DNA from: an uncultured virus (IMG/VR IMGVR_UViG_3300028327_000658)
Lineage: Duplodnaviria > Heunggongvirae > Uroviricota > Caudoviricetes
IMG/VR virus record: IMGVR_UViG_3300028327_000658
Strand: one strand, 5' to 3'
Length of the DNA: 64,000 nucleotides
Each line of letters begins with the position of its first letter. Positions within the stretch are counted from its first letter, which is position 1. This document shows, piece after piece, positions 1 through 64,000 of the stretch. A program made the translations under genes and the position numbers. Under the pieces are notes generated by a model. That model had not been told where the DNA came from and searched no databases. It worked only from the letters and a program-made list of their open reading frames with translations.

Positions 1-2
1 TG

Positions 3-284
3 GACATACTTTTGTACGGCGCCGACGAGGTTATGGCGGTTGAAACCAAATCCCAATTGACGATACGTGACGTAAAAGACCACATGGAACGATTGGAAAA
101 ACTGCGCCGGCATGAAGACTTGGTCGGTGTTAAAGACAAAAAACTTGTCGGAGCGGTGGTCGGGGCGGTAGTGGACAAAGATGTAAAAAAATTCGCTTTG
201 GAGAAAGGCCTTTGCGTTGTAACGATACGTGAGGAAGAGGAGAAGTTAGACGTTGTGGAACCCGAAACGTGCCGTACCTGGTAA
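3..284 (+). CDS. 5'-truncated PD-(D/E)XK-like hypothetical protein (DUF3782-like)
   Basis: Frame is open from the window start: DILLYGADEVMAVETKS has a D..E.K pattern, followed by DVKDHMERLEKLR and KLVGAVVG. Confidence 0.5.
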   Translation, partial: DILLYGADEVMAVETKSQLTIRDVKDHMERLEKLRRHEDLVGVKDKKLVGAVVGAVVDKDVKKFALEKGLCVVTIREEEEKLDVVEPETCRTW

Positions 285-366
285 AAAACCGGCCGTACCT
301 GCGGGGCCTCCCGGCTCTGCGGGCTATGCGGCCGAACCCACATAAATCCCAAAAAAGGAACCGCAA

Positions 367-1308
367 ATGTACTCGAACGCCGCAAAACCGCTCAAAACCG
401 CCGCCGGAGCCGCTCTCTTGGCCATAACGATGATCTTAGGGCTCGGCTGCGGCGACGCTTCAAACCCCGGCTCCAAACCGGACCCCAAAAACAAAGACTG
501 GAGAGTCTCGAACTGGACAAAACCCGACACTTCAGGGTACGTCACGTTTAACAACGGCGGGATCAAAATCGAAATGGTGCTCGTTAAGGGCGGGACTTTC
601 ACTATGGGCTGCACTATGCCCGAAGAGGAACTGTGCGATTTCGACGAAGGCGGGTTCGTTACCCGGCGGCGGTGCGACGGAGGGATGCTGCAAAACCTTT
701 GCGCGGCGAACGAATATCCCGCGCATAAAGTTACCGTCAGCGATTTTTATATCGGTAAATTTGAAGTAACAAATGAATTATGGATAAAAGTGATGGATCG
801 TTATCCTGAATGGTATTATGATGATGGTTTACTTAAAAAGATTGATAATCTTATAAATCCTTTATATGCTGTACGTCATCTTGATTCGGCATCAATCCCC
901 TCTTTTTTGAACAAATTAAATAAACTGACTAATAAAAACTATCGTTTGCCCACGGAGGCCGAATGGGAGTTCGCCGCTCGCGGCGGTAATAACAGCAAAA
1001 ACCGTGCATTTGCGGGAAGCGATAACGTTGAACAAGTTAACGGGTATGGACCTATGGGAACCAGTTTACCCAATGAATTAGGAATCTACAGTATGACCGG
1101 TAATGTAGCGGAACTTGTTAGCGATTGGTATTCTCCCTACACTGCAAAATCACAAGCAAACCCGCAAGGCCCTCTTTCAGGAGAATACCGCATAACACGC
1201 GGAGGATATAGCAGCCGACAAGAAAGTTATTTGCGCGTTTCTTCGCGCGTGACTTTATTACCGAACGAAATTGATGATGGAATCAGACTTGTTTTAAATG
1301 CAAACTAA
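367..1308 (+). CDS. Formylglycine-generating enzyme (FGE-sulfatase/SUMF1) domain lipoprotein
   Basis: Lipobox LGLGC; motifs VKGGTFTMGC, IGKFEVTN, YRLPTEAEWEFAARGG, NELGIYSMTGNVAE, RITRGG. Confidence 0.9.
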   Translation: MYSNAAKPLKTAAGAALLAITMILGLGCGDASNPGSKPDPKNKDWRVSNWTKPDTSGYVTFNNGGIKIEMVLVKGGTFTMGCTMPEEELCDFDEGGFVTRRRCDGGMLQNLCAANEYPAHKVTVSDFYIGKFEVTNELWIKVMDRYPEWYYDDGLLKKIDNLINPLYAVRHLDSASIPSFLNKLNKLTNKNYRLPTEAEWEFAARGGNNSKNRAFAGSDNVEQVNGYGPMGTSLPNELGIYSMTGNVAELVSDWYSPYTAKSQANPQGPLSGEYRITRGGYSSRQESYLRVSSRVTLLPNEIDDGIRLVLNAN

Positions 1309-1987
1309 TCTATATAATGGTGGATCGGAGATAAGTAATATGGACATTAGAGAACAACTTGAAGCCGTCGGCCTCCCGACGCTGATAGGGACAGAACAAC
1401 AAGTGAAAATGGCTAACAATATCCGTAATGGATTCATCGCGGCTTTCGTGACACATAATTTAGATTGGCAAACTATCGTAGAAACAGCAAAAACCGACAA
1501 AAAAGTAAACATGGAATGTGAAAAGCTAATGAAAACCTCCGCTAAATGGTGGATTGCTTTTCGCAATGAGAAAATCTTTGGACTATGTGCTGAAAAAAAA
1601 CCGTCCAAACACAAAAATGATGAAACGGATTTGATTTGTCCCAAATGCGGCGGAACCATCGTTGTCTACAATAAAGGCTTTAGATGTACTAATGATTACA
1701 AGGTTTGCGGTTTTAAAATATGGCGTGAATCTTATGGCGTAACCATTACCCAAGATATTGCCCGCGAACTTATTACAGAACGTAAAACATCAAACCCAAT
1801 ATCTGGCGTGTTGGTGGGCGATCAACACATGTCTGCGCGATTGGAACTGACCGATGATTTCAAGGTTCGCCCGCTTCTCGTGCCTAATTGCTCCAGCACA
1901 AATTGTCCACGATGTGGCAGTAATAAAATGATGAATATGCCGTACGGCGGCCTTATTTGTACGGTATGCAGATTTCACGGGTATTGA
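1298..1987 (+). CDS. Zinc-ribbon protein with a topoisomerase C-terminal-repeat-like domain
   Basis: CPKCGG...FRC...CGFKIW...IT.DIARELIT resembles the C-terminal repeats of the TopB in this window; extra C-terminal CPRC..CTVC. The real start may be 1338. Confidence 0.6.
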   Translation: MQTNLYNGGSEISNMDIREQLEAVGLPTLIGTEQQVKMANNIRNGFIAAFVTHNLDWQTIVETAKTDKKVNMECEKLMKTSAKWWIAFRNEKIFGLCAEKKPSKHKNDETDLICPKCGGTIVVYNKGFRCTNDYKVCGFKIWRESYGVTITQDIARELITERKTSNPISGVLVGDQHMSARLELTDDFKVRPLLVPNCSSTNCPRCGSNKMMNMPYGGLICTVCRFHGY

Positions 1988-2011
1988 GGACTTCACTTGC
2001 TCTAAGCGCAA

Positions 2012-2035
2012 ACTGAGGGGCACTAACCCCTCAGT
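2012..2035. terminator. Hairpin between convergent genes
   Basis: ACTGAGGGG-CACTAA-CCCCTCAGT, a perfect 9-bp stem. Confidence 0.6.
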
Positions 2036-2052
2036 CCTATACGCCCAAAATT

Positions 2053-2292
2053 TCACCACGATGTGTCTAAAAGGTTTTTAATGTCTTTTTCTGAAAAGCC
2101 TAATGCTTTAGCAATAGCCTCAACACTGAAGTCTTCTTTGGACATATGCCTAACGATTTCTCGCCGTTCCTCTAACTTTGCATTGGCCAGCGCAGACGCT
2201 TCGTTGTGCTTCGCACGTTCTCTTTGGCGCACCATCTCCCGAAATTCGGGCGACGCAGCCACATTGTGATACGCTTCTACTAACTGTTCCAT
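2053..2292 (-). CDS. Stand-alone RpnS-like small protein (second copy of the Rpn C-terminal module)
   Basis: The first 38 aa are identical to the Rpn internal segment starting MEQLVEAY, with 9 nucleotide differences, all synonymous. The C-terminal HTH-like half differs. Confidence 0.8.
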   Translation of the reverse strand: MEQLVEAYHNVAASPEFREMVRQRERAKHNEASALANAKLEERREIVRHMSKEDFSVEAIAKALGFSEKDIKNLLDTSW

Positions 2293-2295
2293 AGC

Positions 2296-2532
2296 TCACG
2301 CCTTTAAGACTTCATCTACTGAAAGATCGGTTAGTTCGATGATCTCGTCCACACTCATGCCTTTGGCTTTAAGGCGACGCGCAAGCTTTATACGCTCCTC
2401 TAACTTTGCTTCTTGCGCCGCATTAGCGAGTGCCGACGCTTCGTTGTGCTTCGCACGTTCTCTTTGACGTACCATCTCCCTGAATTCGGGCGACGCAGCC
2501 ACATTGTGATATGCTTCTACTAACTGTTCCAT
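2296..2532 (-). CDS. Putative internally initiated RpnS antitoxin (78 aa, in frame with rpn)
   Basis: AGGAGG (2540-2545) lies 7 nt upstream of in-frame ATG 2532, the same Met that starts the downstream stand-alone copy. Confidence 0.65.
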   Translation of the reverse strand: MEQLVEAYHNVAASPEFREMVRQRERAKHNEASALANAAQEAKLEERIKLARRLKAKGMSVDEIIELTDLSVDEVLKA

Positions 2533-3123
2533 AGGCTCTCCTCCTATAGTTTTGATTTTTGACAGCTGTTCTTCGGTTTTCGCGTTAATCGCGGCAAGCC
2601 ACAATTCTACTTCGTCGTTTACGTCAAGATTCTCGATTTTCGGCAGTTTAGGCAACTCGAAGTAGTGCAGCGACATCTTATCCGTAAGCAAAGTATGGCG
2701 ATTGACTTCCATCGGTCGAAATTCTGAGTGTAAGTCATTGACATCCTTGAAGAGTTTGAACCCTATAATGTTTATAAGAATCGTACGCGGCAAAGCGGCG
2801 TATTCTTGAGCGACGTGTAGCGCGTTCGAGTATGCACGTGCCCAATAGTAAAGCGACCGTTCCGGGTAATCATGCTCATCCTTGACCTGCACCTCCAAAT
2901 TGACCCGTTCGCCGTTCACCTCCATGTTAATGTCGAGGCGGCAGAACTTGTCATCCACGTCATCGCACGGAGGCATCTCCGGATTGGTTATCTTAAATTC
3001 GGCTATTCCGTCGATTGGGATACCCAGTATCTTCGCGACTAACCTCTTCAATAACTCCGGGTACTTCACGAACAGCATCTTGAACAAGGTGTCATTTGTG
3101 AGGTTGTATAGTAATTCGGCCAT
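2296..3123 (-). CDS. rpn: Rpn family PD-(D/E)XK nuclease (recombination-promoting nuclease/putative transposase)
   Basis: NDTLFKMLF, RLDI..VNGERVNLEVQ, ERSLYYWARAY, HYFELPK and the typical tail AKGMSVDEIIELTDLS. ATG 3123 has SD AAGGAG. Confidence 0.9.
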   Translation of the reverse strand: MAELLYNLTNDTLFKMLFVKYPELLKRLVAKILGIPIDGIAEFKITNPEMPPCDDVDDKFCRLDINMEVNGERVNLEVQVKDEHDYPERSLYYWARAYSNALHVAQEYAALPRTILINIIGFKLFKDVNDLHSEFRPMEVNRHTLLTDKMSLHYFELPKLPKIENLDVNDEVELWLAAINAKTEEQLSKIKTIGGEPMEQLVEAYHNVAASPEFREMVRQRERAKHNEASALANAAQEAKLEERIKLARRLKAKGMSVDEIIELTDLSVDEVLKA

Positions 3124-3146
3124 AAAAGTCTCCTTTATATGCTTAT

Positions 3147-3176
3147 AATATACATTACGGCACGTTCCCCGGTCAA
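3147..3176 (-). promoter_or_regulatory. Sigma70-like promoter of rpn
   Basis: TTGACC-18-TATATT. Confidence 0.55.
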
Positions 3177-3185
3177 CTTTTATTT

Positions 3186-3434
3186 TCACCTATTGTTCAC
3201 TGATTCCATAGGCACGTCGTACCCCGATAACCACGCGGGGCTTACACGCAGCGCAACGGCCATAACGTAAACGGCGGAATGCCCGACCTCATAACCCCTG
3301 CCGGCATACTGCTCGATACGATGCTCGCCTATCCCCGTTTGACGCGACAGCTCCGCCTTTCCGACCCCTCTTATATCCATAGCCCGGCGAAGCCGCTCGT
3401 CAAACGCCTCGATTCTACCCTTAAATTCACTCAC
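3186..3434 (-). CDS. XRE-family helix-turn-helix regulator
   Basis: ERLRRAMDIRGVGKAELSRQTGI...IEQY...MAVALRVSPAWLSGYDVPME; GTG start with SD AGGAG. Confidence 0.85.
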   Translation of the reverse strand: MSEFKGRIEAFDERLRRAMDIRGVGKAELSRQTGIGEHRIEQYAGRGYEVGHSAVYVMAVALRVSPAWLSGYDVPMESVNNR

Positions 3435-3519
3435 GTTTCAATCTCCTCTCCGTTAAAACGCTCAAAAACGCTCATTACAGCACGTTCGGCCTCAAGGTGG
3501 AGGGGGAAGTCGGGCAAGG

Positions 3520-3665
3520 CCGCCAAAACGTCACAGCGGCCACGCCAGCCCGCAAATTTCAGTCCACGCGCCCGCGAAGGGCACGACCTAAACCGCCAAA
3601 ACGTCACAGCGGCCCCGCCAGCCCGCAAGTTTCAATCCACGCGCCCATGAAGGGCACGACCTAAA
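3520..3665 (-). CRISPR. Orphan type I-C CRISPR-repeat-like tandem (2 repeats: 3629-3660 and 3556-3587); no cas genes in the window
   Basis: Minus strand GTCGTGCCCTTCATGGGCGCGTGGATTGAAAC and GTCGTGCCCTTCGCGGGCGCGTGGACTGAAAT: 32 nt, 7-bp hairpin, GGAYTGAAAY end. They are separated by 41 nt and form a 73-bp unit duplicated with 5 differences. Confidence 0.8.
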
Positions 3666-3679
3666 TGGGCAAAATCGCC

Positions 3680-4120
3680 CTAAAACGGCATCTCCTCCCC
3701 CCCAGAAGTATCCACCGGCAAAGCCGCCAAATCCTCGTCCGACAGCCCGGCGACATTTGGATCAGCCGGCGCGGTCCCCGCAACGTTCTTACCCGGCAGT
3801 ATCTGGAACCGGTCTACTTCGATGTCCGTCCGGTAATGCCGCTTTCCTCCCTCATCATCCCAAAAATGATACCGAATCTTGCCTTCCACCAAACAGCAAT
3901 CCCCTTTGTGTAAATATTCGTTGGCGATCTCTGCCGGTTTCCCCCATGCCACAATATGGTGCCAATCCGTCCTGCTGCCGTCTTGTTTGCCGTTCTTACC
4001 CTTCCACCGCTCCGTAGTAGCCAGCGAAAACTTCGTTACCATCCGGCCCTGCGGCGTAGTCCGGCTTTCAGGGTTTTCGCCTAAGTACCCGACAAGCGTA
4101 ACCCGATTCATGCAAGCCAT
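3680..4120 (-). CDS. ssb: Single-stranded DNA-binding protein
   Basis: MNRVTLVGYLG..PE.R, FSLATTERW, TDWHHIVAWGK.AE..YLHKG..VEGKIR and acidic tail EEMPF. Confidence 0.97.
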   Translation of the reverse strand: MACMNRVTLVGYLGENPESRTTPQGRMVTKFSLATTERWKGKNGKQDGSRTDWHHIVAWGKPAEIANEYLHKGDCCLVEGKIRYHFWDDEGGKRHYRTDIEVDRFQILPGKNVAGTAPADPNVAGLSDEDLAALPVDTSGGEEMPF

Positions 4121-4176
4121 ACAACGACCTCCTTTTCAAAGAATGTGTTTCCTCGCCGTGTTTAGGGCGAGCGAAT

Positions 4177-5346
4177 TTATAATGGATCCAACTTAATCCC
4201 GCCTTTCAACACCTCAAATTGAGCCGCCCTCACATTTGTAATCTTATGCGCTTCCGTGCCCAGCATCGCGCTCAACAGTTTCGCTTCCAGTATGGCGTGG
4301 AGCATCTTCTTGTTGTTCGCGTTCACATTCATAATCGAATACCACGCCGCCGCAAGCTCAACGCCGTTGATGCCGCCGTCCTCGATAAACTCCATTATCT
4401 TTTCATCGACATCGCCGAGACGCTCCAATTCGGCTTGCGCCCACTGCCTATACGCGAGACTGCCGGCCATCGCCTGGCTTATAACTATTTTATTCGACTC
4501 AACCGGCAGCGCATACTTCCGAAACCGGTCTTGCGGCAGCTTAATCTCTTGGCTTGTATCCGCAATGCCTAACGTCGGCTTTCTATCCTTTACATTGACA
4601 TATCCGCTGGAAAATTTAACGCCCTTGGATAACCATTTAATCCCGTTAGAATCAGAAATCAAATTATCGACATACTTCAAGACATTCCCCGAACTTATAT
4701 CTATGCCGCCGTCAGGAACTTTGACTGTCGATGACAACATCCCCCCGCCGATTGTATATGTATAGGTTTTATTTACCGTCGTCATCGTATCCCAAGTCTT
4801 TTCTAACCGCGCAATCTTACTGTCTAACGTTTTCGGCATCCGCTTTGCAGCTTCGATTTCTTCGTTGAAATCAACTATTTTTTGCAGTTGCGGCAGCAAA
4901 CCGTGATTCTCTGTAAACAACGACCCCGCATGATCAAACAACTGCGCATACGCTTTACCCATCTTTTCTATATAATCTTTAACATCGTTATATTTTTTGA
5001 CAAGGCTGCCCCACAGCTTTATTTCATCATAAACCAGGCGAACATACGTCCGCACCTTAAAGTAATCCGATACGATCCCCGCCGCGATACCCCAAGCGCG
5101 GCTGTCTTTTACCGGGTCGAATATCTTGTTGCTCATACTGAACCGCTTTCCGGTTGCTTGAATATTCGTGATAGCGTCCACGCATCCGGCGGCATCCCCC
5201 TGGAAAAGCAGTTCCGAGGCCGCCATGTATTCTCTCACTGTCTTCATAGTGGTCATGGCCTCATGGGTCTGTCCCGCAACTGCGGTAACCCCGCCGATTA
5301 CACATAAACAAATAATCGTGCTTATAATCCGCGTTTTCTTTTTCAT
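4177..5346 (-). CDS. Secreted helical protein, possible VirB5/TrbJ-like T4SS component
   Basis: Signal peptide, long amphipathic helices, located in the transfer gene run. Confidence 0.4.
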   Translation of the reverse strand: MKKKTRIISTIICLCVIGGVTAVAGQTHEAMTTMKTVREYMAASELLFQGDAAGCVDAITNIQATGKRFSMSNKIFDPVKDSRAWGIAAGIVSDYFKVRTYVRLVYDEIKLWGSLVKKYNDVKDYIEKMGKAYAQLFDHAGSLFTENHGLLPQLQKIVDFNEEIEAAKRMPKTLDSKIARLEKTWDTMTTVNKTYTYTIGGGMLSSTVKVPDGGIDISSGNVLKYVDNLISDSNGIKWLSKGVKFSSGYVNVKDRKPTLGIADTSQEIKLPQDRFRKYALPVESNKIVISQAMAGSLAYRQWAQAELERLGDVDEKIMEFIEDGGINGVELAAAWYSIMNVNANNKKMLHAILEAKLLSAMLGTEAHKITNVRAAQFEVLKGGIKLDPL

Positions 5347-5351
5347 GGCTC

Positions 5352-7298
5352 TTACCTCATTTTCTTTCTTGCTTCTGTTCTTAATTTTCTACGAGCGTCT
5401 TCGATTGCGACAGAATCTTTTACTTCGTTAAAAACGCTCCGAACGAAATTACGCAGATCTAAGTCATAAGAACACGTATACAAAAAATTATTGCACCCTT
5501 TTTGGGCATTCCGGGCTGTATCTCGAAAATTCACCTCCCACGTCTGCGGACAAAACGAAACCGCGTCGTTGATTTTCTGTGTCCATGTTTGCGGGAACTC
5601 CTTTCTGATTCTTGCGTTAAATTTAGCCTTATCCAAAAGCGCCGTACCTATCTGCACCGCCCTGCGCTTTAACAAAAAAACATCGCTCTTATCCGTGATA
5701 TGCTTATCTTTCCACGCCGCCCACAAAACATATAACGCATTGGACATGCTCATTTCATCGCAAAGCGGCGGTGTCCGATACAAAAACGACCGCAAATCGC
5801 TTGCCGTATACCCGTTCAGACTGTCTATCTGCAAACAAGGGCACCCATTGTAAACGTAACGGTTTTCGACATAGTTAGAATCAACGTCCGTTAAATCCAC
5901 AAGCGTCCCGCCGTTTATGTGGTCTGTCGGTTCATAGTAGTTTCCATCCCCCTTTTTTACTTTCCAATATTCATCCCTCACTTCCGGGAAGCGATACTTA
6001 TTCCCGATAGTTATATCCTTTGACTTCCAATCGGGGCATTCGCTGTACATTCTAACGATCTTGGCATCATCATCGTCAGATTCGGCGTACAACCGCAAAA
6101 CCCCTAAACCAACCTCATAGGACGATGTATTATTAAGCTTTACTATCCTGTCAGGCAACCGGTTAATGTAAAACCCCTCAAAACCCTTGTCCCTATACGA
6201 CGGGTCATCCTTAACCATACTCGTTTTAAGATGCTTTGAAGATACCGGCGATATCCCGTCCCAGAAAAACTGTGCTGAAACAACCGTTGACGCGCTGTCC
6301 GAGTAATACGGGCTGCGATACCAAATCCACTGCGCCATATAAGACGTATCCGGGTAGTACGGGTAAAAAATAGCCCCCGTATCACCGATATTGTTTATGC
6401 GCCTGATAGATTCAATACGGCGATCTCTCGCCACGAACATATTCATTACTAATGAATCGTTAAGCATCGGCTGACCGGACCGAGGCTGTTGTCTCGGATA
6501 CCATTTGGTGAGTGGGAACAGATGTATTTGATAAAATTTAAAGTCCGGGACAGCTGGTTTTGGTGCCTTTGACTGATATTCGTAACACCTCTCTTTATCA
6601 CAATAATCAATAAACTCTTTTTCTGCTTCATTTACATTCATTGAATTATAATAACGAACGCGCCTGTACTTAGCTGATATAGTTGTATCATTTAACTTTC
6701 CTGTATAAATATATTCGGCAGCTTTCTTATCTAACGGATTATCTCTTTCATAGTTAATAATCTCGACACAAATAGGTTTACTTTTATAATACGTCCCTTT
6801 ATACGATGGTGTCCATCTAACAAATTTCCCCGAAGTATCCGCCACGTCACGAACTCCCCAATACCCCGACGAGGCTGAATTTTTATTAAAATATTCATCG
6901 CACGACCACACCGTATCAGGAACGTTACGCCGCGATATAGACAAAACCGAATCTTTCGCTTCCCTATACGGTTTTTTCAAGTTATTTTCCATCCGTGAAA
7001 ACTGGTAATTAACTTCATTCAATAAATGCGCCGTGCTCTTAAAATTCAATCCCGTCAAATTCGCCCACTTCATGCTTATATCACCGTTATCATCATTCGG
7101 GAACGTAACCATAACCACGTGCGTAGGGACAGCCCCCGTAAACGACGGATAGACCCGATGATTATACCCTTTGCCGATAAGCCACGTTTGATTCCTCAAC
7201 GGAAATTTGCTCATTGATAATGTATCGCGGTCTTCCGACATTGCACTATTCGACAACGCAACGAGCAATATCATTATTTTTATAGCTGTTTTCATCAA
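5352..7298 (-). CDS. Secreted hypothetical protein (648 aa, Tyr/Cys-rich)
   Basis: Long ORF with signal peptide in the transfer gene run; no recognisable family. Confidence 0.6.
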   Translation of the reverse strand: MMKTAIKIMILLVALSNSAMSEDRDTLSMSKFPLRNQTWLIGKGYNHRVYPSFTGAVPTHVVMVTFPNDDNGDISMKWANLTGLNFKSTAHLLNEVNYQFSRMENNLKKPYREAKDSVLSISRRNVPDTVWSCDEYFNKNSASSGYWGVRDVADTSGKFVRWTPSYKGTYYKSKPICVEIINYERDNPLDKKAAEYIYTGKLNDTTISAKYRRVRYYNSMNVNEAEKEFIDYCDKERCYEYQSKAPKPAVPDFKFYQIHLFPLTKWYPRQQPRSGQPMLNDSLVMNMFVARDRRIESIRRINNIGDTGAIFYPYYPDTSYMAQWIWYRSPYYSDSASTVVSAQFFWDGISPVSSKHLKTSMVKDDPSYRDKGFEGFYINRLPDRIVKLNNTSSYEVGLGVLRLYAESDDDDAKIVRMYSECPDWKSKDITIGNKYRFPEVRDEYWKVKKGDGNYYEPTDHINGGTLVDLTDVDSNYVENRYVYNGCPCLQIDSLNGYTASDLRSFLYRTPPLCDEMSMSNALYVLWAAWKDKHITDKSDVFLLKRRAVQIGTALLDKAKFNARIRKEFPQTWTQKINDAVSFCPQTWEVNFRDTARNAQKGCNNFLYTCSYDLDLRNFVRSVFNEVKDSVAIEDARRKLRTEARKKMR

Positions 7299-7306
7299 CC
7301 GGCCCC

Positions 7307-7729
7307 TTAAAACATGTAATTTAGACCGCCGCCAATACCGTAATTGCTTACAGTGAAAGAAAACGCGCCGGCTTGTATTGATAACGCAATGTAATAATCT
7401 ACCCTGAAATCGCCATACGAATGCAAATAATACAGCGTCCCGGCTGAAACACCGGGACGCAAAATCGGCATAAGATAGTAAAAATAGCCGCCATAAAATC
7501 CGTACGCGGTTTCAATCCCCGCACCCGCATGGGGCGCGACAAACACAAGAACCCCGCTCTCATAATACTCAAATTTACGCTTATCGGGTCGCAACATATA
7601 CCCGGCAGTCGCAAGATAGGCATCCTCCTCCGTACTCCACGCTTTTTGGCCTCCCACCGCGATTCCGGCTGCACAAGCAACCCCGTGTAAACAAATAACA
7701 AAAAACACAAAAACAAGATATTTTCGCAT
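7307..7729 (-). CDS. Small outer-membrane beta-barrel-like protein (TraO-like position)
   Basis: Start MRKYLVFVFFVICLHGVACA is a signal peptide; alternating aromatic/Gly strands; C-terminal GGGLNYMF beta-signal. Confidence 0.55.
   Translation of the reverse strand: MRKYLVFVFFVICLHGVACAAGIAVGGQKAWSTEEDAYLATAGYMLRPDKRKFEYYESGVLVFVAPHAGAGIETAYGFYGGYFYYLMPILRPGVSAGTLYYLHSYGDFRVDYYIALSIQAGAFSFTVSNYGIGGGLNYMF
7509..7540 (-). repeat. Solitary type I-C CRISPR-repeat-like element inside a CDS
   Basis: GTCGCGCCCCATGCGGGTGCGGGGATTGAAAC (32 nt, stem CGCGCCC/GGGTGCG), translated in frame as VAPHAGAGIET. Confidence 0.8.
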
Positions 7730-7731
7730 AT

Positions 7732-8706
7732 TTACTGCTCTCCGTCCGTCATTTGGCGGCTCAACCGCTGTAAATCCTTCAGGGTCTGCATTTGCACGAT
7801 CCGCTGCTGTTCCTGCTGCACATCTACAAACGTCAGCAATTCCCGCGAATATAGCCCGTTCGGAAAACATGACAGATACTTCGACGCGGACGTTAAATCT
7901 TGATTCTTGCGGAAATCCGCATAGAGCAACTTCTGGTAAACCGAATCCACCATTTTATCCTTTTCAGGGTACACGACATAATATTGCTCTATTTTGTCGA
8001 TACTCGGCCAACGTTTCAGCGAGGAACGCCACTTGGCCTTGTGATTCGCTATCAAATCCCCGATTTCCTGAGTATATAACCCGGGATAATCTACCTTGAA
8101 CTGAAATAAATCCCCGATATTGCTCGAAGCCATTACGCCGACAAAAACATCACGGAAAGAAACTTCTACGATGTGCCGCAAAGAATCCAATACCGCGACA
8201 GACACATAGCGTAAGCCGGTCAAATCCTTTAATTTATCGAAACTGCCGTCAAAATATCTTAATACGCTTTGTTGATACAGTGTTTTATGCTTCCCTATTC
8301 CGGCCGTATCGCTCCCCCGCCCCGCTAAATAATCAAAATATTCGTCATACCTTTGAAGCAACTGATAATAATCGCCGCTTTTTAACACTTTTTCTAAATT
8401 TAATTCAAAACTGTCCGCAACTACCCGTAACGCGACATCATCGACAATATCTTTGATGCTGTCGTATAACGGACGCAATCCGCGACTTGACGGATCAAGC
8501 AAAATACTCTCATATTTCTCCACAATCCCCCGCCCGAAACGGATAACCCCGGCATAATTGCCGTCATTGTTCGCGATTTTTACGGCTTCGGCATCGCGAA
8601 CGAACTCTCGCCGCTCGGCCTTAGTCAGCGGTTTATAGTAGTTTTGCGCAAAACAAAACGCCGCAAATAACGTCAACGCAAAGCAACCATTAATCAAAAT
8701 CTTCAT
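7732..8706 (-). CDS. Secreted alpha-helical hypothetical protein
   Basis: Signal peptide; repeated Y...YP/FP motifs reminiscent of helical-repeat periplasmic proteins. Confidence 0.6.
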   Translation of the reverse strand: MKILINGCFALTLFAAFCFAQNYYKPLTKAERREFVRDAEAVKIANNDGNYAGVIRFGRGIVEKYESILLDPSSRGLRPLYDSIKDIVDDVALRVVADSFELNLEKVLKSGDYYQLLQRYDEYFDYLAGRGSDTAGIGKHKTLYQQSVLRYFDGSFDKLKDLTGLRYVSVAVLDSLRHIVEVSFRDVFVGVMASSNIGDLFQFKVDYPGLYTQEIGDLIANHKAKWRSSLKRWPSIDKIEQYYVVYPEKDKMVDSVYQKLLYADFRKNQDLTSASKYLSCFPNGLYSRELLTFVDVQQEQQRIVQMQTLKDLQRLSRQMTDGEQ

Positions 8707-9164
8707 TTTTTACCGTCCTTGCCTGAAAAAATACTGTCCGGCGATCGCGACGCGATCTTTCTGGCTTCTTCGAGGCTCTCAAACCCGAACAAACGCGCTT
8801 GCGCATCCGCAACTCGGGTACTGTCGCCCACAAGATCTTTATCCATCATCGACAGCTTATAGCTCGGATAAATGTTGAAAACGCCCAAAGACACCGCAAA
8901 TATTGCAAACATTACAATCAGCCACCGCTTTCTAATCTCGATTTTCCAAAACTTCTTCTCTTGCTCCTCTGCGTGTGTCTTCACCAAAACAAACAGAATC
9001 GTCAAAAAGCACACGAACAGCAAAATATTGCCTAACTTCCGCAAATTAGATATAAGCGCTAACTGTTGCGTTATTATAGGCTCCGTATTAAGCAACGCCT
9101 GATACATCAGCGCGACCATATAGCGAAACTGCCCCATAATGTACGATAGCGTATCGGAGGACAT
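8703..9164 (-). CDS. Membrane protein (2 TM)
   Basis: Two hydrophobic stretches; stop overlaps the start of the next gene. Confidence 0.6.
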   Translation of the reverse strand: MSSDTLSYIMGQFRYMVALMYQALLNTEPIITQQLALISNLRKLGNILLFVCFLTILFVLVKTHAEEQEKKFWKIEIRKRWLIVMFAIFAVSLGVFNIYPSYKLSMMDKDLVGDSTRVADAQARLFGFESLEEARKIASRSPDSIFSGKDGKK

Positions 9165-9166
9165 AT

Positions 9167-10342
9167 TTAGTACCTCACCGTTAATCTGCTCGTCAATAAA
9201 ATGCTGAACTGCGTCCCGACCGGCACCGTAACCGTATGAGGCCTTTCCACGCCGAATTTAGCGATCTCGTTCTGTATCTGCGGAAGCGTTTGGCCGACAA
9301 CCTCAGCCGTAATCGCGTCCCGCGTATCTATCCGGTCTCCCCCGCGATTGTTTGCGTTCCACGCGATAAACCCTCCGGTTATCGCCGCATTCGCGACTAT
9401 AGGGACCGCGCGGCTGCCGTAATGACGGTTTACTTTGCCGGTTACTCCCGGGAAACCCATCTCTATCTGACCCGACAAGGTATATTCCTCGCCCTTAAAC
9501 ACGATTTTCGCCACCTCTACAGGGATTCGGTCGTTTATTTGCCCGGATTGCTGACATATCAGCTGCGCCCCGCGCAGGACGTCAGGCCGGACGATCTTAG
9601 AGGTAAAAAAGCCGGGATGGTCACTGCTTACAAGTTGCTCGGTTATCGCGATTATACGGCTTCCTGACGGCAAAAAATACTCATACGGAGTCACCATGAG
9701 CGGCACGTCCGTCCGACCCTGCTGGCCATCGACGGCGTTGATGGCGATCTGCCTCGCTTCCGCCGCCGTTTTCAGCTTGCTTACCTCCGCATCCGGCAAC
9801 ATCCAAACATTGCCTTGATTCGCCTTGAAATGGCTCACTTTTGTTTGATAATCCGGCGAATACCGCTCCCAAGAACGCGATGAACGCATAAGCGGCGGCA
9901 AATCGACCTTTGGAATAGCCGGATGTTTTTGCTGAGCCTCCTGTAATTCGTTAATTTTACGTACAAGCTCTTCAAAACCCCGCGTTTGCACCGCCTGTAA
10001 CGCCCTGACATCCTGCCCCAAATTAACAATATTGGATTCTTGCACGTCTAACCGTTCATCGACGCTGCTCCCGGCTCCCGGCGTGGCGAGCGAGCTCAGC
10101 GAGGCCGACTTGCCGACCGCACCGCCGGCAGACGACGTTCCGCTTCCAGACCCGACACCGCCAGCTCCGCCACCGGAACCAACGCCGGGGGCTTGCGCCA
10201 CCACCGCCGGCACTTTAGCCTCTTTCGAGGGCGACGATGCAACAATGGCCGTCCCAAACCCTAACGTAGCGACGGAAGTTAACCCGAATAGGCACTTAGC
10301 CCCCGTACTAAGCCCCTTCCACGCATCTAAAATCTTTCCCAT
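9167..10342 (-). CDS. virB10: VirB10/TrbI-like T4SS core protein
   Basis: N-terminal TM, Gly-rich linker, coiled coil, then LPSGSRIIAITEQLVSSDHPG, GVTGKVNRHYG, HTVTVPVGTQFSILL. Confidence 0.8.
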   Translation of the reverse strand: MGKILDAWKGLSTGAKCLFGLTSVATLGFGTAIVASSPSKEAKVPAVVAQAPGVGSGGGAGGVGSGSGTSSAGGAVGKSASLSSLATPGAGSSVDERLDVQESNIVNLGQDVRALQAVQTRGFEELVRKINELQEAQQKHPAIPKVDLPPLMRSSRSWERYSPDYQTKVSHFKANQGNVWMLPDAEVSKLKTAAEARQIAINAVDGQQGRTDVPLMVTPYEYFLPSGSRIIAITEQLVSSDHPGFFTSKIVRPDVLRGAQLICQQSGQINDRIPVEVAKIVFKGEEYTLSGQIEMGFPGVTGKVNRHYGSRAVPIVANAAITGGFIAWNANNRGGDRIDTRDAITAEVVGQTLPQIQNEIAKFGVERPHTVTVPVGTQFSILLTSRLTVRY

Positions 10343-10366
10343 TTTTTTGCGCTCCTTTAACTGAAT

Positions 10367-11281
10367 TTATGATATATAGGCCGTGTAAGACAAGACCTTT
10401 GACCAAATCTCAAAAACAAACTGGATCCGCGAACGCTTGTTCCTTTCGGGCATTTGAAGCGGCACTTTATAAACGTAGGCCCACGTACCGTCCATGTTCT
10501 CCGTCGTGGACACATGATCTGCCGGCAAATCCGCCTGACCCTGCGTAATTTTCAACAGTTTCACTATGTCGCACATATCTTTCTTAACGTTTGCGTACAA
10601 ATATACGTATGCTTCGCCCCGAGTAAAGATAACCCCGTTGATAAACACCGTCGCTCCTTTATATTCAATCCTCATACTCCCCCGGCGATGGTTGAAAAAC
10701 GCCGGCAACGCCTCTACCATCGTGTTTTCGTACACGCTTTTGTTCAGCTCCTTCGTATTCGCCGCCACAGCCGCTTCAACTTCTGCGTCGCATGATTTTT
10801 CTTCAACGGCAACAGCTTCTTGCTTCTTCTCTAAAACAGTGAAATGGATCGCATAAACAACAGGATCGCCTTTAACGCCTCCGCGAATCTTAAATATCAG
10901 GTTCTTCGTCTCCCCTTCAGGCGTTATAACGTTGCAAACTATGCTTGTAGCTATAGCATGATCAATCGTCCGCGTAAAAAACAACGTATTCTGCATAACA
11001 AACGCGTTGATGAAATCAATCGAACCCGGCCGATTCAACGAAAAAGTATACCCTTTCGGCAGCGACACCATCGTTTCCACGTCCAAACTCGCTACAGTCT
11101 CGTATGTCTTGTCAAAATCCAAAACATACGTACCGCGCGGCTCAATCAGATAATACACCTGATGATTCGGCCAATCCGCGTCAACAGCACCCTGCGGCCC
11201 CGGCCCCTGCTGCGCTAACAACGGCATAGCGGCAATAACGCACAGCAACACAATCCTATTTAACGCTGTTAATCTGTTCAT
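10367..11281 (-). CDS. VirB9/TraN-like T4SS core protein
   Basis: Signal peptide, two beta-rich domains joined by a helical linker; lies between the VirB8-like and VirB10-like genes. Confidence 0.5.
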   Translation of the reverse strand: MNRLTALNRIVLLCVIAAMPLLAQQGPGPQGAVDADWPNHQVYYLIEPRGTYVLDFDKTYETVASLDVETMVSLPKGYTFSLNRPGSIDFINAFVMQNTLFFTRTIDHAIATSIVCNVITPEGETKNLIFKIRGGVKGDPVVYAIHFTVLEKKQEAVAVEEKSCDAEVEAAVAANTKELNKSVYENTMVEALPAFFNHRRGSMRIEYKGATVFINGVIFTRGEAYVYLYANVKKDMCDIVKLLKITQGQADLPADHVSTTENMDGTWAYVYKVPLQMPERNKRSRIQFVFEIWSKVLSYTAYIS

Positions 11282-11942
11282 TTAATTCTACGCTCCCTTC
11301 GTTTAAAATTTTTATATCCAATAAAACCAGTGAATGCGGTCTTTTCGTGTAATCAACATTGTTATTCAGCCGTCCCCATTCAACCCGTACATTGAATGTC
11401 TTTGTTTCTTTCGTCAAACCCCCTGCTTTTACTACGCGATGAATTGTTGCAAAAACAGTATAAAATGGATCATTGCGCTTTGTTATCTTCGGGTACATCT
11501 CCCACTTAATAAACGACTCTAACTGGTCCGTTATGCACTTTTTAACCTCTGCCCCATCCAAAAAATCACCCCCCAAACTATTCCGAAACGTCGCGTTCCC
11601 CAGCTCGTATACGCTCTTACGCGCGATTTCTATGTATTGATAGTCAAAATTGAAAAAATTCTCGCAAACTTGCGTGGTATAATAGATTAATTGCCTATCT
11701 ATCAAAACCTGCGCAACATTCGTACCCTGCGCTATCGGCGCGTAAGTCCGGCCGGTCGTCCCGTCAATCACCACTATCTGCGGCGGCCGCGACAGCGAAT
11801 TGAACAACATGAATATCAAAACCAACACAAATCCGGCCATCACAATAATGCCGATACGGGCATTAAAAGCCATCTGCAAGATTTGCTTCATGTAGAAGCG
11901 GTCTGTCCGCTCCGGCATATTCTTCTTTATTTCGTTTGCCAT
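11256..11942 (-). CDS. VirB8/TrbF/TraK-like inner-membrane protein
   Basis: Single TM then PQIVVIDGTTG, an NTF2-like region ending RPHSLVLLDI; synteny. Confidence 0.65.
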   Translation of the reverse strand: MANEIKKNMPERTDRFYMKQILQMAFNARIGIIVMAGFVLVLIFMLFNSLSRPPQIVVIDGTTGRTYAPIAQGTNVAQVLIDRQLIYYTTQVCENFFNFDYQYIEIARKSVYELGNATFRNSLGGDFLDGAEVKKCITDQLESFIKWEMYPKITKRNDPFYTVFATIHRVVKAGGLTKETKTFNVRVEWGRLNNNVDYTKRPHSLVLLDIKILNEGSVELNEQINSVK

Positions 11943-11955
11943 GTTTCACCGTTCC

Positions 11956-13503
11956 TTATTTATCCGAACTTTTGTCCGAACCGCTCGAACCGCTGGGTGT
12001 AGTGCCGCCGTTCCCAGAGCCTCCCGAACTGTTATTTGGGGCCGCAGAACCGCCTCCCTGTGCGCTGCTATTACCGCCGCCACCGCCGCCGCCTGAATTT
12101 GAAGCGTTATTCGTGCTATTCGAACCGCCGCCGGGCGTAGACGACCCTTTGTTGCTATTCGAACCGCCCCCAGACCCGGAAGCCGCAGTCGTTGCCGTAC
12201 CGCCCCCGCCACCGGGCGTATTACCGCCGCCGCCGGGCGTGCTGCCGCCGCCCCGACCCATCATCCTAGACGCTTCGCTTTTGGCCAGTTTGAACGCCGA
12301 ATCCCCAAAACTGGATAACTTCCCCCCTAATTCGGTATGTCCCCCCGCAACCTTACTGGCAACTTTCGCCCCCGCTCCGGCAATAACAGCCCCTCCGGCA
12401 ACAACCCCGCCAGATACAGCCCCAAAAGCAAACATCGACCCTACGCCGCCCGCGTTGCCGAAAATCGCCGCTGAAATCGGATACGACAGACATATCAAAA
12501 CCAAAGACAGTATGCCGTATATCATCGACAGCACTATATTTATAGCACCTTGAACTGCTGCCCCGAAATTATTGATTTCGCCATATACGTTCGCGCACCC
12601 TCCGGTTAAAACCGCCAAACTCGCGATTACACTCATGAAAGATATTGTCAGCAAAAACGAAAACCAATTCGTCGCGACATTCTTTGTTGCATCAAACAAC
12701 ATAAAAGGAATGCACAACGGCCCGATATACATCGCCAACATAAATATCAACGACTGCAAAAGCGGAAAAATCATATTCAAAATTATTGCAAAAATATAGA
12801 TTATACCTGATAATAGCGTACCGACAGTTGCCGAAGTCATAGCAACCGCGCCCCAAACTGTCGTCACACCACCCCATCCGGTAACTATATGATCTTTGAA
12901 TCCAATCAAAACATTCTTCATTATTGATCCTGCAATAGCATCCGTTATCCCCCCTACACAATCCACCACCAAATACAAATATATCGACGGTGTCAGCAAA
13001 ATAGCGACTAACAACACCCGCGCGATATTTTTCTGTAAAACACGCATTGGATGAACACCCTGGCCAAGCACATTATTGACATAATCTAAAAGCAACTGCA
13101 CCAAAAACAACGCAAACCCAAGAAGCAATCCGATTCGACACAAACCGCCGATATTTTGCTCTACTGTCGCTCTGTTCTTATCAACATATCTCCCTGCGTA
13201 CCAAAGTTTTGCAAACAATTCATTTAAAAACTTATTAAGTTTCTTTTGCTCTTTATCTTTCACAGTAAGGTTTACTAAAGAATCATATTCATCGTTAATC
13301 CGATCCATATCCATACCGGGATATGCAGACACTTCAATCACAAGTTCTAAATTATTATTAACTGTTTTAGCATCCAAACACTTCCCTTCACTCTCCACAT
13401 AGTAATGACCTGGAGGACATGACTTTACATCCTCTCCCTCGGCAAACGCAGATATAACACACATAAAAAACACTAAAACAGCAAAATTCAATGTCTTTTT
13501 CAC
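11956..13503 (-). CDS. VirB6/TrbL-like polytopic membrane protein with Gly/Ser-rich tail
   Basis: Multiple TMs, IGPLCIPFMLFDATKNVATNWF motif, long G/S/N tail. Confidence 0.75.
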   Translation of the reverse strand: MKKTLNFAVLVFFMCVISAFAEGEDVKSCPPGHYYVESEGKCLDAKTVNNNLELVIEVSAYPGMDMDRINDEYDSLVNLTVKDKEQKKLNKFLNELFAKLWYAGRYVDKNRATVEQNIGGLCRIGLLLGFALFLVQLLLDYVNNVLGQGVHPMRVLQKNIARVLLVAILLTPSIYLYLVVDCVGGITDAIAGSIMKNVLIGFKDHIVTGWGGVTTVWGAVAMTSATVGTLLSGIIYIFAIILNMIFPLLQSLIFMLAMYIGPLCIPFMLFDATKNVATNWFSFLLTISFMSVIASLAVLTGGCANVYGEINNFGAAVQGAINIVLSMIYGILSLVLICLSYPISAAIFGNAGGVGSMFAFGAVSGGVVAGGAVIAGAGAKVASKVAGGHTELGGKLSSFGDSAFKLAKSEASRMMGRGGGSTPGGGGNTPGGGGGTATTAASGSGGGSNSNKGSSTPGGGSNSTNNASNSGGGGGGGNSSAQGGGSAAPNNSSGGSGNGGTTPSGSSGSDKSSDK

Positions 13504-13591
13504 GTTTAGCTCCTTATTTTATTGTAGATAAAAACGACCCCAAAAGATAAACCGACCCGCCAAATCCTCTGGGATCGCCACTTCCATATCG

Positions 13592-14737
13592 TTACTTTCC
13601 GCTTCCGCCTCCACCTCCGCTTCCACCCCCGCCTCCGCCTCCATCCCCGCTTCCACCTTGACCGCCCCCGCTCTGGTTACCCTGACCGCCCCCCCTTGCT
13701 CCGCCTGTCCCGGCAATGTTTTTTAACCTTGCAAGGTAATTTTTGGCCTTATATGTCTCACCGACAACAGAATTTATTATCGTCCCGGCCACCGCCACCG
13801 GCATCAAATACACCGTCAAACCACAAATAAAACTCAAAATCAGCCCCACCGCGCCGAACGCTCCGCTTCGAAAAATTTGCGCAATCACAAAAGTCACCAG
13901 CGTCAGATACGCCAAAACTAGTATCCCATAAAGCAACGCTTGTAAATATTGTAAAAGCAACATCCCTTCTGCTATCAACTCCAATAATCCTGTCGCACCA
14001 AGAGTTACTAAACCAATTATCGTAATAAACGCAAAAAAGACGCTTCCCAATAAAAAATTTATCCACGCTTTTACTATCCCTCCCCAAAGCGGGGAAAATG
14101 CCATACATATCGGTCCCATTAACAACGCAATAAACATAAAAAAAGGTCCTAACGACATAAATAATACCAAAAATATCAATATCAGCTGTACCACTATTAT
14201 CAATGTCGTCAAAAGTTGCGGAAACACAAAAAATACCGCAGCCGAAAGTATGTTGCCGACCGTTCTCCCTATGGCTTGAAAAAAACTCAACGCCTCTGAT
14301 CCATCCGGTGCTTGTAACGTAATTAAAAAATAACGAATTTGCACTCGAAACTGCTGCATACCCTTTTGCGCCACACCGCCGTTAAACGCTTGTACCACAC
14401 CGACTATCCAATCACATATAACACCATAAAACACCCCAAAAAATATCACCACTAACAATGATTTTGCAAATATAGCGATATAATCTCTTATGTTAAATTC
14501 AAACCCTTTTTCAACAAACTTGTGAACTATCGCTATCAACGTAATTCCAAACAACAACAACATTCCAATCCTGCTCATCCCGCCGACCACGCCCGAATCC
14601 GTCAATGTCGTCCAAAAAGATGACGTATTAAACACTCCTTCGTACGCCGACAATTTATCTAACGCATCCAACGCATCCCCTGCCAGCTTTTGAACACCTT
14701 TAATTCCAGAGAGCGTTTTGGTAGTATCAACCGCCAT
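13592..14737 (-). CDS. Second VirB6/TrbL-like protein
   Basis: Multiple TMs, MGPICMAFSPLWGGIVKAWINF motif, Gly-rich tail. Confidence 0.75.
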   Translation of the reverse strand: MAVDTTKTLSGIKGVQKLAGDALDALDKLSAYEGVFNTSSFWTTLTDSGVVGGMSRIGMLLLFGITLIAIVHKFVEKGFEFNIRDYIAIFAKSLLVVIFFGVFYGVICDWIVGVVQAFNGGVAQKGMQQFRVQIRYFLITLQAPDGSEALSFFQAIGRTVGNILSAAVFFVFPQLLTTLIIVVQLILIFLVLFMSLGPFFMFIALLMGPICMAFSPLWGGIVKAWINFLLGSVFFAFITIIGLVTLGATGLLELIAEGMLLLQYLQALLYGILVLAYLTLVTFVIAQIFRSGAFGAVGLILSFICGLTVYLMPVAVAGTIINSVVGETYKAKNYLARLKNIAGTGGARGGGQGNQSGGGQGGSGDGGGGGGGSGGGGGSGK

Positions 14738-15879
14738 TATAACCCCCGCTCCGCGTTTTTGGCTAGTGCTTCCATATACTCCAGATACTTCTCTTTCCCG
14801 GCGATCAACACCTGCAACGATTGTTCATACGTCATCGCTGCCTCCTGCCTCTCAACCTGATCCTTATTATACAAATTCGACTTCATAACATCTAACTGAG
14901 TATGCAACTGCCCAATCCTTACCGTCTGTTGCTTCACAATGCTTCTCTGCAACGCCAAAAAACCCGACAACTCCATCCCGTCTACCAATGTTTGGCCGGT
15001 ATTGGACAACGCCTTTTCAACCTTATCCAAACAGTTACGCGATAACGTCAGCGTATCGCCCCGCCCGCTCGTATCTTTACCGTAATAGTCCATTTCTAAC
15101 ATCATTAACGCATATATTGCGTCAGACGAATAATTTAACGTCCTCAACGGCAACAATCGCGACTGCCAATTCGGTATCTTTGCTGTGTCAAACCCTCCGT
15201 CTTTATCCATCACATAAAGTATCTCGTCGCCGTCCACTTTCGGAACAAATGTCGCTTTTATGTTGCTTCTTATCTTCTCTATCTCTTTTTTAGATGCCGC
15301 CGTGTCTTTAACATCGACAAATCCCATTAAATAACCTGAAAACGATGTATATAAACTAACATACTTCCCCCGCCAATTCGCCCCGTTCTTATCGGCATCA
15401 AACAACTTTTCACGCTTTTTATCCCAGCTCCGCTTCGGATCTACCAACTTCGCCCACGTAAATTCTTGCATCAAATCCCTCGTATCGTCTACTAAACGTC
15501 TCGCCGATTTATAATACGCGACAAGCGTCGGCTTCGTTGTCCTCCATAAATCAACCCGCTTCGCCGCCTTACCTAACGCATCATCAACTTTTTTTAATGC
15601 CGCCTCTATCGACGCTATTATTGACTTTTTAGAATTCGTGTACGGCAATACCACACCAGGTATCGCATCTATAAGTGCTGCTTCGGGATCTTCTATTAAT
15701 GCCTCTATTGATTCCTCTGCCCCTATAACATCATCAGCCGTAGCACTCGCGGACTGTAACATACTTGCTTTCTTAAACAAACCAAACGGGCTGCTACCAA
15801 CATCCCCGTCCATTATCGACTGCGCAATCGTTTGTGAAAACAACATAAATACTAATCCAAAAATGAACGTTTTTTTCAT
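14737..15879 (-). CDS. Secreted helical protein, possible VirB5/TrbJ-like
   Basis: Signal peptide, long helices, immediately upstream of the VirB6-like genes. Confidence 0.4.
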   Translation of the reverse strand: MKKTFIFGLVFMLFSQTIAQSIMDGDVGSSPFGLFKKASMLQSASATADDVIGAEESIEALIEDPEAALIDAIPGVVLPYTNSKKSIIASIEAALKKVDDALGKAAKRVDLWRTTKPTLVAYYKSARRLVDDTRDLMQEFTWAKLVDPKRSWDKKREKLFDADKNGANWRGKYVSLYTSFSGYLMGFVDVKDTAASKKEIEKIRSNIKATFVPKVDGDEILYVMDKDGGFDTAKIPNWQSRLLPLRTLNYSSDAIYALMMLEMDYYGKDTSGRGDTLTLSRNCLDKVEKALSNTGQTLVDGMELSGFLALQRSIVKQQTVRIGQLHTQLDVMKSNLYNKDQVERQEAAMTYEQSLQVLIAGKEKYLEYMEALAKNAERGL

Positions 15880-16784
15880 TTTTCATCTCCATTATCTAAC
15901 CGTGAATTATAGACCAGCCGCCTATGCATATTTACCGTCTCCAAATTCTTCGTCTCTCTTAACAACATTGATGATAAGTATGTTATCCGTTCTCCCTGCA
16001 ACTCATGTATACTATAATTCGATACCAACTCTGCCCGTCTTATCCGTACATTTTCTGACGCTAACACCTCGGGTTTGGCCGTTAAATGTCCTTTATTATC
16101 CGTTTGCATTATCCTCTTTAACATATCCTTATACAACCCGTTCATATGTCTCGCAACCGAATCGCGAGCCTCTTTTTGCGCCCACGAAAACCATGTTATT
16201 CCTCGCGCGGTAGTCTTTAACGAATCCCATTCATACAATGCAACGTCTTTAATCCTAATCGTACTCCCTTTCAGGTCACCCCATCTATCCTGAACATTTG
16301 CTATCGATTCCGGCAAATCCTGCCACACTCCAACCATTATAGAATCATTCCTTTGCAAAATTTCTTCTTCCAAATAAATAATTGCATCCCAAGGACGTTT
16401 GTTATATTTACCGCTATCCAAAGATTTACTAAATTCCCTGACATTATAAACGACCGTCGTACACTGTTCAGCAATACTCTCGAACGTTTCCAAAACATTA
16501 GCTATAGCATCTATTTGATTTTGTACCGATTCAACAACGTCCAAAACAACATTTACCTCTCTCAATACTGCCGTTGCACCCTGCCTAAGCATAATATATG
16601 TATTTAAGATGTTCTCCCACGTTTTATTTTCCGCTGTTTTTTGCCCTGGTTCAGCCAATTTTTTCGCATTTAGAGACTCCGTAACTCCATTCGTCGGACC
16701 ATCTTTAACCGGATTCACTATTTTTTGTGAATACGCCGTCCCGATTAAGCATAATATCAGCGCAAACATAATATATCTTCTCAT
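15876..16784 (-). CDS. Secreted helical protein, possible VirB5/TrbJ-like
   Basis: Signal peptide, heptad-like helices, between VirB4 and VirB6. Confidence 0.4.
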   Translation of the reverse strand: MRRYIMFALILCLIGTAYSQKIVNPVKDGPTNGVTESLNAKKLAEPGQKTAENKTWENILNTYIMLRQGATAVLREVNVVLDVVESVQNQIDAIANVLETFESIAEQCTTVVYNVREFSKSLDSGKYNKRPWDAIIYLEEEILQRNDSIMVGVWQDLPESIANVQDRWGDLKGSTIRIKDVALYEWDSLKTTARGITWFSWAQKEARDSVARHMNGLYKDMLKRIMQTDNKGHLTAKPEVLASENVRIRRAELVSNYSIHELQGERITYLSSMLLRETKNLETVNMHRRLVYNSRLDNGDEK

Positions 16785-18064
16785 TTTCCCGTACGCTCCA
16801 TTGAATATAATGTGTTTAACTGTTTTATTCTCTCCATTTCTATTTTATTACGGCGATACGCTTCTACCGCCAACAATACAGCTGCGGATCGTGCCTTTAT
16901 CATCTCAATATCACGGTATAACATATCTTGTTTTAACAACACAAAATCAACCCCGTTCTGTAAATGCATTATATCTTGATATGATACCGCTTTTTTCTTC
17001 CCCCATTCCGTGATCGGCCTCACCTCGCCGGCATCCGTAACAGGAACTTTCCATGATGCTTTATCTTCGTTTTTCGTACCGCCTTCAGTCTCTATCCACG
17101 GATTATCCACAGTATCCTTAGACGATTCTTTCACGCTCACCTTTTCTGCGGATTTCTTTTGTTGTTTATCTGCTTTCCCTTCCTTTAAATTGTAAAATTG
17201 CCCGACTAAATAATCACCTGCGGCCTCAAATTCTTGTATTTGCGCTTCCATCACTTGCATGCTCGTTAAATTATACGACACCATCTCCACCATATATTTA
17301 AGCAAAAGATCTTCGTGTTCCAAAGCCACAGCACTATAAATAGTATCCGTCATATTACGTTGTACGTCACGCAATGCCTCTATTTTGTCCCTCGCGTCCA
17401 AAATTTCTTCCGATGTTGCACCTTTTTTTGAAATAATCGTCGTATAAACATTAATTTTCTGCTCGATACGCTCATTTGTAAATTCGGCATAAGACACAAA
17501 ACCGCCCATCAGCTGTCTTTTTGTCCTCTCCATACTCGTGTCAGAATAATACTCTGTAACAAATTCCTTGTTTTTAGTATATCGATAGCCGTAATTAAAT
17601 ATCGAATCCAAGTCAAAAATGTAATCCGCTGATGCCGTCACGAAATTCACCGCCGACCACGACCGCAACGCGCCGCCGCAATCATACATGATTATTTCAT
17701 GCGCATAGTTCAAAGACGATGCCCAAGAATTCATGTCATATGGATCGAATTTCGCACACAACTTCTCAATATCTTTATATGTCTGTTCTAGTGCATCTTT
17801 TGTCGCCTTCAAGTTTTTGTAACTCTCAGAAAACTGATCCGCTAATGCCAAAGTTGTTTCCGCAAACGAAACCATCACCCGCCACATGCTCACTGCATTC
17901 GCTACCCACGCCACTTCATGTATATTCGGAACGGCATCTTTAATCCACTTACTAACATACTTCCCCAAAAAACTCTGCGAAGCATCACCACACACACTAC
18001 TACATAAGCAAAAACAAAACATCGCAACTAAAATACGTTTCTTTATCGTTTGATTCGATGCCAT
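16781..18064 (-). CDS. Secreted helical protein, possible VirB5/TrbJ-like
   Basis: Signal peptide, coiled-coil character, between VirB4 and VirB6. Confidence 0.4.
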   Translation of the reverse strand: MASNQTIKKRILVAMFCFCLCSSVCGDASQSFLGKYVSKWIKDAVPNIHEVAWVANAVSMWRVMVSFAETTLALADQFSESYKNLKATKDALEQTYKDIEKLCAKFDPYDMNSWASSLNYAHEIIMYDCGGALRSWSAVNFVTASADYIFDLDSIFNYGYRYTKNKEFVTEYYSDTSMERTKRQLMGGFVSYAEFTNERIEQKINVYTTIISKKGATSEEILDARDKIEALRDVQRNMTDTIYSAVALEHEDLLLKYMVEMVSYNLTSMQVMEAQIQEFEAAGDYLVGQFYNLKEGKADKQQKKSAEKVSVKESSKDTVDNPWIETEGGTKNEDKASWKVPVTDAGEVRPITEWGKKKAVSYQDIMHLQNGVDFVLLKQDMLYRDIEMIKARSAAVLLAVEAYRRNKIEMERIKQLNTLYSMERTGK

Positions 18065-18093
18065 AATTATCCACCTTTAAGTAAACTTATACA

Positions 18094-21000
18094 TTACATC
18101 CCAATTTTCTCCGCTTTTCGAGTAGAATCCCTTTTAGCCTTTGCTATAGATTCCCTCGCTTTCGCCTTCCGTATCTGCGCATCGTCTATCTCAACAAAAT
18201 TCCATGTCTTGGGATCCGCCCAAAAGTCATATTTACCTACAAAACCTACTCTTTGTTTAATATTTTGTTCTAACAACCCATCCGGCGGCCGCAAGCCCGA
18301 AGCTATCGGCATCACGCTCGGATTACTCCAGTCTTTGTTCGCATCTACCAAATTATTACCGATATTCGTCCACGTCTCCCCAGACGATACATCCGACACA
18401 TATTGCCCATACTTATTCCAATCGTCGGCCTCTTTTTCAAAAACATCCAACATCGTCGCTAACGCCGTAACTCCGTTAGACATCGTCTTTATGTGTATAT
18501 TATCATAATACAGTAAGACTACCCCAGTCCCGCGCGAAAGGAACTGTCCTTTAGTCACGCTGCGCTTTTTACTCTTGCTATCCCTTTGAGAATTAACTAT
18601 CGCGCTTTGTGTATTTGACGCTAACGCAATATCCATCTCGACATCCAACAGATTACTAGCTGTCAACATATCAATCATCTCTTTACCCAAGCCCACCGCC
18701 CCGCCAACATAAAACGTATCTAACTGCCAAGCCATTGCATCACACACATGCCCAAAATCAGACACAGCCCCCTGCAAACGCCCCAAAGACGCGTCAAACT
18801 TCCGCATCTCTCGCGTTGCAATCAGTTGCGATACTTTCCACCACGGCCCCTCCCATTCAAAATCTTTATAATAATCACGGACATTCTGTGCTGCTGTCAC
18901 AAGCCCGTCCCACGTTTTATCTATCCGTTTATACGTCTCTTGCGCAGAATTTACCAAGTCTAAGGTTTCTTGAAATTCTTTATACAACCGCCAACTCCTT
19001 TTTATCCATTTCACCGTTGTTTGTACTACTTTATTGTTTTCATACATCTCATTAACCTTGTAAGCACACGCCGCCACAAAACTTATCGGCATAGGCACGT
19101 CCGCCGGATGTGTCGCCAACCAATATGCACCCTTAACTGTCGCATTTACACCTTCAGCCCAAGCGATCAATTCCACGATATTCCATACTGCTGTCCAATT
19201 TATGTTATCAGGAAACCCTTTCGCCCTCGTTGCCGGATCCGCATTGTCAGATCGATAGTCTTTTAAACGGTATCTATTAATAGCTTTTTGATAATCCACT
19301 GTATCATTTACTAGTGAATCTGTCTCTATTGCAACCGATGTCAGATACTTGTTTGTATGCGGCAAATCGGTATCTGTAAATTGACCAAAATAATCATACA
19401 ATTCTGTTCCACCTTGTTCTGGCCCTAAATAAATATTTCCTAATAAAAAACAACCTTCCTTTAATGGTAACTTATCGTGACTTTGTAATGTTTTAATTTC
19501 ACGTGCATACAACGGCATCGGGAATTTGTAGTTTCCCTTCTGATCTTTTTGTTTTGGACAAACATATACTAAATCAGCACTTTTTTTGATTTCCATGCTA
19601 GCTTCGTAACATTTTTGCCAATCATCATTCAGGCTTCCTTTAACCGTATTTTCAATACCTTCATATACTGTATGACACATCTTTCTACCCAAAATTGGGG
19701 CTTCGTGTGAATAAAATCGTTCTTTTTTCCCTGTTTTTGGATTTTTAACTTCAACATATGAACCACCATATGTCTCGCCAATAATAGGCCCCATACCATA
19801 AAGATGCTCCCAAAAAAAATCCGAGCCCATAACACTTAAATATTCCAGCCATCCGCCCTTCCCTTCCATTTCGAAAATCGGCCTTTCTGAATTATAAACA
19901 GCATATCCTACTATCCAAACAGACCCATCTTTGTTCCTATGAACCAATGGCCACTTAAATGTCATATAATATTCGTGTTTCCGAGTAACATCATATCTTG
20001 AAAGTTCTCTCTTCATCCACAATCGCAAAAATTGATTATCCCCTTCATAATAACTATTATGAACTATAAAGTCTGTAGCATCAACATACGGTGCGTATCC
20101 ATTGATTGCATTACCGAAATACCACCCTGAGTCAAGATACGTCAACGATTTACCTGGCACATCCTCCGCTACATAATAAAATCCCTTTTCTGCCAATTTT
20201 TTTAATGCTACCCGACCATCAAATCCTACACTATCCGGACTACGCATAAATTCTTTCAAGTCATTTGTAAACATATTTTGTACATACTTCAATTCCTTCT
20301 TTACTGCTAACGTTATATATCCATCTACTTTATTTTTATCCAACTCACGCTTACCGTTAATATTTTGCCCAATATACGGCAAATCCAACGGTGATTCCCA
20401 TTGCCACCACCCATAATGTGGATAGCCATACTGCCTCGCTTCCCGGTTCTCTAACATTAACAATTCCGCTGCTGCACTACCCAAAAACCCCCAAAAATCA
20501 AAATATTGAAACCCATCCGATAACGGCAAATCCGTAACCTGAAAAAGATACAACGTATCAATCCGAACTAATTTTATAGTATCCTTTATTACCTTTTTCC
20601 CATCATTCCAGACTCGCTCCCGTACTTCGTTTATCTCACTTCCTTCAACTCTCTCGTGATAATTCATTTGATGATTGGTTACAACCGAACCTCCCCCTTT
20701 TTTTGTTGTTGTTGTCCAATTATGTATCGTTCCGCCCATATCTTCTTCAATATCGCCCCTTTTAACATCCAAATGGGGACCTATATCACAGTTTTGGCCC
20801 AGCACACATCGCATACATGAATCACACGTCCTCACCCCATCCGTCCACAAATACTCTAAATACTGTGCCGCAATACTCTCCTTCTTAATAATATTCGGCC
20901 TCATCTTATACAACCCCGTAATATTGTAACTCACACCTTGCAACGGATTAAGTGACATCGGTGTACCTGACAGTAACTTAAGCGTTTTTGCATCATAAAT

Positions 21001-21978
21001 AACGTTTCCATCTGGCGGATAGTCTGTATTAACGTGCATTGTCGAGTTTATGCCATACGCCAATTCCGGATCTTTCGCAATGTCCCTCTGTAATCCAGGA
21101 GACCCGGAATTATAAATCGTTAAATCTAATACCTTTCGTTCCACCTCCTCCTTCATACAATCCTCAAAATCAAAATATCGGCAACCCTGCAAATCAAACA
21201 CATCCGTCCCATCGTTCCACGCTAACGACTTCTTAAATGCCGCAGTAAAGAAACTATGATACCAAAACATATCAGGAAAACTCGTCATAGATAAAATATT
21301 CGAATTCGGCGACTTATTAACGTCATCCGGCGCAGGAATCCCTATTTCCATCATTCCCACGACTTTATCCAGTAAATCTGCACGACTTATGGACAGTCGA
21401 TTGGTCTCATACGCATTCAACAGCAAATCAGATTTATCGGATAAACCCCTAAAGTTATCAAATACAAAATTAACCGTATCTGCCCACGAATTCAGCCGTT
21501 TGCCGCTATAATACCGTACCTTTCTCCACGCCAATTTGTCATCAATCCCAATCCCCTTCACGTCCTTTTCTTTAGCCTCCAGCCGAACCTCCGAAGAAAA
21601 AATTTGTACGCCATACCGCTTAAACAGCTTATTAACGCCTCCCTCGGAAAGATAATCGTCCTCATTCGGAATTAACGACAATTCAGAAAAATAAACCGTA
21701 TCGCCTTTCCGGTACTTCTCGCCTGGACGCTTTTCATAAACATCATCCCCATCGCTACCCCAAACCCCAAACATCGGATAACATCCAGAACTATTAGGTA
21801 CACACCGACCAGAAGCTGTAGTTTTTTCATTTTTACTGCTACGAGCAGCAGAGGCCCCTCCACCTCCACCAACATGGCCATCGGCATGGGCTCCCGCGAC
21901 AACGGCCAAAAAAACCGTCAAAAACAACATATACGTATTATAGCTATGACGCATGATGGGCCGTCCTAAATCTTTCAT
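18094..21978 (-). CDS. Large secreted protein (~1290 aa) with globular N-terminus and helical C-terminus; possible adhesin or mating-pair stabilisation protein
   Basis: Signal peptide, Cys pairs, C-terminal ~330 aa helical like the neighbouring genes. The start may be slightly downstream. Confidence 0.5.
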   Translation of the reverse strand: MKDLGRPIMRHSYNTYMLFLTVFLAVVAGAHADGHVGGGGGASAARSSKNEKTTASGRCVPNSSGCYPMFGVWGSDGDDVYEKRPGEKYRKGDTVYFSELSLIPNEDDYLSEGGVNKLFKRYGVQIFSSEVRLEAKEKDVKGIGIDDKLAWRKVRYYSGKRLNSWADTVNFVFDNFRGLSDKSDLLLNAYETNRLSISRADLLDKVVGMMEIGIPAPDDVNKSPNSNILSMTSFPDMFWYHSFFTAAFKKSLAWNDGTDVFDLQGCRYFDFEDCMKEEVERKVLDLTIYNSGSPGLQRDIAKDPELAYGINSTMHVNTDYPPDGNVIYDAKTLKLLSGTPMSLNPLQGVSYNITGLYKMRPNIIKKESIAAQYLEYLWTDGVRTCDSCMRCVLGQNCDIGPHLDVKRGDIEEDMGGTIHNWTTTTKKGGGSVVTNHQMNYHERVEGSEINEVRERVWNDGKKVIKDTIKLVRIDTLYLFQVTDLPLSDGFQYFDFWGFLGSAAAELLMLENREARQYGYPHYGWWQWESPLDLPYIGQNINGKRELDKNKVDGYITLAVKKELKYVQNMFTNDLKEFMRSPDSVGFDGRVALKKLAEKGFYYVAEDVPGKSLTYLDSGWYFGNAINGYAPYVDATDFIVHNSYYEGDNQFLRLWMKRELSRYDVTRKHEYYMTFKWPLVHRNKDGSVWIVGYAVYNSERPIFEMEGKGGWLEYLSVMGSDFFWEHLYGMGPIIGETYGGSYVEVKNPKTGKKERFYSHEAPILGRKMCHTVYEGIENTVKGSLNDDWQKCYEASMEIKKSADLVYVCPKQKDQKGNYKFPMPLYAREIKTLQSHDKLPLKEGCFLLGNIYLGPEQGGTELYDYFGQFTDTDLPHTNKYLTSVAIETDSLVNDTVDYQKAINRYRLKDYRSDNADPATRAKGFPDNINWTAVWNIVELIAWAEGVNATVKGAYWLATHPADVPMPISFVAACAYKVNEMYENNKVVQTTVKWIKRSWRLYKEFQETLDLVNSAQETYKRIDKTWDGLVTAAQNVRDYYKDFEWEGPWWKVSQLIATREMRKFDASLGRLQGAVSDFGHVCDAMAWQLDTFYVGGAVGLGKEMIDMLTASNLLDVEMDIALASNTQSAIVNSQRDSKSKKRSVTKGQFLSRGTGVVLLYYDNIHIKTMSNGVTALATMLDVFEKEADDWNKYGQYVSDVSSGETWTNIGNNLVDANKDWSNPSVMPIASGLRPPDGLLEQNIKQRVGFVGKYDFWADPKTWNFVEIDDAQIRKAKARESIAKAKRDSTRKAEKIGM

Positions 21979-24658
21979 GGTTCCTCAGCCGCTCCATAAC
22001 CTCCGGAGTCGTGTAATCCACCCCCAGCTCCCGGCGAACAACGTTAAGCACCTCTTTATCGTCGGGCGAGGTGGTGGCCAACATCTTAAACGCCGCCGTA
22101 GGGTAAAACCGGAACTTCCCCGAATAATACGGCGATAAAAAATACATCTCCTTTTTATTCTGTTGCTGCGTTATGACCTCTATTTCATAATCCGACAGAC
22201 CCCGACCCTGCGCACTGATCTGCCGCAACGCCTCCGGCCTATGCGTACCCCCGATTAGCCAAAAATAGCTCGTATTGGCGATCAGCGCATTAGACGAACT
22301 GCTCCCCAACAAGTCGTCTATCGACTGCGTTATTATCGTTATCTGCCCATTCAACTTACGCACCGTCCTGAACATCTCCTGCATGAACTCGGCCATGTCC
22401 CCGCCCTGGAGCTCACGCCACGCTTCATCCATGATCACCAGCTTCCGGCGATCGCGCTTTTCGGGGTTATTAAGCACATTCAGCATGATCATACTCAGCA
22501 ACGCCGGTATCATAACTGCTTTTAACGCCGGATGCTCCTTCAATCCGGCCATGTCAAAGCAAATTACGTCGTCATTTTCAATTTTATCCGAATTTTTAAA
22601 AAACCGCGCGTAAGAACCGCGCTCCGACCCGTCTCCGATAAAATTTATCACACGATCATACAAATTCCAGTCCCCGGACAACCTTTCCGCCAGCTCCGGC
22701 CCGGGTTTTTTGATATACCTATCCACAAAATCACTCAAACTGCAAACGTTATCCACATTATTGTCCGTCTCGATGTAATACTCGCGAATGCACTTTATTA
22801 TCCCCGCCCGGACACGCGCCGGAATATCTTTGTTCTTCGAATCCCCGATAAATATCCGCTCCAATGTCGAAATCAGCGACGTATGCATCAGCGGATTCGG
22901 AACCCCGCCTTCCTCAACGACCTTTTTACCGTCCTTAATAACTATTTTAGCCGGACGCTCCTCTATCACACGCCCATTGTTATCCAACTCCTGCCACACG
23001 TAGTATTCGCCGGCAAACGGGTTAATCGAATACGGCGAATTCAAGCTCACCTCAAGATACGTACCCTTTAAGTTTTTCACGAACGACATATATGATCCCT
23101 GTCCCTCCCCGCCGAAATCAATTATTACGACACACGGATCATATTTCATCGCTTGCCACAGCTTGTCTTGCTCCGTAAAAGACTTGCCCGACCCGGACGC
23201 CCCGGCAACTATCGCATTAAAATTCGAACACCGTATATCAAACAAATCAACCTTAGAAAACGAATCCGCCTCATTATAATAATACAGCTCCCACTTGTTT
23301 TTCGGCGCATGATACGGCCACCGAGGTAGATCTATCGGCATAAAATCCGCAACATTCGTAGATACCAGCGTCGTTCTAATCTTTTCCAAATGCTCATTCC
23401 CCGGCAACAACGAAAAATACGCGCTTTTCACATTAAATTTTTCGCGTTTCATCTTATACGACATACCCACCGTCGAAATAAAGTCTGAACATCTCTTATC
23501 TAAGCGTTTACCTGTCTTCTCCCACAAATGCACGTGAAAAAACATCTCCGCAAACTTCGCTTTACCGCTTCCCACCGTCTCTATCGCTTCTTCAACGGTA
23601 GCGCGTAATTTTTCAGGCGGCAGCCCTTCCGGTGTCTTCTCCAAAAACTTAAAATACTTTGCAAAACCCTCCCGATTCGCTATCATGTTCAAACGACGTT
23701 TCGCCCTCGACAACCCGACATCCCTCGGCGGGAGCGTGAACGTATGCTGTATTATGTACGGTACACCTTTCAAATCAATATGATTAAAAACCATATTCAT
23801 GGCAGCGTTTGTTTGTCCCGGCATCCGGCTATCCACCATATTCGCCCGTAACGACAACACCGCATGACTATTGCCGTCATAAACAACGGCGCCGTTCCGC
23901 TCCCTATCGAACATCCCCGGCGCACATATATTCCAGTCCGACCTCAATACATCCGTTAAATCCTTAACTTCCGTCCCTAAAATGTACTCATGATTAATCA
24001 ATTTCGACAAAAACTGCAATATTTGGCCATGCGTTAACCGCAATACCGTACCGCCCATTTGCGCGCTTATCTGCTTTATCATCGTATTCATGACTTTTTG
24101 CGCATCACTATAGCCCTTGATAAGCGCAACAACCTCTTTTGCCCTATTTGCCCTATCTTCTTTATTTTTCGCCTCATCTTCCTTGTTGCTTTGCTTACCC
24201 GTCAACCATTCCCAAAAACGTTTCAAAAGACTTTTCTTGGCTTTCTGACTTTTCTTTACACGAAGAACTTTAGCCTCATTCTCCAAAACCACCGGAATCG
24301 TGATCGCAAGATACGTCGTAAACTCCGGTGACGCATACGACTTCACATAATCATACTTATCCCGCTCCATATAGCGTACTATCTCATGCTTCGACTTATC
24401 AACCAAAATCGGATTCGTCGGCAGAAACGTTTTGCAATGATAGATTGAATACGTCGTATTTGCCGGCAAATCGACAAACACAGACATCAATCTTTTGTGG
24501 TAATACTCCAAAGTATCTTCAAAATCAAACTCCGAAAAATAAACTTCCAATATCGCCGTAATCCTATCCGGGTACATTCCAATAATCAAATCGTCCGTAA
24601 TATCAACATACGTGATTATATCCGAAAACGTTTTATATTTTTTAGGTTTAAAATTCAT
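21944..24658 (-). CDS. virB4: VirB4/TraG/TrbE-family T4SS ATPase
   Basis: Walker A GASGSGKS, Walker B LVIMDEAW, RTVRKLNG...ITQS, AYFSLLPGN. Confidence 0.93.
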   Translation of the reverse strand: MNFKPKKYKTFSDIITYVDITDDLIIGMYPDRITAILEVYFSEFDFEDTLEYYHKRLMSVFVDLPANTTYSIYHCKTFLPTNPILVDKSKHEIVRYMERDKYDYVKSYASPEFTTYLAITIPVVLENEAKVLRVKKSQKAKKSLLKRFWEWLTGKQSNKEDEAKNKEDRANRAKEVVALIKGYSDAQKVMNTMIKQISAQMGGTVLRLTHGQILQFLSKLINHEYILGTEVKDLTDVLRSDWNICAPGMFDRERNGAVVYDGNSHAVLSLRANMVDSRMPGQTNAAMNMVFNHIDLKGVPYIIQHTFTLPPRDVGLSRAKRRLNMIANREGFAKYFKFLEKTPEGLPPEKLRATVEEAIETVGSGKAKFAEMFFHVHLWEKTGKRLDKRCSDFISTVGMSYKMKREKFNVKSAYFSLLPGNEHLEKIRTTLVSTNVADFMPIDLPRWPYHAPKNKWELYYYNEADSFSKVDLFDIRCSNFNAIVAGASGSGKSFTEQDKLWQAMKYDPCVVIIDFGGEGQGSYMSFVKNLKGTYLEVSLNSPYSINPFAGEYYVWQELDNNGRVIEERPAKIVIKDGKKVVEEGGVPNPLMHTSLISTLERIFIGDSKNKDIPARVRAGIIKCIREYYIETDNNVDNVCSLSDFVDRYIKKPGPELAERLSGDWNLYDRVINFIGDGSERGSYARFFKNSDKIENDDVICFDMAGLKEHPALKAVMIPALLSMIMLNVLNNPEKRDRRKLVIMDEAWRELQGGDMAEFMQEMFRTVRKLNGQITIITQSIDDLLGSSSSNALIANTSYFWLIGGTHRPEALRQISAQGRGLSDYEIEVITQQQNKKEMYFLSPYYSGKFRFYPTAAFKMLATTSPDDKEVLNVVRRELGVDYTTPEVMERLRNHERFRTAHHAS

Positions 24659-25701
24659 AATTGCAAAAACCTTTCCGAATTAACAATAACATCGTCCAAG
24701 CTATCCATTTGATAAAACATACTACGCTCAGCTTGCCCCGGAAAACTGGATATATATTGCTCAGTCATAACGTTCGTATGTACATAAACCGATAACTCGT
24801 TCGCCAACAGAACATTCTTCATATCTTCTAATATCTTTGCAAAATTTTTATCGTCGCTGCCAAACATCAGAACATTATTATAAAAACACAATCGCATTGA
24901 ATCTATCTTTCTTAGTCTAAATTCGTCATCAACATCAACCTCTCTATTCAAGCCGTCTACTAAGTGAAACACTCTCTCAAAGCTCTCTCGACAAACTTCC
25001 GCATACTGATCTGATGGAACACACACTGAAAACACCTGCAAATAATCGAACTTATTCAATATGCCGCTACACTCAATATCGCTTAAATCGTTCAAAGAAG
25101 ACATCCCCAATACTCTGTTCTCGCCCAGCCGAAGCACCTTTTTTTCATCCACACACGGAACGCTTTTTAAGACAATTTCATCATTTTCTACGCCGCAATT
25201 CAACAAAAAATCATGTACTTTACTGACAAAACGCATCGGCGACAACATTTGAACACCGTCGTCTGAACACAGCAACTTTTCAACCCCGGCGACAACCGTG
25301 CTTGTCGCGTCATCAATTTTTTTTAAACTATCCTCGCTCCCGCGCAAAAACCACTTAGAAACCTCAAAAAAAGCACTTTTTAACACAGAATAATCCATAT
25401 ACGCCTTTATACAGCCCCAATACTGCGTAATTCCAGATAACCGCAATTTATAAACTTGCAATGTTGATCGAAACGTCAAAAACTCAGTTACTTTCCTCAC
25501 AAAACCCTCAAAAACCTTGATCTGAAAATAAAAAACAACCGCCCCGTCATTCGATATACAGTAACTATTCCCGTTTCTATCCACGCCGTTAGACGACACC
25601 TCACAGAAAAAAGGAAATAGGTCGGAATGTGTTATATTGATAACACCGTGCCCGTCATTCTCTTGGAATAAGTCAATCCTTTCCTTCAGAGCCGTTTTCA
25701 C
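24655..25701 (-). CDS. Hypothetical protein resembling the VirB4 N-terminal domain without the ATPase domain
   Basis: C-terminal QYISSFPGQ parallels VirB4 AYFSLLPGN at a comparable position; no Walker A. Confidence 0.4.
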   Translation of the reverse strand: MKTALKERIDLFQENDGHGVINITHSDLFPFFCEVSSNGVDRNGNSYCISNDGAVVFYFQIKVFEGFVRKVTEFLTFRSTLQVYKLRLSGITQYWGCIKAYMDYSVLKSAFFEVSKWFLRGSEDSLKKIDDATSTVVAGVEKLLCSDDGVQMLSPMRFVSKVHDFLLNCGVENDEIVLKSVPCVDEKKVLRLGENRVLGMSSLNDLSDIECSGILNKFDYLQVFSVCVPSDQYAEVCRESFERVFHLVDGLNREVDVDDEFRLRKIDSMRLCFYNNVLMFGSDDKNFAKILEDMKNVLLANELSVYVHTNVMTEQYISSFPGQAERSMFYQMDSLDDVIVNSERFLQL

Positions 25702-26047
25702 CTATTTCCTCTTCCTTCTCTAATGCCTTAAATAAAGCTCGATAGTACACTTTCGGGAAACTCTCCCTATAGCCCAATACTATCGCGGGAATCCTTATAT
25801 TCGCCCCGATGACGAAGAAAACGTTTTCTTCTAACTTTAAGATTATTTTTACGTAGATCCAATCTACAAACACCAAAAAACCACCTATAACAAACGCTGG
25901 TGTCCAACCAGACCAAAAAAAAGAACTCAAAGAAAATGTGAACGAAAACACAACCGCATTAATCGAAATCGCGGCCATATCTAAGCCAAAATACGTTGGA
26001 TTACACGACGCTATTGGTACACAGTTCTTTTTCATTTGTCTGTCCAA
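25673..26047 (-). CDS. VirB3-like membrane protein
   Basis: NPTYFGL followed by two TMs; lies between the pilin-like genes and VirB4. Confidence 0.55.
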   Translation of the reverse strand: MDRQMKKNCVPIASCNPTYFGLDMAAISINAVVFSFTFSLSSFFWSGWTPAFVIGGFLVFVDWIYVKIILKLEENVFFVIGANIRIPAIVLGYRESFPKVYYRALFKALEKEEEIGENGSEGKD

Positions 26048-26409
26048 ATTTTTAACTTATCGTCACCCTCGTTGATAAAGTCGCTTTTATTGCCACCGCC
26101 CCGTAACATATTAAAGATATCATCGCTTTTAGCCAACACGGCCAAAAAAATCGCAATACCGATAAACGTCAACCATTTCGAACTTAGTTGTTGTTGCGAC
26201 CACCCTTCCATAAACTGCCAAATCCCAGTACCAAATGCAAGTACATAAGCAACTCCTTTGATCACGGCAAAAATCCCTGTGTTAAATCCTGTTAATGTGT
26301 TTTTCAAGTTGCCGTCTTGCGCAAACAAATCCCCAAACGCAACAAACGCCAACAAAACTAAACATCCCGACAAGAACATCCTCTGCCAACCACCAAGATC
26401 TTTAAACAT
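26032..26409 (-). CDS. VirB2/TrbC-like pilin
   Basis: Signal peptide plus two TMs; KWLTFIGIAIFL matches KWLQFIGIAVFL in the adjacent paralog. Confidence 0.6.
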   Translation of the reverse strand: MFKDLGGWQRMFLSGCLVLLAFVAFGDLFAQDGNLKNTLTGFNTGIFAVIKGVAYVLAFGTGIWQFMEGWSQQQLSSKWLTFIGIAIFLAVLAKSDDIFNMLRGGGNKSDFINEGDDKLKIWTDK

Positions 26410-26443
26410 GCTTACCTCCTTTGTTTAGTGTTTATCGTTCGTT

Positions 26444-26830
26444 TCAATCTAACATCCACTTCTGACCGCCCTTCTGAACCTCTGTAACCCCCCCCATACT
26501 CGAAAACGCCTCATATATCTTATCAGATGCCGTCAACAACGACAAAAACACCGCTATCCCTATAAACTGCAACCATTTATGCCGTAACGTACCCGAAAAA
26601 TACGCTTCCACAAACATGTACGCACCTACGCAAAACAGCCCCGCCACTATAATCCACTTCACCGTATGAAATATCTGCCCGTTCATCTCCCGCAGCTTAT
26701 TTTCAACGTCTTTCGTATCAAATTGTATGCTGCCGTAATCCGTATTGCGCTGCTGCCCCTCGGCAACACCGCCCCCCGACAACAACACTCCTACAAACGC
26801 CAAAACCGCAAAAAAACGACCGTTTTTCAT
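26444..26830 (-). CDS. Second VirB2/TrbC-like pilin
   Basis: Signal peptide plus two TMs; KWLQFIGIAVFL, a clear paralog of 26032-26409. Confidence 0.6.
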   Translation of the reverse strand: MKNGRFFAVLAFVGVLLSGGGVAEGQQRNTDYGSIQFDTKDVENKLREMNGQIFHTVKWIIVAGLFCVGAYMFVEAYFSGTLRHKWLQFIGIAVFLSLLTASDKIYEAFSSMGGVTEVQKGGQKWMLD

Positions 26831-26874
26831 CTAATCGAATCCGTTCCCCTTGCCATGTTTCCGGCAAGACAAGC

Positions 26875-27888
26875 CTAAAATGTAATGCTGTACCACACCA
26901 AATAACCGCCTAAACCCAATCCCGCCGCCATAAATCCAAGTCCAAGCCCCGTATGCAAGTCTACATCCCCTTTCAGCTCCTTTAACCGCTCCTGCCCGGC
27001 CGCGTAACCAACGCCGACCGCTTTCGGATCATAATCGTTGTACTCCTTCGCCGAACCCGCCCACCTGCCCATATAAAACGCCCCGGTAACCGCGCAACCG
27101 AGCGCAATCGGCCCCAAAACCTTCAGCCGCTGCGGGAGGCGCATCTTCCCCTCTGCCGCCTTATAATCCGCGTTTAACGGCGGTTTCAATTCACGCGTCT
27201 GCGACGACGCGACATAATCAATCGGAACCGCCGAGACCGCCGGGGTCGCCGGAACCGCCGAGACTGCCGGAACCGCTGGAACAGCCGAGGTCGCTGGAGC
27301 CACTGGAGCCGCCGGAGCCGCTGAGGCCGCTGGAACCGCCGAAGCCGACACGACAGGTGTCTTCTCTGCCGGTGTTTTTTCGTAACGTATCGGCGGCTCG
27401 TAAGTTATCGGCTCCCTGTCAAAGACCGTAAACCGTTTGTCCCTTATCTGCAAATTCACCCCGTTCGCCCAAAACGAGGTATTTAAGAGCTTAATATTAT
27501 CGCCGCAGCAAGACTTAACGCCGACGCTGGCATTGGATATCGCCGCATACCGGATATCGACGGTTCCGCCCTGGAACACCTTAATCCCGGCCCAGTCATG
27601 CGGAGCTCCGGCGCCCGATTTAGCCCGTAACGACATCAATAACACCGGTTCCTGCGGCTTCCCGTCTATGATCAGCGTCCCCTTTACGTCCAATCCGGCA
27701 AGCGGGGCGAAATACACCTTCAACCCCGCCGGGATAACCAAGCCGTCCCCAGGTTTGACCTCGTACGACTCCTGAACGATAAAGATACCCTCTTTTTCGT
27801 CGTACTTGGCAACCCGCTCAATGGACAATAGCTCACCAAAAGACCCTGTCACAAACAAACAAAAAACAAAAAATAGCTTAATCCTCAT
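26875..27888 (-). CDS. Secreted beta-helix-like protein with Ala/Pro/Val linker and C-terminal hydrophobic segments
   Basis: VKPGDGLVIPAGLKVYF..LDVKGTLIIDG..EPVLLMS..WAGI pattern; repeated SAVPA linker at about 27225-27350. Confidence 0.6.
   Translation of the reverse strand: MRIKLFFVFCLFVTGSFGELLSIERVAKYDEKEGIFIVQESYEVKPGDGLVIPAGLKVYFAPLAGLDVKGTLIIDGKPQEPVLLMSLRAKSGAGAPHDWAGIKVFQGGTVDIRYAAISNASVGVKSCCGDNIKLLNTSFWANGVNLQIRDKRFTVFDREPITYEPPIRYEKTPAEKTPVVSASAVPAASAAPAAPVAPATSAVPAVPAVSAVPATPAVSAVPIDYVASSQTRELKPPLNADYKAAEGKMRLPQRLKVLGPIALGCAVTGAFYMGRWAGSAKEYNDYDPKAVGVGYAAGQERLKELKGDVDLHTGLGLGFMAAGLGLGGYLVWYSITF
27183..27213 (-). repeat. Solitary type I-C CRISPR-repeat-like element inside a CDS
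   Basis: GTCGCGTCGTCGCAGACGCGTGAATTGAAAC (31 nt, perfect stem CGCGTC/GACGCG), reads VASSQTRELK. Confidence 0.7.
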
Positions 27889-30047
27889 TGCTTATCCCCC
27901 CACACAAGCGGCAAATGTGTGTCAGCCCAAGAGTCTATTTTTTTTGTAAACCATTCGGTACGATAATCCTCTTCCGGAATAGCACCCAAAAGACCTGTAA
28001 ATATATTATACTCCTTTACATACGCAGCTTCCACTCGGTCTCGCACTGAAGCATAAAGCGTTGATGATGGAGGACTATCAATTGGACCCACTTTACCAAA
28101 CGATCTATACCCCACCCTATGCGAAAAATTATCAAAATACTCAACTTTCCGTCCCTTTGTATCTTCAAAAACTAACTTCTTGGCACATGTTTTCTTCACT
28201 CGGAACCGTTCTACTGGCCAATACTCTCTTGCAGAGTCCAAAACAACACCAACGCTATCAACAAAAACCACATGCAGCCCCGCAGTTAAGTCACTCCCTT
28301 TCAATATTTTTGTTTGTAAAACACTTATTACATTTGTAATAAGATCCACTTGATACCACGTATATTCACCATACTTCATATCCTTATTCAAGTAATACAC
28401 GATCATAGGCGCAAACAGTGGTGGACACGCACTCACAGCCTTCACTAGAGTACCGTCTTTTTCAAAATCATTTTTAAAATCAAACGGCCAAAGAACATCT
28501 ACACCAGCAACCTGTTCTGAGTACACTTTAACTGTTACATCCCCTTTAACATTACTAAACCGTAAATTTGTTTTATTCGTATCCAACGCATCAATAACAA
28601 GCTGATCACTGACCACGCTATCTATCGGACACCTTATCTCAAAACCAGCATCTTTCGTAAACATTCCACCGTCTCGTCGTCTTCCATTTATAGTAGCATA
28701 ATTGTATGACAAGGGCGCATTCAAGTACGTCGCTTCTTCATGGGCGAGCACGTCTCTATCGGCACGCATATAATAACCATACGCCCCGCATTCTTTAATC
28801 CCGGACATACGCAACACAACCTTATCCCCTGTATTCAACTGATAACCTCCCGCCTCAACTCGTTGCTCGTCTGTATACATTCCACCTCCAAGATCTTTTT
28901 TCGCATAAACAACATAGTTTGAATCTTTGGGATGAACAACTTTCAACAAAAACTCTTTCAACACAATTTTCACCGCATAACGTGTAATTCTCGATTTACG
29001 ATAACGCACAACACTGTTCAACGTATCAATTTTTGCTCTACATAATGCTATGTTGAATTCGCGCCCTATCATACTTTTATGCACATTTAACACAAGCGAA
29101 TCCGCAACACTCCTTACCCAGAATAAACTATCAAAAATGAGCGAAGGATTTTCATCAGAGAACTCCCACATGTCTCCAGACCAATACCAAAACACACCTT
29201 TAGCATCAATTTGTTTATAATCCGACACTCTCAAAACTACTTTCCCTCCCACATCTGGCACGGCTAATTCAATATTTGACGATACCGTCAATCCTAGACC
29301 AATTGTCACATGAAAACTCGTATCAACAACCCCGTCCGACCAAACAGTATCCTTAACGTAAATTTTAACTTTTCCTTCATAATCTCCCTCTATGCTAAAA
29401 TCAAATGTTTTCTCAAAACCACTATCTTTACCCAAACTCATCATTATTGTATCACCCTCCACTCTCCCAGGAATAAACACCGTCACGCTATCAATCCACG
29501 GTAAAACCGCCGCATGAGGCTCCATTTTGAAAACAATATCCTCGAACACCCAACCGTCTATACCCACGGAGTCCGTCTCTCGTCCGACCGTAAACGGCAA
29601 CAAATCCATCAACGTTCCCGTCACATTCACATAAAAAGGCACATCATAGTAACTTCCCGCCCCTTTATACTCGTACACACGTACAAATCCCGTATAAATT
29701 CCAGCTGATACGTAGAAAACAGAATCTGTCAGTGTCGATAGGTTCATTTTTTTCCCTACAACACCGGAATCTTTCGACGCAAAAACAAATATTGAATCTA
29801 TATAACCCGCGTTCCTCTCATCATACAAAGACACTTTCACTTTAAGAGGAACAAAACATGTTCCATTTATTACTTCCGTTCCGCTTATAACTTTGCCGTT
29901 CTCATATAATTTAACTCCCCCCACAGACACTTCAAACCTCACTTCTCCCGACGATTCTTTCGACTTATCCTCCGTACACGACACCAAAAACATCAAAACA
30001 AACGCCGACACCGCCAAAATCGCCACTTCAACAGTTTTCTTAAACAT
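27885..30047 (-). CDS. Beta-rich lipoprotein (720 aa)
   Basis: Lipobox FLVSC; two similar Ig/PKD-like segments (IDS.....S..GxYxGxVxVY). Confidence 0.6.
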   Translation of the reverse strand: MFKKTVEVAILAVSAFVLMFLVSCTEDKSKESSGEVRFEVSVGGVKLYENGKVISGTEVINGTCFVPLKVKVSLYDERNAGYIDSIFVFASKDSGVVGKKMNLSTLTDSVFYVSAGIYTGFVRVYEYKGAGSYYDVPFYVNVTGTLMDLLPFTVGRETDSVGIDGWVFEDIVFKMEPHAAVLPWIDSVTVFIPGRVEGDTIMMSLGKDSGFEKTFDFSIEGDYEGKVKIYVKDTVWSDGVVDTSFHVTIGLGLTVSSNIELAVPDVGGKVVLRVSDYKQIDAKGVFWYWSGDMWEFSDENPSLIFDSLFWVRSVADSLVLNVHKSMIGREFNIALCRAKIDTLNSVVRYRKSRITRYAVKIVLKEFLLKVVHPKDSNYVVYAKKDLGGGMYTDEQRVEAGGYQLNTGDKVVLRMSGIKECGAYGYYMRADRDVLAHEEATYLNAPLSYNYATINGRRRDGGMFTKDAGFEIRCPIDSVVSDQLVIDALDTNKTNLRFSNVKGDVTVKVYSEQVAGVDVLWPFDFKNDFEKDGTLVKAVSACPPLFAPMIVYYLNKDMKYGEYTWYQVDLITNVISVLQTKILKGSDLTAGLHVVFVDSVGVVLDSAREYWPVERFRVKKTCAKKLVFEDTKGRKVEYFDNFSHRVGYRSFGKVGPIDSPPSSTLYASVRDRVEAAYVKEYNIFTGLLGAIPEEDYRTEWFTKKIDSWADTHLPLVWGDKQ

Positions 30048-30085
30048 GATAAACTCCTTTTTTATTGAAAATTTGAAAGAAATAG

Positions 30086-30850
30086 TTATCGTTTAAACAA
30101 ATTAAGCACCGAATCGGCCTCATTATACCATTTTGTGTCCAAATCGTTCTTCGACTTCACTAAAATCCAAGCCTCTATTACATCCCTGCCGTCAGCTTGC
30201 CCCTTTTTAAACTGTCCGAACATCGCCTTCGCTCTTAAATACTGCATCTCTCTACTCGGCGGCACGATACTGTATATCTTTAAAACCTTGTCGAATTCTC
30301 CGTTTTTTAGCGCAATCCACGCGCTTTCAACCCCCTCGGCGGCCGCTGCCGACCGATCACGCCCGAAATCTTTCGTCTTCGCCGTAACAACCCGTACCTC
30401 GTTCCTTTCGGATGCTATACGGGCCCGAGACACCATTGGTGCCGTTTCCGGCTTACCAAGAGCCGTCCCGCCGCTGTCGCCCTTCACTTCCAATACCGTA
30501 TTTATCTCTTCTTTTTCATCCGCCCGTACTTCTTCAAGCGAAGCAACTTTTGACGACTCCGACTCTATATCCGCTTCCCCCGAAACCTTCCCAAAACCTG
30601 ACTTCCGCGTAAAAATCGCGGCATCTTCAATGTAATCCTGCTCTTCCTTCGTAAGTTCCGCCTCCGTACCCGTCCTCAAACTCGGCATCTCGTCGCCGCC
30701 TTTATCAAACTCGCCTCCCCCACGCAAACCAAACGCCGCCTCAAACCCTAACGACAATACAAAACCTCCCACTGCAACCAATAAACAACTCACGCTTATT
30801 ATCTTTTTCACGACCTCTATACCGGCGTTATTTTTATTGTTTATCATCAT
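30086..30850 (-). CDS. Membrane-anchored hypothetical protein
   Basis: N-terminal TM, charged linker, short helical C-terminal domain. Confidence 0.55.
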   Translation of the reverse strand: MMINNKNNAGIEVVKKIISVSCLLVAVGGFVLSLGFEAAFGLRGGGEFDKGGDEMPSLRTGTEAELTKEEQDYIEDAAIFTRKSGFGKVSGEADIESESSKVASLEEVRADEKEEINTVLEVKGDSGGTALGKPETAPMVSRARIASERNEVRVVTAKTKDFGRDRSAAAAEGVESAWIALKNGEFDKVLKIYSIVPPSREMQYLRAKAMFGQFKKGQADGRDVIEAWILVKSKNDLDTKWYNEADSVLNLFKR

Positions 30851-31160
30851 ACCCTATTACACCCTCAAACTGTTGCACCAACATAAAAGCCACACACCCC
30901 CTGACAAATTTTTCAAGCATTCCGAACCCGGTTGCACCTAATAATTCCCTATTCTCCATAGCTAACGTTTTAACATCATCCACCCGACGATTCAACCAAC
31001 TTAGGTTTAAAGCTCCTATTCTAAGGCCATCCAATTCCTTAATGATCTTTATATCTAATCCCAAGTCAAAATCTTCTATTATACCCTCCAATTTCGTCAA
31101 AAAAACATCCACCGCCTCTTTTTCCACTATCTGAAACCCCGTGCTTTCGCTCATAATCAC
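30834..31160 (-). CDS. Hypothetical protein
   Basis: Overlaps both neighbours in the same gene run. Confidence 0.5.
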   Translation of the reverse strand: MIMSESTGFQIVEKEAVDVFLTKLEGIIEDFDLGLDIKIIKELDGLRIGALNLSWLNRRVDDVKTLAMENRELLGATGFGMLEKFVRGCVAFMLVQQFEGVIGYDDKQ

Positions 31161-31363
31161 GCCTCTTTCCGTTTTCTTTTCTTTTTCTTACTTGATTTAG
31201 CCTTCACTCTACGTTCCAAATCCGACTGCACCCGCAACCCCATCGCAACAATACGTTCTTTGGATTCGCCGGACACCCGCCCCAGCAACCGATGTATCAA
31301 TCCGAAAAACAATATCGACATCGCGACAAACAATAACGACCAGATCATCAGATCGCTCTCCAA
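31157..31363 (-). CDS. Small membrane protein with basic tail
   Basis: One TM, Lys/Arg-rich C-terminus, overlapping neighbours. Confidence 0.45.
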   Translation of the reverse strand: MESDLMIWSLLFVAMSILFFGLIHRLLGRVSGESKERIVAMGLRVQSDLERRVKAKSSKKKKRKRKEA

Positions 31364-31665
31364 ATTTTCAGCTGCTCCCGTTGAAAATATTTCACGGGTA
31401 CACTGATTGTAAAACCCTTATGCACACCTAATTGCATTATAGCCTCATCGTCAATCGCCGCCTCAGCCGACAGCGGTCCCCAAAATACCATATCACGAAC
31501 ACCAGGCCATATTTCAATCTCCCACACCGAACCTAAATCTTCCGTCCCTAAAAACATAACTATATCGCCGACACGGATTTCCTTGCCGTCGCAATCATAA
31601 TACTTCGGCATTTCAGGCACATATTCTTCTTTCTTTTTTCCAAAAATTCCCCAATGGATCTTCAT
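31348..31665 (-). CDS. Hypothetical protein (SH3/YopX-like start)
   Basis: YDCDGKEIRVGDIV motif; SD AGGGG upstream. Confidence 0.5.
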   Translation of the reverse strand: MKIHWGIFGKKKEEYVPEMPKYYDCDGKEIRVGDIVMFLGTEDLGSVWEIEIWPGVRDMVFWGPLSAEAAIDDEAIMQLGVHKGFTISVPVKYFQREQLKIWRAI

Positions 31666-31686
31666 TTGACACCCCTATCGCCAAGA

Positions 31687-34209
31687 TCAATTAAACACAT
31701 ACTCCACCTTTTTTGACTCGCAATTCAACCGCAACCGCGCCGGAAAAACCTTTCCGCCCTTTTTGACCGACACAAACCCATCTATCTTATCCCGCGTCTC
31801 CCCGCTCAAAAACAGTTCCCTCACCACCGCCTCGGTCACATTCGGACTTCCGTTTTTATATATAACAAACCCGCACTTCGCCCTCTCACCGCAACACGCA
31901 AATCCGCTGTCGTTTTCCACCATAGGCGAACCGCAAAATTTACATTTCAAATCCAGCTTCTTTACCTCTCCCCCGACAGCCGACTCCAACTTACCGCTCT
32001 TATCATCCAAATACACCATTATATCATACTTTTTACCGGCCTTGCTTACCAAACCGGATACTTTCACCTGTTCGCCGCGAAACAGCTTCTCTAACATTTT
32101 TCTGTTGACCGCGTTATCTTTACCCCTAAACTTTTTATATACAATAAACTCACAGCCGCTATAATCATACGTCCCTTGCTCATTCTTCACACTCTTACGG
32201 TTTTCACAAACAAAGACACTCTCCGTCTCGAATATCGCCCCGCCGCACTTCCGGCATTTCAATCCCGTGTCTTCACCGCGTTTTTCGGCCCACGGCCACA
32301 CCACCTTGCCGACCAGCGGCCGCATATCTTCCGTAAATTCTTTGCAAAACGCTCCAAATCCACGGCAAAATTCCTCCAAACTAAGCTCGCCGCACTCGAC
32401 CAATTTCAGCTGTAACTCCATTTCCGCTGTAATTTCCGGTGTTTTCAGCTTAAACGGCATCACCTCTTCGATCAGTTTACGCCCTTTTTCCGTTGACCGA
32501 TAGCTGCCGTCTTCTTCGACGATATATCCGACATCTTTGAGCGTGTCAGGGAACGACGACTGCGTCGCCGGTGTCCCTATGCCTTGCGTTTCCGACAGCA
32601 TCTTCTTATATTTCGGGTTAATCACATCCTTGCCGCATTTCTGCATGGCCGTCACCAGCGTCGCTCCGATATAATATTTCGGCTTCGAACGCTTAATTCT
32701 CGGTAAATCCATATCATCTAACCCCGCCAGCAAACCACGTAACTTTTCCTCGTTCAGCCGTTCCGACATCTCCTCCACTGCTTCGCCTTGCTCGTCGCTT
32801 TCTTCTTCTTGTTTCAATCCGCGCGTCTGTAACAACGCGACATAATCCAAATACCCGCGCTCCAAATTCACCTTGACAGATGCCCGGAAAACTGCCGGTT
32901 CCGCCCATTCTATCGCCGCCGGCTCCCCCGCTCTATCCTCTTCTATCTCCAATTTATATTGCAAATACCGATTCGACGCCATGAACGACACTATCAATCG
33001 ATTTTTAATCAATTCGTACAAATTCAAGTGATCCTTTGTAAATTCCTCTTTTTTAGCACTCTTCAACGCCTCAACCGACACACCGGTCGGCGCTATCGCC
33101 GTATGCGCGGACTCCGTATTTTTCACACAATCCGGTTTCACCGTTTCAGCCACCAAATACTTCCGTTGGTCAGCGTCCGCCAGCTCCCGCACCAAACCGT
33201 GATATATCGCCAAATCGCTCTCAGGCATACACGATGAATCTGTCCTCGGATAAGTCACAAGTTTCCACTCGTACAAATCCTGCAACAACGCATCCGTCTT
33301 TTTCAACGGGAGTTTCAACTCCTTATTCGCCGCTTTCTGCAAATCGGCTATATTAAACGGATGCGGAGGATTCTTTATTCCCTCGGCTTCCGAAAATTCC
33401 TTCAACTTAAACTTCCTGCCCTCCAGCATTTTCAACACCGACTGCAAATCAGACTCGCTTTCAAACTTCGTTTCCTTGCCCCGACAGTACAAAAACTTTA
33501 TCCCTGCCCACTTCCCGCGCAACTGATAATAAAACGATTCCTTATATCCCTCCACCTCCTTATCCCGATCAACTATCATCCGCAACACCGTCGTCTGCAC
33601 ACGGCCGACGGATAATCCGTACTCCCCGGTCACGGCGGCTGCCGCCCGACTGCCTGTCATACCGACTTCCCAATCCGCCAACGTACGGCCGGTACACGCA
33701 TCCGCCAGATTTTTGTACTCAGACAAATCTTTCATGGACGACCAGCTCTTATCCAAATCGCTGTCAGTCAAACTCTTGGCCCACAGCCGCAACATCTTAG
33801 GCCGCTCCATTTTGTAAAAACCGAATAACCTCGAAAATATCCCTTGACCCTCGCGGTCGGGGTCAGTCGCGCAAATGACTGTGTCGCACTGACTCGCCAA
33901 TTCACATATTAAATGGCCGCGATCTTCTTTGGATTTATCCGTAAATTTATACGGCAACCTGCTCAAATCTTCCAGCAATATAGGCAAATACTTAAATCCC
34001 GTACCCTTTTCTCTATACTTCTTGTCATAGTCGCCAGGCAACGGTAAACCAAGCAAATGCCCGAAACACCACGTTATATAGTAGTTCGCCGACTCGAAAT
34101 ATCCCGACTTCTTCGCAAACTTCTCGCCGCCGACGTTACGCTCCACCATTTGCACGTAAATCTCGGCCTGAGAGGGCTTTTCAGCCACTAATAACGTTTT
34201 TCCTGACAT
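31687..34209 (-). CDS. topB: DNA topoisomerase III (type IA) with C-terminal zinc-ribbon repeats
   Basis: AEKPS, TWCFGHLL, ATDPDREG, SVGRVQT, catalytic LVTYPRTDS, GIGTPAT. Confidence 0.96.
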   Translation of the reverse strand: MSGKTLLVAEKPSQAEIYVQMVERNVGGEKFAKKSGYFESANYYITWCFGHLLGLPLPGDYDKKYREKGTGFKYLPILLEDLSRLPYKFTDKSKEDRGHLICELASQCDTVICATDPDREGQGIFSRLFGFYKMERPKMLRLWAKSLTDSDLDKSWSSMKDLSEYKNLADACTGRTLADWEVGMTGSRAAAAVTGEYGLSVGRVQTTVLRMIVDRDKEVEGYKESFYYQLRGKWAGIKFLYCRGKETKFESESDLQSVLKMLEGRKFKLKEFSEAEGIKNPPHPFNIADLQKAANKELKLPLKKTDALLQDLYEWKLVTYPRTDSSCMPESDLAIYHGLVRELADADQRKYLVAETVKPDCVKNTESAHTAIAPTGVSVEALKSAKKEEFTKDHLNLYELIKNRLIVSFMASNRYLQYKLEIEEDRAGEPAAIEWAEPAVFRASVKVNLERGYLDYVALLQTRGLKQEEESDEQGEAVEEMSERLNEEKLRGLLAGLDDMDLPRIKRSKPKYYIGATLVTAMQKCGKDVINPKYKKMLSETQGIGTPATQSSFPDTLKDVGYIVEEDGSYRSTEKGRKLIEEVMPFKLKTPEITAEMELQLKLVECGELSLEEFCRGFGAFCKEFTEDMRPLVGKVVWPWAEKRGEDTGLKCRKCGGAIFETESVFVCENRKSVKNEQGTYDYSGCEFIVYKKFRGKDNAVNRKMLEKLFRGEQVKVSGLVSKAGKKYDIMVYLDDKSGKLESAVGGEVKKLDLKCKFCGSPMVENDSGFACCGERAKCGFVIYKNGSPNVTEAVVRELFLSGETRDKIDGFVSVKKGGKVFPARLRLNCESKKVEYVFN
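32811..32841 (-). repeat. Solitary type I-C CRISPR-repeat-like element inside topB
   Basis: GTCGCGTTGTTACAGACGCGCGGATTGAAAC; 26/31 identical to the 27183 copy, with the same GATTAT 5' flank; reads VALLQTRGLK. Confidence 0.6.
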
Positions 34210-34242
34210 TCCTCTACCTCTACTAAGTTAAAGTGTTCTATC

Positions 34243-34314
34243 AAAAAAAATGCCCGATTCACCCCTCCAAAACAACAAATATTCATACTGTTTTGATGGG
34301 ATTTAAACGGACAT
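34243..34314 (-). terminator. Long imperfect hairpin plus U8 just upstream of topB
   Basis: Minus strand ATGTCCG..CCCATCAAAACA..TGTTTTGGAGGG..CGGGCAT followed by a T run. Confidence 0.45.
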
Positions 34315-34622
34315 GCCAATAGTTTTCTAAAAGATTATTGACAGAATTAAATGTAGCAAAAAAAACGATCCTTTTTTATTACCATAGGGAAAAAGGGGGA
34401 ATACGTCGTTTTTACACGATTGGGCGGTGTTTGAGATGTACTGATAGGTGTGTAAATTATAGGATCGTTTTAATTAACCAATTTTGCAGACTGTTCCGAA
34501 AACCGGATAACCCTGCCGGCAAGTAGGATTTAGCCGACCGCACGGGCCCGCTTTGAGGCTCCGCGATCGGCCCGCGAAAAACGGCGGCGGTTGTCGATTC
34601 CTTCATGATTCCTCCTGCGCCG

Positions 34623-34808
34623 TCAGGCGGCGCTTATAACTCGTTTGCCCCGGCCGCCCCTTACACGGCCGCCTTTTTCACGGATCCACGTCGTGACCAG
34701 CGTTGACATATGCACCCCCTCGGCCGTCGCTATGCTCTTCAACAACGCCGCGTCGGCGGGCAGCAGACGCACCACGACTTGCTTCTTTTCGGGCAACTTC
34801 AAGGCCAT
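34623..34808 (-). CDS. Ribbon-helix-helix (CopG-like) regulator
   Basis: KKQVVVRLLPADAALLKSIATAEGVHMSTLVTTWIREK; start set at ATG 34808, downstream of its promoter. Confidence 0.7.
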   Translation of the reverse strand: MALKLPEKKQVVVRLLPADAALLKSIATAEGVHMSTLVTTWIREKGGRVRGGRGKRVISAA

Positions 34809-34859
34809 CCCCCGTCTCAATTTACGCAATAACATACTATATAACTCGCCTAATAGCTC

Positions 34860-34888
34860 AATATAACATCTTTCCGCCGCGAATGCAA
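34860..34888 (-). promoter_or_regulatory. Sigma70-like promoter
   Basis: TTGCAT-17-TATATT with extended -10 TG. Confidence 0.6.
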
Positions 34889-34940
34889 GAAAAATTTTAT
34901 TTTTTTTCGGACCACCCAAAAAACACCCCGCCGAACCCGC

Positions 34941-35360
34941 CTAACGGCCCGATCCCGTTTTAGTGACCCATTCATGCACCATCAACGGAAAAAATCGCGA
35001 CAACGCCCCGAAATAACGCTTCCCTATATCCAAAACATACCTATAATCCTGCAAATACATACGGACTCCGTACGTCTCGACTTTCATATCGCGATGACGG
35101 TCAAGCGCGTTCGACCACATAAACCCCAAATGCGCCTCCGCGTCCCCGCCGCTTTCCAGCATCCGCCGCCAATCCGACACGACGCGATGCCACATATCCG
35201 GGCCCTTCACGTTCCATCCGGCGCAACGCGCCAACACCGCCTTGTAATCTTCCTTCCCGACGTTAATCCGACGCGCGACCTTCGACTTGCCCCCGTCAAT
35301 ATCCGACAGGCGGTCTTCATAATCAACTATTACTGGCATGGCTCCCTCCGCACTGCGCAT
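34941..35360 (-). CDS. Hypothetical protein
   Basis: 139-aa ORF; SD GGAGG before the alternative start MPVIVD. Confidence 0.5.
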   Translation of the reverse strand: MRSAEGAMPVIVDYEDRLSDIDGGKSKVARRINVGKEDYKAVLARCAGWNVKGPDMWHRVVSDWRRMLESGGDAEAHLGFMWSNALDRHRDMKVETYGVRMYLQDYRYVLDIGKRYFGALSRFFPLMVHEWVTKTGSGR

Positions 35361-35371
35361 TTATAAACAAA

Positions 35372-35406
35372 AAGCCGGGAAAGGCTTTTTATGCCCCTCC
35401 CGGCTT
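35372..35406 (-). terminator. Intrinsic terminator
   Basis: AAGCCGGGA...TCCCGGCTT stem followed by a T-rich run on the minus strand, downstream of the 35459 gene. Confidence 0.65.
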
Positions 35407-35458
35407 ATAATATATATATTATACCGCGCAAAAACAACTTTTAACGCCTACGCCGCCC

Positions 35459-37537
35459 TTAAAACGGCACCCCGTCGTCGGCGACGTCAGGCCCAGGACG
35501 CTCTTTTTGACGCTCCATATCCTTCCCAGCCTCCACAGCTTTAACCGGATCCCGACCGTAACCGTCGTGTTTCGCCAGTTCCTTATGCACCTGCACCAGT
35601 TGCGTGTCCATAGAATACGCTTTGTACGCCCCAACCATGCTGGTTATCTTGCTCATGTCCTTCTCGCCGAAACGAGGCACCCCGTCCAACACGCGCACCG
35701 CAGGTATGCCGACAGGTTTCATCTCCGGCACAAGCTCTCCGTCCCCGTTCTTCGTGTAAACCGGATCGCCCTTGACATCCAAACGCGCTTCCATCTTATA
35801 CTCCGCAGGGGTGAACGTATACTCGCCCGTCTTGTAATCAACCACGTTCTTCTCAGGCTTGATCTCTACGCAGTTGTCCACGATTATCTCGCGCATCTGC
35901 GGAACCCTGTTGCCCAGCTCGCGAATCCCCGTCGCTTTATTAACGTCGAACGTCCTTACTTCCAACGTGTCGGGATCCACGTTCAGCCCGCCCTTCGCCA
36001 ATTGCAGCACGTCTTTACGCGCGGCCCAATCCGCCTTTTGGCCGGGCTCAACCTTCGGCAGCACCCCGGCCGCCTCCAACGCCGCGTAACGGTCCTTGTC
36101 CGACGCGAAATCCCGCCCGGTTTCGCCGCGCTTCAATATCCCGTCCTGCCGATCTTTAGGCAAACCGTAATACTTCTCCAGCGCGGCGGCCACTTCGGGC
36201 GAATGCGCTTTGCGCCACTCAACCTCCATTTTAACCTTGCCGTCCTCGCCCCGCAGCGCGTTCCCTTCCGCGTCTTTAGCCACAACATACGCCGGACGCT
36301 GAACCTTCTTCGAGTCCGTCAACGTGCGCGGTATCTCCGCTTTATACTCCTTGCCTTCCTTATCGAACACCGTCCGGCTGTCGTACGTCACAGCCCGCAA
36401 CGTCACTTCGGCGCGGTTCAAGTCGTATATCATGTCCCCGTGCTCGTTCTGCGGCAAAAACACTCGCATCATCACGGCCGACTTCAGCCCGACCGCCGTA
36501 TTCTTGTCCGTCACTCCCGCCAGCATCGTATTCTGCTGCGAATAAATATTCGCCTGCGCCTCGGCCTTCGTCATAGGAACGCGCTCCCGAACGTTCTTGC
36601 CGTCCTCGCCCACTATAGGATTCCCGGACCCGTCCAGCTTCGTCACAAGCTTCATCGACTTCGTCGGTTCGTTCGATGTGGACAGCGTAACCTTGTTCTC
36701 CTTATACGACTGACCCTTGCTCACCATCTTGCTTGCCAGCGCAAGAATGCCCTTCACCGTCTTCGATTTATACACATTCAACTCCGACACGTTCCCCGCA
36801 CGCTTATCCAACCCTTTCTCCAGCGTCTCCAAACGCCCCGGCGACAACGCCACTCCTTGATCTTTCGCAAGCCGCTCGATATCCTCCAGCTTCATACCCG
36901 ACACGTCGAAATTCGACGACGCGATCTCGGCCAGGCTCATCGACGAACCCTTAAACGGACGGCCGGGCAGCGGCGTAAACTCCGCCGCCTTGCCCCGGCC
37001 CGCAGACGCTTGTTCCGGCTCAGGCTCCGCCGACTCGACTTCCGGCGACGGCTCGTCAACAACCCCGAATTCATCGGACAGCTCTTCAAATTCGTCAGGC
37101 AGCGTCTGTTCGGATTCCGCCTCCGGCTTCACCGCATGTTCTACCGCGCTCTTCGTTTTACGACCCGCCATAACCGCCTCCTTCTGGTTGGTTTTATCGC
37201 TCAAGGTCTTATCGACCGTTTTCTCCTTCTTAAAATCATCAATCATCTTATTCGCCGCAAAAGCGAACTGTTGCATCTTATCAGCCTCATATTCAAGCCG
37301 CCCTTCAAAATCATCTTCATAACCGCTGTAAGCGTCCATTTTAAAACTCTTATCCAAAAACTTCTGAGCGACCGTCCTGGAATCAACCCCCGTCTCGGAA
37401 GCAATCCTGTCTATATAAAACAAAACGCTGCCGTACGGATCAAACCGCGCGCTCGCGCCGAGACGTTTGAACTTGTTACGAAGAGCGTCGTCGGTCTCGT
37501 AATCGAGGCCGAGTTTCCTATCGTCAATCCGCGCCAT
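35459..37537 (-). CDS. Hypothetical protein (~690 aa) with SSB-like acidic tip DDGVPF
   Basis: Strong codon bias; SD before ATG 37537 and a second strong SD (AAGGAGG) before in-frame ATG 37171. Confidence 0.8.
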   Translation of the reverse strand: MARIDDRKLGLDYETDDALRNKFKRLGASARFDPYGSVLFYIDRIASETGVDSRTVAQKFLDKSFKMDAYSGYEDDFEGRLEYEADKMQQFAFAANKMIDDFKKEKTVDKTLSDKTNQKEAVMAGRKTKSAVEHAVKPEAESEQTLPDEFEELSDEFGVVDEPSPEVESAEPEPEQASAGRGKAAEFTPLPGRPFKGSSMSLAEIASSNFDVSGMKLEDIERLAKDQGVALSPGRLETLEKGLDKRAGNVSELNVYKSKTVKGILALASKMVSKGQSYKENKVTLSTSNEPTKSMKLVTKLDGSGNPIVGEDGKNVRERVPMTKAEAQANIYSQQNTMLAGVTDKNTAVGLKSAVMMRVFLPQNEHGDMIYDLNRAEVTLRAVTYDSRTVFDKEGKEYKAEIPRTLTDSKKVQRPAYVVAKDAEGNALRGEDGKVKMEVEWRKAHSPEVAAALEKYYGLPKDRQDGILKRGETGRDFASDKDRYAALEAAGVLPKVEPGQKADWAARKDVLQLAKGGLNVDPDTLEVRTFDVNKATGIRELGNRVPQMREIIVDNCVEIKPEKNVVDYKTGEYTFTPAEYKMEARLDVKGDPVYTKNGDGELVPEMKPVGIPAVRVLDGVPRFGEKDMSKITSMVGAYKAYSMDTQLVQVHKELAKHDGYGRDPVKAVEAGKDMERQKERPGPDVADDGVPF

Positions 37538-37608
37538 AACCGTCCCCTTTCGTTCTTTCAAACCTTTTTCGACCAGCGTTTTAAATCGGGTTCAAGATTA
37601 CATTAATC

Positions 37609-37661
37609 AATATAATATTTTTTTCGATTTTTTGCAACATTTTTGCAACATTTTTGCAACA
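37609..37661 (-). promoter_or_regulatory. Promoter with three tandem 11-bp repeats over the -35 box
   Basis: TTGCAA-17-TATATT; TTTTTGCAACA x3 at 37629-37661. Confidence 0.6.
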
Positions 37662-38154
37662 AACCCGTTTCTAAGCACGAAAACCGCGTTTTTGACCCTG
37701 TTTTGACCGCCTCTCACGCCGCCGAATCCGATGAAAACCGGCTCCGGGCGGTCTTCCCGCGCTTTCCTCGCGGCGTGATGCGCGTCTTCAGCCCTAATTT
37801 ATTTTTAATATTTTTTGGGGACGGGGACATTCCTGTCCCCGTAACGCCCGTTGGGTAGCTCGCCGCCGCCGGCGGCGAGATTCAGGTTTCTTAGTCTTAA
37901 TTATTACAGCAACAATCAGCAATAAAATTTTTCGGTACCCGATTCCCGCTCGCAAAGTACCATTTATCCTATGCGTCAACATAAACATGTTGACGCAAAT
38001 ACAGTCTACGAAAGAAAACCGTCCGCTTTCGATGCATTATCTTATTTTATCATAACGGCTGCCGCCACGGTTCCCTTTCGTGCGCCGGCCGTTGGCGGGG
38101 CGGGTTCACCGCCCTGCCCTCCCCTAAACTTTTTTAAAATAATTAAAAAAATAG

Positions 38155-38271
38155 TTGCTTTTTTAAGAAAAATATATTATATTATATATATGGGACGTGA
38201 AGAAAAAATATTAAAAAATACTGAAAAAAAATAAAAAAACTATTGACTTTTGAACAAAAATATATTATATT
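38155..38271 (+). promoter_or_regulatory. Two tandem sigma70-like promoters
   Basis: TTGCTT-17-TATATT (38155-38183) and TTGACT-17-TATATT (38243-38271). Confidence 0.7.
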
Positions 38272-38321
38272 ATATATAGAGGGTACGAAAAAGGCATCTT
38301 AAAAATAGGTCAGGCAAAAAG

Positions 38322-38528
38322 ATGAAAATAAGCAACGGATACGCGAATTACCCTGTTACCTGGCGGGAGTATGTAGCGGTAAAAATGGCCGACAACAACA
38401 AATCCGTTGAGGTGGTGGCGGCGGAGTCCGGTATTATGCCTCGGACGCTCCAAGCGTGGCTGGACGGCAAGCGCGAGATGGGCGATATGACGCTGGCGCG
38501 TATCTATGCGGCGATAAATAATCAATAA
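38322..38528 (+). CDS. Small XRE-like HTH protein
   Basis: SVEVVAAESGIMPRTLQAWLDGKREMG..TLARIYAA. Confidence 0.65.
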   Translation: MKISNGYANYPVTWREYVAVKMADNNKSVEVVAAESGIMPRTLQAWLDGKREMGDMTLARIYAAINNQ

Positions 38529-38553
38529 CCATAAACCGAATTGAGGCCGAAAA

Positions 38554-38832
38554 ATGAAAAGTATTGAAACGATCAAGAAGTTGGCCGACACCGATGCGGT
38601 GTTTGTCGCACTGGTAACGGCGCGTTATAACGCGGTGATGGAGGGACGGGATTTGAGAGAGGCCGCCAGATTGATTAAGGATGTATTGCATATGGATTTG
38701 GGGGCGGAATTAGAAGAAAAGTTCAATCTTAATCATAAGAAAAACGTTTCGACAGAGCGCGCGCTCGACGAAATTTACGGATATGTTTGGCAGGATGACG
38801 ATAAAGCGTTTCTTGTTTGCGGGCTGGGATGA
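38554..38832 (+). CDS. Small hypothetical protein
   Basis: 92 aa, SD GAGG, operon context. Confidence 0.55.
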   Translation: MKSIETIKKLADTDAVFVALVTARYNAVMEGRDLREAARLIKDVLHMDLGAELEEKFNLNHKKNVSTERALDEIYGYVWQDDDKAFLVCGLG

Positions 38833-38871
38833 TAAACCAACCGGGGCCGCTGCCCCAAAAGGACTAAAGCA

Positions 38872-39744
38872 ATGAACGAAATCAAAATTTTTGAGGATGA
38901 CCCCGAACTCGCCGATCCGTATTCAGGCCGAACGCAGCCGCAATACTGTACGCCGTACGAGGTATACGACCGCCTCCGCGAAATGCGCACCGCCGAGGAA
39001 AACGAGTTCTGGCAGCTGCTGCCGGACGACCTCGCCGAGCTTGCCGCCCAGGACGAAAACATGAGTCACGACATGAACCGTTCCCGGATGTACTACTACA
39101 GGGATAAAGCCGATGGAATCCTTGAATCCTTCAGCGACGACGATATACCGTATATGGCCCTCGCATTGCACCAGGCCGACGCCGGCAGAACTACGGGCTT
39201 TGATACGTCGGAGATTATCGCTACCCTGCTCAACAATAGCGAGGCCGCAAAAACGGTCGGGTTGAAGAGGTTGGTATGCGAGCATATCCTGAAAAACGAC
39301 CCCGCTAAAAAGAAGCGGTACGCCGAATTTATCGAAACTTTGCAGATTGAAGTAAACGACTGCGATAAACGGCAGGATTTCTGTTCTATTTTTGACGCTA
39401 TATTAAACACTATGAAAGCGTTGGGGTGGTTGGTGGAGCGTGACGGTATCAGCGATGCAGGACTGTTGAGACGCGACGTAAATACGCTTTTTTTTGTTTT
39501 GAGGGAGCGCGTATTAAAACTCGATCTCGGAAAATATCTTGTCGTTTTCGTCCAGGCCAGGGAACTTTGCCTGAATTTCGACAGATACGTCCGCGAACTC
39601 GGCGCGACCGTGCAGCTGAACTGCGACCTGAAAAAATTTTACGCCCAAAAAGAAGCCGTGCTGTTGGAACATTACAAGGCTAAAGAGGAGGCCATGCGCT
39701 TGGAATACGAAGCGAAGATCATGGCTCTGGGCAAAGCGGGGTAA
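38872..39744 (+). CDS. Hypothetical protein with acidic N-terminus
   Basis: 290 aa, SD AAGGA, coiled-coil C-terminus. Confidence 0.65.
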   Translation: MNEIKIFEDDPELADPYSGRTQPQYCTPYEVYDRLREMRTAEENEFWQLLPDDLAELAAQDENMSHDMNRSRMYYYRDKADGILESFSDDDIPYMALALHQADAGRTTGFDTSEIIATLLNNSEAAKTVGLKRLVCEHILKNDPAKKKRYAEFIETLQIEVNDCDKRQDFCSIFDAILNTMKALGWLVERDGISDAGLLRRDVNTLFFVLRERVLKLDLGKYLVVFVQARELCLNFDRYVRELGATVQLNCDLKKFYAQKEAVLLEHYKAKEEAMRLEYEAKIMALGKAG

Positions 39745-39803
39745 AACCGGCATCGGCCGTACAGATAATCAAGTTAAACATTTAACGCAGGAGGATGTAA
39801 CTG

Positions 39804-39983
39804 ATGACGGCGCGAATCATGGAAATTGTCCGCCCCCTTGATAATGAGGGCAATGAGCTGAACTACTATTATCGCGGGTGCGAAGTTTTTTATACCTGCC
39901 CTCATTGCGGTACTGAAATAGATGGGGGGTACATGGAGTGTTTTCGGTGTGGGTATAAACTGCCGGACGCTGCTCGAATTTAA
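39804..39983 (+). CDS. 59-aa zinc-ribbon protein (absent from the ORF track)
   Basis: SD AGGAGG; MTARIMEIV...YTCPHCGTEIDGGYMECFRCGYKLP. Confidence 0.7.
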   Translation: MTARIMEIVRPLDNEGNELNYYYRGCEVFYTCPHCGTEIDGGYMECFRCGYKLPDAARI

Positions 39984-40068
39984 ACCCGATTTGGGCGCAA
40001 CCCGCGCCCGAAATTATATTTAATAAGCCCCGTTAGGGGCGGAACCTAAAAAACAAAGGAGACTGGCA

Positions 40069-40461
40069 ATGTCACTGCAAGACGATGTAATTATGGCTAT
40101 TAAGGCGGACGGCGGCAAATGGCTCTTACGGGCGTATTTGCCGCAAGAGGAGCGCGAGGCCGCATATCAATTTGACTCAATGTTTGAGCCGCCAAAGACA
40201 GCGGATGACAGAGTCGCGGCGGTATTGCGCAACATCGAGTCGGCGGTCAGCAAGCTCATCACGCCCAACAGTCGTGACGAAGTGTACACGGGGCTGGACG
40301 TTGCGTATGCGATTAAGCTCACCGAGGCGGTTATCGCGAGACGTGAGGCCATGCGCGATAAGGGGCGGCTTGACCACTTTGACGAGTCGCTACGCAATGG
40401 CATTGAGCGCTACGGCTTTGATGAGGCGACCAAGCAACTAATATATGACATGGACCTATAG
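40069..40461 (+). CDS. Hypothetical protein
   Basis: 130 aa, SD AAGGAG. Confidence 0.6.
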   Translation: MSLQDDVIMAIKADGGKWLLRAYLPQEEREAAYQFDSMFEPPKTADDRVAAVLRNIESAVSKLITPNSRDEVYTGLDVAYAIKLTEAVIARREAMRDKGRLDHFDESLRNGIERYGFDEATKQLIYDMDL

Positions 40462-40468
40462 CCACATC

Positions 40469-40496
40469 AAAAAGGGGCTGCCTCTCGGCGGCCCCT
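40469..40496 (-). terminator. Intrinsic terminator of the par operon (possibly bidirectional)
   Basis: Minus strand AGGGGCCGCC-GAGA-GGCAGCCCCT followed by a T run. Confidence 0.65.
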
Positions 40497-40532
40497 CCAT
40501 CCATATATGAACCGGCTAAATTTTCGAGCTTG

Positions 40533-40982
40533 CTATTCATCTGCGTCTGTTCCCTCTTCTACCACAAATCTTTTAATGTTATTCGCGTCAAATAGCTGTG
40601 TCAAGGCCGCATTAACCGCCCCCGAAACTGATGCTCCGGTCTTGCGTTTATATATCTTCATACGCGCAAGATTCTCTTTGGATATTAATATGGATGTCTG
40701 CCCCCGCCTTTCTAATGCGCTGCTTTCTGTTATATCTTTTCGGCTGACATTCGCCGGATCGATATTATTTTGGGAACTCTCCATCAACGCCTTAACCTTC
40801 TCCTCTGCTTTGCTGTCCCGACCGTCGCTGCTTTGGCCGCCCTTCCCTGGAACCTCCGGCAGTGGCTGAGCAATCGGCGGGGGCACAGGCGCAACGGCGT
40901 TGGCGGTGCCGTTTTTACTCAGAGATAACGCACCGCCCAAGCGCGCTTTAACGGATTCGCCAGGTGCTTTAATCAAACTCAT
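40533..40982 (-). CDS. ParG-like partition adaptor (disordered N-terminus plus RHH)
   Basis: Directly after parA; C-terminal QTSILISKENLARMKIYKRKTGASVSGAVNAALTQLF. Confidence 0.65.
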   Translation of the reverse strand: MSLIKAPGESVKARLGGALSLSKNGTANAVAPVPPPIAQPLPEVPGKGGQSSDGRDSKAEEKVKALMESSQNNIDPANVSRKDITESSALERRGQTSILISKENLARMKIYKRKTGASVSGAVNAALTQLFDANNIKRFVVEEGTDADE

Positions 40983-40984
40983 AA

Positions 40985-41902
40985 CTAACCCCTTTCTTGT
41001 GTTTCTGCTGAATTTTTTACAAAAAGATTCCTTGCCCTGCTTTTATTAAGGTTATCCGTCGCGATCTCAGAACGATACTCTTTCACTTTTTTTATAAGCT
41101 TATCAAGCATCTCTTCCTTGTTGAACTCGAAAATCTCGCAAACAAGGTCGTGGAAAACCAACGTTCCTTTGCTCCGAGTGAAAGAAAAAAACATTGATTT
41201 ACTGGCCGCAACGACTTTTTCGAATGTTTCGTCTTCGGGAATTATCGTGTCTAATACGCTCGCCGAATATGTCGCGGCCACGGCCTCAGATGCGATCCTG
41301 CGGGACGCTATTGTTTCTTTGTACATGTTCCTGACGATCATTATGCGTTCTGTAGGGATTTTGTACTCCACTTGCAAAATTCGGTACATTTCAGCCAATC
41401 CGTCCAACGCATACTGCCGCAACTGCACTGGCAACAAAAATGCGGTCGAGCAGTTAATCGCGCATATGGTGTTGTGGCTCAAAGTCGGCGCGTTGTCAAT
41501 CAGCACAATATCGTACTCTAACGACTTAATAACATCGCACTCCAATACATCCTTCAGCGCGTCGGGACGCGCAACTATATTATCCAAAGCCCGGCCGCCT
41601 GGTATGCAGTCCAAACCGTCAACCATGCTGCCGTATATCGCCTCCGCAACAACATCGTTCAATTTCTTTGCATTCAGTTTCTTTGCGGGTGTCGCCGCAG
41701 CCGCAACGAGCACATCGGCCAATCCTTTCGTGCAATTGCGCAACTTAATCCCAAGCGATGTCGATAAATTATGTTGCTCATCGTTGTCGATCACGAGTAC
41801 CTTTTGGCCGAGAATCGTTAGGCATTGGGCGAGATTCGTCGTAATCGTTGTCTTCCCTACCCCGCCCTTCTTATTCAAAATCGATAAAACAAACATAGAC
41901 AC
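40985..41902 (-). CDS. parA: ParA/Soj family partition ATPase
   Basis: NKKGGVGKTT, VLVIDNDEQHN, YDIVLIDNAP. Confidence 0.95.
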   Translation of the reverse strand: MSMFVLSILNKKGGVGKTTITTNLAQCLTILGQKVLVIDNDEQHNLSTSLGIKLRNCTKGLADVLVAAAATPAKKLNAKKLNDVVAEAIYGSMVDGLDCIPGGRALDNIVARPDALKDVLECDVIKSLEYDIVLIDNAPTLSHNTICAINCSTAFLLPVQLRQYALDGLAEMYRILQVEYKIPTERIMIVRNMYKETIASRRIASEAVAATYSASVLDTIIPEDETFEKVVAASKSMFFSFTRSKGTLVFHDLVCEIFEFNKEEMLDKLIKKVKEYRSEIATDNLNKSRARNLFVKNSAETQERG

Positions 41903-41994
41903 CCTCCTTTTCGTTTAATGGCGCAACCTCTCCTGCGGTAGGGCCGTTGGCGACCCTGGCGGAACCCAGCAATCCCCTCCCCCGCTCTCAAATC

Positions 41995-42720
41995 AACTAA
42001 AATACACCAAAATATCATAAATACACTGTTTTTAATACTTTACGGTACTCTATAATGTATAAACACACTTTACACTACTTTTATATTAATTACCTTAAAT
42101 AGCCACTAAATCACCATATACATATAATATACGTTATTTTTTAACTAATGTCAATACTTTTTTTTATTTTTAATGCGAAACCATTATTTTACACCATAAT
42201 AGCACTTAATACAGCCAAATACATCTATTTAATGTCTAAAACAACCATATTACATTATTATTGATACTTTACAGCACTTTACGATACTTAGTAACTTATC
42301 ACACTACTTTTATATCAAACTACTATAAATAGCCACTAAATCACCCGTATATATATAATATACGTTATTTTTTAACTAATGTCAATACTTTTTTTTATTT
42401 TTAATACTAAACAACTAAAACATGTCAAAGTATCATAAATACACGGTTTTTAATATTTTACGGCACTTTATAATGCCTAAACACACTTCACACTACTTTT
42501 ATATTAATCACCACAAATAACAACTAAATACATCATTATTGATACTTTACTGTATTTTATCGTGTTTTTACACCAAATAGCCGCTAAATCACCGTATATA
42601 CATTGTTTTTCAAGTAATATCAATACTATTATTTACTTTTACCGTATAGTATTACTATTCACTTACAATACACTATGTTATATAAATATACACAGTTCGG
42701 CTCAAAAATATTATTTTATA
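41995..42720. repeat. AT-rich degenerate repeat region upstream of parA (candidate centromere) with duplicated promoters
   Basis: Blocks 42013-42090 vs 42431-42508 and 42072-42174 vs 42301-42405; apparent ~11-bp periodicity; TTGACA-17-TATATT on the minus strand at 42126-42154 and 42357-42385. Confidence 0.6.
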
Positions 42721-43196
42721 AGACGCTCGGTCGGTTCTCCTGCGGTAGGATAGGGTGGTGGGCGTCTCGATCCTGGCGGAACCCTGCCGGATTTCGGCTC
42801 TTGACGGCGGTTTTCGAGGGATTTTGGCCGTTTTTTATGCCCTTTTATGATCCAGGGAGAGGCTGCTGCAGGGTAAACCACCCAAAATGCCCGTTTTTTT
42901 CGCGTTTAGACGCGATTTGGCGGCTATTTGAGCCCTGGGACAGTCAAGGGGTGGCTTGCGTTCGTTATGGCGATTTTTGAGGGGATTTTGAGCGTTGTTT
43001 AGGCCGGGGGAGGGGAGAGCTGGGATAGTTGAGGCCGTTGACCTGGTTTTTGACTTTGACGTTCTTCTTTTCGGCGAAGCGAAAAACACACACCCTTGTT
43101 GTTTGTTTACAAGATTTGTGTTTTGTTTTTATCTTTACAAACACAAAAACAAAAAAACATGCGCGCGCGCGCATACATATTATGCCGAAGCCGAAA

Positions 43197-43513
43197 ATGG
43201 TACCCTAAAAGCGGAGATGGTACCTTGATTGCGGAAAAAAATGGTACCTTGAAAGCGGGGATGGTACTCTGAAAGCGGAGATGGTACCCTAATTGCGGAA
43301 GTGATGGTACCCTGAAAGCGGTGATGGTACCCTGAAAGCGGTGATGGTACCCCAAAAGCGGTGATGGTACCCCAAAAGCGGAGAAAAATGGTACCCTGAA
43401 AGCGGGGATGGTGCCCTGAAAGCGGGGATGGTACCCTGAAAGCGGAGATGGTACCCTGAAAGCGGAGAAAATAACCTCCAAAAAATAATCTGAGAATAGT
43501 ACCCTGAAAGCGG
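43197..43513 (+). repeat. Iteron array (14 copies of ATGGTACCCTGAAAGCGG), candidate oriV
   Basis: 13 copies at mostly 20-bp (some 23-24-bp) period from 43197 to 43465, plus one at 43496-43513, directly upstream of rep. Confidence 0.9.
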
Positions 43514-43588
43514 AAACCACTCATTGGCCGCCAAAAACGAAATTACATAAATTTATGTAAAATTTAATTCAAAAAAAATAAAAAAAAT

Positions 43589-43617
43589 TTGCTTTTTTAC
43601 AAAAAAAATATTATATT
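43589..43617 (+). promoter_or_regulatory. rep promoter
   Basis: TTGCTT-17-TATATT. Confidence 0.65.
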
Positions 43618-43663
43618 AATATTCAGGAAATAAACGTTTTTTCAACAGAACAAGGATAAAACT

Positions 43664-45268
43664 GTGAACAGCAAAAAAGTAGACCCTAACTTTGTACAAG
43701 AATGGATAAAAGCAAATCCAGATATATACAAAGAATTAAAGGAAAAATACCCTGAAACAGCTGACGAAGACTTTGTATCGCTGGAAATAGCGGTAGCATC
43801 TACCGACGCTGAGAATGAAAACAAATCAGCGGATAACGAATTATCGGCGATTAAAAGCACTGAAATCATCAGAACTTTTGAAAACCCGACATACTTAAAA
43901 CATCTTAGCATAATCGACAGTAAAACTATCGGCAAAAAGCTGAATTTGGACGAACAAAATTTACACGATATTCTTTACAAAATCATGAGCGACGTTCACT
44001 TTGAATTTCAAATATATCGTACTACCAAAACGTTCTTATTTGAACAATTAGGATGGATAACGGATCATCGCTCCTATAAAGAATATCACCAAAAATTATA
44101 CGATCTCTTCGAATCACTGCGTATAAACGGCCGTGAGTATAACATATTTAAACGATACACTGGTGTGGATAAAATAGATTGGGAAAAAATATCTTTTATT
44201 TCAGGCTTTATAAGTGAACATTCTATGAAATCAGACAATATTGATAACGATATTGTAGAATTTTCTATCGGGACCAAGCTGAGAATATTGCTTAACAACC
44301 CTAAAGCGTTCGGGCGGCTAAGCATAGATATTAATATTACATTCAAAACACCGCAAGCCAAAAAACTGTATGAATATACTATCGCGGAATGCGGCTTGCG
44401 ATACAACGAATTGATCAAAAACGGTAAACTGCTTATACAAATTGTAGGCATAAAGGACAAAATACATCCATTGTTAGAGATCACCAACGAAAAACTGACA
44501 AACAAAAAACTAACGATATTAATGGAAAAAACATTGATGGAAATCAATGAAAATCCATTAAGTAAAGTTTATGTTAGGGCTTTAAAAATGAATGAAAAAA
44601 CTGGGAAAAAAAAGCATGTCGAGCCGATAACCAAAGGACTAAAAAAAATTATAGGATACGAGTATCTTATCGTAGAAAAATCGGCCGTAACCGAGCCGTC
44701 TTTATTTTTGGCCAACCCTGAAGAATTGGACGAAATAGATAATAACGAGCCGGACGAATCTACAAAGAAGGCTATCGAAACATTGGGCACCATATACCCA
44801 CAGAAAAATATTGTAATGAACATAATAAAAATAATTGAAATGAAATATCCGGAATATGATTTAAACGCATACATTTCGGAGTGTATTAAATATACTAAAA
44901 AAAGCAACACAACTAATTTCCAAGCGTATTTGCGGAAAACCATCGAACAGGACTACCCAAATTACACACAAATAACAAAAACACTCGCGGAAAGTCAAAA
45001 ATCCACGGAAAATAAAAAATCCAAGATAACCGCCAGAGAATACAAGGATTTAGTGGATGGATACATTCAACGAAATTGGGACGCACTATCTACACAAGAA
45101 AAACAAACATATAAAGAAAACGCTGAAGCCAAGATAAAGGAATCACAAAATCAAGGTTACATTACATATATATCAGTGGAAGACTACGCGCAAAGTTTAT
45201 ATGTGGATTACTTAGAAGAAGCGGATCCAGAGTATAAACAAATATTATCAAAGAAACCATATAGATAA
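43664..45268 (+). CDS. Plasmid replication initiator (Rep_3/RepB-like)
   Basis: IVEFSIGTKLRILLNNPKAFGRLSIDINITFKTPQAKKLYE matches the Rep_3 pattern; adjacent iterons. Confidence 0.7.
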   Translation: MNSKKVDPNFVQEWIKANPDIYKELKEKYPETADEDFVSLEIAVASTDAENENKSADNELSAIKSTEIIRTFENPTYLKHLSIIDSKTIGKKLNLDEQNLHDILYKIMSDVHFEFQIYRTTKTFLFEQLGWITDHRSYKEYHQKLYDLFESLRINGREYNIFKRYTGVDKIDWEKISFISGFISEHSMKSDNIDNDIVEFSIGTKLRILLNNPKAFGRLSIDINITFKTPQAKKLYEYTIAECGLRYNELIKNGKLLIQIVGIKDKIHPLLEITNEKLTNKKLTILMEKTLMEINENPLSKVYVRALKMNEKTGKKKHVEPITKGLKKIIGYEYLIVEKSAVTEPSLFLANPEELDEIDNNEPDESTKKAIETLGTIYPQKNIVMNIIKIIEMKYPEYDLNAYISECIKYTKKSNTTNFQAYLRKTIEQDYPNYTQITKTLAESQKSTENKKSKITAREYKDLVDGYIQRNWDALSTQEKQTYKENAEAKIKESQNQGYITYISVEDYAQSLYVDYLEEADPEYKQILSKKPYR

Positions 45269-45394
45269 ACGGAGCAACAAAAATGATAAAAATCCTTAAA
45301 AAAAGCAGAACCCTTTTTTTATTCTTTGCACACACTCGAAAAAGCACAAGCCAAAAAGCGAACAGGTACAGCCTATTCACTTTTTTTGTCTTTT

Positions 45395-45513
45395 CCACAC
45401 ACCAACGCACCTGCGGCGCATCTTCTGTACACACGCAACCCTTGAAATCCGCTCAAAAACACAATATTCATACACATGCCATACACACAACCCATGAAAT
45501 TCGCTCAAAAAAC
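45395..45513 (-). other. Candidate MOBF oriT/nic site with accessory direct repeats
   Basis: Minus strand GATGCGCC-GCA-GGTGCGTTGGTGTGTGG resembles F/R388-type nic regions (imperfect hairpin then TGCGT...TGT). Direct repeats 45428-45460 and 45482-45513 lie upstream of the mob operon. Confidence 0.55.
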
Positions 45514-45546
45514 GCGATTTCATACACACGCAAAGAGGCCGAATAG

Positions 45547-46083
45547 ATGAACACGAACACCCCAAAAAACAAAAGAATCCATCTCGTATTAACGGACGAA
45601 TTGGATTCAAAACTACAAGCGATTTGTACGGCATCCGGCGAATCAATGTCCGATGTTTTGCGGCGGTTGATCCAAAACGAACACGCAAAAATGAACGAAA
45701 ATTATTCAGAAATTAAGACAACAAATGAGTTAATCCGTGATGAAAAATACGATGCTTTAGTCGATTTAATTAAAACAAAATTTGTGATGCAAAAGGAATT
45801 TATCGAGAATAATATCAATAAAAAAATAGAAGAAATCATTGAAAAAAGAACGAATAAAATCTTAGGTTTATTATACTGGGCGAATAAAACTCTAAGCGGT
45901 CTTTTTTATTTTGTATTCAGATTTTTATTTGATAAATATAACGTCAAAGACGAAGAACGTAAAAAAATCGGCAACGAAAATGAAGCCTATGCCCGGGAAC
46001 ATTTCCAAAGAATGTGTAAAGTTGTCGATGAACAAACGGAAGATAACATAAACGATTTAATCAAATATTTAAGCGAAAATTAA
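45547..46083 (+). CDS. Relaxosome accessory protein (N-terminal RHH, TrwA-like)
   Basis: KRIHLVLTDELDSKLQAICTASGESMSDVLRRLI; first gene of the mob operon. Confidence 0.7.
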   Translation: MNTNTPKNKRIHLVLTDELDSKLQAICTASGESMSDVLRRLIQNEHAKMNENYSEIKTTNELIRDEKYDALVDLIKTKFVMQKEFIENNINKKIEEIIEKRTNKILGLLYWANKTLSGLFYFVFRFLFDKYNVKDEERKKIGNENEAYAREHFQRMCKVVDEQTEDNINDLIKYLSEN

Positions 46084-46094
46084 GGAGAAGAATC

Positions 46095-48497
46095 ATGGCT
46101 AACTCAAAAACAAATTCAAACGTTAATAGGGACAACGTTAACGACAAAGGCACCATTGCCAATTCATTTAAAGGGTTTGAGGCTTTTGTCGCTCAGATCA
46201 AAATGTTTTGGCATATGATGTTTACTATTTTTTTGGTGATTACGTTGATTCAAGTAGCCATAATCATTACATTATATAAAATTACGAACGGAGGGATATT
46301 TACATTTAACATGAACGCCCAGCAGCGTTGTGTGGCTAAAATGTATAAAAAATTAGAGATAAACGACTATATAAATTTCGATATTTTCGGTGCTGGAAAA
46401 GGCGAAGATAAAACCTTTTTAGAATATAAATGCGAGGGGGGCACTCCGATTAAAATTTCAAAGAAAGAATTCAGAGAAAAATTCACAGATTATTCAAAAA
46501 AGCATCTGATGCCCAAATACAAATTTTGCGTTATAATTGTATATTTGTTTACGGGTATACCGCTGTATTGCTATGGCTTTATTTACTTCATTCGTAAGTT
46601 AAATCGCCGCCACAAAGAAGAAACGGAAGATAAGTTTCTTCGCGGCAAAGTTATCACTACGGAGGAAGATTTTGAAACAAATAAAGACGATAGAATGAAA
46701 AAAGGCCGGCAAATAGCCATCACCGATAAAGTGAGTATTCCTGAATCGATTGTAACACGCCATAACTTTGTTATCGGCAAACCCGGCAGCGGAAAATCGC
46801 AACTTATCACACGTATTATCGATCAACTTATGTCGATGAACGTTAAAATGATAATACATGATTTTAAAGGCGACTTCGTCCCGATGTATTACGATGAGGA
46901 TCGAGACTATATTTTTTGTCCGATTGACCGCCGTCACGTGGGCTTGAATTTCGGCGACATCAAAGAAATCGGGAAAGACGCTAACGGCAACAGACTTTAT
47001 AATAAAGATGATCGCAAACCCTATCCGAAAGTAATGTTTGAAAAATGGCCTGAAGATTTTACAGATGAAAAGGGCGTATTTCATAAGAAAGGCTCGCCAA
47101 GATTAGATGAAAACGGAAAACAAATAAAGATTCCGACGGGCTGGACAGTATTTAACGACATAAAAGATTTAATGGACGTTGATGCTTTCGCGGCGGCGGT
47201 CATCCCGGACGCAAACAGCGGGGAACAATACTGGGCTATAGCCCCGAGAGATATTTTTAAGGCGATATTAATTTATTGCATTAAAAAAGATGCGCAACTC
47301 CGCGCCGAAGGGACGGATTTAGATGATGAAAAAAATGCGCATCTTAGGACCAAAACAAATAAAAAAATACGTGAAATGCTGCTTATGGGTATGGAAAAAT
47401 TAAACGAACTTTTCAAGGAATTTCCTGTTGAATGCGGTGTCGGAAGCCAGCATTTGCAGGAGGCGAAAGTTGGGACGCAATTGTTGTCTTTGCTGTCGGC
47501 GAATACTTCCTTTTTCATCTATTTGGACAATACGGACGGCGACTTCTCCATTTCCAAGTGGATTCAAGACAATAATTCTACAAAACGGGTTATTTATGTT
47601 ACGAACCAGGCGAAAGTGCAGGAAGCTCTAAAGCCACTGATCACAACATTTGTCGATTTTGCGACTAAAGCCCTGTGCTCCATGTTGGATGATATGGACA
47701 GACGCTTATACTTTATATTAGACGAGTTTGGTCAGCTCGCCAAAATCGGGTCGATTGTCCAGCTCCTGACCCAAGCCCGGTCCAAAGGAGGGGCCGCGTT
47801 CCTCCTGATCCAGGATCAAGCTCAGATACAAAACATTTACGGCGATAACCTCGTGAAGTCCATCGTGAACTCCTGCGGCAACAAATTTTACTTTGCGGTG
47901 GGGGACCAAACGACGGCAGACCAAATCTCCCAAGAACTTGGAACCATCGAGGTACTGCGAAACAAGGAAAGCAAGTCGTTCGGGGTAGGGGACTTCAAAG
48001 ATACGATCTCTCAAAATGCCGACATCACGGAGACCAGGATCGCCCTTGCCTCAGAAATCCTGACGCTCCCGACGCTTACGTGCTGGGCCCAGATCACCGA
48101 CCTCCCGCTTGTGCACGTCAAATTTTCGTATACCCCGCCCAGAATTAATACCGCCCCCGTAATCCTGCGGGACTTTGCGTTCGATGCGTCTTCGCCGAAG
48201 GCCGACAAAGAACTGGCAGATAAGGCGGACGCGGAAGAACTCGAAAACCAAAATAACATGGAGGTGCCTTTCGCCGACGGCTCTCAGGCGAACATGACGG
48301 TGGAAGCCATACTGAATTTGGAGAATCCGGCATTTAAAATAAGCATAAGTACGGATGTCGATGATCCCGACGGCGAAAGCGCGGATGCCGATGAGATCGC
48401 CGACGCGGAGATGGACCGCAAACCGGAACTAATAATGAAACAAGAACGAATACAGGACGTTGTTGAAAAAATCCCTGTCGGCGTAAAATGGGTATGA
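46095..48497 (+). CDS. traD: Type IV coupling protein (TrwB/TraD family)
   Basis: Two N-terminal TMs, FLRG, GKPGSGKS, IIHDFKG, FILDEFGQL, acidic tail. Confidence 0.93.
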   Translation: MANSKTNSNVNRDNVNDKGTIANSFKGFEAFVAQIKMFWHMMFTIFLVITLIQVAIIITLYKITNGGIFTFNMNAQQRCVAKMYKKLEINDYINFDIFGAGKGEDKTFLEYKCEGGTPIKISKKEFREKFTDYSKKHLMPKYKFCVIIVYLFTGIPLYCYGFIYFIRKLNRRHKEETEDKFLRGKVITTEEDFETNKDDRMKKGRQIAITDKVSIPESIVTRHNFVIGKPGSGKSQLITRIIDQLMSMNVKMIIHDFKGDFVPMYYDEDRDYIFCPIDRRHVGLNFGDIKEIGKDANGNRLYNKDDRKPYPKVMFEKWPEDFTDEKGVFHKKGSPRLDENGKQIKIPTGWTVFNDIKDLMDVDAFAAAVIPDANSGEQYWAIAPRDIFKAILIYCIKKDAQLRAEGTDLDDEKNAHLRTKTNKKIREMLLMGMEKLNELFKEFPVECGVGSQHLQEAKVGTQLLSLLSANTSFFIYLDNTDGDFSISKWIQDNNSTKRVIYVTNQAKVQEALKPLITTFVDFATKALCSMLDDMDRRLYFILDEFGQLAKIGSIVQLLTQARSKGGAAFLLIQDQAQIQNIYGDNLVKSIVNSCGNKFYFAVGDQTTADQISQELGTIEVLRNKESKSFGVGDFKDTISQNADITETRIALASEILTLPTLTCWAQITDLPLVHVKFSYTPPRINTAPVILRDFAFDASSPKADKELADKADAEELENQNNMEVPFADGSQANMTVEAILNLENPAFKISISTDVDDPDGESADADEIADAEMDRKPELIMKQERIQDVVEKIPVGVKWV

Positions 48498-48506
48498 GAG
48501 GCGGCT

Positions 48507-51500
48507 ATGCTATCAATATCTGATAAACTAACTGTAAGCGGAGCCGAAAAATACTATAATCAAGATAACTATTATCTTGAAAGTCAGGGTTATTTCTACG
48601 GCAACCTGGCCGACCAGCTGGGGCTCGAGGGTACTGTCAGCGAAACCCAGTTCAAAAACTTGCTAAACGGATATGCGCCGAACGAACCGACATATAAAAT
48701 TGGAGACATCGTTCAAATTGACGGAAAGATCCGTCAAATTACCGAAATCGATGCCAAAAACAACGTTTTCAGTCATATAGACCCTGAAAAACCGCTCAAA
48801 AAGGCCAAAAATCACCCGTTACACACGCCGTTGACGCAAAATGCGGGCAAAGAAGACCGTAGGGCGGGTATCGATATGACGTTTTCGGCTCCAAAATCGG
48901 TATCCATACTGTCGTATCAGGATGATCGCATCCAAAGCCTATTCAATGAAGCCGTCCAGGAAGCCCTTGATTTTGCCGAGCAAACTTACACGCAAACCCG
49001 GCATAAAGATAAAAAAGGGACCGTCAGTTTTGAAACTACCGGCAACGCCGCCTTTGCGATATTCAACCACGCCACCTCCCGCGAACTCGACCCGCAGCTC
49101 CACGCCCACTGTATTATGATGAATATAACAAAATCATCTGAAAAAGATAAATATATGAGTATGGATTACGCCAAAATCTTGCAAAATAATCTTCTAATCG
49201 GACAACACTTCAGGAACATCCTTGCTATGAAAATGCAGCAGCTGGGCTATTCCGTTAAAGTTACAGATCGAAAAAAAGGCTTTTTTGAAGTAGCTGGAAT
49301 ACCCGACAAAATCTTAGACACCTTTTCCAAACGCCGGGAACAAGTAGAAGAACGTTTAAAAGAACTTAAAGCTCTCAAATTTAAAGATTTACCGGAAAAC
49401 CAATTAACAACATGGGCGGCTGAGAGGGTTCAAACCCACACATCCCAAGATTCGCCGCATTACCTAAACAGGCTTGCCGCCGAAATCGAAACGCTTAAAA
49501 ACTCAGACGAGCCGGTGTACGCATCGTGGAAAGAGTCCGAATTGGCGGTTTTAGCTACTACCGGCAGTCGAATCCGTAAAAAGAACGTCACCCAAGAATA
49601 TGTTATTGATCAAATGAACAATACTCTAAGCGAGCACGGGACTTCGCTTTCCCAGTTAACCCTGACCGCCCAAAACTTTGACGGCCCGCCCCGCGAAAAA
49701 ATGGAATTGAACCAAATCATTGACGCTACCATTGAATCGATAACGAAAACCGAATCGGCATTCACACGCGAGAATTTTATGAAACAAGCCCTAAAACAAG
49801 GGCTTTGCGATTACACATACGACGAAATAAACGCCGAATTTAATAAAATGTGCGAATCCGGCCAAATCATCCATTTTTGTAATGAGCATAAACCGAACAG
49901 CGGAGAAACGCCGCTTTTTACTACAGCCGAAATCAAAAGAGCCGAAGCTGAAAACATTGAAATCTGTAAAAGCTCGAAAACTAACATTTGCGTAGACGAA
50001 GCGACGGCCAATAAATTTATTGTCGAAAACAACAATACGTTACACGCTAAAAAGATATTATCAGCCGACGACGAAAAATTTAATGCATATATCAAAGATT
50101 TAGGCGAATCCGACAAAGACATAATCAAAAACTTAAGGACGCAATTCAATCAGGACAAAAACAGCTTGTCCCAAATCCACAGGTTATTTGAAACAAACCA
50201 AACAATTAAAGACTTTTTCTATAAAAAGGGGCAAGGGTTCACCCCCGGACAAATTGACGCATTGAAGCAGATGGTGGCTACAACCTGCCAAATATCGGTA
50301 ATTCAGGGTGATGCAGGGACTGGCAAGTCGTTTTCGATGATGTACGCCAAAGAGTTGTTGGAGAGCCAGGGCTACAACGTGCGAGGGCTTGCGCCGACAG
50401 GCAAAGCGACCGACGAACTCGCGAAAGCCGCAAAACTTGAAGGTTCGCTTACCGTAGACAGTTTCATCTTGCAGTGGGAGGTAAACCCAAAATTCAGAAA
50501 ACAATTTGCGCCCGGCAAGGAATGCTTCGTTGTCGATGAATCCGGCATGATAGGTTCATTGGCGGCAAACAAGCTGCTGAAAATTGCCAAAGAAATCAAC
50601 GCGAAAGTGGTCTTCGTCGGCGATAGAAAGCAATTTGCGGCGGTTTCTGCCGGAAAATTTTTTTCGGATCTCCAGGACAAGGCCGGTGTCGATATGGCGG
50701 TCATGGAAGATGTTATGCGCCAAAAAACTATCCAAACCAAAGCGATTGTTAAAGCTATATCGTCGAAATCATTTAAGGCCGCATTCAATTACTTGTTAGG
50801 CTACAACAAAATCGACATTAAAAAATCTAAAGTCAAGAACTACCAAATCGGCCAAAAATTGCTGTTTGACCAAAATATTAAATCGGCATACAACATTCCG
50901 CCCAATACAAACGCCGAAATCGTTGATATTAAAAAATCACGGTTAACGGTACGTTATACATTACGTAACGGCAAGGAAGAGATCGTAAACATCGACCCAA
51001 GAAAAGCGCACCGTGAGTACACGGTCTATTCAAGAGATATGAATAACAAAGACCAGCAATTCACAAATTGCATATCCGAAATTAAAGATGAAGAAAAGCG
51101 GTTACATGCCGTTGCCGATGATTATCTTCAGTGCCTTGAAGACGGTAAAGATGCTCTTGTTATTACAGCTACCAATGACGATAGGCGAAAACTAAACACG
51201 ATTATCCGTGAAACGCTGATACAGCAAGGCAAGGTACAAAACGTTGCCGAGTTCGCCGTGTTGGAACCGAAGAGTATCAGCAACCCTAAAGATGCGAGCG
51301 GGTATCAAGTCGGCCAAGTCATAGAAATAGACGAAGCATGGCTAACGATACGTGAAACAAGCGAACAAGCCGAAAAAATACCTGTAGAAATTATTGCAAT
51401 AGATCAGGATAAGAACACAATTACGGTCAAAGACCCTAACGGGAATGAATATACCATAAATCCTTACGATTTTGGCAAAAATCCTCCTTCGGCCTTTAAC

Positions 51501-52133
51501 AAAACAACAATGATGCTGGGAATAAACGAAAAAATAGCTTTTTTGAAAAATGAAAAAGTCCAGACGATAGCAGGAGAGAAGGTTAATATCCGTAACGGAC
51601 AAATAGCCACGATCATATCTTTGGACAGAGAAGGTAATGTAATAGCCTCTACCGGCGAGGGCGATAGCGAACAAAAAGTCAAATTCAACATCAACAGCGA
51701 ATATAATAAAATCACTACCGCATACGCATTATCATCCCACAAATCCCAGGGCATGACCGTCGATAAAATCATTTGGCATGCAAATACCGCCAAAGAAATA
51801 TCGACAAATAGCTTTTATGTGGCGATAACACGCTGTAAAAACGAAGTCAGTGTCTACACGGACGACACAGAAACATTACAAAAAAAAGCGCAAAAAGAGC
51901 AAGAAAAATATAGCACCGTCGTTGACGATAACTTTGAGTATGATGATGATAAAAAAAACACAAAAACCCATATCCGAACGATCTTCGATGACTGCGAACG
52001 TGCTTACGTTAAAGACACTAAAAACACCGGAGAACCCGAGAAAAAATTGACAGACTTTAACGACTGTGAATATACATATGCTAAAGACACTGTAAAAACC
52101 GTAAAAGAACAAGAAACATATAACTTATCATAA
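48507..52133 (+). CDS. trwC: MOBF relaxase-helicase (TrwC/TraI)
   Basis: KYYNQDNYY, DMTFSAPKSVS, HATSRELDPQLHAH, FSKRR; helicase motifs QGDAGTGKS, VDESGM, YALSSHKSQGMTVD. Confidence 0.97.
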   Translation: MLSISDKLTVSGAEKYYNQDNYYLESQGYFYGNLADQLGLEGTVSETQFKNLLNGYAPNEPTYKIGDIVQIDGKIRQITEIDAKNNVFSHIDPEKPLKKAKNHPLHTPLTQNAGKEDRRAGIDMTFSAPKSVSILSYQDDRIQSLFNEAVQEALDFAEQTYTQTRHKDKKGTVSFETTGNAAFAIFNHATSRELDPQLHAHCIMMNITKSSEKDKYMSMDYAKILQNNLLIGQHFRNILAMKMQQLGYSVKVTDRKKGFFEVAGIPDKILDTFSKRREQVEERLKELKALKFKDLPENQLTTWAAERVQTHTSQDSPHYLNRLAAEIETLKNSDEPVYASWKESELAVLATTGSRIRKKNVTQEYVIDQMNNTLSEHGTSLSQLTLTAQNFDGPPREKMELNQIIDATIESITKTESAFTRENFMKQALKQGLCDYTYDEINAEFNKMCESGQIIHFCNEHKPNSGETPLFTTAEIKRAEAENIEICKSSKTNICVDEATANKFIVENNNTLHAKKILSADDEKFNAYIKDLGESDKDIIKNLRTQFNQDKNSLSQIHRLFETNQTIKDFFYKKGQGFTPGQIDALKQMVATTCQISVIQGDAGTGKSFSMMYAKELLESQGYNVRGLAPTGKATDELAKAAKLEGSLTVDSFILQWEVNPKFRKQFAPGKECFVVDESGMIGSLAANKLLKIAKEINAKVVFVGDRKQFAAVSAGKFFSDLQDKAGVDMAVMEDVMRQKTIQTKAIVKAISSKSFKAAFNYLLGYNKIDIKKSKVKNYQIGQKLLFDQNIKSAYNIPPNTNAEIVDIKKSRLTVRYTLRNGKEEIVNIDPRKAHREYTVYSRDMNNKDQQFTNCISEIKDEEKRLHAVADDYLQCLEDGKDALVITATNDDRRKLNTIIRETLIQQGKVQNVAEFAVLEPKSISNPKDASGYQVGQVIEIDEAWLTIRETSEQAEKIPVEIIAIDQDKNTITVKDPNGNEYTINPYDFGKNPPSAFNKTTMMLGINEKIAFLKNEKVQTIAGEKVNIRNGQIATIISLDREGNVIASTGEGDSEQKVKFNINSEYNKITTAYALSSHKSQGMTVDKIIWHANTAKEISTNSFYVAITRCKNEVSVYTDDTETLQKKAQKEQEKYSTVVDDNFEYDDDKKNTKTHIRTIFDDCERAYVKDTKNTGEPEKKLTDFNDCEYTYAKDTVKTVKEQETYNLS

Positions 52134-52156
52134 AAACCTTAAAAAGGAGCTGTAAA

Positions 52157-52537
52157 ATGAACATCACCAAAAAAGAGGCTAAGAACCTAAAGGCCACCCT
52201 TGTTCAGGCCATCGACAATTGTATTACCTACAACTTGCTTCAGTACGCCACTGACGAAACGGATGAGGAGGAACCATCGAAATTGGACAAAATAATCAAA
52301 ATGCTGAGAAAGCATCCGTGGGCACAGGACAAAGCGTACAAAGACATCCGGGATATGATTGAGCTTGTCCAGAACGCCCAAAATTTAAGCGGCAACCCGG
52401 CACCGAAGACGGGGCGTGGCCAAAAGCCTAAAAATACCGCCGCACCTAACCCCGCGCCGGCGGCGGCCGCCGGAGCCGTGGCGGTCGGGCACAACCCTGC
52501 CGCAGCAACAGCGGCAACGGCGCAAACAGGGCAGTAA
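52157..52537 (+). CDS. Hypothetical protein with Ala/Pro-rich tail
   Basis: SD AAGGAG; followed by a terminator. Confidence 0.6.
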   Translation: MNITKKEAKNLKATLVQAIDNCITYNLLQYATDETDEEEPSKLDKIIKMLRKHPWAQDKAYKDIRDMIELVQNAQNLSGNPAPKTGRGQKPKNTAAPNPAPAAAAGAVAVGHNPAAATAATAQTGQ

Positions 52538-52546
52538 GCTGATATT

Positions 52547-52570
52547 CGGGGGCGAAAGCCCCCGTTTTGT
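52547..52570 (+). terminator. Intrinsic terminator of the mob operon
   Basis: CGGGGGC-GAAA-GCCCCCG-TTTTGT. Confidence 0.8.
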
Positions 52571-52625
52571 GTGTAAAACGGTACTCTATCAGCGGAAATC
52601 AAGTACCATAATTATGTAAAAATAC

Positions 52626-52731
52626 TTGCTTTTTTACCAAAAATATATTATATTGTATACACGTAAAATATTTTAAATTGTAACAAAAAAAGACAAAAAA
52701 ACTTGCTTTTTTATCAAAAACATGTTATATT
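52626..52731 (+). promoter_or_regulatory. Two tandem sigma70-like promoters
   Basis: TTGCTT-17-TATATT at 52626-52654 and 52703-52731. Confidence 0.7.
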
Positions 52732-52773
52732 ATAGAGTATAGCTTTATCTATAAACACAAACGGAAGCGATTT

Positions 52774-53316
52774 ATGCAAATCAAAACAGATAAAGAATGG
52801 TTTGCCATAAAAGAGGTTAGTGCTATTGTCGAAAGGAGCATACCGACTATCCGTAAATGGATTGACAACGGTATACTGCCGGCAGTCAAATACGGTGTAC
52901 ACTATCAAATTAGAAAAAACGAACTCGAAACATTTATGCAGCATACTATGCCTACTATCGGGAATCGCGATAACATAACTAAAACGAGCTTAAAAAATTA
53001 CTATACTATTGAAGATGTGTCCAAAATGTACGCTGTAAAAGAAGAGACCATCAGAAGATGGATTCGAGAAAACAAATTACCCGCACGTAAAAGCGGAAGG
53101 ACATACTTATTAGAAAAAAATGTAATAAGTAACTACTTTCGTAACACAAATACAGACAACTATTATACTGTAGAAGAAGTATCTTCGCTCAGTAATATAA
53201 AAGATTATACTATTAGAAAATTAATCCGTGAAAAGAAGATACCCGCATTTAAAAGCGGAAAGATATATTTATTAGAAAAAAACGTAATAAGCACCATTAT
53301 TGCAATGTGTAAATAG
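52774..53316 (+). CDS. DNA-binding protein with three tandem excisionase-type (HTH_17) domains
   Basis: Three repeats of (W/Y)(F/Y)x(I/V)xEVS....TIR(K/R)(W/L)I...LPA.K.G..Y. Confidence 0.85.
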   Translation: MQIKTDKEWFAIKEVSAIVERSIPTIRKWIDNGILPAVKYGVHYQIRKNELETFMQHTMPTIGNRDNITKTSLKNYYTIEDVSKMYAVKEETIRRWIRENKLPARKSGRTYLLEKNVISNYFRNTNTDNYYTVEEVSSLSNIKDYTIRKLIREKKIPAFKSGKIYLLEKNVISTIIAMCK

Positions 53317-53340
53317 AGTAGGGGAGAGACCCAAAACCCC

Positions 53341-53653
53341 CGCCGCCGATCGGCCGGCCGCCTCCGGCTTGGCTGTGTCTCGCCCCCCGCCGCCGATCAG
53401 CCGGCCGCCTCCGGCTTGGCTGTGTCTCGCCCCCCGCCGTCGATCGGCCGGCCGCCTCCGGCTTGGCTATGCTTCGCCCCCCCGCCGCCGATCAGCCGGC
53501 CGCCTCCGGCTTGGCTGTGTCTCGCCCCATGCTGCCGATCGGCCGGCCGTCCCCGGCTTGGCTATGCTTCGCCCCCCGCCGCCGATCGGCCGGCCGCCCC
53601 CGGCTTGGCTGTGTCTCGCCCCCTATCGCCGATCAGCCGGCCGCCCCCGGCTT
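53341..53653 (+). repeat. GC-rich 47-bp tandem repeat (about 6.6 copies)
   Basis: Unit CGCCGCCGATCRGCCGGCCGCCYCCGGCTTGGCTRTGYYTCGCCCCC starting at 53341, 53388, 53435, 53483, 53530, 53577, 53624. Confidence 0.95.
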
Positions 53654-53710
53654 TGATGTATTTTGGTGTAATTCTTACCAACCTATACCAATTTATCAAA
53701 GGAGGTTTTT

Positions 53711-54301
53711 ATGGTTTACGGCTACATCCGAGTTTCCACCGACAAACAGACGGTGGAAAACCAGCGTTACGAGATCAATCAGTTTTGCGCACAGAATACG
53801 ATAGCCGTCAGCCACTGGGTTGAGGAAGTCATATCCGGCGTGAAGTCGGTTGGTGAGAGGGAGCTTGGGCAGATACTCAAACAAATGAAAAAAGGCGACA
53901 CCATCATTTGTTCCGAGTTGTCACGGCTTGGGCGAAACCTGTTTATGATATTGGGGGTTCTGAACGAGTGCATGAGCCGCGAGGTTCAGGTTTGGACGAT
54001 CAAAGACAACTATCGCTTGGGCAACGGCATAAACAGTAAGGTTTTAGCGTTCGCCTTTGGGTTGTCAGCGGAGATTGAGCATAACCTGATCTCGCAGCGT
54101 ACGCGGGAAGCACTTGTCCGTAGAAAGGCCGAGGGTGTAGTTCTTGGCCGTCCGAAGGGCAGCAAATCGAGGGTCAAAAAGCTGACCGGCAAAGATTCAG
54201 AGATCAAGACTTTGTTGGATAGTAAGCTGTCGAAGTCGGCCATAGCCCGTATTTTGGGCGTTAACCGGCGAACGGTATTGACGTTTGTCAGGGGCAAGTA
54301 G
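53711..54301 (+). CDS. Serine recombinase of the Mpi (multiple promoter invertase) type
   Basis: YGYIRVSTDKQTVENQR, ICSELSRLGRNLFMI, VWTIKDNYRLG..I.SKVLAFAFGLSAEIE.NLISQRT, recalled as characteristic of Bacteroides Mpi. Confidence 0.9.
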   Translation: MVYGYIRVSTDKQTVENQRYEINQFCAQNTIAVSHWVEEVISGVKSVGERELGQILKQMKKGDTIICSELSRLGRNLFMILGVLNECMSREVQVWTIKDNYRLGNGINSKVLAFAFGLSAEIEHNLISQRTREALVRRKAEGVVLGRPKGSKSRVKKLTGKDSEIKTLLDSKLSKSAIARILGVNRRTVLTFVRGK

Positions 54302-54371
54302 TGTTTAACAATAAGACCCTCCCAGCCTTGTCATTGGCGGGGGGGTGTCATCAGCGGAGGCGGTTAACCCG

Positions 54372-54638
54372 CTAACGGGGGGCGTTGCCGCCATCCAACG
54401 CGGCACTTTTAGCATCGACCCGGCTAAACGCGGAGACTTTTTTGCCCGTACCGTACAATATATCCGTCAACAGCTCAGAATCGCCGCCTCCTATCAAAAT
54501 ATCCCAAACGTCAGCACCTCTAAGTCTAAATAAACGGCCTTCACTCTCCAAAAGAAAAGTATAGGACGGCTCCCACGCCAAAACATCTGCCCGGATTTCT
54601 TCCAGCCGGCGTTGCTTTTCCGCATCCCATTCAATCAT
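54372..54638 (-). CDS. Hypothetical protein
   Basis: 88 aa, SD GAAGG, last gene of the minus-strand run. Confidence 0.45.
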   Translation of the reverse strand: MIEWDAEKQRRLEEIRADVLAWEPSYTFLLESEGRLFRLRGADVWDILIGGGDSELLTDILYGTGKKVSAFSRVDAKSAALDGGNAPR

Positions 54639-54666
54639 ATATATACCTTCCGTTCAAGGTTTAAAT

Positions 54667-55215
54667 TCAAGAATCCAACCCTAAACCTTCTTTTTCGTTC
54701 TTTTTTTCTTTTCCTTCCTCCAATTTCATTTGACGCTCCAGACAATAATCCGTAATCATCAACGCAACACATTGATCCACACCCCGCCGGGCGTCGCTGA
54801 ACCTTTCGAAAACGCGAACAGCCCCGTCTTCGCCGCGAATGGGCCTATAGACCAAACTGTCATCCTTTGCCCGAAGTCTCAAAACAGCGCAATAATCATG
54901 TTTATTGCCGTTCCTTTGACCTACGACCAATCCTAAAACCCCTGCATCCGGGGTATCCTTCGCCGGAGTATCTGCCAGTTTGCTTTGCAACTGCCCAATC
55001 AAATAAACCCCGGTTTCGTCAATCTGACGAACATCGGATCCACGAAACATCCTCCATCCAATAGATTGTTTCTGAATCGCATCGTTCACACTGGAATGAA
55101 CCTTTTTTTTAAGCGAGTCAAGATCATCAGCTCCGCTGACCTGCCGCCTATCCAATGCGTCTATTGCTTTTGCAGCATACATCTCTACCTGTGTAGATAC
55201 ATATGTCTTGATCAT
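54667..55215 (-). CDS. Hypothetical protein
   Basis: 182 aa, SD AAGGAG. Confidence 0.6.
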   Translation of the reverse strand: MIKTYVSTQVEMYAAKAIDALDRRQVSGADDLDSLKKKVHSSVNDAIQKQSIGWRMFRGSDVRQIDETGVYLIGQLQSKLADTPAKDTPDAGVLGLVVGQRNGNKHDYCAVLRLRAKDDSLVYRPIRGEDGAVRVFERFSDARRGVDQCVALMITDYCLERQMKLEEGKEKKNEKEGLGLDS

Positions 55216-55454
55216 ACGTCACTCCTTTCCAAAACAAAATTTAATTGTTTTGCGGCTTTCGCTATTGCCCGTGCACTCATTTTTGCTTCTTTACAAGCGC
55301 AAATCGCACCCAATCTCCACCACTGACACAGCATCGGATCTCCTCCGGTTCCTCGGTAAAACGTACAACCCATATATGTTATATCGCCGCAATCTCCGGC
55401 TACACATTCGTAAAATGTACCGCTGCTTCGACGTTTATGCAGACAAGCATTCAT
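55212..55454 (-). CDS. Small Cys-rich hypothetical protein
   Basis: 80 aa, overlaps the next start. Confidence 0.45.
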   Translation of the reverse strand: MNACLHKRRSSGTFYECVAGDCGDITYMGCTFYRGTGGDPMLCQWWRLGAICACKEAKMSARAIAKAAKQLNFVLERSDV

Positions 55455-55465
55455 AACCTATCCTT

Positions 55466-55702
55466 TTATTTAAGAAAACATCTCGCTTTATCATAATATC
55501 GTTCCATCTCTTCAGCTCTACACGCCAAAGCAATCTCGTTTCCGCGTAATCTGGTACATTCCAAACAATAGCCGTCCGCGTCTCGGCAAGAAGAACACAC
55601 CGGTATCTCGCAATTAACACATGGCTTAACGTCAATCCGGTGTATATCGCCGTCTAAGGTACTAAAATAATGACACATAAAATCCATGCTAATTTTACCC
55701 AT
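55466..55702 (-). CDS. Small zinc-finger-like protein
   Basis: SD AGGAGG; CVNC..VCSSC..YCLEC. Confidence 0.55.
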   Translation of the reverse strand: MGKISMDFMCHYFSTLDGDIHRIDVKPCVNCEIPVCSSCRDADGYCLECTRLRGNEIALACRAEEMERYYDKARCFLK

Positions 55703-55936
55703 AACATCCTCCTTTGAATAAATATAATAAAAGACGCAACAGTATCCAAATTATTCTAAAATGAATTCATCCGTTCCATCCAACCGATAAATCCGCAAGT
55801 ACTTTCCAGTGTCAATATCCAACAAAACACCACGGAAAACCTTTTTATTAGGCCTCTTTTCCTTTTCAACAGTTACAATAGTCTCATTATCGCTATCATT
55901 TGCAATAGACTTTATTTCCATATAACATCTCCTTTG

Positions 55937-58900
55937 TTAATCATCAAATTCAATACCTGTCGATACTGTTTGTACCGTTTTTCCTGTCGTTAGCTCATTT
56001 TCGATATTCTTCACATAACTACTGACCGCTTCTTGCACGTCTTTATTCAAAGAATAAAATTCGGCTTCTACACGTAGAAAATCAAAATTTGACCTTGTTT
56101 TTGAATCCAGGGAGTTCGATAAACAAACCGTTTTACCATCTTTTTGCAGACAATTTACAGTATAAAGGCCTGTCGAAACATCCCGCTTGATCTGTATATC
56201 GCCGATCATAGATAAAGGCTTTCCCGAATGCAAAAAGTCGGCTTTGCTCACCATACCGCTTTTATCAACTTGTATATTCCATTCACGCCCATCATGCCCC
56301 TTATGCAATGCCTGAACAATAGTCCCGCACAGTCCGAGCGGAGTCGCTTTTTTAACCAAAATCGTGTTAGCGATAGCCAATTTTGTTATATTATGAAGAT
56401 TAAAATTATGAACCTTTTTTACATAGTCTACAACATTGTCTACTGTTTTCATGGTAAACCGTGACATCCGACTGTCACAAGCTTCCCGTAAATCAGACAT
56501 CATATAGTTTAGACGGGCTGCTTTCTTATCGACCGATGTGATCCACTTTGAGCTCTCCCAGGTTTTATACGATTCAGACACATTTTGCAAACAATTCAAT
56601 AGGGGTTCATTTGCAGCCGAACTGAATTCACGTAACCCAATATCTTTAACAACTTGCAAACATTTAGACGTATCCTGATACAATGAGGCCAATGTTCCAG
56701 AAACCTCGTTATAGTCGCTCCATTTTTCGTCCGTTTGCATACGCTTAGCATAAGTAGACGGCACTGCATAATCAAATCCCGTTTCACTCTTTAAATAATC
56801 TCTCAATACACAAACCTTATTATAATCCCTCAAAAACGTGTCGCTTTTTACGGCATTATGACGTTGCATGTTCAAATTACACCCATCCGACTTTAAACTC
56901 AGCGAATCAACGCCGATAACCACATCCGCCGCGACCCGCTTGCCCATAATCTTATCGACTTCGGCCCCAAATTCAGGAAACCTGTCACACATCCGTTCCC
57001 TTAAATCCATAAAAGCGCAAGCACTCTCTACACTATCAAATACCTGATTGCGATCAATCAAAAATTTTACATCTCTATATCCCTGATCCGTAACACGAAA
57101 ATCATAAAAATCAAAGAATGCTCCGACATCCTCAATCCGCGATCCATAATCCATCATTAACTGACAAACAGCATTAAAATCACGATCTAACATATCACGA
57201 GACGTGCTGTTATAATCTACCGTGCTATCCGAGGGAAGTTGTTGCAAAGGTTTAAATTTCTTAGCTTCATATTCCTGATTTTTTGCAGAAACGATAGTCG
57301 CAAGTCTATCCGCATCTTTAATTAATAATTCATTCGCATCCTTACAATCCCCATATATTTCGGTTTCAAGTTCACAATAAACATCGTTATCTACCATAAG
57401 TTTTACGTACAAATCTACAGCGGATTCATGCCCGGCTATATCATTATCTAACGCGAGAATCAACGGCTGTACCGGCTGCCTGTTATGAACCATATCCACG
57501 AATCTATCAATATTGCCGACGCTGCCCAAAGCCACCGCTTCGCCGCCGACAGACATTATACTCAGAGCGTCAATTTCGCCTTCAACAACAAATATCGGCT
57601 TATCCGACGTATATAACGCATTGCGGTTAAATACCTGAACTGTCCCAAACTTCCGGTAACGATCAGCCGGAGAAGCGTCAGCCGCAACATTTCGGGCAAC
57701 AAACGAATCATTCCCCGTAGGAACAACCAATGTTTGCCACATCTTGCTGCCCGTCCCATACTTGAAATAAGGGTCATATCCGACGTTAAACCGACGTAAA
57801 ACATCTATGTTAAGACTGCGGGTCTGCGGATAATCCGTATCGCCAAGCCGCTCGGCACACTTCTCAAAATACTTAGCCATCCGTGGAGTAGGCTGAATAT
57901 TAAACCGGATGCCGTTGTTTTTTGTCGGTAGGGTAGGGGAGACATCCGGCTCCGGTGTCGGTTTTTCTGCCATTTGTTTGCCCGAAAGCAAATCTTTGGC
58001 CGCATTTTGCGCTAATTCATCAAAAGTCATATCCCGTACCTGTTCTGGCGCCAATTCATGCACCATAGCTTTACGTTCCTTATCAAAAAGACGCTCCGAA
58101 ATCCACTGCCATAGGTCATTAAGACACGCTTTCACCCGCTCGCCGAACGTCTGCCACCGCTCGCCGTCGAATATCGCCTCGCCATTGTTGCCTATCGCAA
58201 ACGCCGCCGCTTCCTCCGCTAATTGTACGTCGTTTAAGTCTTTGTACGCCTCATTATTACGTAAACTTCTGTAAACGTCCGAATCCTGCGCGGCCTCTAC
58301 AAATCTATCGTATAACGGCTTATTATCTCGTTTAACCATATCTAACCACAAATGCCCGTATTCGTGGATCGGCGTATTTGCGTTCATTTTGTTCGGGTCG
58401 AGGTAAATTTTGCTGTCCTCGGTGGCGAAACCGTATACCTCGCCCTTCGGCGTGGACATAAGACGTACGTGCTCCGCAATCTCTATCGCAGCATCGTCGA
58501 AGACCACGTAGTTGCAGCTGCCATCGTGACTGCCATTAGACAGATAGCCGGTCGGGTACTGAATGCCGTCGATACCGGCACGGAGAAGGAATGCGGAAGC
58601 AGCTTTTGGAGAGCCAAGAACCATTGATAATTCATGTTTATAAAGCCACTCGCCGTCCCGCATACCACCGGGGAACATCAGTTCTCCCGTGGATTCATCA
58701 CGATAAAACAAACGCTCAAGGCTTTCTTTTGCGGCTTGTTTCATGATTTGCTGAAGCTGACTGGCTGTCGGCGGCTCGTCCCACCTGATAAAGTTTAGCT
58801 CATCCGCTGTCTTATCACCGTGGATTTTGACTTCATAAAGATTATGAGCAGACGGAGGCATTTCAACCTGGAGGGTCTTGTTATCTATAAGCGCAAGCCA

Positions 58901-61900
58901 ATCTTCGTTATTCTCGGAAACAATATAATCTCTTGCCTGTTTAATATCCCCGCTATAAAAACGAATAATATTTGCAAGCTCTCGTTTAAGAGTACCGCTA
59001 CTATTATCCACCTCTTCCCCGTCAATAAACACTTGAATAGGTAGAGTAGTACGACTCAATGTCTTCGCGTACCCCTCCGCAATCCCTCGCAAATCCGTAA
59101 AATATAACCCGAACCCATAAACCAGCGTCCCTTCCCCCGTTCCTATGTGGGCCGTCGAGAATCTGTCAAAAGCATGCGGGCTGCCATGCCAGACGTTCAT
59201 GTACCGGGCGGCCGGCTCCTCGCCGAACTCCTCCTCCAGCCGCTTCCGCATCGCCTCCGCGTCCGTGATCACGTCCTTAGCCAGCCCGGTCTTGCCCAGC
59301 CGGTCCAGCAGCTGGCCGAACTCTTTGGGCGGGATCGGGGTAGGGGAGTAGTCTCCAGAAAAAAAATTATTTTTTTTCTTGCTTTTTTCAGGAAAATTTA
59401 GTATATTATTATTAGAGTTTGGCTCTGTTGACACTTTCATTTGATCATGAAAGGTGGACATTGTGGGCCTTTGGTCGAAGCGAATATCATCGGATACGGT
59501 GATCATAACTTCAGGAGTCAGACTCTTTTTTATTGTTTTTTCTTTACTCCAAGTATAAGCAGTCCATACTTCTAAAGCATTATTTTTAATTATCGCATCC
59601 ACCACATGAAGTGTTCCATCCGCATATTGTTTTGATATGACCAAAGTATCATAACCACCTCGTTTAGTTTTACTTCCTTTCCTGATATAGTCAGGATGTG
59701 CCAAAACATCAGGTATAAGCCCAATATTTTCTAGTGTCATAGGGATTTGACCATCGTTTAACTCCTTTGTAATATCAGATCCATGCGTATCATATATGTG
59801 CTTTAAACCTTTTAACGTAATTATTTGTTTCGAAATAGATTTACCATAAAATGCGTTAACAGCATCTCTCACCTTGTTAGAAATCGGCCCTAGTTCTATC
59901 TCATTCTTACCATTTATATTCCGATGAGTTTTCTTTATTATTGTATTCCAAATATTAGATAACCAATTTTTGATTACCTCTGGTACAGTTGCTCTCGCTT
60001 CCTCCATAGTTAATAGGTTCTTTGCATCCGTAGACGTTCCATCACGTCGTGCAAACCTAATATTCTGGCGTTCTACTGCCGAAACGTCATAATCAGCACT
60101 CGGTGCCCACACAAACCCCGCCCCGGCACGTTTAAGAGACTCTAACTTTGATTTAATATATCGATTAGATGAAGCATTCAACCCCCCCTCAAACCATAAA
60201 TGACCCTTCTCACGGGCCGACACGTAAGACACCTCCCCTTTTCCGGTATCTTTAAACCAAACATTATCCAATACACATAATTTATGGCCAGAATGTACCC
60301 CGTCCCTTGCTACATCCAACGTTTTATCGTACATCTTTATATCGTTAGTCACAAACGCCACGGCTTCACCTCCATACTCCCGCATCTTTTGATAAACATT
60401 TTGATAATGCAGTTGAGACTCCGTAAGCGGAACCCAGCCCAAAATGTCGTTAGTCATCGACAATACCAACATTGCGGTTTTCTTTTCGTTATGAATATAT
60501 GCCGCACCTAGCTTCGCTATCTCTTGCGGACCGTGCGTACTAACACGAGGATGATTCAAATATAAAGAATTTCCACCGTCATAACTCATTTCCTCAACAT
60601 CCAAATTCGGATGTATAAAAGAAAACTTGTCATGGTCTAATATTATATGTCCCATAAATCTCGTCCATAAATTACCTAAATCTTGAGCTAATACCGATGT
60701 CGCGTGTTTATCCGCATCTGACGGCGTAACATCACCTGACGGATGATTATGCATCACGCAAAATCCTTTTGCATTTAACCTATTCATTCGGTCACGTATA
60801 TTATAAACTCCTCGCGCCGGTGTCTCCGCATCATACACCAAACTTATCCCTGTCAAACCGACTGAAACCATGTTATGACCCGCTATTGCGGTACATTCCT
60901 TGTCCGCAAAGTATATATGATGCGTCTGCTCCAAATGCGGATGACGATACACCGAAAACAACGCCGCTAAATCTTCCGGCGTTTCAACTATCTGGCCCCT
61001 CATATCTATACGCTTGCTAAGCCGCCATTCATCGGCTAAACGGGGCGATAACGAATATATTTCACGATTAACTTCTTCATCTATCAATTTTACTCGGTCT
61101 GCGCCGCCGAATTTAATATCCATTGCCGCAGCGGACAATCCCATATCTTCTAAAGGCCGACGTTGGTAACGGTCAATATGTTCTAACGTTTCGTCTACGC
61201 TATGACTCGCTAAATAAACCTCATTCTCGCGCCGACCCCAATTTACACGTATTCCTCCTAAATTACGCTCTATCTGAAGCAAACGGCTGCGGGCATCCGA
61301 CGCGGAAACATCCAGCCCGCATAATTGAAATGGATTAGAGCGATCCGCTAAAAACTCATCAATATCAGAATGTCCAGGCATTCTATATACATTTTTCGGA
61401 GCATGGAAGTACGTGTCTATCCCGTAAAGCAGCACTCCGTCCTCCACGTCCACAACATCACGGTACAATCCCGTCAAACGCTCCTTCGCATCCTCTTTAT
61501 CTTCTTTCATTACTTTTATAAAACCTATATCCGAAAACGGCGGAACGCTGACCAACTTGCTCAAATTCTGAAACATCATCTCGCTGTTCACATAACGCTC
61601 GCCGTCCGTTTTCAACCGCTGTTTTACATCATTCACGTCAAAACGCTGACACAGCGGCAACCGCGTCAACGCCCAGTTCGCCAGCCGGTTATTATACGCA
61701 AGATTCATCGCCATCATACCGGCGCATAACGGACGATGCGGCCCGCCATGCCGATTAACCCAGTCACACAAACCCGTAACCCCGCCTTGATCATATATTA
61801 GTCCCAAATCTTTGAAAAACAGCTTAAAATTCTTATCCGAATAAAATTTCTGAAACTCCTTCCATGCTTTATCGCCCCAACTGGAGCCAAAACGACGTGA

Positions 61901-61984
61901 TAACAAGAAAAAATGATCAAACTCCGGCATAGACGGTATGTTTTTGCCGCGATTAAATTCATTCAAACCACGTGTAGCGTCCAT
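55937..61984 (-). CDS. Polyvalent protein (~2015 aa): DUF4007-like, JAB/RadC, PBECR RNase, ART, zincin peptidase, Toprim primase domains
   Basis: HNHPSGDVTPSDAD (JAB); LKHIYDTHG..GQIPMT..IPDVLAHPD (PBECR); WHGSPH.FDRF..GFGLYFT..GIDGIQY..NYVVFD (ART); TPIHEYGHLW (HExxH); VVEGEIDALS..ALDND..KDANE (Toprim). Start set at ATG 61984 (SD AGGAG). Confidence 0.88.
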   Translation of the reverse strand: MDATRGLNEFNRGKNIPSMPEFDHFFLLSRRFGSSWGDKAWKEFQKFYSDKNFKLFFKDLGLIYDQGGVTGLCDWVNRHGGPHRPLCAGMMAMNLAYNNRLANWALTRLPLCQRFDVNDVKQRLKTDGERYVNSEMMFQNLSKLVSVPPFSDIGFIKVMKEDKEDAKERLTGLYRDVVDVEDGVLLYGIDTYFHAPKNVYRMPGHSDIDEFLADRSNPFQLCGLDVSASDARSRLLQIERNLGGIRVNWGRRENEVYLASHSVDETLEHIDRYQRRPLEDMGLSAAAMDIKFGGADRVKLIDEEVNREIYSLSPRLADEWRLSKRIDMRGQIVETPEDLAALFSVYRHPHLEQTHHIYFADKECTAIAGHNMVSVGLTGISLVYDAETPARGVYNIRDRMNRLNAKGFCVMHNHPSGDVTPSDADKHATSVLAQDLGNLWTRFMGHIILDHDKFSFIHPNLDVEEMSYDGGNSLYLNHPRVSTHGPQEIAKLGAAYIHNEKKTAMLVLSMTNDILGWVPLTESQLHYQNVYQKMREYGGEAVAFVTNDIKMYDKTLDVARDGVHSGHKLCVLDNVWFKDTGKGEVSYVSAREKGHLWFEGGLNASSNRYIKSKLESLKRAGAGFVWAPSADYDVSAVERQNIRFARRDGTSTDAKNLLTMEEARATVPEVIKNWLSNIWNTIIKKTHRNINGKNEIELGPISNKVRDAVNAFYGKSISKQIITLKGLKHIYDTHGSDITKELNDGQIPMTLENIGLIPDVLAHPDYIRKGSKTKRGGYDTLVISKQYADGTLHVVDAIIKNNALEVWTAYTWSKEKTIKKSLTPEVMITVSDDIRFDQRPTMSTFHDQMKVSTEPNSNNNILNFPEKSKKKNNFFSGDYSPTPIPPKEFGQLLDRLGKTGLAKDVITDAEAMRKRLEEEFGEEPAARYMNVWHGSPHAFDRFSTAHIGTGEGTLVYGFGLYFTDLRGIAEGYAKTLSRTTLPIQVFIDGEEVDNSSGTLKRELANIIRFYSGDIKQARDYIVSENNEDWLALIDNKTLQVEMPPSAHNLYEVKIHGDKTADELNFIRWDEPPTASQLQQIMKQAAKESLERLFYRDESTGELMFPGGMRDGEWLYKHELSMVLGSPKAASAFLLRAGIDGIQYPTGYLSNGSHDGSCNYVVFDDAAIEIAEHVRLMSTPKGEVYGFATEDSKIYLDPNKMNANTPIHEYGHLWLDMVKRDNKPLYDRFVEAAQDSDVYRSLRNNEAYKDLNDVQLAEEAAAFAIGNNGEAIFDGERWQTFGERVKACLNDLWQWISERLFDKERKAMVHELAPEQVRDMTFDELAQNAAKDLLSGKQMAEKPTPEPDVSPTLPTKNNGIRFNIQPTPRMAKYFEKCAERLGDTDYPQTRSLNIDVLRRFNVGYDPYFKYGTGSKMWQTLVVPTGNDSFVARNVAADASPADRYRKFGTVQVFNRNALYTSDKPIFVVEGEIDALSIMSVGGEAVALGSVGNIDRFVDMVHNRQPVQPLILALDNDIAGHESAVDLYVKLMVDNDVYCELETEIYGDCKDANELLIKDADRLATIVSAKNQEYEAKKFKPLQQLPSDSTVDYNSTSRDMLDRDFNAVCQLMMDYGSRIEDVGAFFDFYDFRVTDQGYRDVKFLIDRNQVFDSVESACAFMDLRERMCDRFPEFGAEVDKIMGKRVAADVVIGVDSLSLKSDGCNLNMQRHNAVKSDTFLRDYNKVCVLRDYLKSETGFDYAVPSTYAKRMQTDEKWSDYNEVSGTLASLYQDTSKCLQVVKDIGLREFSSAANEPLLNCLQNVSESYKTWESSKWITSVDKKAARLNYMMSDLREACDSRMSRFTMKTVDNVVDYVKKVHNFNLHNITKLAIANTILVKKATPLGLCGTIVQALHKGHDGREWNIQVDKSGMVSKADFLHSGKPLSMIGDIQIKRDVSTGLYTVNCLQKDGKTVCLSNSLDSKTRSNFDFLRVEAEFYSLNKDVQEAVSSYVKNIENELTTGKTVQTVSTGIEFDD
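59379..59407 (+). promoter_or_regulatory. Antisense promoter inside the polyvalent gene
   Basis: TTGCTT-17-TATATT, the same boxes and spacing as the intergenic promoters at 38155, 43589, 52626 and 52703. Confidence 0.7.
59414..59531 (+). ncRNA. Putative structured small RNA (~118 nt) antisense to the linker after the PBECR domain
   Basis: Starts 7 nt after the -10 box. 5' AGAGTTTGGCTC pairs with 3' GAGTCAGACTCT (12 bp, 2 G-U), followed by a T run; internal hairpins at 59434-59453 and 59486-59503. Confidence 0.65.
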
Positions 61985-61997
61985 TCCATATCTCCTA

Positions 61998-64000
61998 TCA
62001 ATTAAACGATATATCGTTATTATTTGACACGCGCTGACTCGGTTTCGCCGCTTCATTGCTATAACTTAGTGTCAGTTCCTTCATTCCAAGTTCAAGTTCC
62101 CGATTCAACGCATACACCTCAACCCGCGCCTTTACCTCCGCTTCCGGTACAGACAGCTTAACAACTCCGGTCATCTTATCCTCGCCGTCGCAACGATACA
62201 CTCCATATATAGGGTTCCCCTTACCCGAACCGTCTCCGCTGTTCAAAATCTTAACACCGTAATCATTAACCTCCAAATCTCCCAAATCCATATTAATTTC
62301 GTTTGTGCCGCAGCCTCTACCTATCAAATTTATATTATCTTTGTCCGCAACCCTCGTTCCTCCATGCATACGGCGGTACTCCATAGCATATTCCCCGGTA
62401 CAATTCATGTTCCAGTCGTACCTCGGCGACCGCTCCAAATGATTAGCCGCGCCGTCATAAACCCGTATCGGCGGAACCCCGGATTCCACAGCTTTCGACA
62501 TCGCCGACTTGCAACTTTCGCTTAAACGTACATTATATACCCCCTCAATCGCTTGAATTGCCTCTCCCGCGTTCCGTACCGCCTCTTGCGAGCTGACAAA
62601 CCGCTCGTACAATATGCCGCGCATCATCCCCTTGTCATAATCCAATCGGTCACTCCAAACCCGAACCGTCTGATGGTTTTGGCATTCTTCCGTCACATAT
62701 TCGTCCAAAACATCACACGCCGTCTCGAATTTCTTTGCCACGGCGGTATTATGTTTTCCGGCCAACTCCAGCGCATAGCCCTTTACCTCATTATATAAAT
62801 CACCTATCCGCTCCGCTTCTGCCATGTATCCAGGAAAACTAAAACCTTTATGTTCCGACCGAATGTCTTTAACTTCTCCTTCGTGCCCGGCCAACCCGAA
62901 CTTTCGTTCAAAATCTCTATACTTCTTAAATTCCTTCTCGCAATCGCAAATAACAGGTTTTACAATATGACGGTTTAATCCGGCATCTTTACACACCAAG
63001 CTGACCATTGCATCATCCACTACCGCGCGTTCATACACAATATCCGACAATCGGCCATAAACCGCCCCACGGCCTTTTAACGTCAATTCCGCGCTATCAG
63101 TTTCTTCCGCAAAAGCCAAATAGCCGCGATCCGCCAACGACTCCAGCATCTCTACAGTTTTATCAATGCTCGCGTAACGCAATACCGTACATGTCCCTTT
63201 ACCTTCCAGCTCTACTAATACCGCTAACTCCATATCTGACAACGGGTTATCTACGTTAACCTCGATATTATCGCTATCGTCAACATCGATACTATCCGCA
63301 TCTACATCACGTTTTTCGGCAGACGTTTCTAATATCTGTCCAACTTTTTTGTTATCCAAAACAAAAACATCTTTGGCCTCCACCCCGTTCATCTCTTTCT
63401 CAATACTGTCCCCTAAATCATCCTCAAAGCGGCCGTGTTCCTTAAAATACTCAAAACGGGCATAAAAACGTTGTTCAGCCGCTTGAATCTCTTCCCGCGT
63501 CATATCACGCAAACCGTCCCACGGAAATTCATACTCCGCTCCGTTAAACTTTTTGCCTACATCCCCGCCCAACAATTTCAATACCTCTCCTAACTTCACC
63601 CGTTTCTCCTGCAATTCCGTTTCTTTCGAAAATCCGCCGCTAAACGACTTACAAAAATCAAGCTCTTTCTGATATTCCTGCACACGTTTCTTGAACACAT
63701 TTAACGTAGTGTCCGTCCGATCATAAACCATATTATGTATTCGCCGACAAAGCCCGACTTCGTCCGTATCGAGAGCCAGCGGGTCAGAGTGTACTTCGTG
63801 CCCCAACCCGTTGCTTCCCACAGATTTAAAATAATATGAACGATAATAGCTCCCGCCGCTGGCGGCGACCGACTCTAACGAGATCCGTGCATTGCCGTAT
63901 GTGCCCAACTCTATGCTGTTGCTTTCCCGCGACATACTGAATTTTTTCAGCGCATCCTTTATTAACGTCCCGGCTTCCTTGCGGGCTGACTCCGTCCCCG
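61998..64000 (-). CDS. C-terminal part of a large DarB-like (SNF2 helicase/methylase-type) protein, truncated by the window edge
   Basis: Frame is open to base 64000 (…RKEAGTLIKDAL…). LCRRIHNM…FSKETELQEKRVKLGEVLKLL resembles the post-helicase region of DarB-like proteins; catalytic motifs are not in the window. Confidence 0.55.
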   Translation of the reverse strand, partial: GTESARKEAGTLIKDALKKFSMSRESNSIELGTYGNARISLESVAASGGSYYRSYYFKSVGSNGLGHEVHSDPLALDTDEVGLCRRIHNMVYDRTDTTLNVFKKRVQEYQKELDFCKSFSGGFSKETELQEKRVKLGEVLKLLGGDVGKKFNGAEYEFPWDGLRDMTREEIQAAEQRFYARFEYFKEHGRFEDDLGDSIEKEMNGVEAKDVFVLDNKKVGQILETSAEKRDVDADSIDVDDSDNIEVNVDNPLSDMELAVLVELEGKGTCTVLRYASIDKTVEMLESLADRGYLAFAEETDSAELTLKGRGAVYGRLSDIVYERAVVDDAMVSLVCKDAGLNRHIVKPVICDCEKEFKKYRDFERKFGLAGHEGEVKDIRSEHKGFSFPGYMAEAERIGDLYNEVKGYALELAGKHNTAVAKKFETACDVLDEYVTEECQNHQTVRVWSDRLDYDKGMMRGILYERFVSSQEAVRNAGEAIQAIEGVYNVRLSESCKSAMSKAVESGVPPIRVYDGAANHLERSPRYDWNMNCTGEYAMEYRRMHGGTRVADKDNINLIGRGCGTNEINMDLGDLEVNDYGVKILNSGDGSGKGNPIYGVYRCDGEDKMTGVVKLSVPEAEVKARVEVYALNRELELGMKELTLSYSNEAAKPSQRVSNNNDISFN

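Follow-up and report, generated by a model that had tools for sequence, protein, structure and literature searches.

At least five mimics of the type I-C CRISPR repeat, all without cas genes, occur on one conjugative element of the termite gut. Two of them (R1 and R2) form a tandem pair between genes, and three (SRU3, SRU4 and SRU5) lie within genes. We hypothesize that the pair and the intragenic units act by Racr-like RNA mimicry and engage the Cas5c/Cascade of the host as a decoy, a reading that we hold tentatively and rate slightly below an even chance; transcription, the binding and cleavage by Cas proteins and the effect on immunity we infer from the DNA. To our knowledge, most of the known RNA anti-CRISPRs come from phages, and all of them are solitary repeats between genes. 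That mobile elements mimic CRISPR repeats is not new in itself. What is unusual here is the tandem form with its duplicated pseudo-spacer, together with the host phylum and the type of element, and most unusual are the copies that lie in frame within genes at lineage-specific sites, copies of a kind that published searches leave out by design, as far as the available descriptions of these searches go.

A tandem repeat pair between ssb and a regulator gene

The window, the whole stretch of 64,000 nucleotides analysed here, contains a 2 x 73-bp tandem duplication at 3520-3665. A repeat search of the window gave two direct copies of 73 nt each (3520-3592 and 3593-3665), which are identical at 68 of 73 positions (93%). 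Read on the minus strand, the order is R1 (3660-3629), a 32-nt copy of the type I-C CRISPR repeat; S1 (3628-3588), the 41-nt interval between R1 and R2, taken directly from the sequence and called a pseudo-spacer here; R2 (3587-3556), the second 32-nt repeat copy; and, from 3555 to 3515, S2, a copy of S1 that passes into unique sequence where the duplicated part ends at 3520. Over the duplicated part, its first 36 nt, S2 is identical to S1 at 35 positions. The five differences between the two units comprise four in the repeat (two in the loop and two in the 3' handle) and one in the pseudo-spacer. The earlier note had described the stretch as a 73-bp duplication and not as acquired spacers, and the near-identity of the units bears this out. 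The duplication is no assembly artefact, because independent contigs show the same sequence: a 196-nt contig from a run of another study covers 3513-3699 without difference or gap, and the metagenome contig L121 (13.6 kb) is 100% identical to the window over 138-13752.

Both repeats belong among natural I-C repeats, as the same note had claimed. A degenerate-pattern scan of genome contigs for such repeats gave at least 120 loci, mostly ordinary arrays, from many phyla. Among the matches listed, R1 has 2 mismatches to a variant found in 22 of these at least 120 array loci, and R2 has 3 mismatches to a variant in 28 of the at least 120 loci and 2 to a rarer variant, which leaves 30/32 positions in agreement with a natural I-C variant in each case. 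With 15 natural I-C repeat variants we built a covariance model (CM), which was run on the window with filters off. R1 received 55.8 bits (E = 3.5e-12) and R2 received 49.3 bits (E = 1.7e-10), both on the minus strand and both within the 34.8 to 59 bits that genuine Fibrobacterota array repeats reach with the same model. The R1 string, with up to 3 mismatches allowed, occurs once in the window and in none of 100 shuffles. Across the window no Rfam family reached its gathering score; in the stretch 3100-4200 the CRISPR matches were all sub-threshold, namely CRISPR-DR9 on R1 (14.8 bits) and CRISPR-DR2 on the plus strand at 3435-3459 (18.2 bits). Beyond 14 to 18 nt outside the repeat units, the window was matched by none of the array loci among the matches listed and none of 182 Fibrobacterota spacers.

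R1 has a 7-bp hairpin, including one G-U pair, and the canonical 11-nt 3' handle. R2 has the same stem, the loop that the commonest Fibrobacterota variant has, and a handle with two changes; a T-to-C change in this handle falls in a column that is invariant across the 15 natural variants. The 11-nt tails of R1 and R2 end in GAAAC or GAAAT.

The pair is intergenic: it takes up the greater part of the 245 nt that separate two genes of the same strand. Upstream lies ssb (3680-4120, minus strand; Pfam SSB, E = 9.3e-32), whose stop codon is 19 nt from R1. Directly downstream follows the gene of an 82-aa HTH (Cro/C1-like) regulator (3186-3434, minus strand; PHROG 2967, E = 7.5e-9). It had been called an XRE regulator; the HTH assignment stands on the PHROG match, but the Pfam families HTH_26, HTH_19 and HTH_31 give only E values of about 0.02, below their cut-offs. 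We found no leader, ordinary spacers or cas genes near the pair. A handle-like 9-mer, GATTGAAAC (3443-3435, minus strand), follows the Shine-Dalgarno-like GGAGAGGAG and stands directly 5' of the GTG with which the HTH gene starts at 3434, just where the earlier note had placed it. We rejected it as a third repeat, since it scores at chance level (CM 11.1 bits, E = 2), and it is probably a chance occurrence or a decayed remnant. A 15-nt similarity between the flank of S2 and the 3' end of ssb reached a score that was met or exceeded in 5 of 2000 shuffles, and we regard it as uninformative.

Repeat-like units inside three genes

SRU3, SRU4 and SRU5 were first noticed when the repeats of many fetched arrays also matched the window at 7506-7542, 27180-27197 and 32808-32825. 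The CM places SRU3, a unit of 32 nt, at 7509-7540 (31.4 bits, E = 9e-6), the 31-nt SRU5 at 27183-27213 (26.8 bits, E = 1.4e-4) and the 31-nt SRU4 at 32811-32841 (24.2 bits, E = 7e-4). A possible sixth unit, truncated to 25 nt and weak, lies at 25573-25597 within the gene 24655-25701 (18 bits, E = 0.031). The minus strand carries all six units and 11 of the 12 CM matches with E below 10. SRU3, SRU4 and SRU5 lie in frame on the sense strand of three genes that belong to the same minus-strand block as the pair.

Each of the three sits in a segment that is absent or different in the closest homologues. SRU3 is located in the gene of a 140-aa secreted OMP-like protein (7307-7729) and encodes VAPHAGAGIET; at this site the window has 12 aa and four homologues (48-57% identity) have a different segment of 22 aa, with conserved flanks on either side. 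The unit is unchanged in a contig from another run. SRU4, in the topoisomerase gene (31687-34209), encodes VALLQTRGLK at a site where the 69%-identical homologue P0008 shows two gaps of 3 aa and a 33%-identical homologue lacks 9 aa. SRU5 is found in the gene of a 337-aa protein (26875-27888), at the end of a roughly 50-aa linker of Ala, Pro, Val and Ser, and the homologues of this protein (37-55% identity) are without the linker and the SRU5 segment. The three units are therefore not conserved peptide motifs that resemble the repeat accidentally. From these comparisons, SRU3 to SRU5 are recent, lineage-specific, in-frame gains at the nucleotide level.

SRU5 plus 14 nt is flanked by direct repeats of GATTAT (27219-27214 and 27168-27163), and GATTAT also precedes SRU4. 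SRU4 and SRU5 have the 7 nt upstream of the repeat in common, and their downstream sequences are unrelated. The GATTAT that both copies have next to them may point to a dedicated mechanism by which such units spread. All units are identical in contigs from runs of several studies. No stem of the SRU4/SRU5 type was present in 296 Fibrobacterota genomes. In syntenic T4SS contigs of Fibrobacterota, the best CM match was 13.4 bits (E = 1.3) in 167,365 nt searched with default filters and 11.4 bits (E = 2.3) in 87,129 nt searched with filters off.

The hairpin is present in the predicted local minimum free energy fold of every one of the five strong units; in the local fold of SRU5, the handle is paired with upstream sequence. 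An anchor test, which asked for GTCG, a total length of 31 to 33 nt and a 10-nt handle in which up to 2 mismatches were tolerated, returned from the window exactly these five units, all with stems of 6-7 bp. In 200 dinucleotide shuffles it found a mean of 0.83 anchors, and anchors with a stem of at least 5 bp came to a mean of 0.01 and a maximum of 1. No change in a stem breaks a pair: each leaves a G-U wobble or belongs to a double change from C-G to U-A. The G-U pair of R1 and R2 has its change on one arm and that of SRU3 on the other, and SRU4 and SRU5 carry the double change. The geometry of these last two, a 6-bp stem with a 6-nt loop, is that of a natural 31-nt Fibrobacterota repeat. When the units and the natural repeats were aligned, 97.7% of 129 cells paired and both-side changes occurred in 4 of 7 pairs, in an alignment that was fitted to the model and so leans to the model structure.

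The carrying element and its candidate host

The pair, ssb and the HTH gene stand at the end of a minus-strand block of about 34 kb (about 37.5 kb to 3.2 kb), the products of which include TrbI-, TrbL-, VirB4- and TrbC-like proteins of a type IV secretion system (T4SS) and the topoisomerase. Outside the block, the window encodes ParA, a coupling protein (T4CP), a TrwC-type relaxase and a polyvalent protein. No Cas family exceeded its threshold among 47 scanned ORFs of the window, which covers 64 kb of a contig of roughly 77 kb. The presence of T4SS, T4CP and relaxase genes without any Cas family therefore identifies the window as part of a cas-less conjugative plasmid or ICE.

The region 2000-6000 had no megablast match among plasmids and phages, and 3186-4120 had no blastn match among plasmids. 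The relaxase matched entries of PLSDB at about 25% identity only. Viral contigs contained no relative of a 648-aa protein of the element or of its SSB, and no match to the strict repeat pattern. A metagenome scan with the 648-aa protein returned L121 alone, the identical copy of the window.

VirB4 points to a candidate host phylum. Among Fibrobacterota, 11 of 251 genomes gave a match, the best with an E value of 2.5e-202 and 42% identity over nearly the full length, and the T4SS genes next to this best match are syntenic with those of the window. The matches in Spirochaetota (9 of 251 genomes, best E = 5.6e-10) and Bacteroidota (42 of 301 genomes, best E = 7.7e-14) have higher E values. On this similarity, the host phylum is probably Fibrobacterota. 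Cas8c (PF09709) is found in 40 of 296 Fibrobacterota genomes, in 39 of them over the cut-off, and the I-C arrays of this phylum have repeats of 31-33 nt that belong to the same family as R1 and R2.

The stretch or part of it was detected in termite-gut metagenome DNA from six runs of five studies, of which three runs may be the window's own source; no RNA run was listed with the stretch. One termite-gut run, possibly the source of the window, also contains contigs with a repeat, 27-36 other letters and a second repeat, which align with R1/R2 and SRU3. We read these contigs as genuine arrays with similar repeats from the same community.

Possible roles and known systems

Cas proteins bind and process the solitary repeat units (SRUs) that phages and plasmids carry, and these units block the formation of Cascade, according to the available text of PMC10651486; one of them, RacrIC1, lies 11 nt downstream of acrIC5 on one bicistronic RNA with it and inhibits type I-C. 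We propose a similar course of events for the element described here. The pair would be transcribed by read-through from ssb or from another promoter. The host Cas5c (Cas5d) would recognise both hairpins; its cut, which probably falls 11 nt short of the repeat end, would release a crRNA-like RNA composed of the handle of R1, S1 and the hairpin of R2, whose 41-nt pseudo-spacer would be without a target. This RNA and the hairpins embedded in mRNAs would tie up Cas5c, Cas7 and Cas8c, and fewer functional Cascade complexes would be left to act against the incoming element or to prime the acquisition of new spacers.

We favor a decoy because no target was found, because the length of the spacer is unnatural and because three further hairpins lie in sense orientation; moreover, the duplication adds a hairpin and not a new guide. 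Against a decoy counts that cuts by Cas5c within the element's own mRNAs would cost the expression of three genes. Also, the inhibitory part of RacrIF1 lies upstream of the processing site, as stated in the available text of PMC10651486. The paired state of the SRU5 handle in its local fold speaks against a decoy as well. The earlier note had suggested an RNA anti-CRISPR, which is plausible and gains strength from the three further mimics. However, R1 and R2 are formally a mini-array and not a solitary repeat unit, because their starts are 73 nt apart and SRUFinder, as described in the same text, treats two full repeats within 100 bp as an array and discards them. That program also masks ORFs, and intragenic matches are considered probable false positives there.

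A bolder version of the decoy, possible but in our view doubtful, concerns the intragenic units: they would be in-frame mimics placed in tolerant loops or linkers of an OMP-like, an adhesin-like and a topoisomerase protein, and the mRNAs would double as sponges for Cas5c/Cascade. The mRNAs with mimics might even be cut into guide-like RNAs in which the gene's own downstream sequence takes the place of the spacer. Such guides would be harmless to the element, because the end of the repeat occupies the PAM position. Synonymous recoding of the intragenic copies would abolish the hairpin and leave the protein unchanged. If true, this version of the decoy would define a class of 'coding' RNA anti-CRISPRs that current searches for SRUs discard by design. 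If the units are active, catalogues made with masked ORFs undercount such elements, and decoys carried on mRNAs could shape plasmid transfer in gut communities. The probable host phylum, Fibrobacterota, is poorly studied, and the carrier is a conjugative element.

The alternative that R1, S1 and R2 form a guide-type mini-array, giving one functional crRNA-like RNA that reprograms the host I-C Cascade, appears unlikely to us. Such a guide could silence a host gene, for example a cas promoter or a CRISPR-guarding toxin, as RNAs of the Cracr/crlRNA type do, or it could attack a competing mobile element. The geometry is exactly that of a handle, a spacer and a hairpin, and R2 has kept its hairpin while its handle is weakened, which would follow from the use of S1 alone. 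A length of 41 nt equals the typical 35-nt spacer plus 6 nt, which would amount to one extra Cas7 step in a type I Cascade. S1 and S2 are better conserved than the repeats (one against four differences), in a split that by a hand calculation is not statistically significant. Viruses and plasmids carry crlRNA arrays, nine two-spacer I-C arrays among them (10.1101/2024.10.29.618823), but in the available part of that study the spacers of these arrays are always different, whereas S1 and S2 are near-identical. At 41 nt, S1 also exceeds the longest of 182 natural Fibrobacterota I-C spacers, which measure 29-39 nt. S1 lacks a target in the sequences searched: the 50 Fibrobacterota I-C cas loci (419,071 nt) contain no TTC-flanked site that comes within 2 mismatches of its initial 12 nt, none of 296 Fibrobacterota genomes matches its first 24 nt even when 3 mismatches are allowed, and its 22-nt core has no match in viral contigs. 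These results go against the regulatory mini-guide that the earlier note had considered. The sole self-similarity of S1 in the window consists of two colinear 11-mers at 38817-38852, split by 14 nt, with TGT and not TTC at the PAM position; its score of 33.5 is barely above the 32 of the next-best window tile, and we rejected it as a marginal candidate. Finally, a guide leaves the three intragenic units unexplained.

All units could instead be non-functional relics, scars of encounters with host arrays. Once the element had been targeted, gene conversion or illegitimate recombination with a CRISPR array could, for example, have left them behind, and the pair would be a piece of such an array that decayed and was later duplicated via slippage. 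Recombination between spacer and protospacer is known in staphylococcal phages. In score, SRU3 to SRU5 resemble the degenerate repeats at the ends of genuine arrays (24-31.6 bits), the units within genes stand in place of native sequence or break it up, and the weak handle-like 9-mer ahead of the HTH gene agrees with such an origin as well. Nevertheless, we consider relics improbable: the five units are all in sense orientation and have kept hairpins of 6-7 bp via wobble or compensatory changes, cas genes, a leader and ordinary spacers are absent nearby, and contigs from runs of several studies show the units unchanged, whereas none was found in the 87-167 kb of syntenic relatives. In addition, the common 7 nt upstream of SRU4 and SRU5, next to unrelated downstream sequences, does not fit copying from one array position. 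A DNA-level element unrelated to CRISPR, such as operators or iterons for the HTH, a replication or a partition protein, could be suspected from the tandem direct repeats directly upstream of the HTH gene and from the inverted repeat within each unit. This reading is very improbable, as the 30/32 identity spans the non-palindromic 11-nt I-C handle too and the repeat unit recurs within three distant genes. A decoy accommodates these observations best in our judgement, at the tentative level given at the outset.

The pair combines traits of several known systems. It has the repeat-like sequence and predicted structure of an SRU, with the hairpin present in all five units, and it sits on a mobile element that has no association with cas genes in the 64-kb window. 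R1 and R2 are intergenic but not solitary; SRU3 to SRU5 are solitary but not intergenic. Being a repeat-spacer-repeat that a mobile element carries apart from any CRISPR-Cas locus, the pair also answers to the description of Cracr arrays. A canonical array would have cas genes next to it, a leader, and spacers that differ from each other and have a natural length; these marks are missing. Compared with a canonical Fibrobacterota I-C array, the repeat sequence, the hairpin and the handle are alike, whereas the pair has two repeats only, no leader or cas genes, and a duplicated 41-nt spacer in place of unique spacers of 29-39 nt. Cas-less mini-CRISPR arrays of viruses and plasmids serve conflicts between mobile elements and rely on host Cas proteins. 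The pair resembles them in being short, in lacking cas genes and in its location on a mobile element, and differs from them in that no protospacer was found and that its spacer is of atypical length and duplicated. With the Cracr arrays, as presented in the available part of 10.1101/2024.10.29.618823, it has in common the mini-array of repeat, spacer and repeat, located on a mobile element and away from any CRISPR-Cas locus; unlike theirs, its spacers are near-identical, longer than natural ones and without a seed match to a cas locus.

The likeness to Racrs, judged by the available text of PMC10651486, extends to a cas-less repeat copy on a mobile element that keeps its hairpin, to a protein gene just upstream on the same strand (ssb at 19 nt here, acrIC5 at 11 nt in RacrIC1) and to the presence of the cognate subtype, here in the candidate host group. 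The differences from that text are the tandem pair with its duplicated 41-nt pseudo-spacer, which SRUFinder would drop as an array; the conjugative element, against only 90 plasmid SRUs reported there; and the three extra in-frame copies, which belong to a class that SRUFinder masks. In the same text, acr genes are enriched close to the racr candidates of viruses, and for plasmids no association is reported; the link between Racrs and Aca-type regulators that the earlier note had called established is not what this text describes. The searched supplements of PMC10651486 contain no entries from Fibrobacter or termites. In our view, the pair has the geometry of the Cracr kind without a detectable target, and the context and likely logic of the Racr kind. 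More than one unit per contig is not confined to the element described here: the available supplementary table of PMC10651486 includes one viral contig with two identical SRUs.

Repeat-like units in the window

The motif GGATTGAAAC, with at most one mismatch allowed, occurs 13 times in the whole window against 5.8 occurrences expected, and 11 of the 13 lie on the minus strand. Four are accounted for by R1 (3629-3660, minus strand), one of the tandem type I-C CRISPR repeat copies between ssb and the HTH regulator gene, and by the three intragenic repeat-like hairpin units SRU3 (7509-7540), SRU5 (27183-27213) and SRU4 (32811-32841); for the other nine, the excess over expectation is not clear.

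In geometry, the natural form nearest to SRU4 and SRU5 is the 31-nt repeat of the Fibrobacterota I-C array L194 (G159:C237), in which a 6-bp stem closes a TTTACA loop. GATTAT direct repeats lie on both sides of SRU5 plus 14 nt (27163-27219), a segment that is a candidate 51-nt in-frame insertion, and the same GATTAT stands directly before SRU4 in another gene (32842-32847). These GATTAT repeats could represent a target-site duplication or microhomology-mediated copying.

The pseudo-spacer S1

Two exact 11-mers of S1, the 41-nt pseudo-spacer between the tandem copies R1 and R2, recur in colinear order at 38817-38852 (plus strand) with 14 nt between them, a match whose statistical support is marginal. 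The stretch they span takes in the stop codon that ends a 92-aa ORF, as well as a small GC hairpin ahead of the next gene, and the PAM position reads TGT.

A 65-aa ORF (3431-3628, minus strand) opens with the first base of S1, runs through R2 and S2 (the S1 copy after R2), and ends in a TGA that overlaps the HTH gene's GTG start (GTGA). This predicted ORF is probably an artefact, produced by the high GC content of the repeats.

The region past the HTH gene; a polyvalent protein

In one run, several contigs depart from the window at about 3034-3127 and break off at 3059-3176 (region 3000-3160), which suggests that variant junctions exist downstream of the HTH gene. Window positions 2180-2297 and 2420-2538 form a duplication of about 119 bp with 91.6% identity, and a 79-aa ORF (2053-2292) duplicates the C-terminal portion of the PD-(D/E)XK (Rpn-like) gene at 2296-3189.

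A polyvalent protein of 2039 aa, encoded at 55937-62056 (minus strand), carries RadC-like JAB, PBECR3 nuclease, ART-PolyVal and Toprim domains, as is typical for the anti-defence cargo that conjugative elements carry.

Follow-up and report, generated by a model that had tools for sequence, protein, structure and literature searches.

Five short units on an element from termite-gut metagenomes are, by covariance model and predicted fold, genuine type I-C CRISPR repeat units, although the first-pass annotation of this DNA and our own searches found no cas genes beside them in the window (the whole stretch of 64,000 nucleotides analysed here). Three of them lie in frame within protein-coding genes and two form an intergenic tandem pair directly after ssb. 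We tentatively read the five as solitary repeat units that may act as RNA anti-CRISPR-like mimics, partly within coding mRNA, and place somewhat less than even confidence in this interpretation. Judged by its coupling protein and TrwC-type relaxase-helicase, the element is a conjugative plasmid-like replicon, and the gene set in the window includes relaxase, coupling protein, VirB4 and ParA.

Table 1. Repeat units and associated features of the window, in window coordinates.
Feature	Position	Strand	Evidence
c1, 32-nt I-C unit, intergenic	3629..3660	-	R1 45.2 bits, E 2.5e-10; 7-bp stem, 5-nt loop, 11-nt tail
c2, second tandem unit, 3' tail with two changes (GGACUGAAAU)	3556..3587	-	R1 31.8 bits, E 1.5e-6
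Tandem duplication of 73 bp, 2.0 copies, 93% alike	3520..3665	-	repeat unit plus 41-nt stretch per copy
ssb, directly upstream of c1	3680..4120	-	Pfam SSB 9.3e-32; TIGR00621
82-aa ORF directly downstream of c2/S2	3186..3434	-	Pfam HTH_26/19/31, 15-16 bits
c3, 32-nt in-frame unit, codon position 1, VAPHAGAGIET	7509..7540	-	R1 39.2 bits, E 1.2e-8
c3 gene, 140-aa signal-peptide protein, conserved C-terminal GIGGGLN..F	7307..7729	-	small protein family
VirB4/TraC-like ATPase, marker of the T4SS gene run	21944..24658	-	Pfam P-loop_TraG 9.3e-27; TIGR02746 2.8e-50
Possible degenerate sixth unit (GUCG..CGUGGAUAGAAAC, short stem)	25573..25597	-	R1 15.2 bits, E 0.074
c4, 31-nt in-frame unit, codon position 1, VASSQTRELK	27183..27213	-	R1 34.7 bits, E 2.3e-7
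c4 with flanks: GATTAT, repeat, 14 nt, GATTAT	27163..27219	-	alignment A3
c4 gene, 337-aa protein of the T4SS run	26875..27888	-	homologues P0155-P0157, L123
c5, 31-nt in-frame unit, codon 457 position 1, VALLQTRGLK	32811..32841	-	R1 29.3 bits, E 7.6e-6
topB (DNA topoisomerase III), carries c5	31687..34209	-	Pfam Topoisom_bac 5.8e-75, Toprim, Toprim_Crpt; NCBIfam topB
Coupling protein and TrwC-type relaxase-helicase	46095..52133	+	Pfam TrwB_AAD_bind 1.4e-73, TrwC 1.1e-65

Detection, fold and variation of the repeat units

The window was scanned, with filters off, using the covariance model R1, for which 32 different natural array repeats were taken from other genomes. Exactly five matches were significant, with E between 2.5e-10 and 7.6e-6; all lie on the minus strand, which is the sense strand, and none on the plus strand. 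The first-pass annotation had listed five repeat-like type I-C units with 6-7-bp stem hairpins at these places on the minus strand, none elsewhere and none on the plus strand, and the model and the folds bear it out in each respect. The motif used in that annotation has 5 matches against 0.16 expected and a maximum of 2 in 100 dinucleotide shuffles; in 500 synonymous-codon shuffles of 28 coding sequences (31,266 nt) it occurred 0.048 times on average and at most once, compared with 3 observed. Under the plasmid's own codon usage, the exact codons of the in-frame units have a probability of only 1.5e-6 to 4e-5 given their peptides. In 80 T4SS-related metagenome loci (1,103,086 bases) R1 gave no match better than E 0.7, a strong enrichment of the 64-kb window with its five units over 1.1 Mb of comparable sequence with none. 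Solitary internal matches numbered only 2 in the five genomes inspected out of six with a single match, from a set of 151 Fibrobacterota genomes. The R1 E-values and both kinds of shuffle contradict a chance resemblance, and the codon probabilities speak against a by-product of the encoded peptides. Weak points are that the Rfam CRISPR-DR models stay below threshold for the units and that assemblers can be misled by short repeats. However, reading frames and homology run on across c3, c4 and c5, and an independently built 35-kb contig that spans positions 3046-21999 has zero differences from the window. Chance, peptide by-product and assembly artefact at CRISPR repeats are, taken together, extremely improbable explanations.

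All five units fold into a stem of 6-7(8) bp followed by an 11-nt tail, which is 10 nt long in the minimum-energy fold of c3. The traits of the family are present, namely a length of 31-32 nt, a 5' GUCGC, a G+C-rich 6-7-bp stem, a 4-6-nt loop and an 11-nt tail ending AUUGAAAC, from which the tail of c2 departs by two changes. An array of the same repeat family adjoins cas3-cas5c-cas8c-cas7c-cas4-cas1c-cas2 on plasmid pDV of Nitratidesulfovibrio vulgaris Hildenborough. The element resembles such canonical I-C arrays in repeat length, stem and tail but differs from them in having no cas operon, no leader and no series of unique 32-38-nt spacers; it carries three solitary units and one pair 41 nt apart. 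According to a review (PMC5965381), Cas5d requires the stem base and the 3' overhang from which the 11-nt tag arises, and the folds of all five units keep both.

At least two repeat subtypes occur on the element, and the units fall into the groups c1/c2, c3 and c4/c5. From natural array repeats c1 differs at two positions (L074/L079/L086), c2 at three (L019/L022/L112, a Fibrobacterota MAG among them) and c3 at two (L120/L034/L115 and the Fibrobacterota array L241), and the stem changes in these three units are all G-U compatible. Unit c4 departs from the L014 array repeat at about four positions, two of which form a compensatory change from a C-G to a U-A pair. The nearest sampled natural repeats are about 4 letters away from c4 and about 5 from c5, and no array with the exact c4/c5 repeat type was found among those sampled. 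The 5 differences between c4 and c5 concern the loop, a C-G to U-G wobble or tail positions that are variable among copies or natural repeats. Differences among the copies thus spare the hairpin structure, which we count in favour of a decoy function.

In-frame units and their genes

Of the units that the first-pass annotation described as dispersed through the transfer-gene run, only c3, c4 and c5 lie inside genes, whereas c1 and c2 are intergenic. Its count of five units stands, but c1 and c2 belong to one tandem duplication and the independent loci are four. The same annotation took topB for the first gene of the co-oriented run; topB does lie within the run, but the start seems to be further upstream, with an ORF at 35459-37561. 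Unit c5 occupies a variable acidic loop of topB; the closest TopB homologues read LKGKG or G-RGVG there and are five residues shorter. Unit c4, with a 6-bp stem, sits at the end of the Ala/Pro/Val-rich linker that joins the conserved N-terminal domain of the 337-aa protein to its C-terminal membrane segment. It is part of a 51-nt segment (17 aa) that has the same 6-nt word at both ends and is missing from the homologues, in which DY is directly followed by D/K-A-I/A-x-GK (alignment A3). Unit c3 replaces a variable loop of about 24 aa in the homologues, with a net change of about -13 aa (alignment A4). The c3 gene has 37 relatives at E<=1e-3, the best 62% identical, and probably encodes a small barrel-like envelope protein. 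At these sites the nearest homologues, with 56-69% identity, show different residues or a gap, so that c3, c4 and c5 are secondary gains. The gains number at least three or four separate events, which we also count in favour of the decoy reading. No such units were found in the relatives L123-L126 or in the genomes G434, G478, G417 and G664; the trait is therefore not conserved among the relatives of the element that we examined.

The gains could also be scars left when the plasmid recombined with CRISPR arrays of its hosts. A plasmid-derived spacer would recombine with its protospacer, and through an illegitimate second junction the adjoining repeat would be copied into the plasmid. Of these events, only those that keep the frame and hit a tolerant loop would survive, either as neutral marks or because the end of the repeat takes the place of the PAM and the plasmid copy, resembling the array, escapes that spacer. 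In c3 and c5 native conserved gene sequence restarts right after the repeat, as expected for a repeat-plus-spacer junction, but in c4 14 extra nucleotides separate the two. The 37-nt unit common to c4 and c5 (86% identity) includes the upstream GATTAT, which lies outside the repeat and would not be supplied by an array. Untidy, frame-filtered events would fit the unequal net length changes (+5 aa, +17 aa and about -13 aa), and the repeat subtype that varies between sites and the decaying tail of c2 also speak for scars. However, among 1316 natural I-C spacers (190 from Fibrobacterota arrays, 1126 from other arrays) the only matches to the plasmid are short or of low complexity, and none matches the sequences after c3-c5. 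The shared sense orientation of five out of five units and their structure-sparing differences are likewise not predicted, unless acquisition was strand-biased and the events were recent. Earlier proposals that solitary repeat units (SRUs) enable viral integration into CRISPR arrays are cited in PMC10651486. A degenerate solitary unit is present on one Fibrobacterota chromosome, in surroundings that suggest no obvious function. We consider an origin as scars unlikely, though it is the main rival of the decoy reading.

Alternatively, as the second idea of the first-pass annotation has it, the three units within coding regions of the transfer run could form a Cas5-dependent expression switch. 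I-C cutting would split the 5' from the 3' parts of the messages and lower expression of topB, the T4SS and the envelope protein, tying transfer to the CRISPR state of the host. Engineered Cas6-family hairpins in mRNAs control stability and translation, as stated in PMC4604432. On the other hand, the plasmid would gain no evident benefit, the units occupy scattered loops and not regulatory positions, and related elements have none. A switch is thus very unlikely.

The tandem pair after ssb

Unit c1 starts 19 nt past the stop codon of ssb. Neither a terminator-like site between ssb and c1/c2 nor a sigma-70-like promoter before the pair was found. Each copy of the duplication consists of a repeat unit and a G+C-rich stretch of 41 nt (S1, 3588-3628; S2, 3515-3555), and the two stretches are about 95% identical to each other. 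The 82-aa ORF that follows has a weak, below-cut-off likeness to Cro/C1-type HTH proteins.

Given its repeat-spacer-repeat layout, c1-S1-c2 could be a guide-making mini-array that is processed to a crRNA-like or Cracr-like RNA with a 41-nt guide, while solitary units would yield 5'-tagged RNAs with the downstream message as guide. Such RNAs would not merely titrate the host Cascade but direct it to a new target, be it the promoter of a cas gene, a different defence gene or a competing plasmid. Like known regulatory mini-arrays, the pair has a degenerate second repeat. Cascade extension goes in 6-nt steps, and 41 nt is one such step over the common 35 nt. Nevertheless, 41 nt is beyond the natural range, as only 2 of the 1316 natural I-C spacers reach at least 40 nt, and S1 and S2 are near-identical copies instead of two different guides. 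No target of S1 was found in the window, in the fetched loci or in 296 candidate-phylum genomes (full-length matches with <=3 mismatches). The Cracr or crlRNA mini-arrays described in bioRxiv 10.1101/2024.10.29.618823 are repeat-spacer-repeat units that phages and plasmids carry without cas genes and that silence cas promoters; some are multiplexed, and two-spacer type I-C ones are among them. In the account given there, their spacer-like parts partially match cas or toxin promoters. The pair resembles them in layout but differs in that its 41-nt parts copy each other and have no target among the sequences searched. A guide-making role is accordingly quite improbable.

Natural arrays and a proposed decoy for host Cas proteins

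Searches of the window for cas genes gave none by Pfam (52 ORFs), NCBIfam (30 ORFs) or PADLOC (20 ORFs), and tblastn, with seven I-C Cas proteins as queries and the six-frame translation as target, reached a best E of 0.047. This agrees with the first-pass annotation and applies to the 64-kb window; the longest contig with these proteins has 77,183 nt and extends about 13 kb beyond it. Type I-C arrays do co-occur with the element. The same-habitat run that holds the plasmid contains repeat-(27-36 nt)-repeat contigs that align to c1/c2/c3, and 32 of the 151 Fibrobacterota genomes searched have I-C arrays. Array repeats are 2-3 letters away from c1/c2 in genome G403 and from c3 in L241. The T4SS type of the element is present in Fibrobacterota genomes, and VirB4 relatives were found in 9 of the 296 genomes from the phylum to which G403 belongs but in 0 of the 401 from the order that includes G001. 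Overall, the host of the element is possibly a member of the Fibrobacterota.

A decoy for host Cas proteins, similar to the known RNA anti-CRISPRs (Racr) and put forward already in the first-pass annotation, is the best available explanation and is strengthened by this context, because I-C arrays are found in the same sample and in a phylum with the T4SS type. The units would be transcribed in sense within the plasmid's own messages, c1/c2 in the stretch after ssb and c3-c5 within coding regions. Cas5c/d of a type I-C host or recipient would recognise the stem base and the 11-nt 3' tail, bind and cut, and the fragments would sequester Cas5, Cas7 and Cas8c in complexes that lack a usable guide. 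Interference against the plasmid would thereby be weakened, an effect of solitary repeat units that is reported as demonstrated in PMC10651486. The in-frame copies may persist in sequence-tolerant loops and linkers as the available places on a densely coding plasmid. The element also encodes a 2039-aa polyvalent protein, which we take as a sign of its investment in counter-defence and count in favour of a decoy, as we do the common sense orientation of the units, the features for Cas5d that all five keep and their enrichment over related T4SS loci. On the other hand, cutting within topB and other genes would also destroy those messages and thus be costly. Two changes in the otherwise invariant tail of c2, the missing predicted promoter before c1/c2, the distance of c4 and c5 from the sampled natural repeats and the relatives that carry no units count against a decoy, and recombination with arrays could produce identical sequences that serve no function.

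Camara-Wilpert et al. (2023, PMC10651486) list 90 SRUs on plasmids. According to their description, RacrIC1 shares a transcript with acrIC5, which it follows at a distance of 11 nt, is cut from the mRNA and inhibits type I-C; the position of c1 19 nt after ssb resembles this arrangement and strengthens the decoy reading. Like SRUs, the units are repeat copies with a CRISPR-repeat fold on a mobile element, outside arrays and without cas genes in the window, and like Racr they are proposed to act by Cas protein binding, here as a prediction from sequence. SRUs are intergenic small ncRNAs, often located shortly downstream of a promoter, whereas c1/c2 have no predicted promoter and c3-c5 lie in coding regions. 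SRUs also match the CRISPR subtype and repeat of their host, for which the candidate phylum here offers I-C arrays, some with repeats 2-3 letters from c1-c3, and they are frequently neighbours of acr or aca genes, while the neighbour of c2 is the 82-aa ORF with its HTH likeness below cut-off. The element further differs in having four loci with five units of at least two subtypes, three of them in frame. The search described in PMC10651486 masks ORFs and counts intragenic matches as probable false positives, and its pipeline would set aside the c1/c2 pair as a mini-array. Because ORFs are masked there, in-frame copies would be missed by this route, which agrees with the remark of the first-pass annotation that in-frame repeats in T4SS genes are not known as a described arrangement. 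A further-reaching version of the decoy reading, in which the plasmid wrote repeat mimics into its own coding sequences and its ordinary sense transcripts double as Cas5c/Cascade sponges, is conceivable but rather doubtful. In this version the separate subtypes c1/c2, c3 and c4/c5 would serve against several I-C variants met across the host range. If it is true, RNA anti-CRISPRs need neither their own gene nor their own promoter, and a class of them has been missed by ORF-masked surveys.

The next-best R1 match in the window, at 25573-25597, is marginal and not significant alone. All five units and this marginal sixth share the sense orientation.

Repeat units and the element that carries them

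Five repeat units of 31–32 nt, c1 to c5 (Table), were read at the reported places on the minus strand, each starting with GTCG, containing a G+C-rich inverted repeat and ending in (G/A)A(T/C)TGAAA(C/T). This motif, taken from the first-pass annotation, occurs five times in the window against 0.16 expected and at most two in 100 dinucleotide shuffles, and all matches lie on the minus strand. In order to judge the units by another criterion, we built R1, a covariance model of the type I-C repeat. Public genomes provided natural arrays at 122 loci among the matches listed, many with tens of repeats, and one repeat per array was taken from 32 arrays with distinct repeats, with a 7-bp stem imposed. 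Because fixed end motifs copied from the window had served to retrieve the arrays, the ends of R1 depend on the window; c1 and c2 break this end motif, yet score with R1. With filters off, R1 recovered precisely the five units from the entire window, the next-best match being marginal and also on the minus strand, and nothing of note was found on the plus strand. Folded in isolation, all five units form a stem of 6–7 pairs (8 in the minimum-energy fold of c3), a loop of 5–6 nt and a tail of 11 nt (10 nt in the c3 fold). R1 and the folds thus confirm the earlier claim of five units in one orientation with none elsewhere in the window.

Table. Repeat units and further features of the window; bits and E values refer to R1
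Feature	Position	Description	R1 bits (E)
c1	3629-3660, minus	intergenic	45.2 (2.5e-10)
c2	3556-3587, minus	intergenic	31.8 (1.5e-6)
c3	7509-7540, minus	in frame, 140-aa signal-peptide protein	39.2 (1.2e-8)
c4	27183-27213, minus	in frame, 337-aa protein	34.7 (2.3e-7)
c5	32811-32841, minus	in frame, topB codon 457	29.3 (7.6e-6)
Possible sixth unit	25573-25597, minus	within ORF 24655-25701; stem shortened, one tail change	15.2 (0.074)
S1	3588-3628	41 nt following c1	
S2	3515-3555	41 nt following c2	
ssb	3680-4120		
82-aa ORF	3186-3434	weak Cro/C1-type HTH similarity	
Exact 16-nt match	27160-27175 and 5321-5336	flank after c4; codons 4-9 of ORF 4177-5346	
Match to L038 spacer	38233-38264	28/32; A/T-rich tandem repeat	
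Iteron-like repeats	43197-43468	20-bp unit, about 13 copies, 80% matches	
534-aa ORF	43664-45268	no known family	
G+C-rich repeats	53337-53653	47-bp unit, 6.7 copies	
HTH_17/excisionase-like ORF	52774-53316		
Serine resolvase gene	53711-54301		
11-bp word	37629-37661	TTTTTGCAACA, three perfect copies	
Overlapping ORFs	35459-37606	near full length; 700 aa minus, 699 aa plus	
End of Rpn/PDDEXK_2 gene	2020-3200		
115-nt direct repeat	2180-2294 and 2420-2534	92%	
Segment skipped in other runs	2021-2295		
Polyvalent protein	55937-62056	2039 aa; RadC/JAB, PBECR3, ART-PolyVal, Toprim	

The repeat family of the units really is type I-C. On plasmid pDV of Nitratidesulfovibrio vulgaris Hildenborough, an array of the same family adjoins annotated cas3, cas5c, cas8c, cas7c, cas4, cas1c and cas2 in the same orientation. 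No Rfam family reached its gathering score in the window, and at a relaxed threshold CRISPR-DR9 matched c5 and c3 only, and weakly. Across 80 metagenome loci encoding VirB4 relatives (among the matches listed; 1,103,086 bases), R1 gave nothing better than E 0.7. In 500 synonymous-codon shuffles of the 28 genes of the minus-strand run (31,266 nt), the motif appeared on average 0.048 times and at most once, against three observed, and together with a stem of at least 6 pairs it was present in 4 of the 500. Given the peptides and the plasmid's own codon usage, the exact codons have probabilities of 1.5e-6 (c3), 4e-5 (c4) and 1e-5 (c5). On the strength of the control loci, the shuffles and the codon probabilities, both chance and peptide-driven resemblance were set aside; an origin of the units by chance or artefact is contradicted by these controls and hardly credible. 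The covariance scan and codon-shuffled controls proposed in the first-pass annotation, run here on the window, therefore bear the units out.

The window is a conjugative plasmid-like element that encodes a TrwC-type relaxase-helicase, a coupling protein, ParA, a resolvase and a polyvalent protein. Its long minus-strand run comprises topB and genes for a VirB4/TraC-like ATPase and for TrbL/VirB6-, TrbI/VirB10- and VirB2-like proteins, with ssb as the last gene. The earlier statement that cas genes are lacking holds for the 64-kb window, in which none was found by Pfam (52 ORFs), NCBIfam (30) or PADLOC (20); the window's proteins are recorded on a 77,183-nt contig, which extends about 13 kb beyond the part covered here. 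The best tblastn match of seven pDV Cas proteins to the six frames of the window had an E value of 0.047.

Several other features of the element were noted. The iteron-like repeats lie just upstream of the 534-aa ORF, and the two may represent a replication origin and its initiator. The G+C-rich repeats are located between the excisionase-like ORF and the serine resolvase gene, and the three copies of the 11-bp word, just upstream of the apparent start of the minus-strand run, may mark an operator or promoter region. Neither of the overlapping ORFs on opposite strands has a Pfam or NCBIfam match, and GC skew favors the minus-strand one. The end of the Rpn/PDDEXK_2 gene contains the direct repeat; contigs of three other termite-gut runs skip one segment of it and its depth is about 3x the value for the remaining plasmid, so that this end is common to other replicons. 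Conjugative elements carry polyvalent proteins of this kind for the recipient; PADLOC gave weak BrxP-like and DRT-like matches in this one.

Intergenic pair and in-frame units

The first-pass annotation had placed the repeat copies inside genes of the transfer run. This applies to c3, c4 and c5, which are in frame in genes, but not to c1 and c2, which lie outside genes between ssb and the 82-aa ORF, c1 starting 19 nt after the ssb stop codon. Together c1 and c2 form a single 73-bp tandem duplication (2.0 copies, 93% alike), each copy consisting of a repeat and a 41-nt G+C-rich stretch, with S1 and S2 being copies of one another. No terminator-like site was found between ssb and the pair and no promoter-like site before it. 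Two changes in the otherwise invariant tail suggest that c2 may be decaying. The arrangement c1-S1-c2 could be a guide-making mini-array of the Cracr/crlRNA kind; such units are reported on phages and plasmids in the accessible part of a preprint (bioRxiv 10.1101/2024.10.29.618823). However, S1 and S2 are duplicates, their length is atypical (at least 40 nt in only 2 of 1316 collected I-C spacers) and neither the window and the fetched loci nor 296 genomes, with up to 3 mismatches allowed, yielded a target, which makes a mini-array improbable.

The three in-frame units are demonstrably secondary gains, each in a variable loop, and all begin at the first base of a codon. The 32 nt of c3 encode VAPHAGAGIET in a protein whose family is real (37 relatives, best 62% identity), and take up precisely the space that separates two conserved blocks; in homologues this space is occupied by a variable loop of about 24 residues. 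In the protein with c4, a linker rich in Ala, Pro and Val joins a conserved N-terminal domain to a C-terminal membrane segment, and c4 sits where this linker ends. At this site the window reads DY, repeat, 14 nt and DY, whereas in homologues DY is followed directly by the conserved continuation; the extra segment is 51 nt with GATTAT on either side. Unit c5 occupies an acidic variable loop, in which VALLQTRGLK of the window stands against LKGKG or G-RGVG in the closest two homologues, of 69% and 56% identity, a gain of five residues. A common unit of 37 nt, 86% identical and including GATTAT ahead of the repeat, is found at c4 and c5, and the DY at the GATTAT site is already present in homologues of both genes; either a preference for this word or copying between the sites could account for it. 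The flank after c4 and an ORF start also have 16 nt exactly in common, with GATTAT present in both copies (E 0.007, about 1.3 Mb searched).

Since c3 and c5 are each followed directly by native sequence and the net changes in length are untidy, the units might be scars of recombination with host arrays. Against this stand the GATTAT common to c4 and c5, the 14 additional nt at c4 and the result that none of 1316 spacers examined matched, including for the sequences after c3–c5; the partial match of a spacer from L038, a natural array locus, was discounted as low complexity. We consider scars unlikely, though the leading rival reading. If they were the explanation, the units would be a physical record of past encounters between plasmid and host arrays and useful for plasmid-host linking in metagenomes.

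Repeat mimics as a tentative reading

Compared with natural array repeats, c1 and c3 differ by 2 letters, c2 by 3, c4 by about 4 and c5 by about 5. All stem changes in c1, c2 and c3 are G-U compatible, and relative to the repeat of the natural array locus L014, c4 carries a compensatory change from a C-G to a U-A pair. Each of the five positions at which c4 and c5 disagree belongs to the loop, is a stem position that tolerates wobble pairing, or is one of two tail positions, 21 and 23, of which position 23 also varies in natural repeats and position 21 only among the copies of the window. This pattern of constraint rests on small numbers and, if c4 and c5 came from two related arrays, selection would have acted in the arrays and not on the plasmid. 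Repeats of the c4/c5 type had no match in viral contigs and none in the 122 array loci among the matches listed.

The closest known thing to the units is the solitary repeat unit (SRU), which according to the accessible text of Camara-Wilpert et al. (PMC10651486) acts as RNA anti-CRISPR (Racr): the repeat mimic binds Cas proteins and leads to aberrant complexes. The same text counts 90 SRUs on plasmids and describes RacrIC1 of type I-C, which shares a transcript with acrIC5, 11 nt downstream of it, and by itself suffices to inhibit I-C. Its search masks ORFs, treats intragenic matches as a false-positive class and discards paired units as mini-arrays. Cas5d recognizes the stem base together with the 3' overhang, and the tag that it leaves is 11 nt long, as stated in the consulted part of a review (PMC5965381). 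All five units keep these recognized parts, and we therefore interpret them as mimics of the repeat that the plasmid would carry within sense transcripts of its own. We hold this reading tentatively, at somewhat under even confidence, because expression, Cas binding and benefit are all things we infer. Within it, c1 and c2 would be the conventional form of a mimic, and c3–c5 a coding-embedded form that might survive only where the protein tolerates it. The earlier suggestion of Racr-like decoys thus stands insofar as all five units retain the I-C hairpin and tail and SRUs are their closest known counterpart, but the coding units c3–c5 are unlike the class of SRUs that has been searched. A Cas5-dependent switch of transfer-gene expression, also suggested earlier, is without evidence of its own and very improbable.

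Cas-less repeat units on mobile elements are a known kind. To our knowledge, solitary repeat units are an established phage counter-defence with few examples on plasmids, and have been sought between genes only. In the portions of the RNA anti-CRISPR and solitary-repeat literature available to us, we did not find described the combination on one element of in-frame copies in genes, as secondary gains in variable loops, with a tandem intergenic pair, while the Racr supplementary SRU tables could hold multi-copy plasmid cases. In the present case a single conjugative element unites four loci and at least two repeat subtypes, with three units in frame. This suggests that coding regions are able to host repeat mimics, and present SRU counts are therefore probably underestimates.

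Habitat, relatives and candidate hosts

DNA of the window was found in termite-gut metagenome runs, with no RNA run listed for 3000-8000. A 35-kb contig of one run equals 3046-21999 without difference, and short pieces identical to the window occur in three other studies. No variants at the units were seen in the other termite-gut runs, in which only short identical pieces are present and uncovered unit positions are uninformative. The run with the 35-kb contig also holds contigs that join repeats aligning to c1/c2 or c3 through 27–36 other letters, at a depth of 3–5, whereas the plasmid stands at about 25. The joined repeats are real arrays belonging to the units' repeat family; as the window may derive from this run, they represent co-occurrence with the plasmid and not independent confirmation.

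Known relatives of VirB4 are almost all metagenomic, the closer ones among the proteins being 83%, 59%, 57% and 55% identical and the metagenome DNA loci among the matches listed at most 49%. A VirB4 single-protein scan of genome contigs and viral contigs gave no match, nor did a PLSDB megablast with 3000-9000. The order Treponematales was considered because of single regex matches in several termite Treponema MAGs and was rejected as host: none of 401 genomes of the order and none of 5 individual genomes gave a VirB4 match, and the Rpn-family gene was detected in 4 of 301 genomes with 62% identity at best. VirB4 relatives of 32–47% identity are present in 9 of 296 species-representative genomes of the Fibrobacterota, the phylum of MAG G403. 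The repeat of G403 is 3 letters from c1 and also 3 from c2, and a repeat 2 letters from c3 occurs in another genome of the phylum; the same repeats exist in other phyla too and hence do not identify the host.

A PLSDB blastn with a natural I-C repeat, a 32-nt query of low sensitivity, returned nine records comprising seven arrays and two solitary units, none under an annotated gene. Of 151 Fibrobacterota genomes searched with R1, 32 contain I-C repeats, for the most part as arrays, and the genomes with the nearest VirB4 relatives hold arrays or nothing, solitary units being absent. A single R1 match was obtained in six of the 151; among five examined, three lie at contig ends, while the other two, located internally, are solitary units of degenerate sequence with ordinary chromosomal surroundings. 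These two are intergenic (L232 1501-1533 in G418:C127, and L233 in G469:C542), and one of them is found beside a putative HicB-like antitoxin gene and a probable murA gene, both judged by eye from the peptide.

Follow-up and report, generated by a model that had tools for sequence, protein, structure and literature searches.

A genuine repeat unit of the CRISPR type I-C kind was found inserted in frame and in sense orientation in the gene of a small barrel protein, which is carried by a plasmid lacking cas genes. Solitary CRISPR repeats on mobile elements are a known kind of element. New are the in-frame, translated placement of such units in three genes of one plasmid, the occurrence of three repeat variants alongside an intergenic mini-array, and an alteration of the cleavage determinant that recurs systematically among the in-gene copies. 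In the literature, as searched by title and abstract, in-frame translated repeat units were not found described. The five units identified are tentatively interpreted as solitary repeat units of the Racr kind, here intragenic, which may act as decoys against host CRISPR systems; this interpretation is regarded as plausible, if just short of probable.

The repeat units are located on a conjugative plasmid

Judged from its gene content, the window, i.e. the whole 64-kb stretch of DNA that was analysed, is a conjugative plasmid. Genes for transfer functions (TrbI/VirB10, TrbL/VirB6, a VirB4-type ATPase, TrbC pilin, a coupling protein and a TrwC relaxase) were identified. Maintenance and accessory genes comprise those of ParA, SSB, topoisomerase III, a resolvase and a polyvalent protein of 2039 aa, and an array of 20-bp iterons is present as well. 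No Cas proteins were detected among the 48 ORFs with PADLOC, the output of which consisted of just a weak N-terminal match to RmrA, nor in Pfam scans of the 64-kb window. The description as a mobile element without cas genes refers to the 64 kb seen, and the longest record of the element is 77 kb. The GC skew is strong, and every gene in the region from 2 to 38 kb lies on the same strand. Near-identical DNA was present in termite-gut metagenome runs from several studies.

A type I-C repeat is translated as part of a small barrel protein

The focal repeat and its host gene are:

7509..7540, minus strand: focal solitary type I-C repeat unit; 44.7 bits; C18T and T22G compared with the array repeat
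7310..7729, minus strand: gene of a 140-aa signal-peptide protein, a predicted eight-stranded outer-membrane beta-barrel (family alignment, AF2)

The repeat is the 32-mer GTCGCGCCCCATGCGGGTGCGGGGATTGAAAC, which at up to 3 mismatches has its sole match within the 64-kb window at 7509-7540 on the minus strand. In the shuffle control, matches were obtained in 0 of 100 cases, with an expected count of 0.00. The 32-mer is in phase 0 of the ORF 7310-7729, and its translation VAPHAGAGIET corresponds to residues 64-74 of the protein. The claim of the preliminary description that a near-canonical I-C repeat is read in frame within a gene is confirmed; the gene is real, and the repeat is 2 nt from an array repeat.

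According to PMC8524198, the stem of a type I-C repeat has 7 nt and carries a pentaloop, with overhangs of 2 nt before and 11 nt after it, and the repeat is cut after nt 21 by Cas5c, which cleaves at the 3' base of such hairpins. Recognition by Cas5c of B. halodurans is described there as centred on U22-G23-G24; the exchange U22G nearly abolished cutting by BhaCas5c in vitro, and cutting by SmuCas5c (S. mutans) was slightly lower. In the focal copy this architecture recurs: a 7-bp stem closed by a 5-nt loop is preceded by a 2-nt 5' overhang and followed by an 11-nt 3' tail, which ends in ATTGAAAC. RNAfold predicted a stem of 7-8 bp, a loop of 5 nt and a single-stranded tail of 10-11 nt, and the hairpin was also formed when the repeat was folded within the surrounding sequence. 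With the array repeat of type I-C systems, the substrate of Cas5c/Cas5d (PMC8524198), the focal copy thus shares the length of 32 nt, the architecture and 30/32 identical positions. It differs from it in being solitary, without spacers, leader or cas genes, in the G at position 22 and in one G.U pair in the stem.

Both substitutions fall within codons. At position 18, T instead of C changes GGC to GGT, which is synonymous, and turns a G-C pair into a G.U pair. At position 22, which immediately follows the Cas5c cut site, G instead of T changes TGG (Trp) to GGG (Gly), and the copy reads G22-G23-G24 in place of U22-G23-G24. A cut by Cas5c would be expected after nt 21, i.e. between window positions 7520 and 7519. 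The hairpin and the terminal sequence had been described as intact; this holds for the fold into stem, loop and tail, where T at position 18 keeps a G.U pair, but not for position 22, which is G and not T.

The G+C content of the repeat is 69%, compared with 40-47% in the flanks. The nearest other repeat copy is located 3.8 kb away, and no partial repeat was found within 100 bp. With neither spacers nor cas genes nearby, the focal copy is a single copy in a gene and not a member of an array. On the minus strand between 7000 and 9300 the only promoter-like site was 7875-7848, ∼310 nt upstream of the repeat.

Relatives of the host protein were obtained from two protein sets, with four at 48-57% identity in a set of 5.8 billion proteins and 29 representatives in one of 1.84 billion. 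The family alignment comprised 24 full-length members, the window protein and 23 homologues. No Pfam match was obtained for the barrel protein, and for both this protein and the 337-aa protein described below no relative was found in species genomes or viral contigs. An AF2 model calculated with 5 sequences was unusable (pLDDT 38.1), and instead the model based on the 24 sequences was used (pLDDT 87.8, pTM 0.73). It shows a signal peptide, a helix at residues 2-18, eight antiparallel strands and a C-terminal aromatic residue, the C-terminus being YMF. The top matches of the model in the PDB were OmpX, the transmembrane domain of OmpA, PagP and designed transmembrane barrels, with TM-scores of 0.5-0.59 and weak E-values of 0.01-0.1. 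In the predicted fold the protein therefore shares signal peptide, eight strands and C-terminal aromatic residue with OmpX, OmpA-TM and PagP, but not membership of a sequence family, and the outer-membrane protein proposed earlier is supported at the fold level only.

In the alignment of the 24 members, in-frame conservation resumes on either side of the repeat. At the repeat site all 23 homologues have an unrelated, longer loop of ∼21 residues, and the repeat-encoded peptide is present in 0 of 23. A second loop of ∼14-17 residues, found in 23/23 homologues, is missing in the window protein, which with 140 aa is the shortest full-length family member. The alignment of orthologs, proposed earlier as a check, thus identifies the segment as an insertion: the repeat swaps the variable loop of ∼21 residues between strands 3 and 4 for a short Ala/Pro/Gly turn. 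The suggestion that a repeat was inserted and tolerated is borne out, as both the frame and the flanking conservation are kept. The peptide had also been placed within a beta-strand. In the model, however, APHAGAG (residues 65-71) forms the turn between strands 3 and 4, and it is V64 and I72-T74 that are part of strands. By the usual topology of such barrels, this connection would be a surface loop. The exchange T22G would also be explicable by a preference of the protein for Gly over Trp in the tight turn.

A conserved or ancient dual-coding segment was considered as well and is ruled out by the absence of the peptide from 23/23 homologues; dual coding under RNA-level selection, the other earlier suggestion, may apply to the insert itself, which no orthologue carries.

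Chance resemblance or a chimeric assembly can practically be discarded as the origin of the repeat. The record is a metagenome assembly and nothing else was found in favour of such an artefact; against it, 30 of 32 positions are identical to real repeats at a shuffle expectation of 0.00, and both the reading frame and the family homology run on through both sides of the repeat. The identical junction was present in a second assembly (L001) and in a 35-kb Logan contig of run X1. A contig from another sample covers 7488-7697 without differences, extending only 21 nt past the repeat on one side. All copies of the plasmid found in other assemblies were identical, and contigs of four runs showed no variant at the focal repeat.

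The focal repeat belongs to a widespread family of array repeats

A scan of species genomes with a degenerate pattern spanning the three 32-nt copies of the window resulted in at least 121 loci, mostly arrays of 10-90 copies, from many phyla. Among the 121 loci listed, the nearest repeat was 2 nt from the focal copy in at least 16 and 2 nt from the mini-array copy 3629-3660 (see below) in at least 14. The array repeat at distance 2 from the focal copy forms arrays of 10-74 copies. When spacers of the 121 array loci listed were compared with the window, nothing beyond chance matches of 15-20 nt was obtained. Rfam at gathering thresholds gave no match.

The canonical form of the focal repeat was identified as a solitary, intergenic unit in 4 viral contigs, and in the three related ones no ORF runs across it. 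Viral contigs yielded no natural repeat corresponding to the 31-nt variants of the plasmid (see below). None of the other solitary I-C repeats, located at 13 species-genome and 4 viral-contig loci, was clearly inside a long ORF, and among those 13 + 4 loci a second intragenic case outside the plasmid family was not found. The plasmid database contained no relative of the 5-kb region, and the two repeats gave weak or partial matches only. Contigs of a termite-gut run contained two sequences at least 80% like the focal repeat with 32 letters between them, and in the same run repeats resembling those of the mini-array (≥80%) were 34 letters apart. Judged from these contig sequences, the spacing of 32 and 34 letters is that of true arrays, here within the same community.

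Further I-C-like units are present on the same strand

Four further I-C-like units on the same strand had been overlooked in the preliminary description, as had the U22G exchange of the focal copy. Together with a possible sixth copy they are:

3629..3660, minus strand: mini-array repeat 1, intergenic, starting 19 nt after the ssb stop; canonical UGG kept; 48.5 bits
3556..3587, minus strand: mini-array repeat 2, intergenic; 73-bp unit; 47.2 bits
27183..27213, minus strand: 31-nt I-C-like unit in phase 0 (VASSQTRELK), in the hypervariable linker of ORF 26875-27888 (337 aa); 41.7 bits
32811..32841, minus strand: 31-nt I-C-like unit in phase 0 (VALLQTRGLK), in the variable acidic linker of topoisomerase III (31687-34209); 42.4 bits
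25573..25597, minus strand: possible sixth, degenerate copy, weak; shortened hairpin and TGGATAGAAAC tail; 19.1 bits, E 0.014

A regular expression for the I-C architecture matched 5 times on the minus strand and never on the plus strand; the average over 300 second-order Markov simulations was 0.037. A covariance model scored the five copies, which are also its training set, at 41.7-48.5 bits and found one additional match only, at 25573-25597. All five units, and possibly six, are sense-oriented, and the three in-gene copies are all in phase 0.

The 41-nt 'spacer' of the mini-array (3588-3628) recurs with 97% identity after repeat 2. Because of this duplication, the locus is read from its sequence as a tandem duplication of the repeat with its flank. 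For the 82-aa ORF after the mini-array no Pfam match was obtained. Targets of the mini-array 'spacer', or of the 48 nt following each in-gene repeat, were found neither in the window nor in the loci compared.

In both 31-nt variants a 6-bp stem encloses a 6-nt loop and is followed by a tail of 11 nt. A direct repeat of GATTAT flanks the 45-nt insert that contains the copy at 27183, and 3/3 homologues lack the linker. The copy at 32811 lies in a stretch that is unalignable with topoisomerase III of E. coli. The nearest orthologue of the enzyme, 72% identical over the region, has DYLKGKGQ where the window has DYVALLQTRGLKQ, and the copy is present in 0 of the 7 nearest homologues. In the simplest reading, this copy would be a 24-nt insertion beside existing Leu-Lys codons (TTGAAA). 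The GATTAT hexamer also precedes the 32811 copy, and its occurrence at both sites suggests microhomology-mediated copying within the plasmid.

All in-gene copies are thus located at indel-variable sites and are present in 0/23, 0/3 and 0/7 of the nearest homologues, respectively. Positions 22-24 read UGG in both intergenic copies, GGG in the focal copy, and CGG and UGA in the other two in-gene copies. The hairpin is maintained in every copy, twice via a G.U pair rather than a mismatch. In a covariation test 97% of the cells were paired, a value that was also reached by 212 of 500 shuffles and is therefore not above the controls.

A homologue of the 337-aa protein encoded on another contig (P0050, 45% identity) has the predicted N-terminus MPAGAWIET just before the true start, and AGAWIET is what the 3' part of the canonical repeat encodes in phase 0. 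The related element therefore appears to carry a repeat unit directly upstream of the same gene, elsewhere in the same operon; this upstream repeat and the boundaries of the topoisomerase III insertion (P0008) were read from protein sequence only. In the related elements L002 and L003 (28.6 kb), the covariance model detected no repeat unit.

The repeat units as candidate RNA decoys

Solitary repeat units are known from viruses and plasmids, and many of them act as RNA anti-CRISPRs (Camara-Wilpert et al., 2023, PMC10651486). RacrIC1 is described there as a repeat unit of subtype I-C that follows acrIC5 after 11 nt, forms one bicistronic RNA with it and inhibits I-C interference. The same source states that SRUFinder masks ORFs and that intragenic matches, which form its false-positive set, are treated as probable false positives (PMC10651486). 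The plasmid shares with Racr elements such as RacrIC1 a host-type repeat on a cas-less element, the retained hairpin and tail, and the subtype I-C. The copies adjacent to ssb are located 19 nt after the gene, similar to RacrIC1, which follows acrIC5 at 11 nt on one RNA. Unlike Racr elements, three of the copies, including the focal one, lie within genes, where they are translated in frame, with no promoter of their own identified; the changes in U22-G23-G24 and the presence of several diverged variants on one plasmid are further differences. The Racr setting, which is intergenic, directly behind a promoter and expressed as a small non-coding RNA, does not apply to the focal copy, which sits inside ORF 7310-7729. 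The ssb mini-array thus fits the known Racr kind well, and the in-gene copies are outside the published definition. With the mini-arrays of viruses described in PMC11656645, the ssb locus has in common two repeats around one 41-nt 'spacer' on a cas-less element. It differs from them in that this 'spacer' is duplicated after repeat 2, is longer than the spacers of the community and has no match in the sequences compared.

If the units act as decoys, they would be transcribed inside plasmid mRNAs, and type I-C hosts would recognise the hairpin with its 11-nt tail, first through Cas5c and subsequently through Cas7/Cas8c. The Cas proteins would be held in unproductive complexes, resulting in less interference and priming against the plasmid. 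The in-frame positions would be explained by the transfer operon being tightly packed with little intergenic space, so that loops and linkers would be the sole tolerated sites. The changes of UGG (U22G, CGG and UGA) could result from selection that spares the mRNAs from cutting while the hairpin stays; alternatively, a Trp codon may have been removed at the protein level. The focal copy may be a weaker decoy that is bound but not cut. The UGG pattern fits equally with uncleavable decoys and with decay or neutralisation of harmful insertions.

The decoy interpretation is favoured because the repeats are real and not due to chance (5 versus 0 matches of the regular expression; 0.037 when simulated) and because their source family is real, with array repeats 2 nt away in at least 16 and at least 14 of the loci listed. 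In line with a decoy, 4 viral contigs carry the focal type of repeat as a solitary unit between genes, and no Cas protein was found among the 48 ORFs. The same holds for the location of the in-gene copies at indel-variable sites and their absence from homologues, for the hairpin kept in all copies despite their divergence, and for the focal insert of exactly one repeat unit plus one base without a spacer remnant. The four independent sites and the site in the related element are all in sense orientation. All three frames on the antisense strand of the repeat are free of stops, so that coding constraint alone would not impose this orientation. Further arguments come from the P0050-type element with a repeat unit elsewhere in the same operon, from the array-like contigs in the termite-gut run, and from the precedent of RacrIC1, whose distance to acrIC5 resembles that of the mini-array to ssb.

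The decoy interpretation is weakened by the definition of Racr candidates as intergenic and promoter-proximal, and by UGG being altered in 3/3 in-gene copies and kept in both intergenic ones. The pairing of 97% is no better than in shuffles, and covariation is thus not demonstrated; the orientation, the same at 4/4 sites, is confounded with the gene strand in the 2-38 kb region and with GC skew. The lack of the 31-nt variants in viral contigs and of a unit in L002 and L003 also argue against it.

In an extended form, which is considered unlikely, the coding mRNAs themselves would be uncleavable dual-coding Racr elements. Abundant operon transcripts would then soak up Cas5c/Cascade while the mRNA is spared, and together with the cleavable ssb mini-array they would form a multi-variant set of decoys against several gut I-C systems. 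That the three intragenic copies are real insertions has been demonstrated, and the same plasmid bears an intergenic copy of classical appearance. Should the intragenic copies act as decoys, RNA anti-CRISPRs would be incompletely catalogued and coding sequence could bear an anti-defence RNA signal; the in-gene copies with altered UGG and the intergenic copies with UGG kept would then be a natural experiment on binding versus cutting by Cas5c.

Alternative explanations for the repeat units

It is also possible, although rather doubtful, that the units are functionless scars, derived from host arrays by illegitimate or microhomology recombination, or spread within the plasmid, and tolerated since. 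Such scars would survive only where they are harmless, i.e. in frame, free of stops and in surface loops or linkers, which agrees with the finding that the in-gene copies are all at indel-variable positions and that homologues lack them. The GATTAT direct repeat around the 27183 insert, the same hexamer before the 32811 copy and, as a partly interpretative point, the DYLK of the topoisomerase III orthologue are also in line with this origin, and the high G+C content of the focal repeat relative to its flanks makes it look recent. The alteration of U22-G23-G24 in 3/3 in-gene copies and in neither intergenic copy would represent decay, or would result from selection against the cutting of transfer-gene mRNAs by Cas5c. 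A random crossover with an array, however, would not be expected to leave one repeat unit and one base without any spacer remnant. Sense orientation at four independent sites and at one in a related element, three different repeat variants gathered on a cas-less plasmid, and a hairpin kept in every copy, twice by G.U, likewise speak against scars. If the units are scars, they would record repeated DNA exchange between CRISPR arrays and the plasmid, and would show that an I-C repeat is readable as a serviceable beta-turn.

Two further roles have a low probability. At the level of DNA, the units might provide short homologies for recombining with, integrating into or disrupting host I-C arrays. 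Array integration is among the roles suggested for solitary repeat units in work cited in PMC10651486, the units have one common orientation, and arrays with similar repeats are present in the same community. Nevertheless, this is judged improbable: 31-32 bp with at least 2 mismatches are short for homologous recombination, the contigs examined contained only array-like joints and no plasmid-array junction, and the conservation of hairpin and tail across diverged copies would not be required. A regulatory role, in which host Cas5c cuts transfer-operon mRNAs at the repeats and the conjugation genes thereby respond to the presence of a I-C system, is very improbable. The sense copies inside three transfer-region genes and the cutting of such hairpins at their 3' base by Cas5c (PMC8524198) would suit it, but the trinucleotide needed for cutting is altered in 3/3 in-gene copies, the opposite of the expectation, and a benefit to the plasmid is not evident.

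A second hairpin in the barrel gene

Downstream of the focal repeat, the barrel gene contains a second structure:

7435..7460, minus strand: strong hairpin, 48 nt downstream of the focal repeat; perfect stem of 9 bp (10 with G.U), 8 G-C pairs, U-rich tail

This hairpin was flagged by a terminator scan and sits where the second loop of the homologues is missing. Its sequence is not repeat-like. The fold of the region 7415-7545 has a z-score of -2.9. The other two in-gene copies have no matching hairpin within the following 60 nt. Repeat, 48 nt of the most conserved coding sequence and hairpin together form a layout that resembles a crRNA-like unit.

An intragenic crRNA-like unit, composed of the repeat, the 48 nt and the 7435-7460 hairpin, might be loaded by the I-C Cascade of the host and target or silence the unmodified allele on related rival plasmids, comparable to viral mini-arrays; this is held to be a highly unlikely function. 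The PAM of type I-C systems is of the TTC type (PMC8406640), and the plasmid's own copy would be safe as the repeat occupies the place of the PAM. The guide of 48 nt is longer than the community spacers of 32-34 nt, the second hairpin is without an I-C tail, no target was found among the loci compared, and U22G may impair handling by Cas5c; the lack of a corresponding hairpin after the other two in-gene copies adds to these objections. On the other side, the two hairpins are 48 nt apart at exactly the two sites that differ from 23/23 homologues, the family is most conserved in the segment between them, and the fold of the region has the z-score of -2.9 given above. Virus mini-arrays, moreover, are reported in PMC11656645 to target mostly relatives.

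In the window as a whole, 11 distinct perfect hairpins of at least 9 bp were counted, compared with a simulated mean of ∼3.

Solitary Type I-C Repeats and Possible Traces of Repeat Copying

Truly solitary type I-C repeats, defined as those with a second copy absent within 300 nt, were found in genomes of many phyla among the matches listed in the species-genome scan.

Solitary type I-C repeat loci of the scan: L010, L011, L020, L023, L036, L046, L062, L066, L077, L101, L111, L113

At none of these loci was the repeat clearly located within a long ORF.

P0050, which is encoded on another contig, is an orthologue of the product of the 337-aa ORF 26875-27888, and its predicted N-terminus, MPAGAWIET, precedes the true start MKRIL. 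This peptide is what the 3' portion of a type I-C repeat encodes, and, judged from the protein sequence, it implies that a repeat unit lies immediately upstream of the gene in this related element. In the 337-aa gene itself, the repeat-bearing insert (27135-27219, minus strand) is flanked on both sides by a GATTAT direct repeat. The same hexamer is present at 32842-32847, directly before the repeat unit in the topoisomerase III gene. As GATTAT is common to these two sites, microhomology-based copying between them is suggested.

Hairpin in the Barrel Gene

Within the gene for the predicted outer-membrane beta-barrel a perfect 9-bp hairpin (10 bp when one G.U pair is counted) was observed, separated by 48 nt from the preceding in-frame repeat.

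7435-7460, minus strand: G+C-rich hairpin with U-rich tail, terminator-like by scan

Its position is the exact site of the missing loop, which is kept in 23/23 homologues.

ORF Beyond the Mini-Array

About 120 nt 3' of the two-repeat mini-array an 82-aa ORF is located.

3186-3434, minus strand: 82-aa ORF

No match was obtained for its product in Pfam, and with PADLOC a weak match to the N-terminus of RmrA was identified (E 1.3e-4). When read by eye, the sequence looks like that of a putative helix-turn-helix regulator. Regulators occur beside anti-CRISPR genes, and the ORF near the mini-array is reminiscent of this arrangement.

Replication Candidates and Other Repeats

Two regions may relate to replication or transfer.

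43197-43468: 20-bp unit ATGGTACCCTGAAAGCGGAG, about 13 copies, upstream of a 534-aa ORF
37821-37997: three perfect hairpins of 9-11 bp, clustered, intergenic, at a sign change of the GC skew

The 20-bp units and the 534-aa ORF, for which no family match was found, are probably replication iterons and a Rep gene, and the hairpin cluster may mark an origin or a site related to transfer.

Further features are listed here.

53337-53653: 47-bp G+C-rich tandem repeat, 6.7 copies, with an excisionase-like HTH gene on one side and a resolvase gene on the other
2180-2297 and 2420-2538: 119-bp direct repeat, 91.6% identity
55937-62056, minus strand: 2039-aa polyvalent protein with RadC/JAB, PBECR3 nuclease, ADP-ribosyltransferase and Toprim domains

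One copy of the 119-bp repeat lies within the PD-(D/E)XK transposase-like ORF 2296-3189, and nearly all of the second is located immediately past its 3' end. In conjugative elements, polyvalent proteins of this type are frequently associated with counter-defence.

Follow-up and report, generated by a model that had tools for sequence, protein, structure and literature searches.

The Bacillus subtilis pairs txpA/RatA and bsrG/SR4 are type I toxin–antitoxin systems with a 3′-overlapping cis-antisense RNA, and SymE/SymR of Escherichia coli is a type I system with a nuclease toxin, in which SymR overlaps the 5′ end of symE. In type III systems (ToxIN, CptIN and TenpIN), a structured RNA neutralises an endoribonuclease; the antitoxins are tandem repeat arrays that precede the toxin gene in the same orientation, with a terminator in between, and are processed by the toxin. 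Outside toxin–antitoxin systems, FinP, a plasmid-borne constitutive antisense RNA, damps the transfer-related gene traJ in established cells and permits a burst in new recipients. Systems of the yonT/SR6 kind (PMC5848175; reviews PMC4147584 and PMC8594479) have a convergent antisense RNA of ~100 nt with its own constitutive promoter, which is structured, carries a terminator-like U-tract and overlaps the 3′ coding end of the toxin. The RalR/RalA pair of E. coli combines a nucleic-acid-cutting enzyme toxin with a controlling RNA antitoxin, which is trans-encoded and has 16 nt of complementarity (PMC4041452).

In phages and conjugative elements, polyvalent proteins combine a number of toxin-like enzymes in a single polypeptide. 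One such module, PBECR3, is a predicted RNase that T4SS elements encode both as a solo protein and within polyvalent ones, with extensive shuffling of modules, as set out in the available portions of Iyer, Burroughs, Anand, de Souza and Aravind (2017; PMC5512222). Those portions of this founding paper do not address how the owner cell tolerates polyvalent toxins, and the 12 places covered, of 25 that match, mention no immunity factor for PBECR; its main text has 0 occurrences of "antisense". No RNA partner was described for PBECR in the accessible parts of the literature found to mention it, and a 2026 preprint on BECR classification mentions no RNA and pairs a different BECR family with the protein DUF4926. 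A conserved RNA gene travelling with the RNase module, and traversed by the protein frame, would provide a concrete mechanism of immunity or control, and would extend RNA-antitoxin systems to BECR-fold RNases.

We analysed a 64-kb stretch of DNA (hereafter, the window), in which a promoter, a predicted structured RNA and a U-tract lie antisense to the end of a PBECR3 module, inside the uninterrupted ORF of a polyvalent protein (Table 1). Our preferred reading, to which we assign a probability of roughly 55%, is a PBECR3-linked antisense RNA gene, with a housekeeping-type promoter, within a two-gene cassette, whose RNA would act as an antidote to or repressor of the RNase, preferentially in a type I-like mode.

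Table 1. Features of the polyvalent gene and of the antisense unit in the window.
Feature	Position	Strand	Remarks
Polyvalent protein ORF	55937–62056	−	2039 aa, uninterrupted; collinear ortholog P0158
RadC/JAB	aa 420–480		within polyvalent ORF
PBECR3 (PF18812)	aa 733–841 = 59534–59860	−	within polyvalent ORF
ART-PolyVal (weak)	aa 953–1003		within polyvalent ORF
Toprim	aa 1488–1578		within polyvalent ORF
Low-GC cassette	59355–60001	−	PBECR3 module + antisense RNA gene + promoter
Perfect A/T palindrome	59357–59379	+	AGAAAAAAAAT-T-ATTTTTTTTCT; abuts −35 box
Antisense promoter	59379–59407	+	−35 TTGCTT, 59379–59384; 17-nt spacer; −10 TATATT, 59402–59407
Predicted small RNA	59414–59531	+	~113–118 nt; start placed 6–7 nt past −10 box
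Closing helix, 5′ arm	59414–59426	+	pairs with 59514–59526
Arm P1	59427–59459	+	hairpin CTTTCAT/ATGAAAG (59434–59453); conserved motif UGUUGACA
Small hairpin P2	59466–59476	+	GGCC UUU GGUC; conserved junction motif CAUUGUG ahead of hairpin
Arm P3	59477–59512	+	hairpin AUCAUCG-GAUA-CGGUGAU (59486–59503)
Closing helix, 3′ arm + U-tract	59514–59531	+	U-tract 59526–59531

The carrier is a termite-gut conjugative plasmid. Its polyvalent gene shows a break in GC and GC3 at position 59355, which separates the cassette (33.7% GC; GC3 0.20–0.26) from the flank at 59100–59354 (62.7% GC; GC3 0.92 over aa 901–950). The A/T palindrome next to the promoter, likely a UP-like element, marks this sharp boundary, and a similar palindrome occupies the same place in L001, one of two diverged metagenomic PBECR3 relatives (L001 and L002) that share the promoter–RNA unit. 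Judged by its sequence, the cassette is the counterpart of the complete solo PBECR3 gene plus RNA gene of L001, spliced in frame into the polyvalent protein. In the ortholog P0158, the same slot is occupied by a MuF_C domain, which is itself PBECR-type according to the Pfam description and the available portions of Iyer et al. 2017 (PMC5512222). The block of 34% GC, the solo counterpart in L001 and the different module in the ortholog slot bear out an earlier note on this DNA, made from the letters alone, which had proposed that RNase and RNA form one cassette. We envisage a two-gene unit able to exist alone, as in L001, that would have entered the polyvalent gene in frame, such that the ORF now runs through the RNA gene and its promoter, which would make the "linker" peptide mostly a by-product. 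The unameliorated composition suggests recent acquisition and, because the cassette may be recent in the plasmid, the RNA gene could be intact here without having been selected for within the polyvalent gene.

The PBECR3 domain was identified with 38.6 bits, above the gathering threshold (cut-off 30). Across 27 sequences, His68 of the module is invariant and His73 nearly so, and T147 is invariant among seven close homologs; the PBECR hallmark, in the available portions of PMC5512222, is a conserved histidine in the N-terminal helix together with a C-terminal Thr/Ser. The structure model of the domain (pLDDT 94.4) was matched best by VIA-align to 7vd7_A, the toxin chain of a Salmonella toxin–antitoxin complex (Z 6.5; rmsd 3.9; 89 aligned), followed by BrnT (Z 6.3), CdiA-CT (Z 5.8 and 5.5, the latter from NC101) and colicin D (Z 5.1). 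These Z values are middling, and the top rows are consistently BECR toxins of the RelE, BrnT, CdiA-CT and colicin D types; Foldseek returned no match to the model at E ≤ 0.001 in the PDB. The module is thus modelled as a soluble BECR-fold domain of ~165 aa and predicted to be an RNase.

The pattern TTGCTT-N17-TATATT occurs exactly five times in the window, always on the + strand. Four copies (38155, 43589, 52626 and 52703) occupy intergenic DNA upstream of + strand genes, and the fifth is the antisense promoter, whose boxes and spacing are, as had been claimed, those of the intergenic copies. With at most one mismatch allowed, eight matches were found against 0.55 ± 0.67 expected, a number reached by 0 of 100 shuffles. 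Beyond the boxes, the copies are also alike in TTGCTTTTTT, in an A-run within the spacer and in an A/T-rich stretch upstream. A generic sigma-70 scan of the region yielded 24 sites against 18.7 ± 4.2, with no excess over chance, so that the specific family motif is the sole promoter evidence. Recognition in the host is presumed only from the recurrence of the motif upstream of plasmid genes. L001 and L002 each contain one exact copy of the pattern, placed opposite to the PBECR3 coding strand; 0 of 23 unrelated loci contain it. Three lineages thus retain the boxes and spacing despite differences at 8 or more of the 17 spacer positions, and the coding state of the boxes is different in each: within the polyvalent frame in the window, in a different codon phase in L002 owing to a 1-nt indel, and in non-coding DNA outside the ORF in L001.

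The predicted RNA folds into a four-way junction, in which a closing helix of 13 bp, including two G·U pairs, joins the 5′ and 3′ ends. The elements listed in the earlier note (promoter, hairpins CTTTCAT/ATGAAAG and ATCATCG/CGGTGAT, and U-tract) were all recovered in place; the stem joining the ends, which it had given as 12 bp, was computed as one base pair longer, and the small hairpin P2 was found as a third. The Lys-Lys codons after the PBECR3 domain share bases with the U-tract. The + strand of the segment has a minimum free energy of −43.9 kcal/mol (z = −5.14), which was equalled by 0 of 200 shuffles, compared with −26.2 kcal/mol (z = −2.84) for the complementary sense strand. When 118-nt segments were slid along both strands of the whole stretch (12,778 in total), it was the second-ranking locus in stability for its GC content. 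The antisense strand of L002 (z = −5.33) and that of L001 (z = −3.00) adopt the same architecture in single-sequence predictions, and the sense strands of both also fold below shuffles (z = −4.13 and −2.91, respectively). In L001, the two strands fold equally well.

A simple scan for rho-independent terminators, with a loop limit of 3–8 nt, did not call the 3′ end of the RNA because the "loop" is a multibranch. The 13-bp closing helix followed by U6–7 is present in all three loci, as is the sequence CUUUUUU; a terminator formed by the closing helix would be atypical. Transcription of the RNA, its start and its termination point are predicted from these elements, and the six sequencing runs listed are all termite-gut metagenome contigs of DNA type. 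A search of 58500–60500 against Rfam 15 at E ≤ 10 gave spurious minus-strand matches only (SNORD57, E 7.8; Mnt IRES, E 1.9). Two further ideas were discarded. The promoter boxes fall outside the folded portion, on which ground a single-strand-DNA promoter of the Frpo type was rejected. A small + strand ORF (59441/59447–59575) with a hydrophobic tail, considered as a possible type I toxin peptide, has no conserved counterpart in either L001 or L002: its ATG lies in a hairpin arm that L002 lacks, and the minus-strand ORFs of L001 and L002 are unrelated.

The relatives are 54% and 38% identical in amino-acid sequence to the PBECR3 of the window, and in 3/3 loci with DNA the RNA gene spans the 3′ end of the PBECR3 coding sequence on the opposite strand. 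Their contexts are very different: a plasmid polyvalent gene in the window, a solo gene beside the start of an IS-like gene in L001, and a remnant between unrelated ORFs in L002. The solo gene has no adjacent candidate protein antitoxin in L001, and the gene upstream of it is followed by a terminator-like hairpin. The three-way alignment used to compare these three DNA sequences took the model structure as its guide and is hence biased towards it; 97.9% of cells are paired, against 34–54% with the partners slid. Both sides have changed in 14 of 34 base pairs, which 0 of 500 shuffles attained. Compensatory pairs make up 9 of 13 in the closing helix, where 100% of cells are paired, and one was found in arm P3. 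The antisense strand has 16 G·U cells and only two unpaired cells; all wobble pairs are G·U on this strand and would be C·A mismatches on the sense strand. With promoter, fold and U-tract conserved and covarying in 3/3 loci, the claim of an antisense RNA gene behind PBECR3 is supported, and the predicted RNA represents a new, uncatalogued structured family with clear covariation.

Between the window and L002, third-codon-position identity is 0.73–0.80 in the RNA region and 0.27–0.53 in the catalytic domain, at similar amino-acid identity, in agreement with the suggestion that the RNA gene largely dictates the linker peptide. In L001, the PBECR3 stop codon (734–736) falls inside the RNA gene, which makes the latter independent of the protein frame, and the window and L001 have kept the motifs UGUUGACA and CAUUGUG in common, also in the part of L001 that does not encode protein. 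From the third-position identity, the phase change of the promoter in L002 and the stop codon in L001, the sequence comparison indicates that the region is constrained as nucleic acid, not as protein. "Linker" peptides between modules can be shadows of a gene on the opposite strand, an overlap that escapes protein-only searches and domain annotation.

The element lies precisely at the module junction of a mosaic gene, and in-frame palindromic insertions are known in Rickettsia. The inverted repeats could thus be a feature of the DNA or of the sense mRNA, such as a module recombination junction, a MITE-like insertion read in frame, or a pause or stability element, with the promoter as an A/T-rich by-product. 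The folding of the sense strand below shuffles fits such an origin, as does the chance occurrence of promoter-like sites in A/T-rich DNA. We regard it as highly improbable, given that exact boxes and spacing persist in three lineages and three coding states, that all wobble pairs are G·U on the antisense strand, and that 3/3 loci keep a U-tract immediately behind the helix. Furthermore, the helices differ in sequence yet keep pairing, unlike copies of a mobile repeat, and a covariance model detected no second copy in the window or in 23 unrelated genome loci (L003–L025). A search of genome contigs with the DNA pattern CTTTGGTC-N9–13-CATCGGNNACGGTG returned 23 loci, all attributable to chance, of which 0 matched the covariance model.

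Under the preferred antidote reading, the RNA would pair with the fully complementary mRNA stretch just 3′ of the RNase domain. Pairing would lead to cleavage or decay of the duplex, possibly leaving a stop-less message, and RNase output would be kept low in cells where the element is established. Such an effect of the RNA on the RNase is inferred: as two distant relatives share the pairing, the RNA probably keeps the PBECR3 RNase in check. The earlier note had drawn an analogy with type III systems and a possible tRNA-like RNA; the former failed on the defining features examined, and the latter found no support. No tandem or direct repeat family was found inside 59414–59531; the RNA is a single non-repetitive unit, antisense to and downstream of the toxin in 3/3 loci, rather than upstream in the same orientation; and Pfam assigns the toxin to PBECR3 and not to ToxN/AbiQ, CptN or TenpN. 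ARAGORN found 0 tRNA or tmRNA genes in the window, and Rfam gave no tRNA-clan match in 58500–60500. Type I fits better than type III because the RNA is cis-antisense, with complementarity to the 3′ end of the coding sequence in the PBECR3 mRNA, and cis-antisense pairing appears more likely than a type III or tRNA-like mode. The size, convergent orientation, putative promoter, predicted structure, U-tract and 3′ overlap of the predicted RNA resemble those of the yonT/SR6-type systems. The locus differs from them in its BECR-fold RNase in place of the typical hydrophobic toxin peptide of <60 aa, in a four-way-junction RNA with paired ends, and in an RNA gene inside a continuing 2039-aa ORF. The proposed control of a nucleic-acid-cutting enzyme by an RNA would be shared with SymE/SymR and RalR/RalA; the RNA here is cis-antisense at the 3′ end, unlike the 5′-overlapping SymR and the trans-encoded RalA. 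The folds of SymE and RalR are unrelated to BECR, and neither toxin is embedded in a multidomain effector.

The RNA could instead act on the protein, with the four-way junction binding PBECR3 or serving as a decoy that blocks its active site, and complementarity being incidental. The covarying helices, a structure conserved far beyond what complementarity needs, and the junction motifs shared with L001, including its non-coding part, are compatible with this mode, as is the locking of both RNA ends in a helix, pointing to a stable RNA. Among the best structural matches there are also BECR toxins that cleave tRNA, namely colicin D (Z 5.1) and CdiA-CT from NC101 (Z 5.5), and an inhibitor would shield donors from polyvalent protein already made. 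We nonetheless consider it unlikely: the type III hallmarks and tRNA or Rfam matches looked for were absent, as detailed above, conserved stem-loops are also kept by regulatory antisense RNAs, and the invariant position at the 3′ end is predicted by cis-antisense control, whereas a protein-binding RNA could be encoded anywhere.

The PBECR3 gene of L002 lacks the N-terminal His motif while its RNA gene is intact, a state that may reflect recent decay or a role of the RNA independent of an active RNase. The RNA gene might accordingly be real without being an antidote to PBECR3, as a hitch-hiking sRNA with other targets (plasmid or host genes), a FinP-like brake on the whole polyvalent gene after establishment or, in the window, the passenger of a recently acquired cassette. 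Besides the L002 locus, the unameliorated GC of the cassette, which suggests recent acquisition, fits this alternative. So does the similarity of a P0158 peptide (SNIIHSSEKSKGENNFFSG vs NNILNFPEKSKKKNNFFSG), which suggests that the promoter segment persists beside MuF_C; because MuF_C is a PBECR-type domain, P0158 may, however, share the same design. FinP, for its part, targets the 5′ leader of a regulator mRNA, whereas the RNA here is encoded midway through an effector ORF, and solo RNase genes outside plasmids have the same unit as well. Moreover, the RNA adjoins PBECR3 in 3/3 loci despite their very different contexts, which argues for a functional tie, and we judge a role other than antidote to be decidedly unlikely.

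A wider generalisation of the antidote reading is that PBECR-type modules carry a portable RNA immunity gene, nested antisense in the post-domain linker, which would neutralise the RNase as a pseudo-substrate or via its message in the owner cell and be absent from a recipient or rival. We hold this to be tentative and rather unlikely. If true, it would represent a general RNA-based answer to self-intoxication by polyvalent effectors, and a class of toxin–antitoxin systems with the antitoxin gene inside the toxin's own frame, swapped together with the domain.

Searches for further members were performed at the DNA and protein levels. Neither blastn with 59000–60200 nor tblastn with the PBECR3 module matched plasmids or phages. 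Protein-pattern scans of viral contigs confirmed no relatives and DNA-pattern scans of them gave 0 matches; the protein-pattern scan of genome contigs produced 123 pattern matches, of which 0 were confirmed, and a word-index search with aa 686–905 retrieved the window's own protein only. Termite-gut metagenome contigs aligned over the region without joints, and a spike in depth at 59362–59435 is due to low-complexity 31-mers. Several metagenome contigs match the promoter segment 59359–59412 and then diverge, a pattern that would also suit an RNA with other targets. One 346-nt contig matches 59449–59514 with six differences before diverging. These partial matches hint at further members of the RNA family.

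By comparative sequence analysis, we show a conserved putative promoter–RNA–U-tract unit on the strand opposite the PBECR3 gene (PF18812, a predicted BECR-fold RNase domain), which lies across the coding end of the domain and is tied to it both physically and evolutionarily. The window belongs to a conjugative plasmid-like element and encodes a TrbI/TrbL/TraG-type T4SS, a TrwC relaxase, a coupling protein, ParA and topoisomerase III; here the unit sits inside the ORF of a polyvalent protein. The elements described in an earlier note, namely promoter, fold and U-tract within the ORF, were all present in the sequence.

Coordinates of the polyvalent ORF, its domains and the promoter family
Feature	Position	Strand	Remark
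Polyvalent protein ORF	55937–62056	−	2039 aa; contains RNA unit on opposite strand
RadC/JAB	aa 420–480		Pfam
PBECR3	aa 733–841		Pfam
ART-PolyVal	aa 953–1003		Pfam; weak
Toprim	aa 1488–1578		Pfam
Antisense promoter TTGCTT-N17-TATATT	59379–59407	+	one of 5 exact copies in window
Promoter family, exact or near copies	38155–38183, 38243–38271, 43589–43617, 52626–52654, 52703–52731	+	

All exact promoter copies were found on the plus strand, and the other four (38155, 43589, 52626 and 52703) are intergenic, upstream of plus-strand genes. With at most one mismatch, eight matches were observed versus 0.55 ± 0.67 expected, a number reached by none of 100 shuffles. Beyond the boxes, the copies also share TTGCTTTTTT, a run of A in the spacer and, upstream, an A/T-rich element. 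Scanning the region for generic sigma-70 promoters returned 24 sites versus 18.7 ± 4.2, which is not above chance; the evidence for the putative promoter is that of a specific family motif, not of general promoter-likeness. This tight family, composed of an A-rich upstream stretch, TTGCTTTTTT or TTGACTTTTG, an A-run spacer and TATATTATATT, would drive the plus-strand genes of the window. Tandem pairs precede the small ORFs at 38.3 kb and an HTH/excisionase-like gene at 52774, and one-mismatch variants occur at 32584 (+), 34860 (−) and 35409 (−).

The RNA (59414–59531, plus strand) was predicted to fold into a 13-bp closing helix with three internal arms, followed by the U-tract, with a minimum free energy of −43.9 kcal/mol (z = −5.14; 0/200 shuffles equally stable) versus −26.2 kcal/mol (z = −2.84) for the sense strand. 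Among the 12,778 windows scanned (118 nt each, both strands), it ranked second in fold stability relative to GC. The earlier suggestion of a tRNA-like RNA gained no support, as the RNA had no Rfam match and a tRNA gene search of the window found none.

An exhaustive profile-free search of 1.84 billion representatives with residues 686–905 yielded 13 proteins at E ≤ 1e-10. The alignment runs through the segment after the domain, the "linker", in the closest relatives, P0003 (57% identity) and P0009 (39%); P0004, P0005, P0006 and P0010 end immediately after PBECR3. A single metagenome scan supplied DNA for two relatives, L001, with a solo PBECR3 gene (179 aa, 54% identity), and L002, which encodes P0009 (38%). 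Both carry the unit antisense to PBECR3, with exactly one TTGCTT-N17-TATATT each at the homologous place (0/23 unrelated loci), followed after 6–7 nt by AGA, a long closing helix, internal hairpins and CUUUUUU. Single-sequence folding reproduced the window's architecture in L002 (−46.0 kcal/mol, z −5.33) and L001 (−34.0 kcal/mol, z −3.00). When the window and L002 were combined in a covariance model, it recovered L001 (22.9 bits, E 7e-4 in 197 kb); neither a further copy in the window nor any of 23 chance pattern hits matched.

Covariation was assessed on three sequences only (window, L001 and L002) in an alignment fitted to the model, in which 97.9% of 94 cells held standard pairs versus 34–54% with partners slid by 1–3 columns, 14/34 pairs had changed on both sides (0/500 shuffles reached 14), and the closing helix was compensatory at 9/13 pairs with all cells paired. 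Between the window and L002 alone, 6 of the 34 pairs had already changed on both sides. Antisense promoter conservation and covariation near PBECR homologs, proposed as a check in the earlier note, were seen in these three loci. The 16 wobble cells are without exception G.U when read on the antisense strand; on the mRNA, each would become a C.A mismatch. This bias favours an RNA read off the plus strand of the window; in L001, both strands fold equally well.

Between the window and L002, third-codon-position identity was 0.73–0.80 in the RNA region (59405–59545) versus 0.27–0.53 in the PBECR3 domain, where amino-acid identity was similar or lower. An indel of 1 nt, located after the −10 box and before the helix, shifts the L002 promoter boxes to another codon phase, so that the peptides over the promoter are unrelated (NNNILNFPEKSKKK versus INKYTKNSGNKQDES), with boxes and spacing unchanged. 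In L001, the PBECR3 frame reaches its stop codon (734–736) within the RNA gene, leaving the promoter (800–828) non-coding. A 44-codon ORF with a hydrophobic tail inside the predicted RNA (59441–59575, plus strand) is probably not a gene because L001 and L002 lack it and it runs past the U-tract. The constraint is on the nucleic acid, not the peptide, and these four observations together bear out the proposal that the RNA gene, read in the protein frame, yields the linker.

Block 59355–60001 has 33.7% GC and GC3 of 0.20–0.26 (rest of the ORF, 45% GC), and the adjoining 59100–59354 has 62.7% GC. This one ORF is thus extremely mosaic: GC3 jumps from 0.20–0.26 (aa 701–850) to 0.92 (aa 901–950) at a single boundary, 59355, which indicates that its modules were acquired recently and from genomes of very different background. 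Because the block opens with the N-terminal motif that solo PBECR3 proteins conserve (..MEEA..VPE) and ends just past the RNA promoter and an A/T palindrome (59357–59379), it equals a whole L001-type unit (35.3% GC). The collinear ortholog P0158 (2393 aa; residues 29–668 at 46% identity, 883–1414 at 40% and 1372–2020 at 64%) carries in slot 669–882, in place of PBECR3, a MuF_C domain (PF18819), which is another PBECR-type domain (PMC5512222). Its peptide SNIIHSSEKSKGENNFFSG (residues 660–905 region) resembles the window's promoter read-out; a similar antisense promoter may lie behind MuF_C, and an analogous antisense RNA gene is predicted behind this different RNase module. The window's DNA is known only from termite-gut metagenomes (6/6 listed runs, none recorded as RNA); contigs from those metagenomes that match 59359–59412 or 59449–59514 and then diverge are hints only.

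The predicted model of the PBECR3 module (pLDDT 94.4) had BECR-fold toxins as best structural neighbours: 7vd7_A, a Salmonella toxin–antitoxin toxin chain (Z 6.5), BrnT (6.3), CdiA-CT (5.8 and 5.5) and the colicin D tRNase (5.1). Foldseek alone gave no match at E ≤ 0.001. Among 27 homologs, H68 is invariant and H73 nearly so, a conservation that fits the His-based active site described for PBECR in PMC5512222.

We infer that the unit is transcribed and restrains the RNase. A type I-like action is favoured, since the RNA is inherently complementary to the PBECR3 mRNA and lies across the 3′ end of the coding sequence in all three loci: the RNA would pair with the message and, speculatively, duplex cleavage just past the domain could leave it destabilised or without a stop codon. 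The layout is that of 3′-overlapping type I systems such as yonT/SR6 (PMC5848175). Direct binding of the RNA to the RNase, the type III analogy drawn in the earlier note, is a less likely alternative: structure and junction motifs are conserved to a degree that pairing does not require, but the pair displays none of the defining type III features tested. No adjacent candidate protein antitoxin was seen in L001. Hardest to square with a pure antidote role is the L002 copy (1437–1900), whose PBECR3 has lost its N-terminal His-bearing half, with antisense promoter and RNA fold fully intact. The searched passages of PMC5512222 and of a BECR classification preprint neither use the word "antisense" nor mention an RNA partner for PBECR, and nothing pertinent was among the matches listed for polyvalent proteins, antisense/small RNA and conjugation. 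The unit would be an RNA-antitoxin-like cis-antisense gene that accompanies a BECR RNase and, in the window, lies within a polyvalent ORF.

The L002 copy is flanked by unrelated, chromosomal-looking ORFs. Downstream of the L001 cassette (1085–1140 and 1202–1263), a short tandem AGAGCAG array precedes the start of a gene whose first residues, MSEANKRRIYTKEFKQDAL, may be those of an IS3-type transposase orfA. The top-ranked fold stability relative to GC in the window belongs to 35340–35440 (−), where a promoter-like TTGTTT-N17-TATATT is directly followed by a hairpin (AAGCCGGGA...UCCCGGCUU) that ends in a U-run; a ribosome site, GGAGGGAG, and the start codon (ATG) of ORF 34941–35360 come next. 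Possible readings are a leader, attenuator or very short RNA. Several top-ranked windows of the 118-nt scan fall in 37760–38110 (+), a GC-rich, strongly folding stretch in the gene-poor gap that separates a 700-aa ORF from the genes at 38.3 kb. It lies immediately upstream of the tandem promoters and is possibly an origin-of-transfer or single-strand initiation region.
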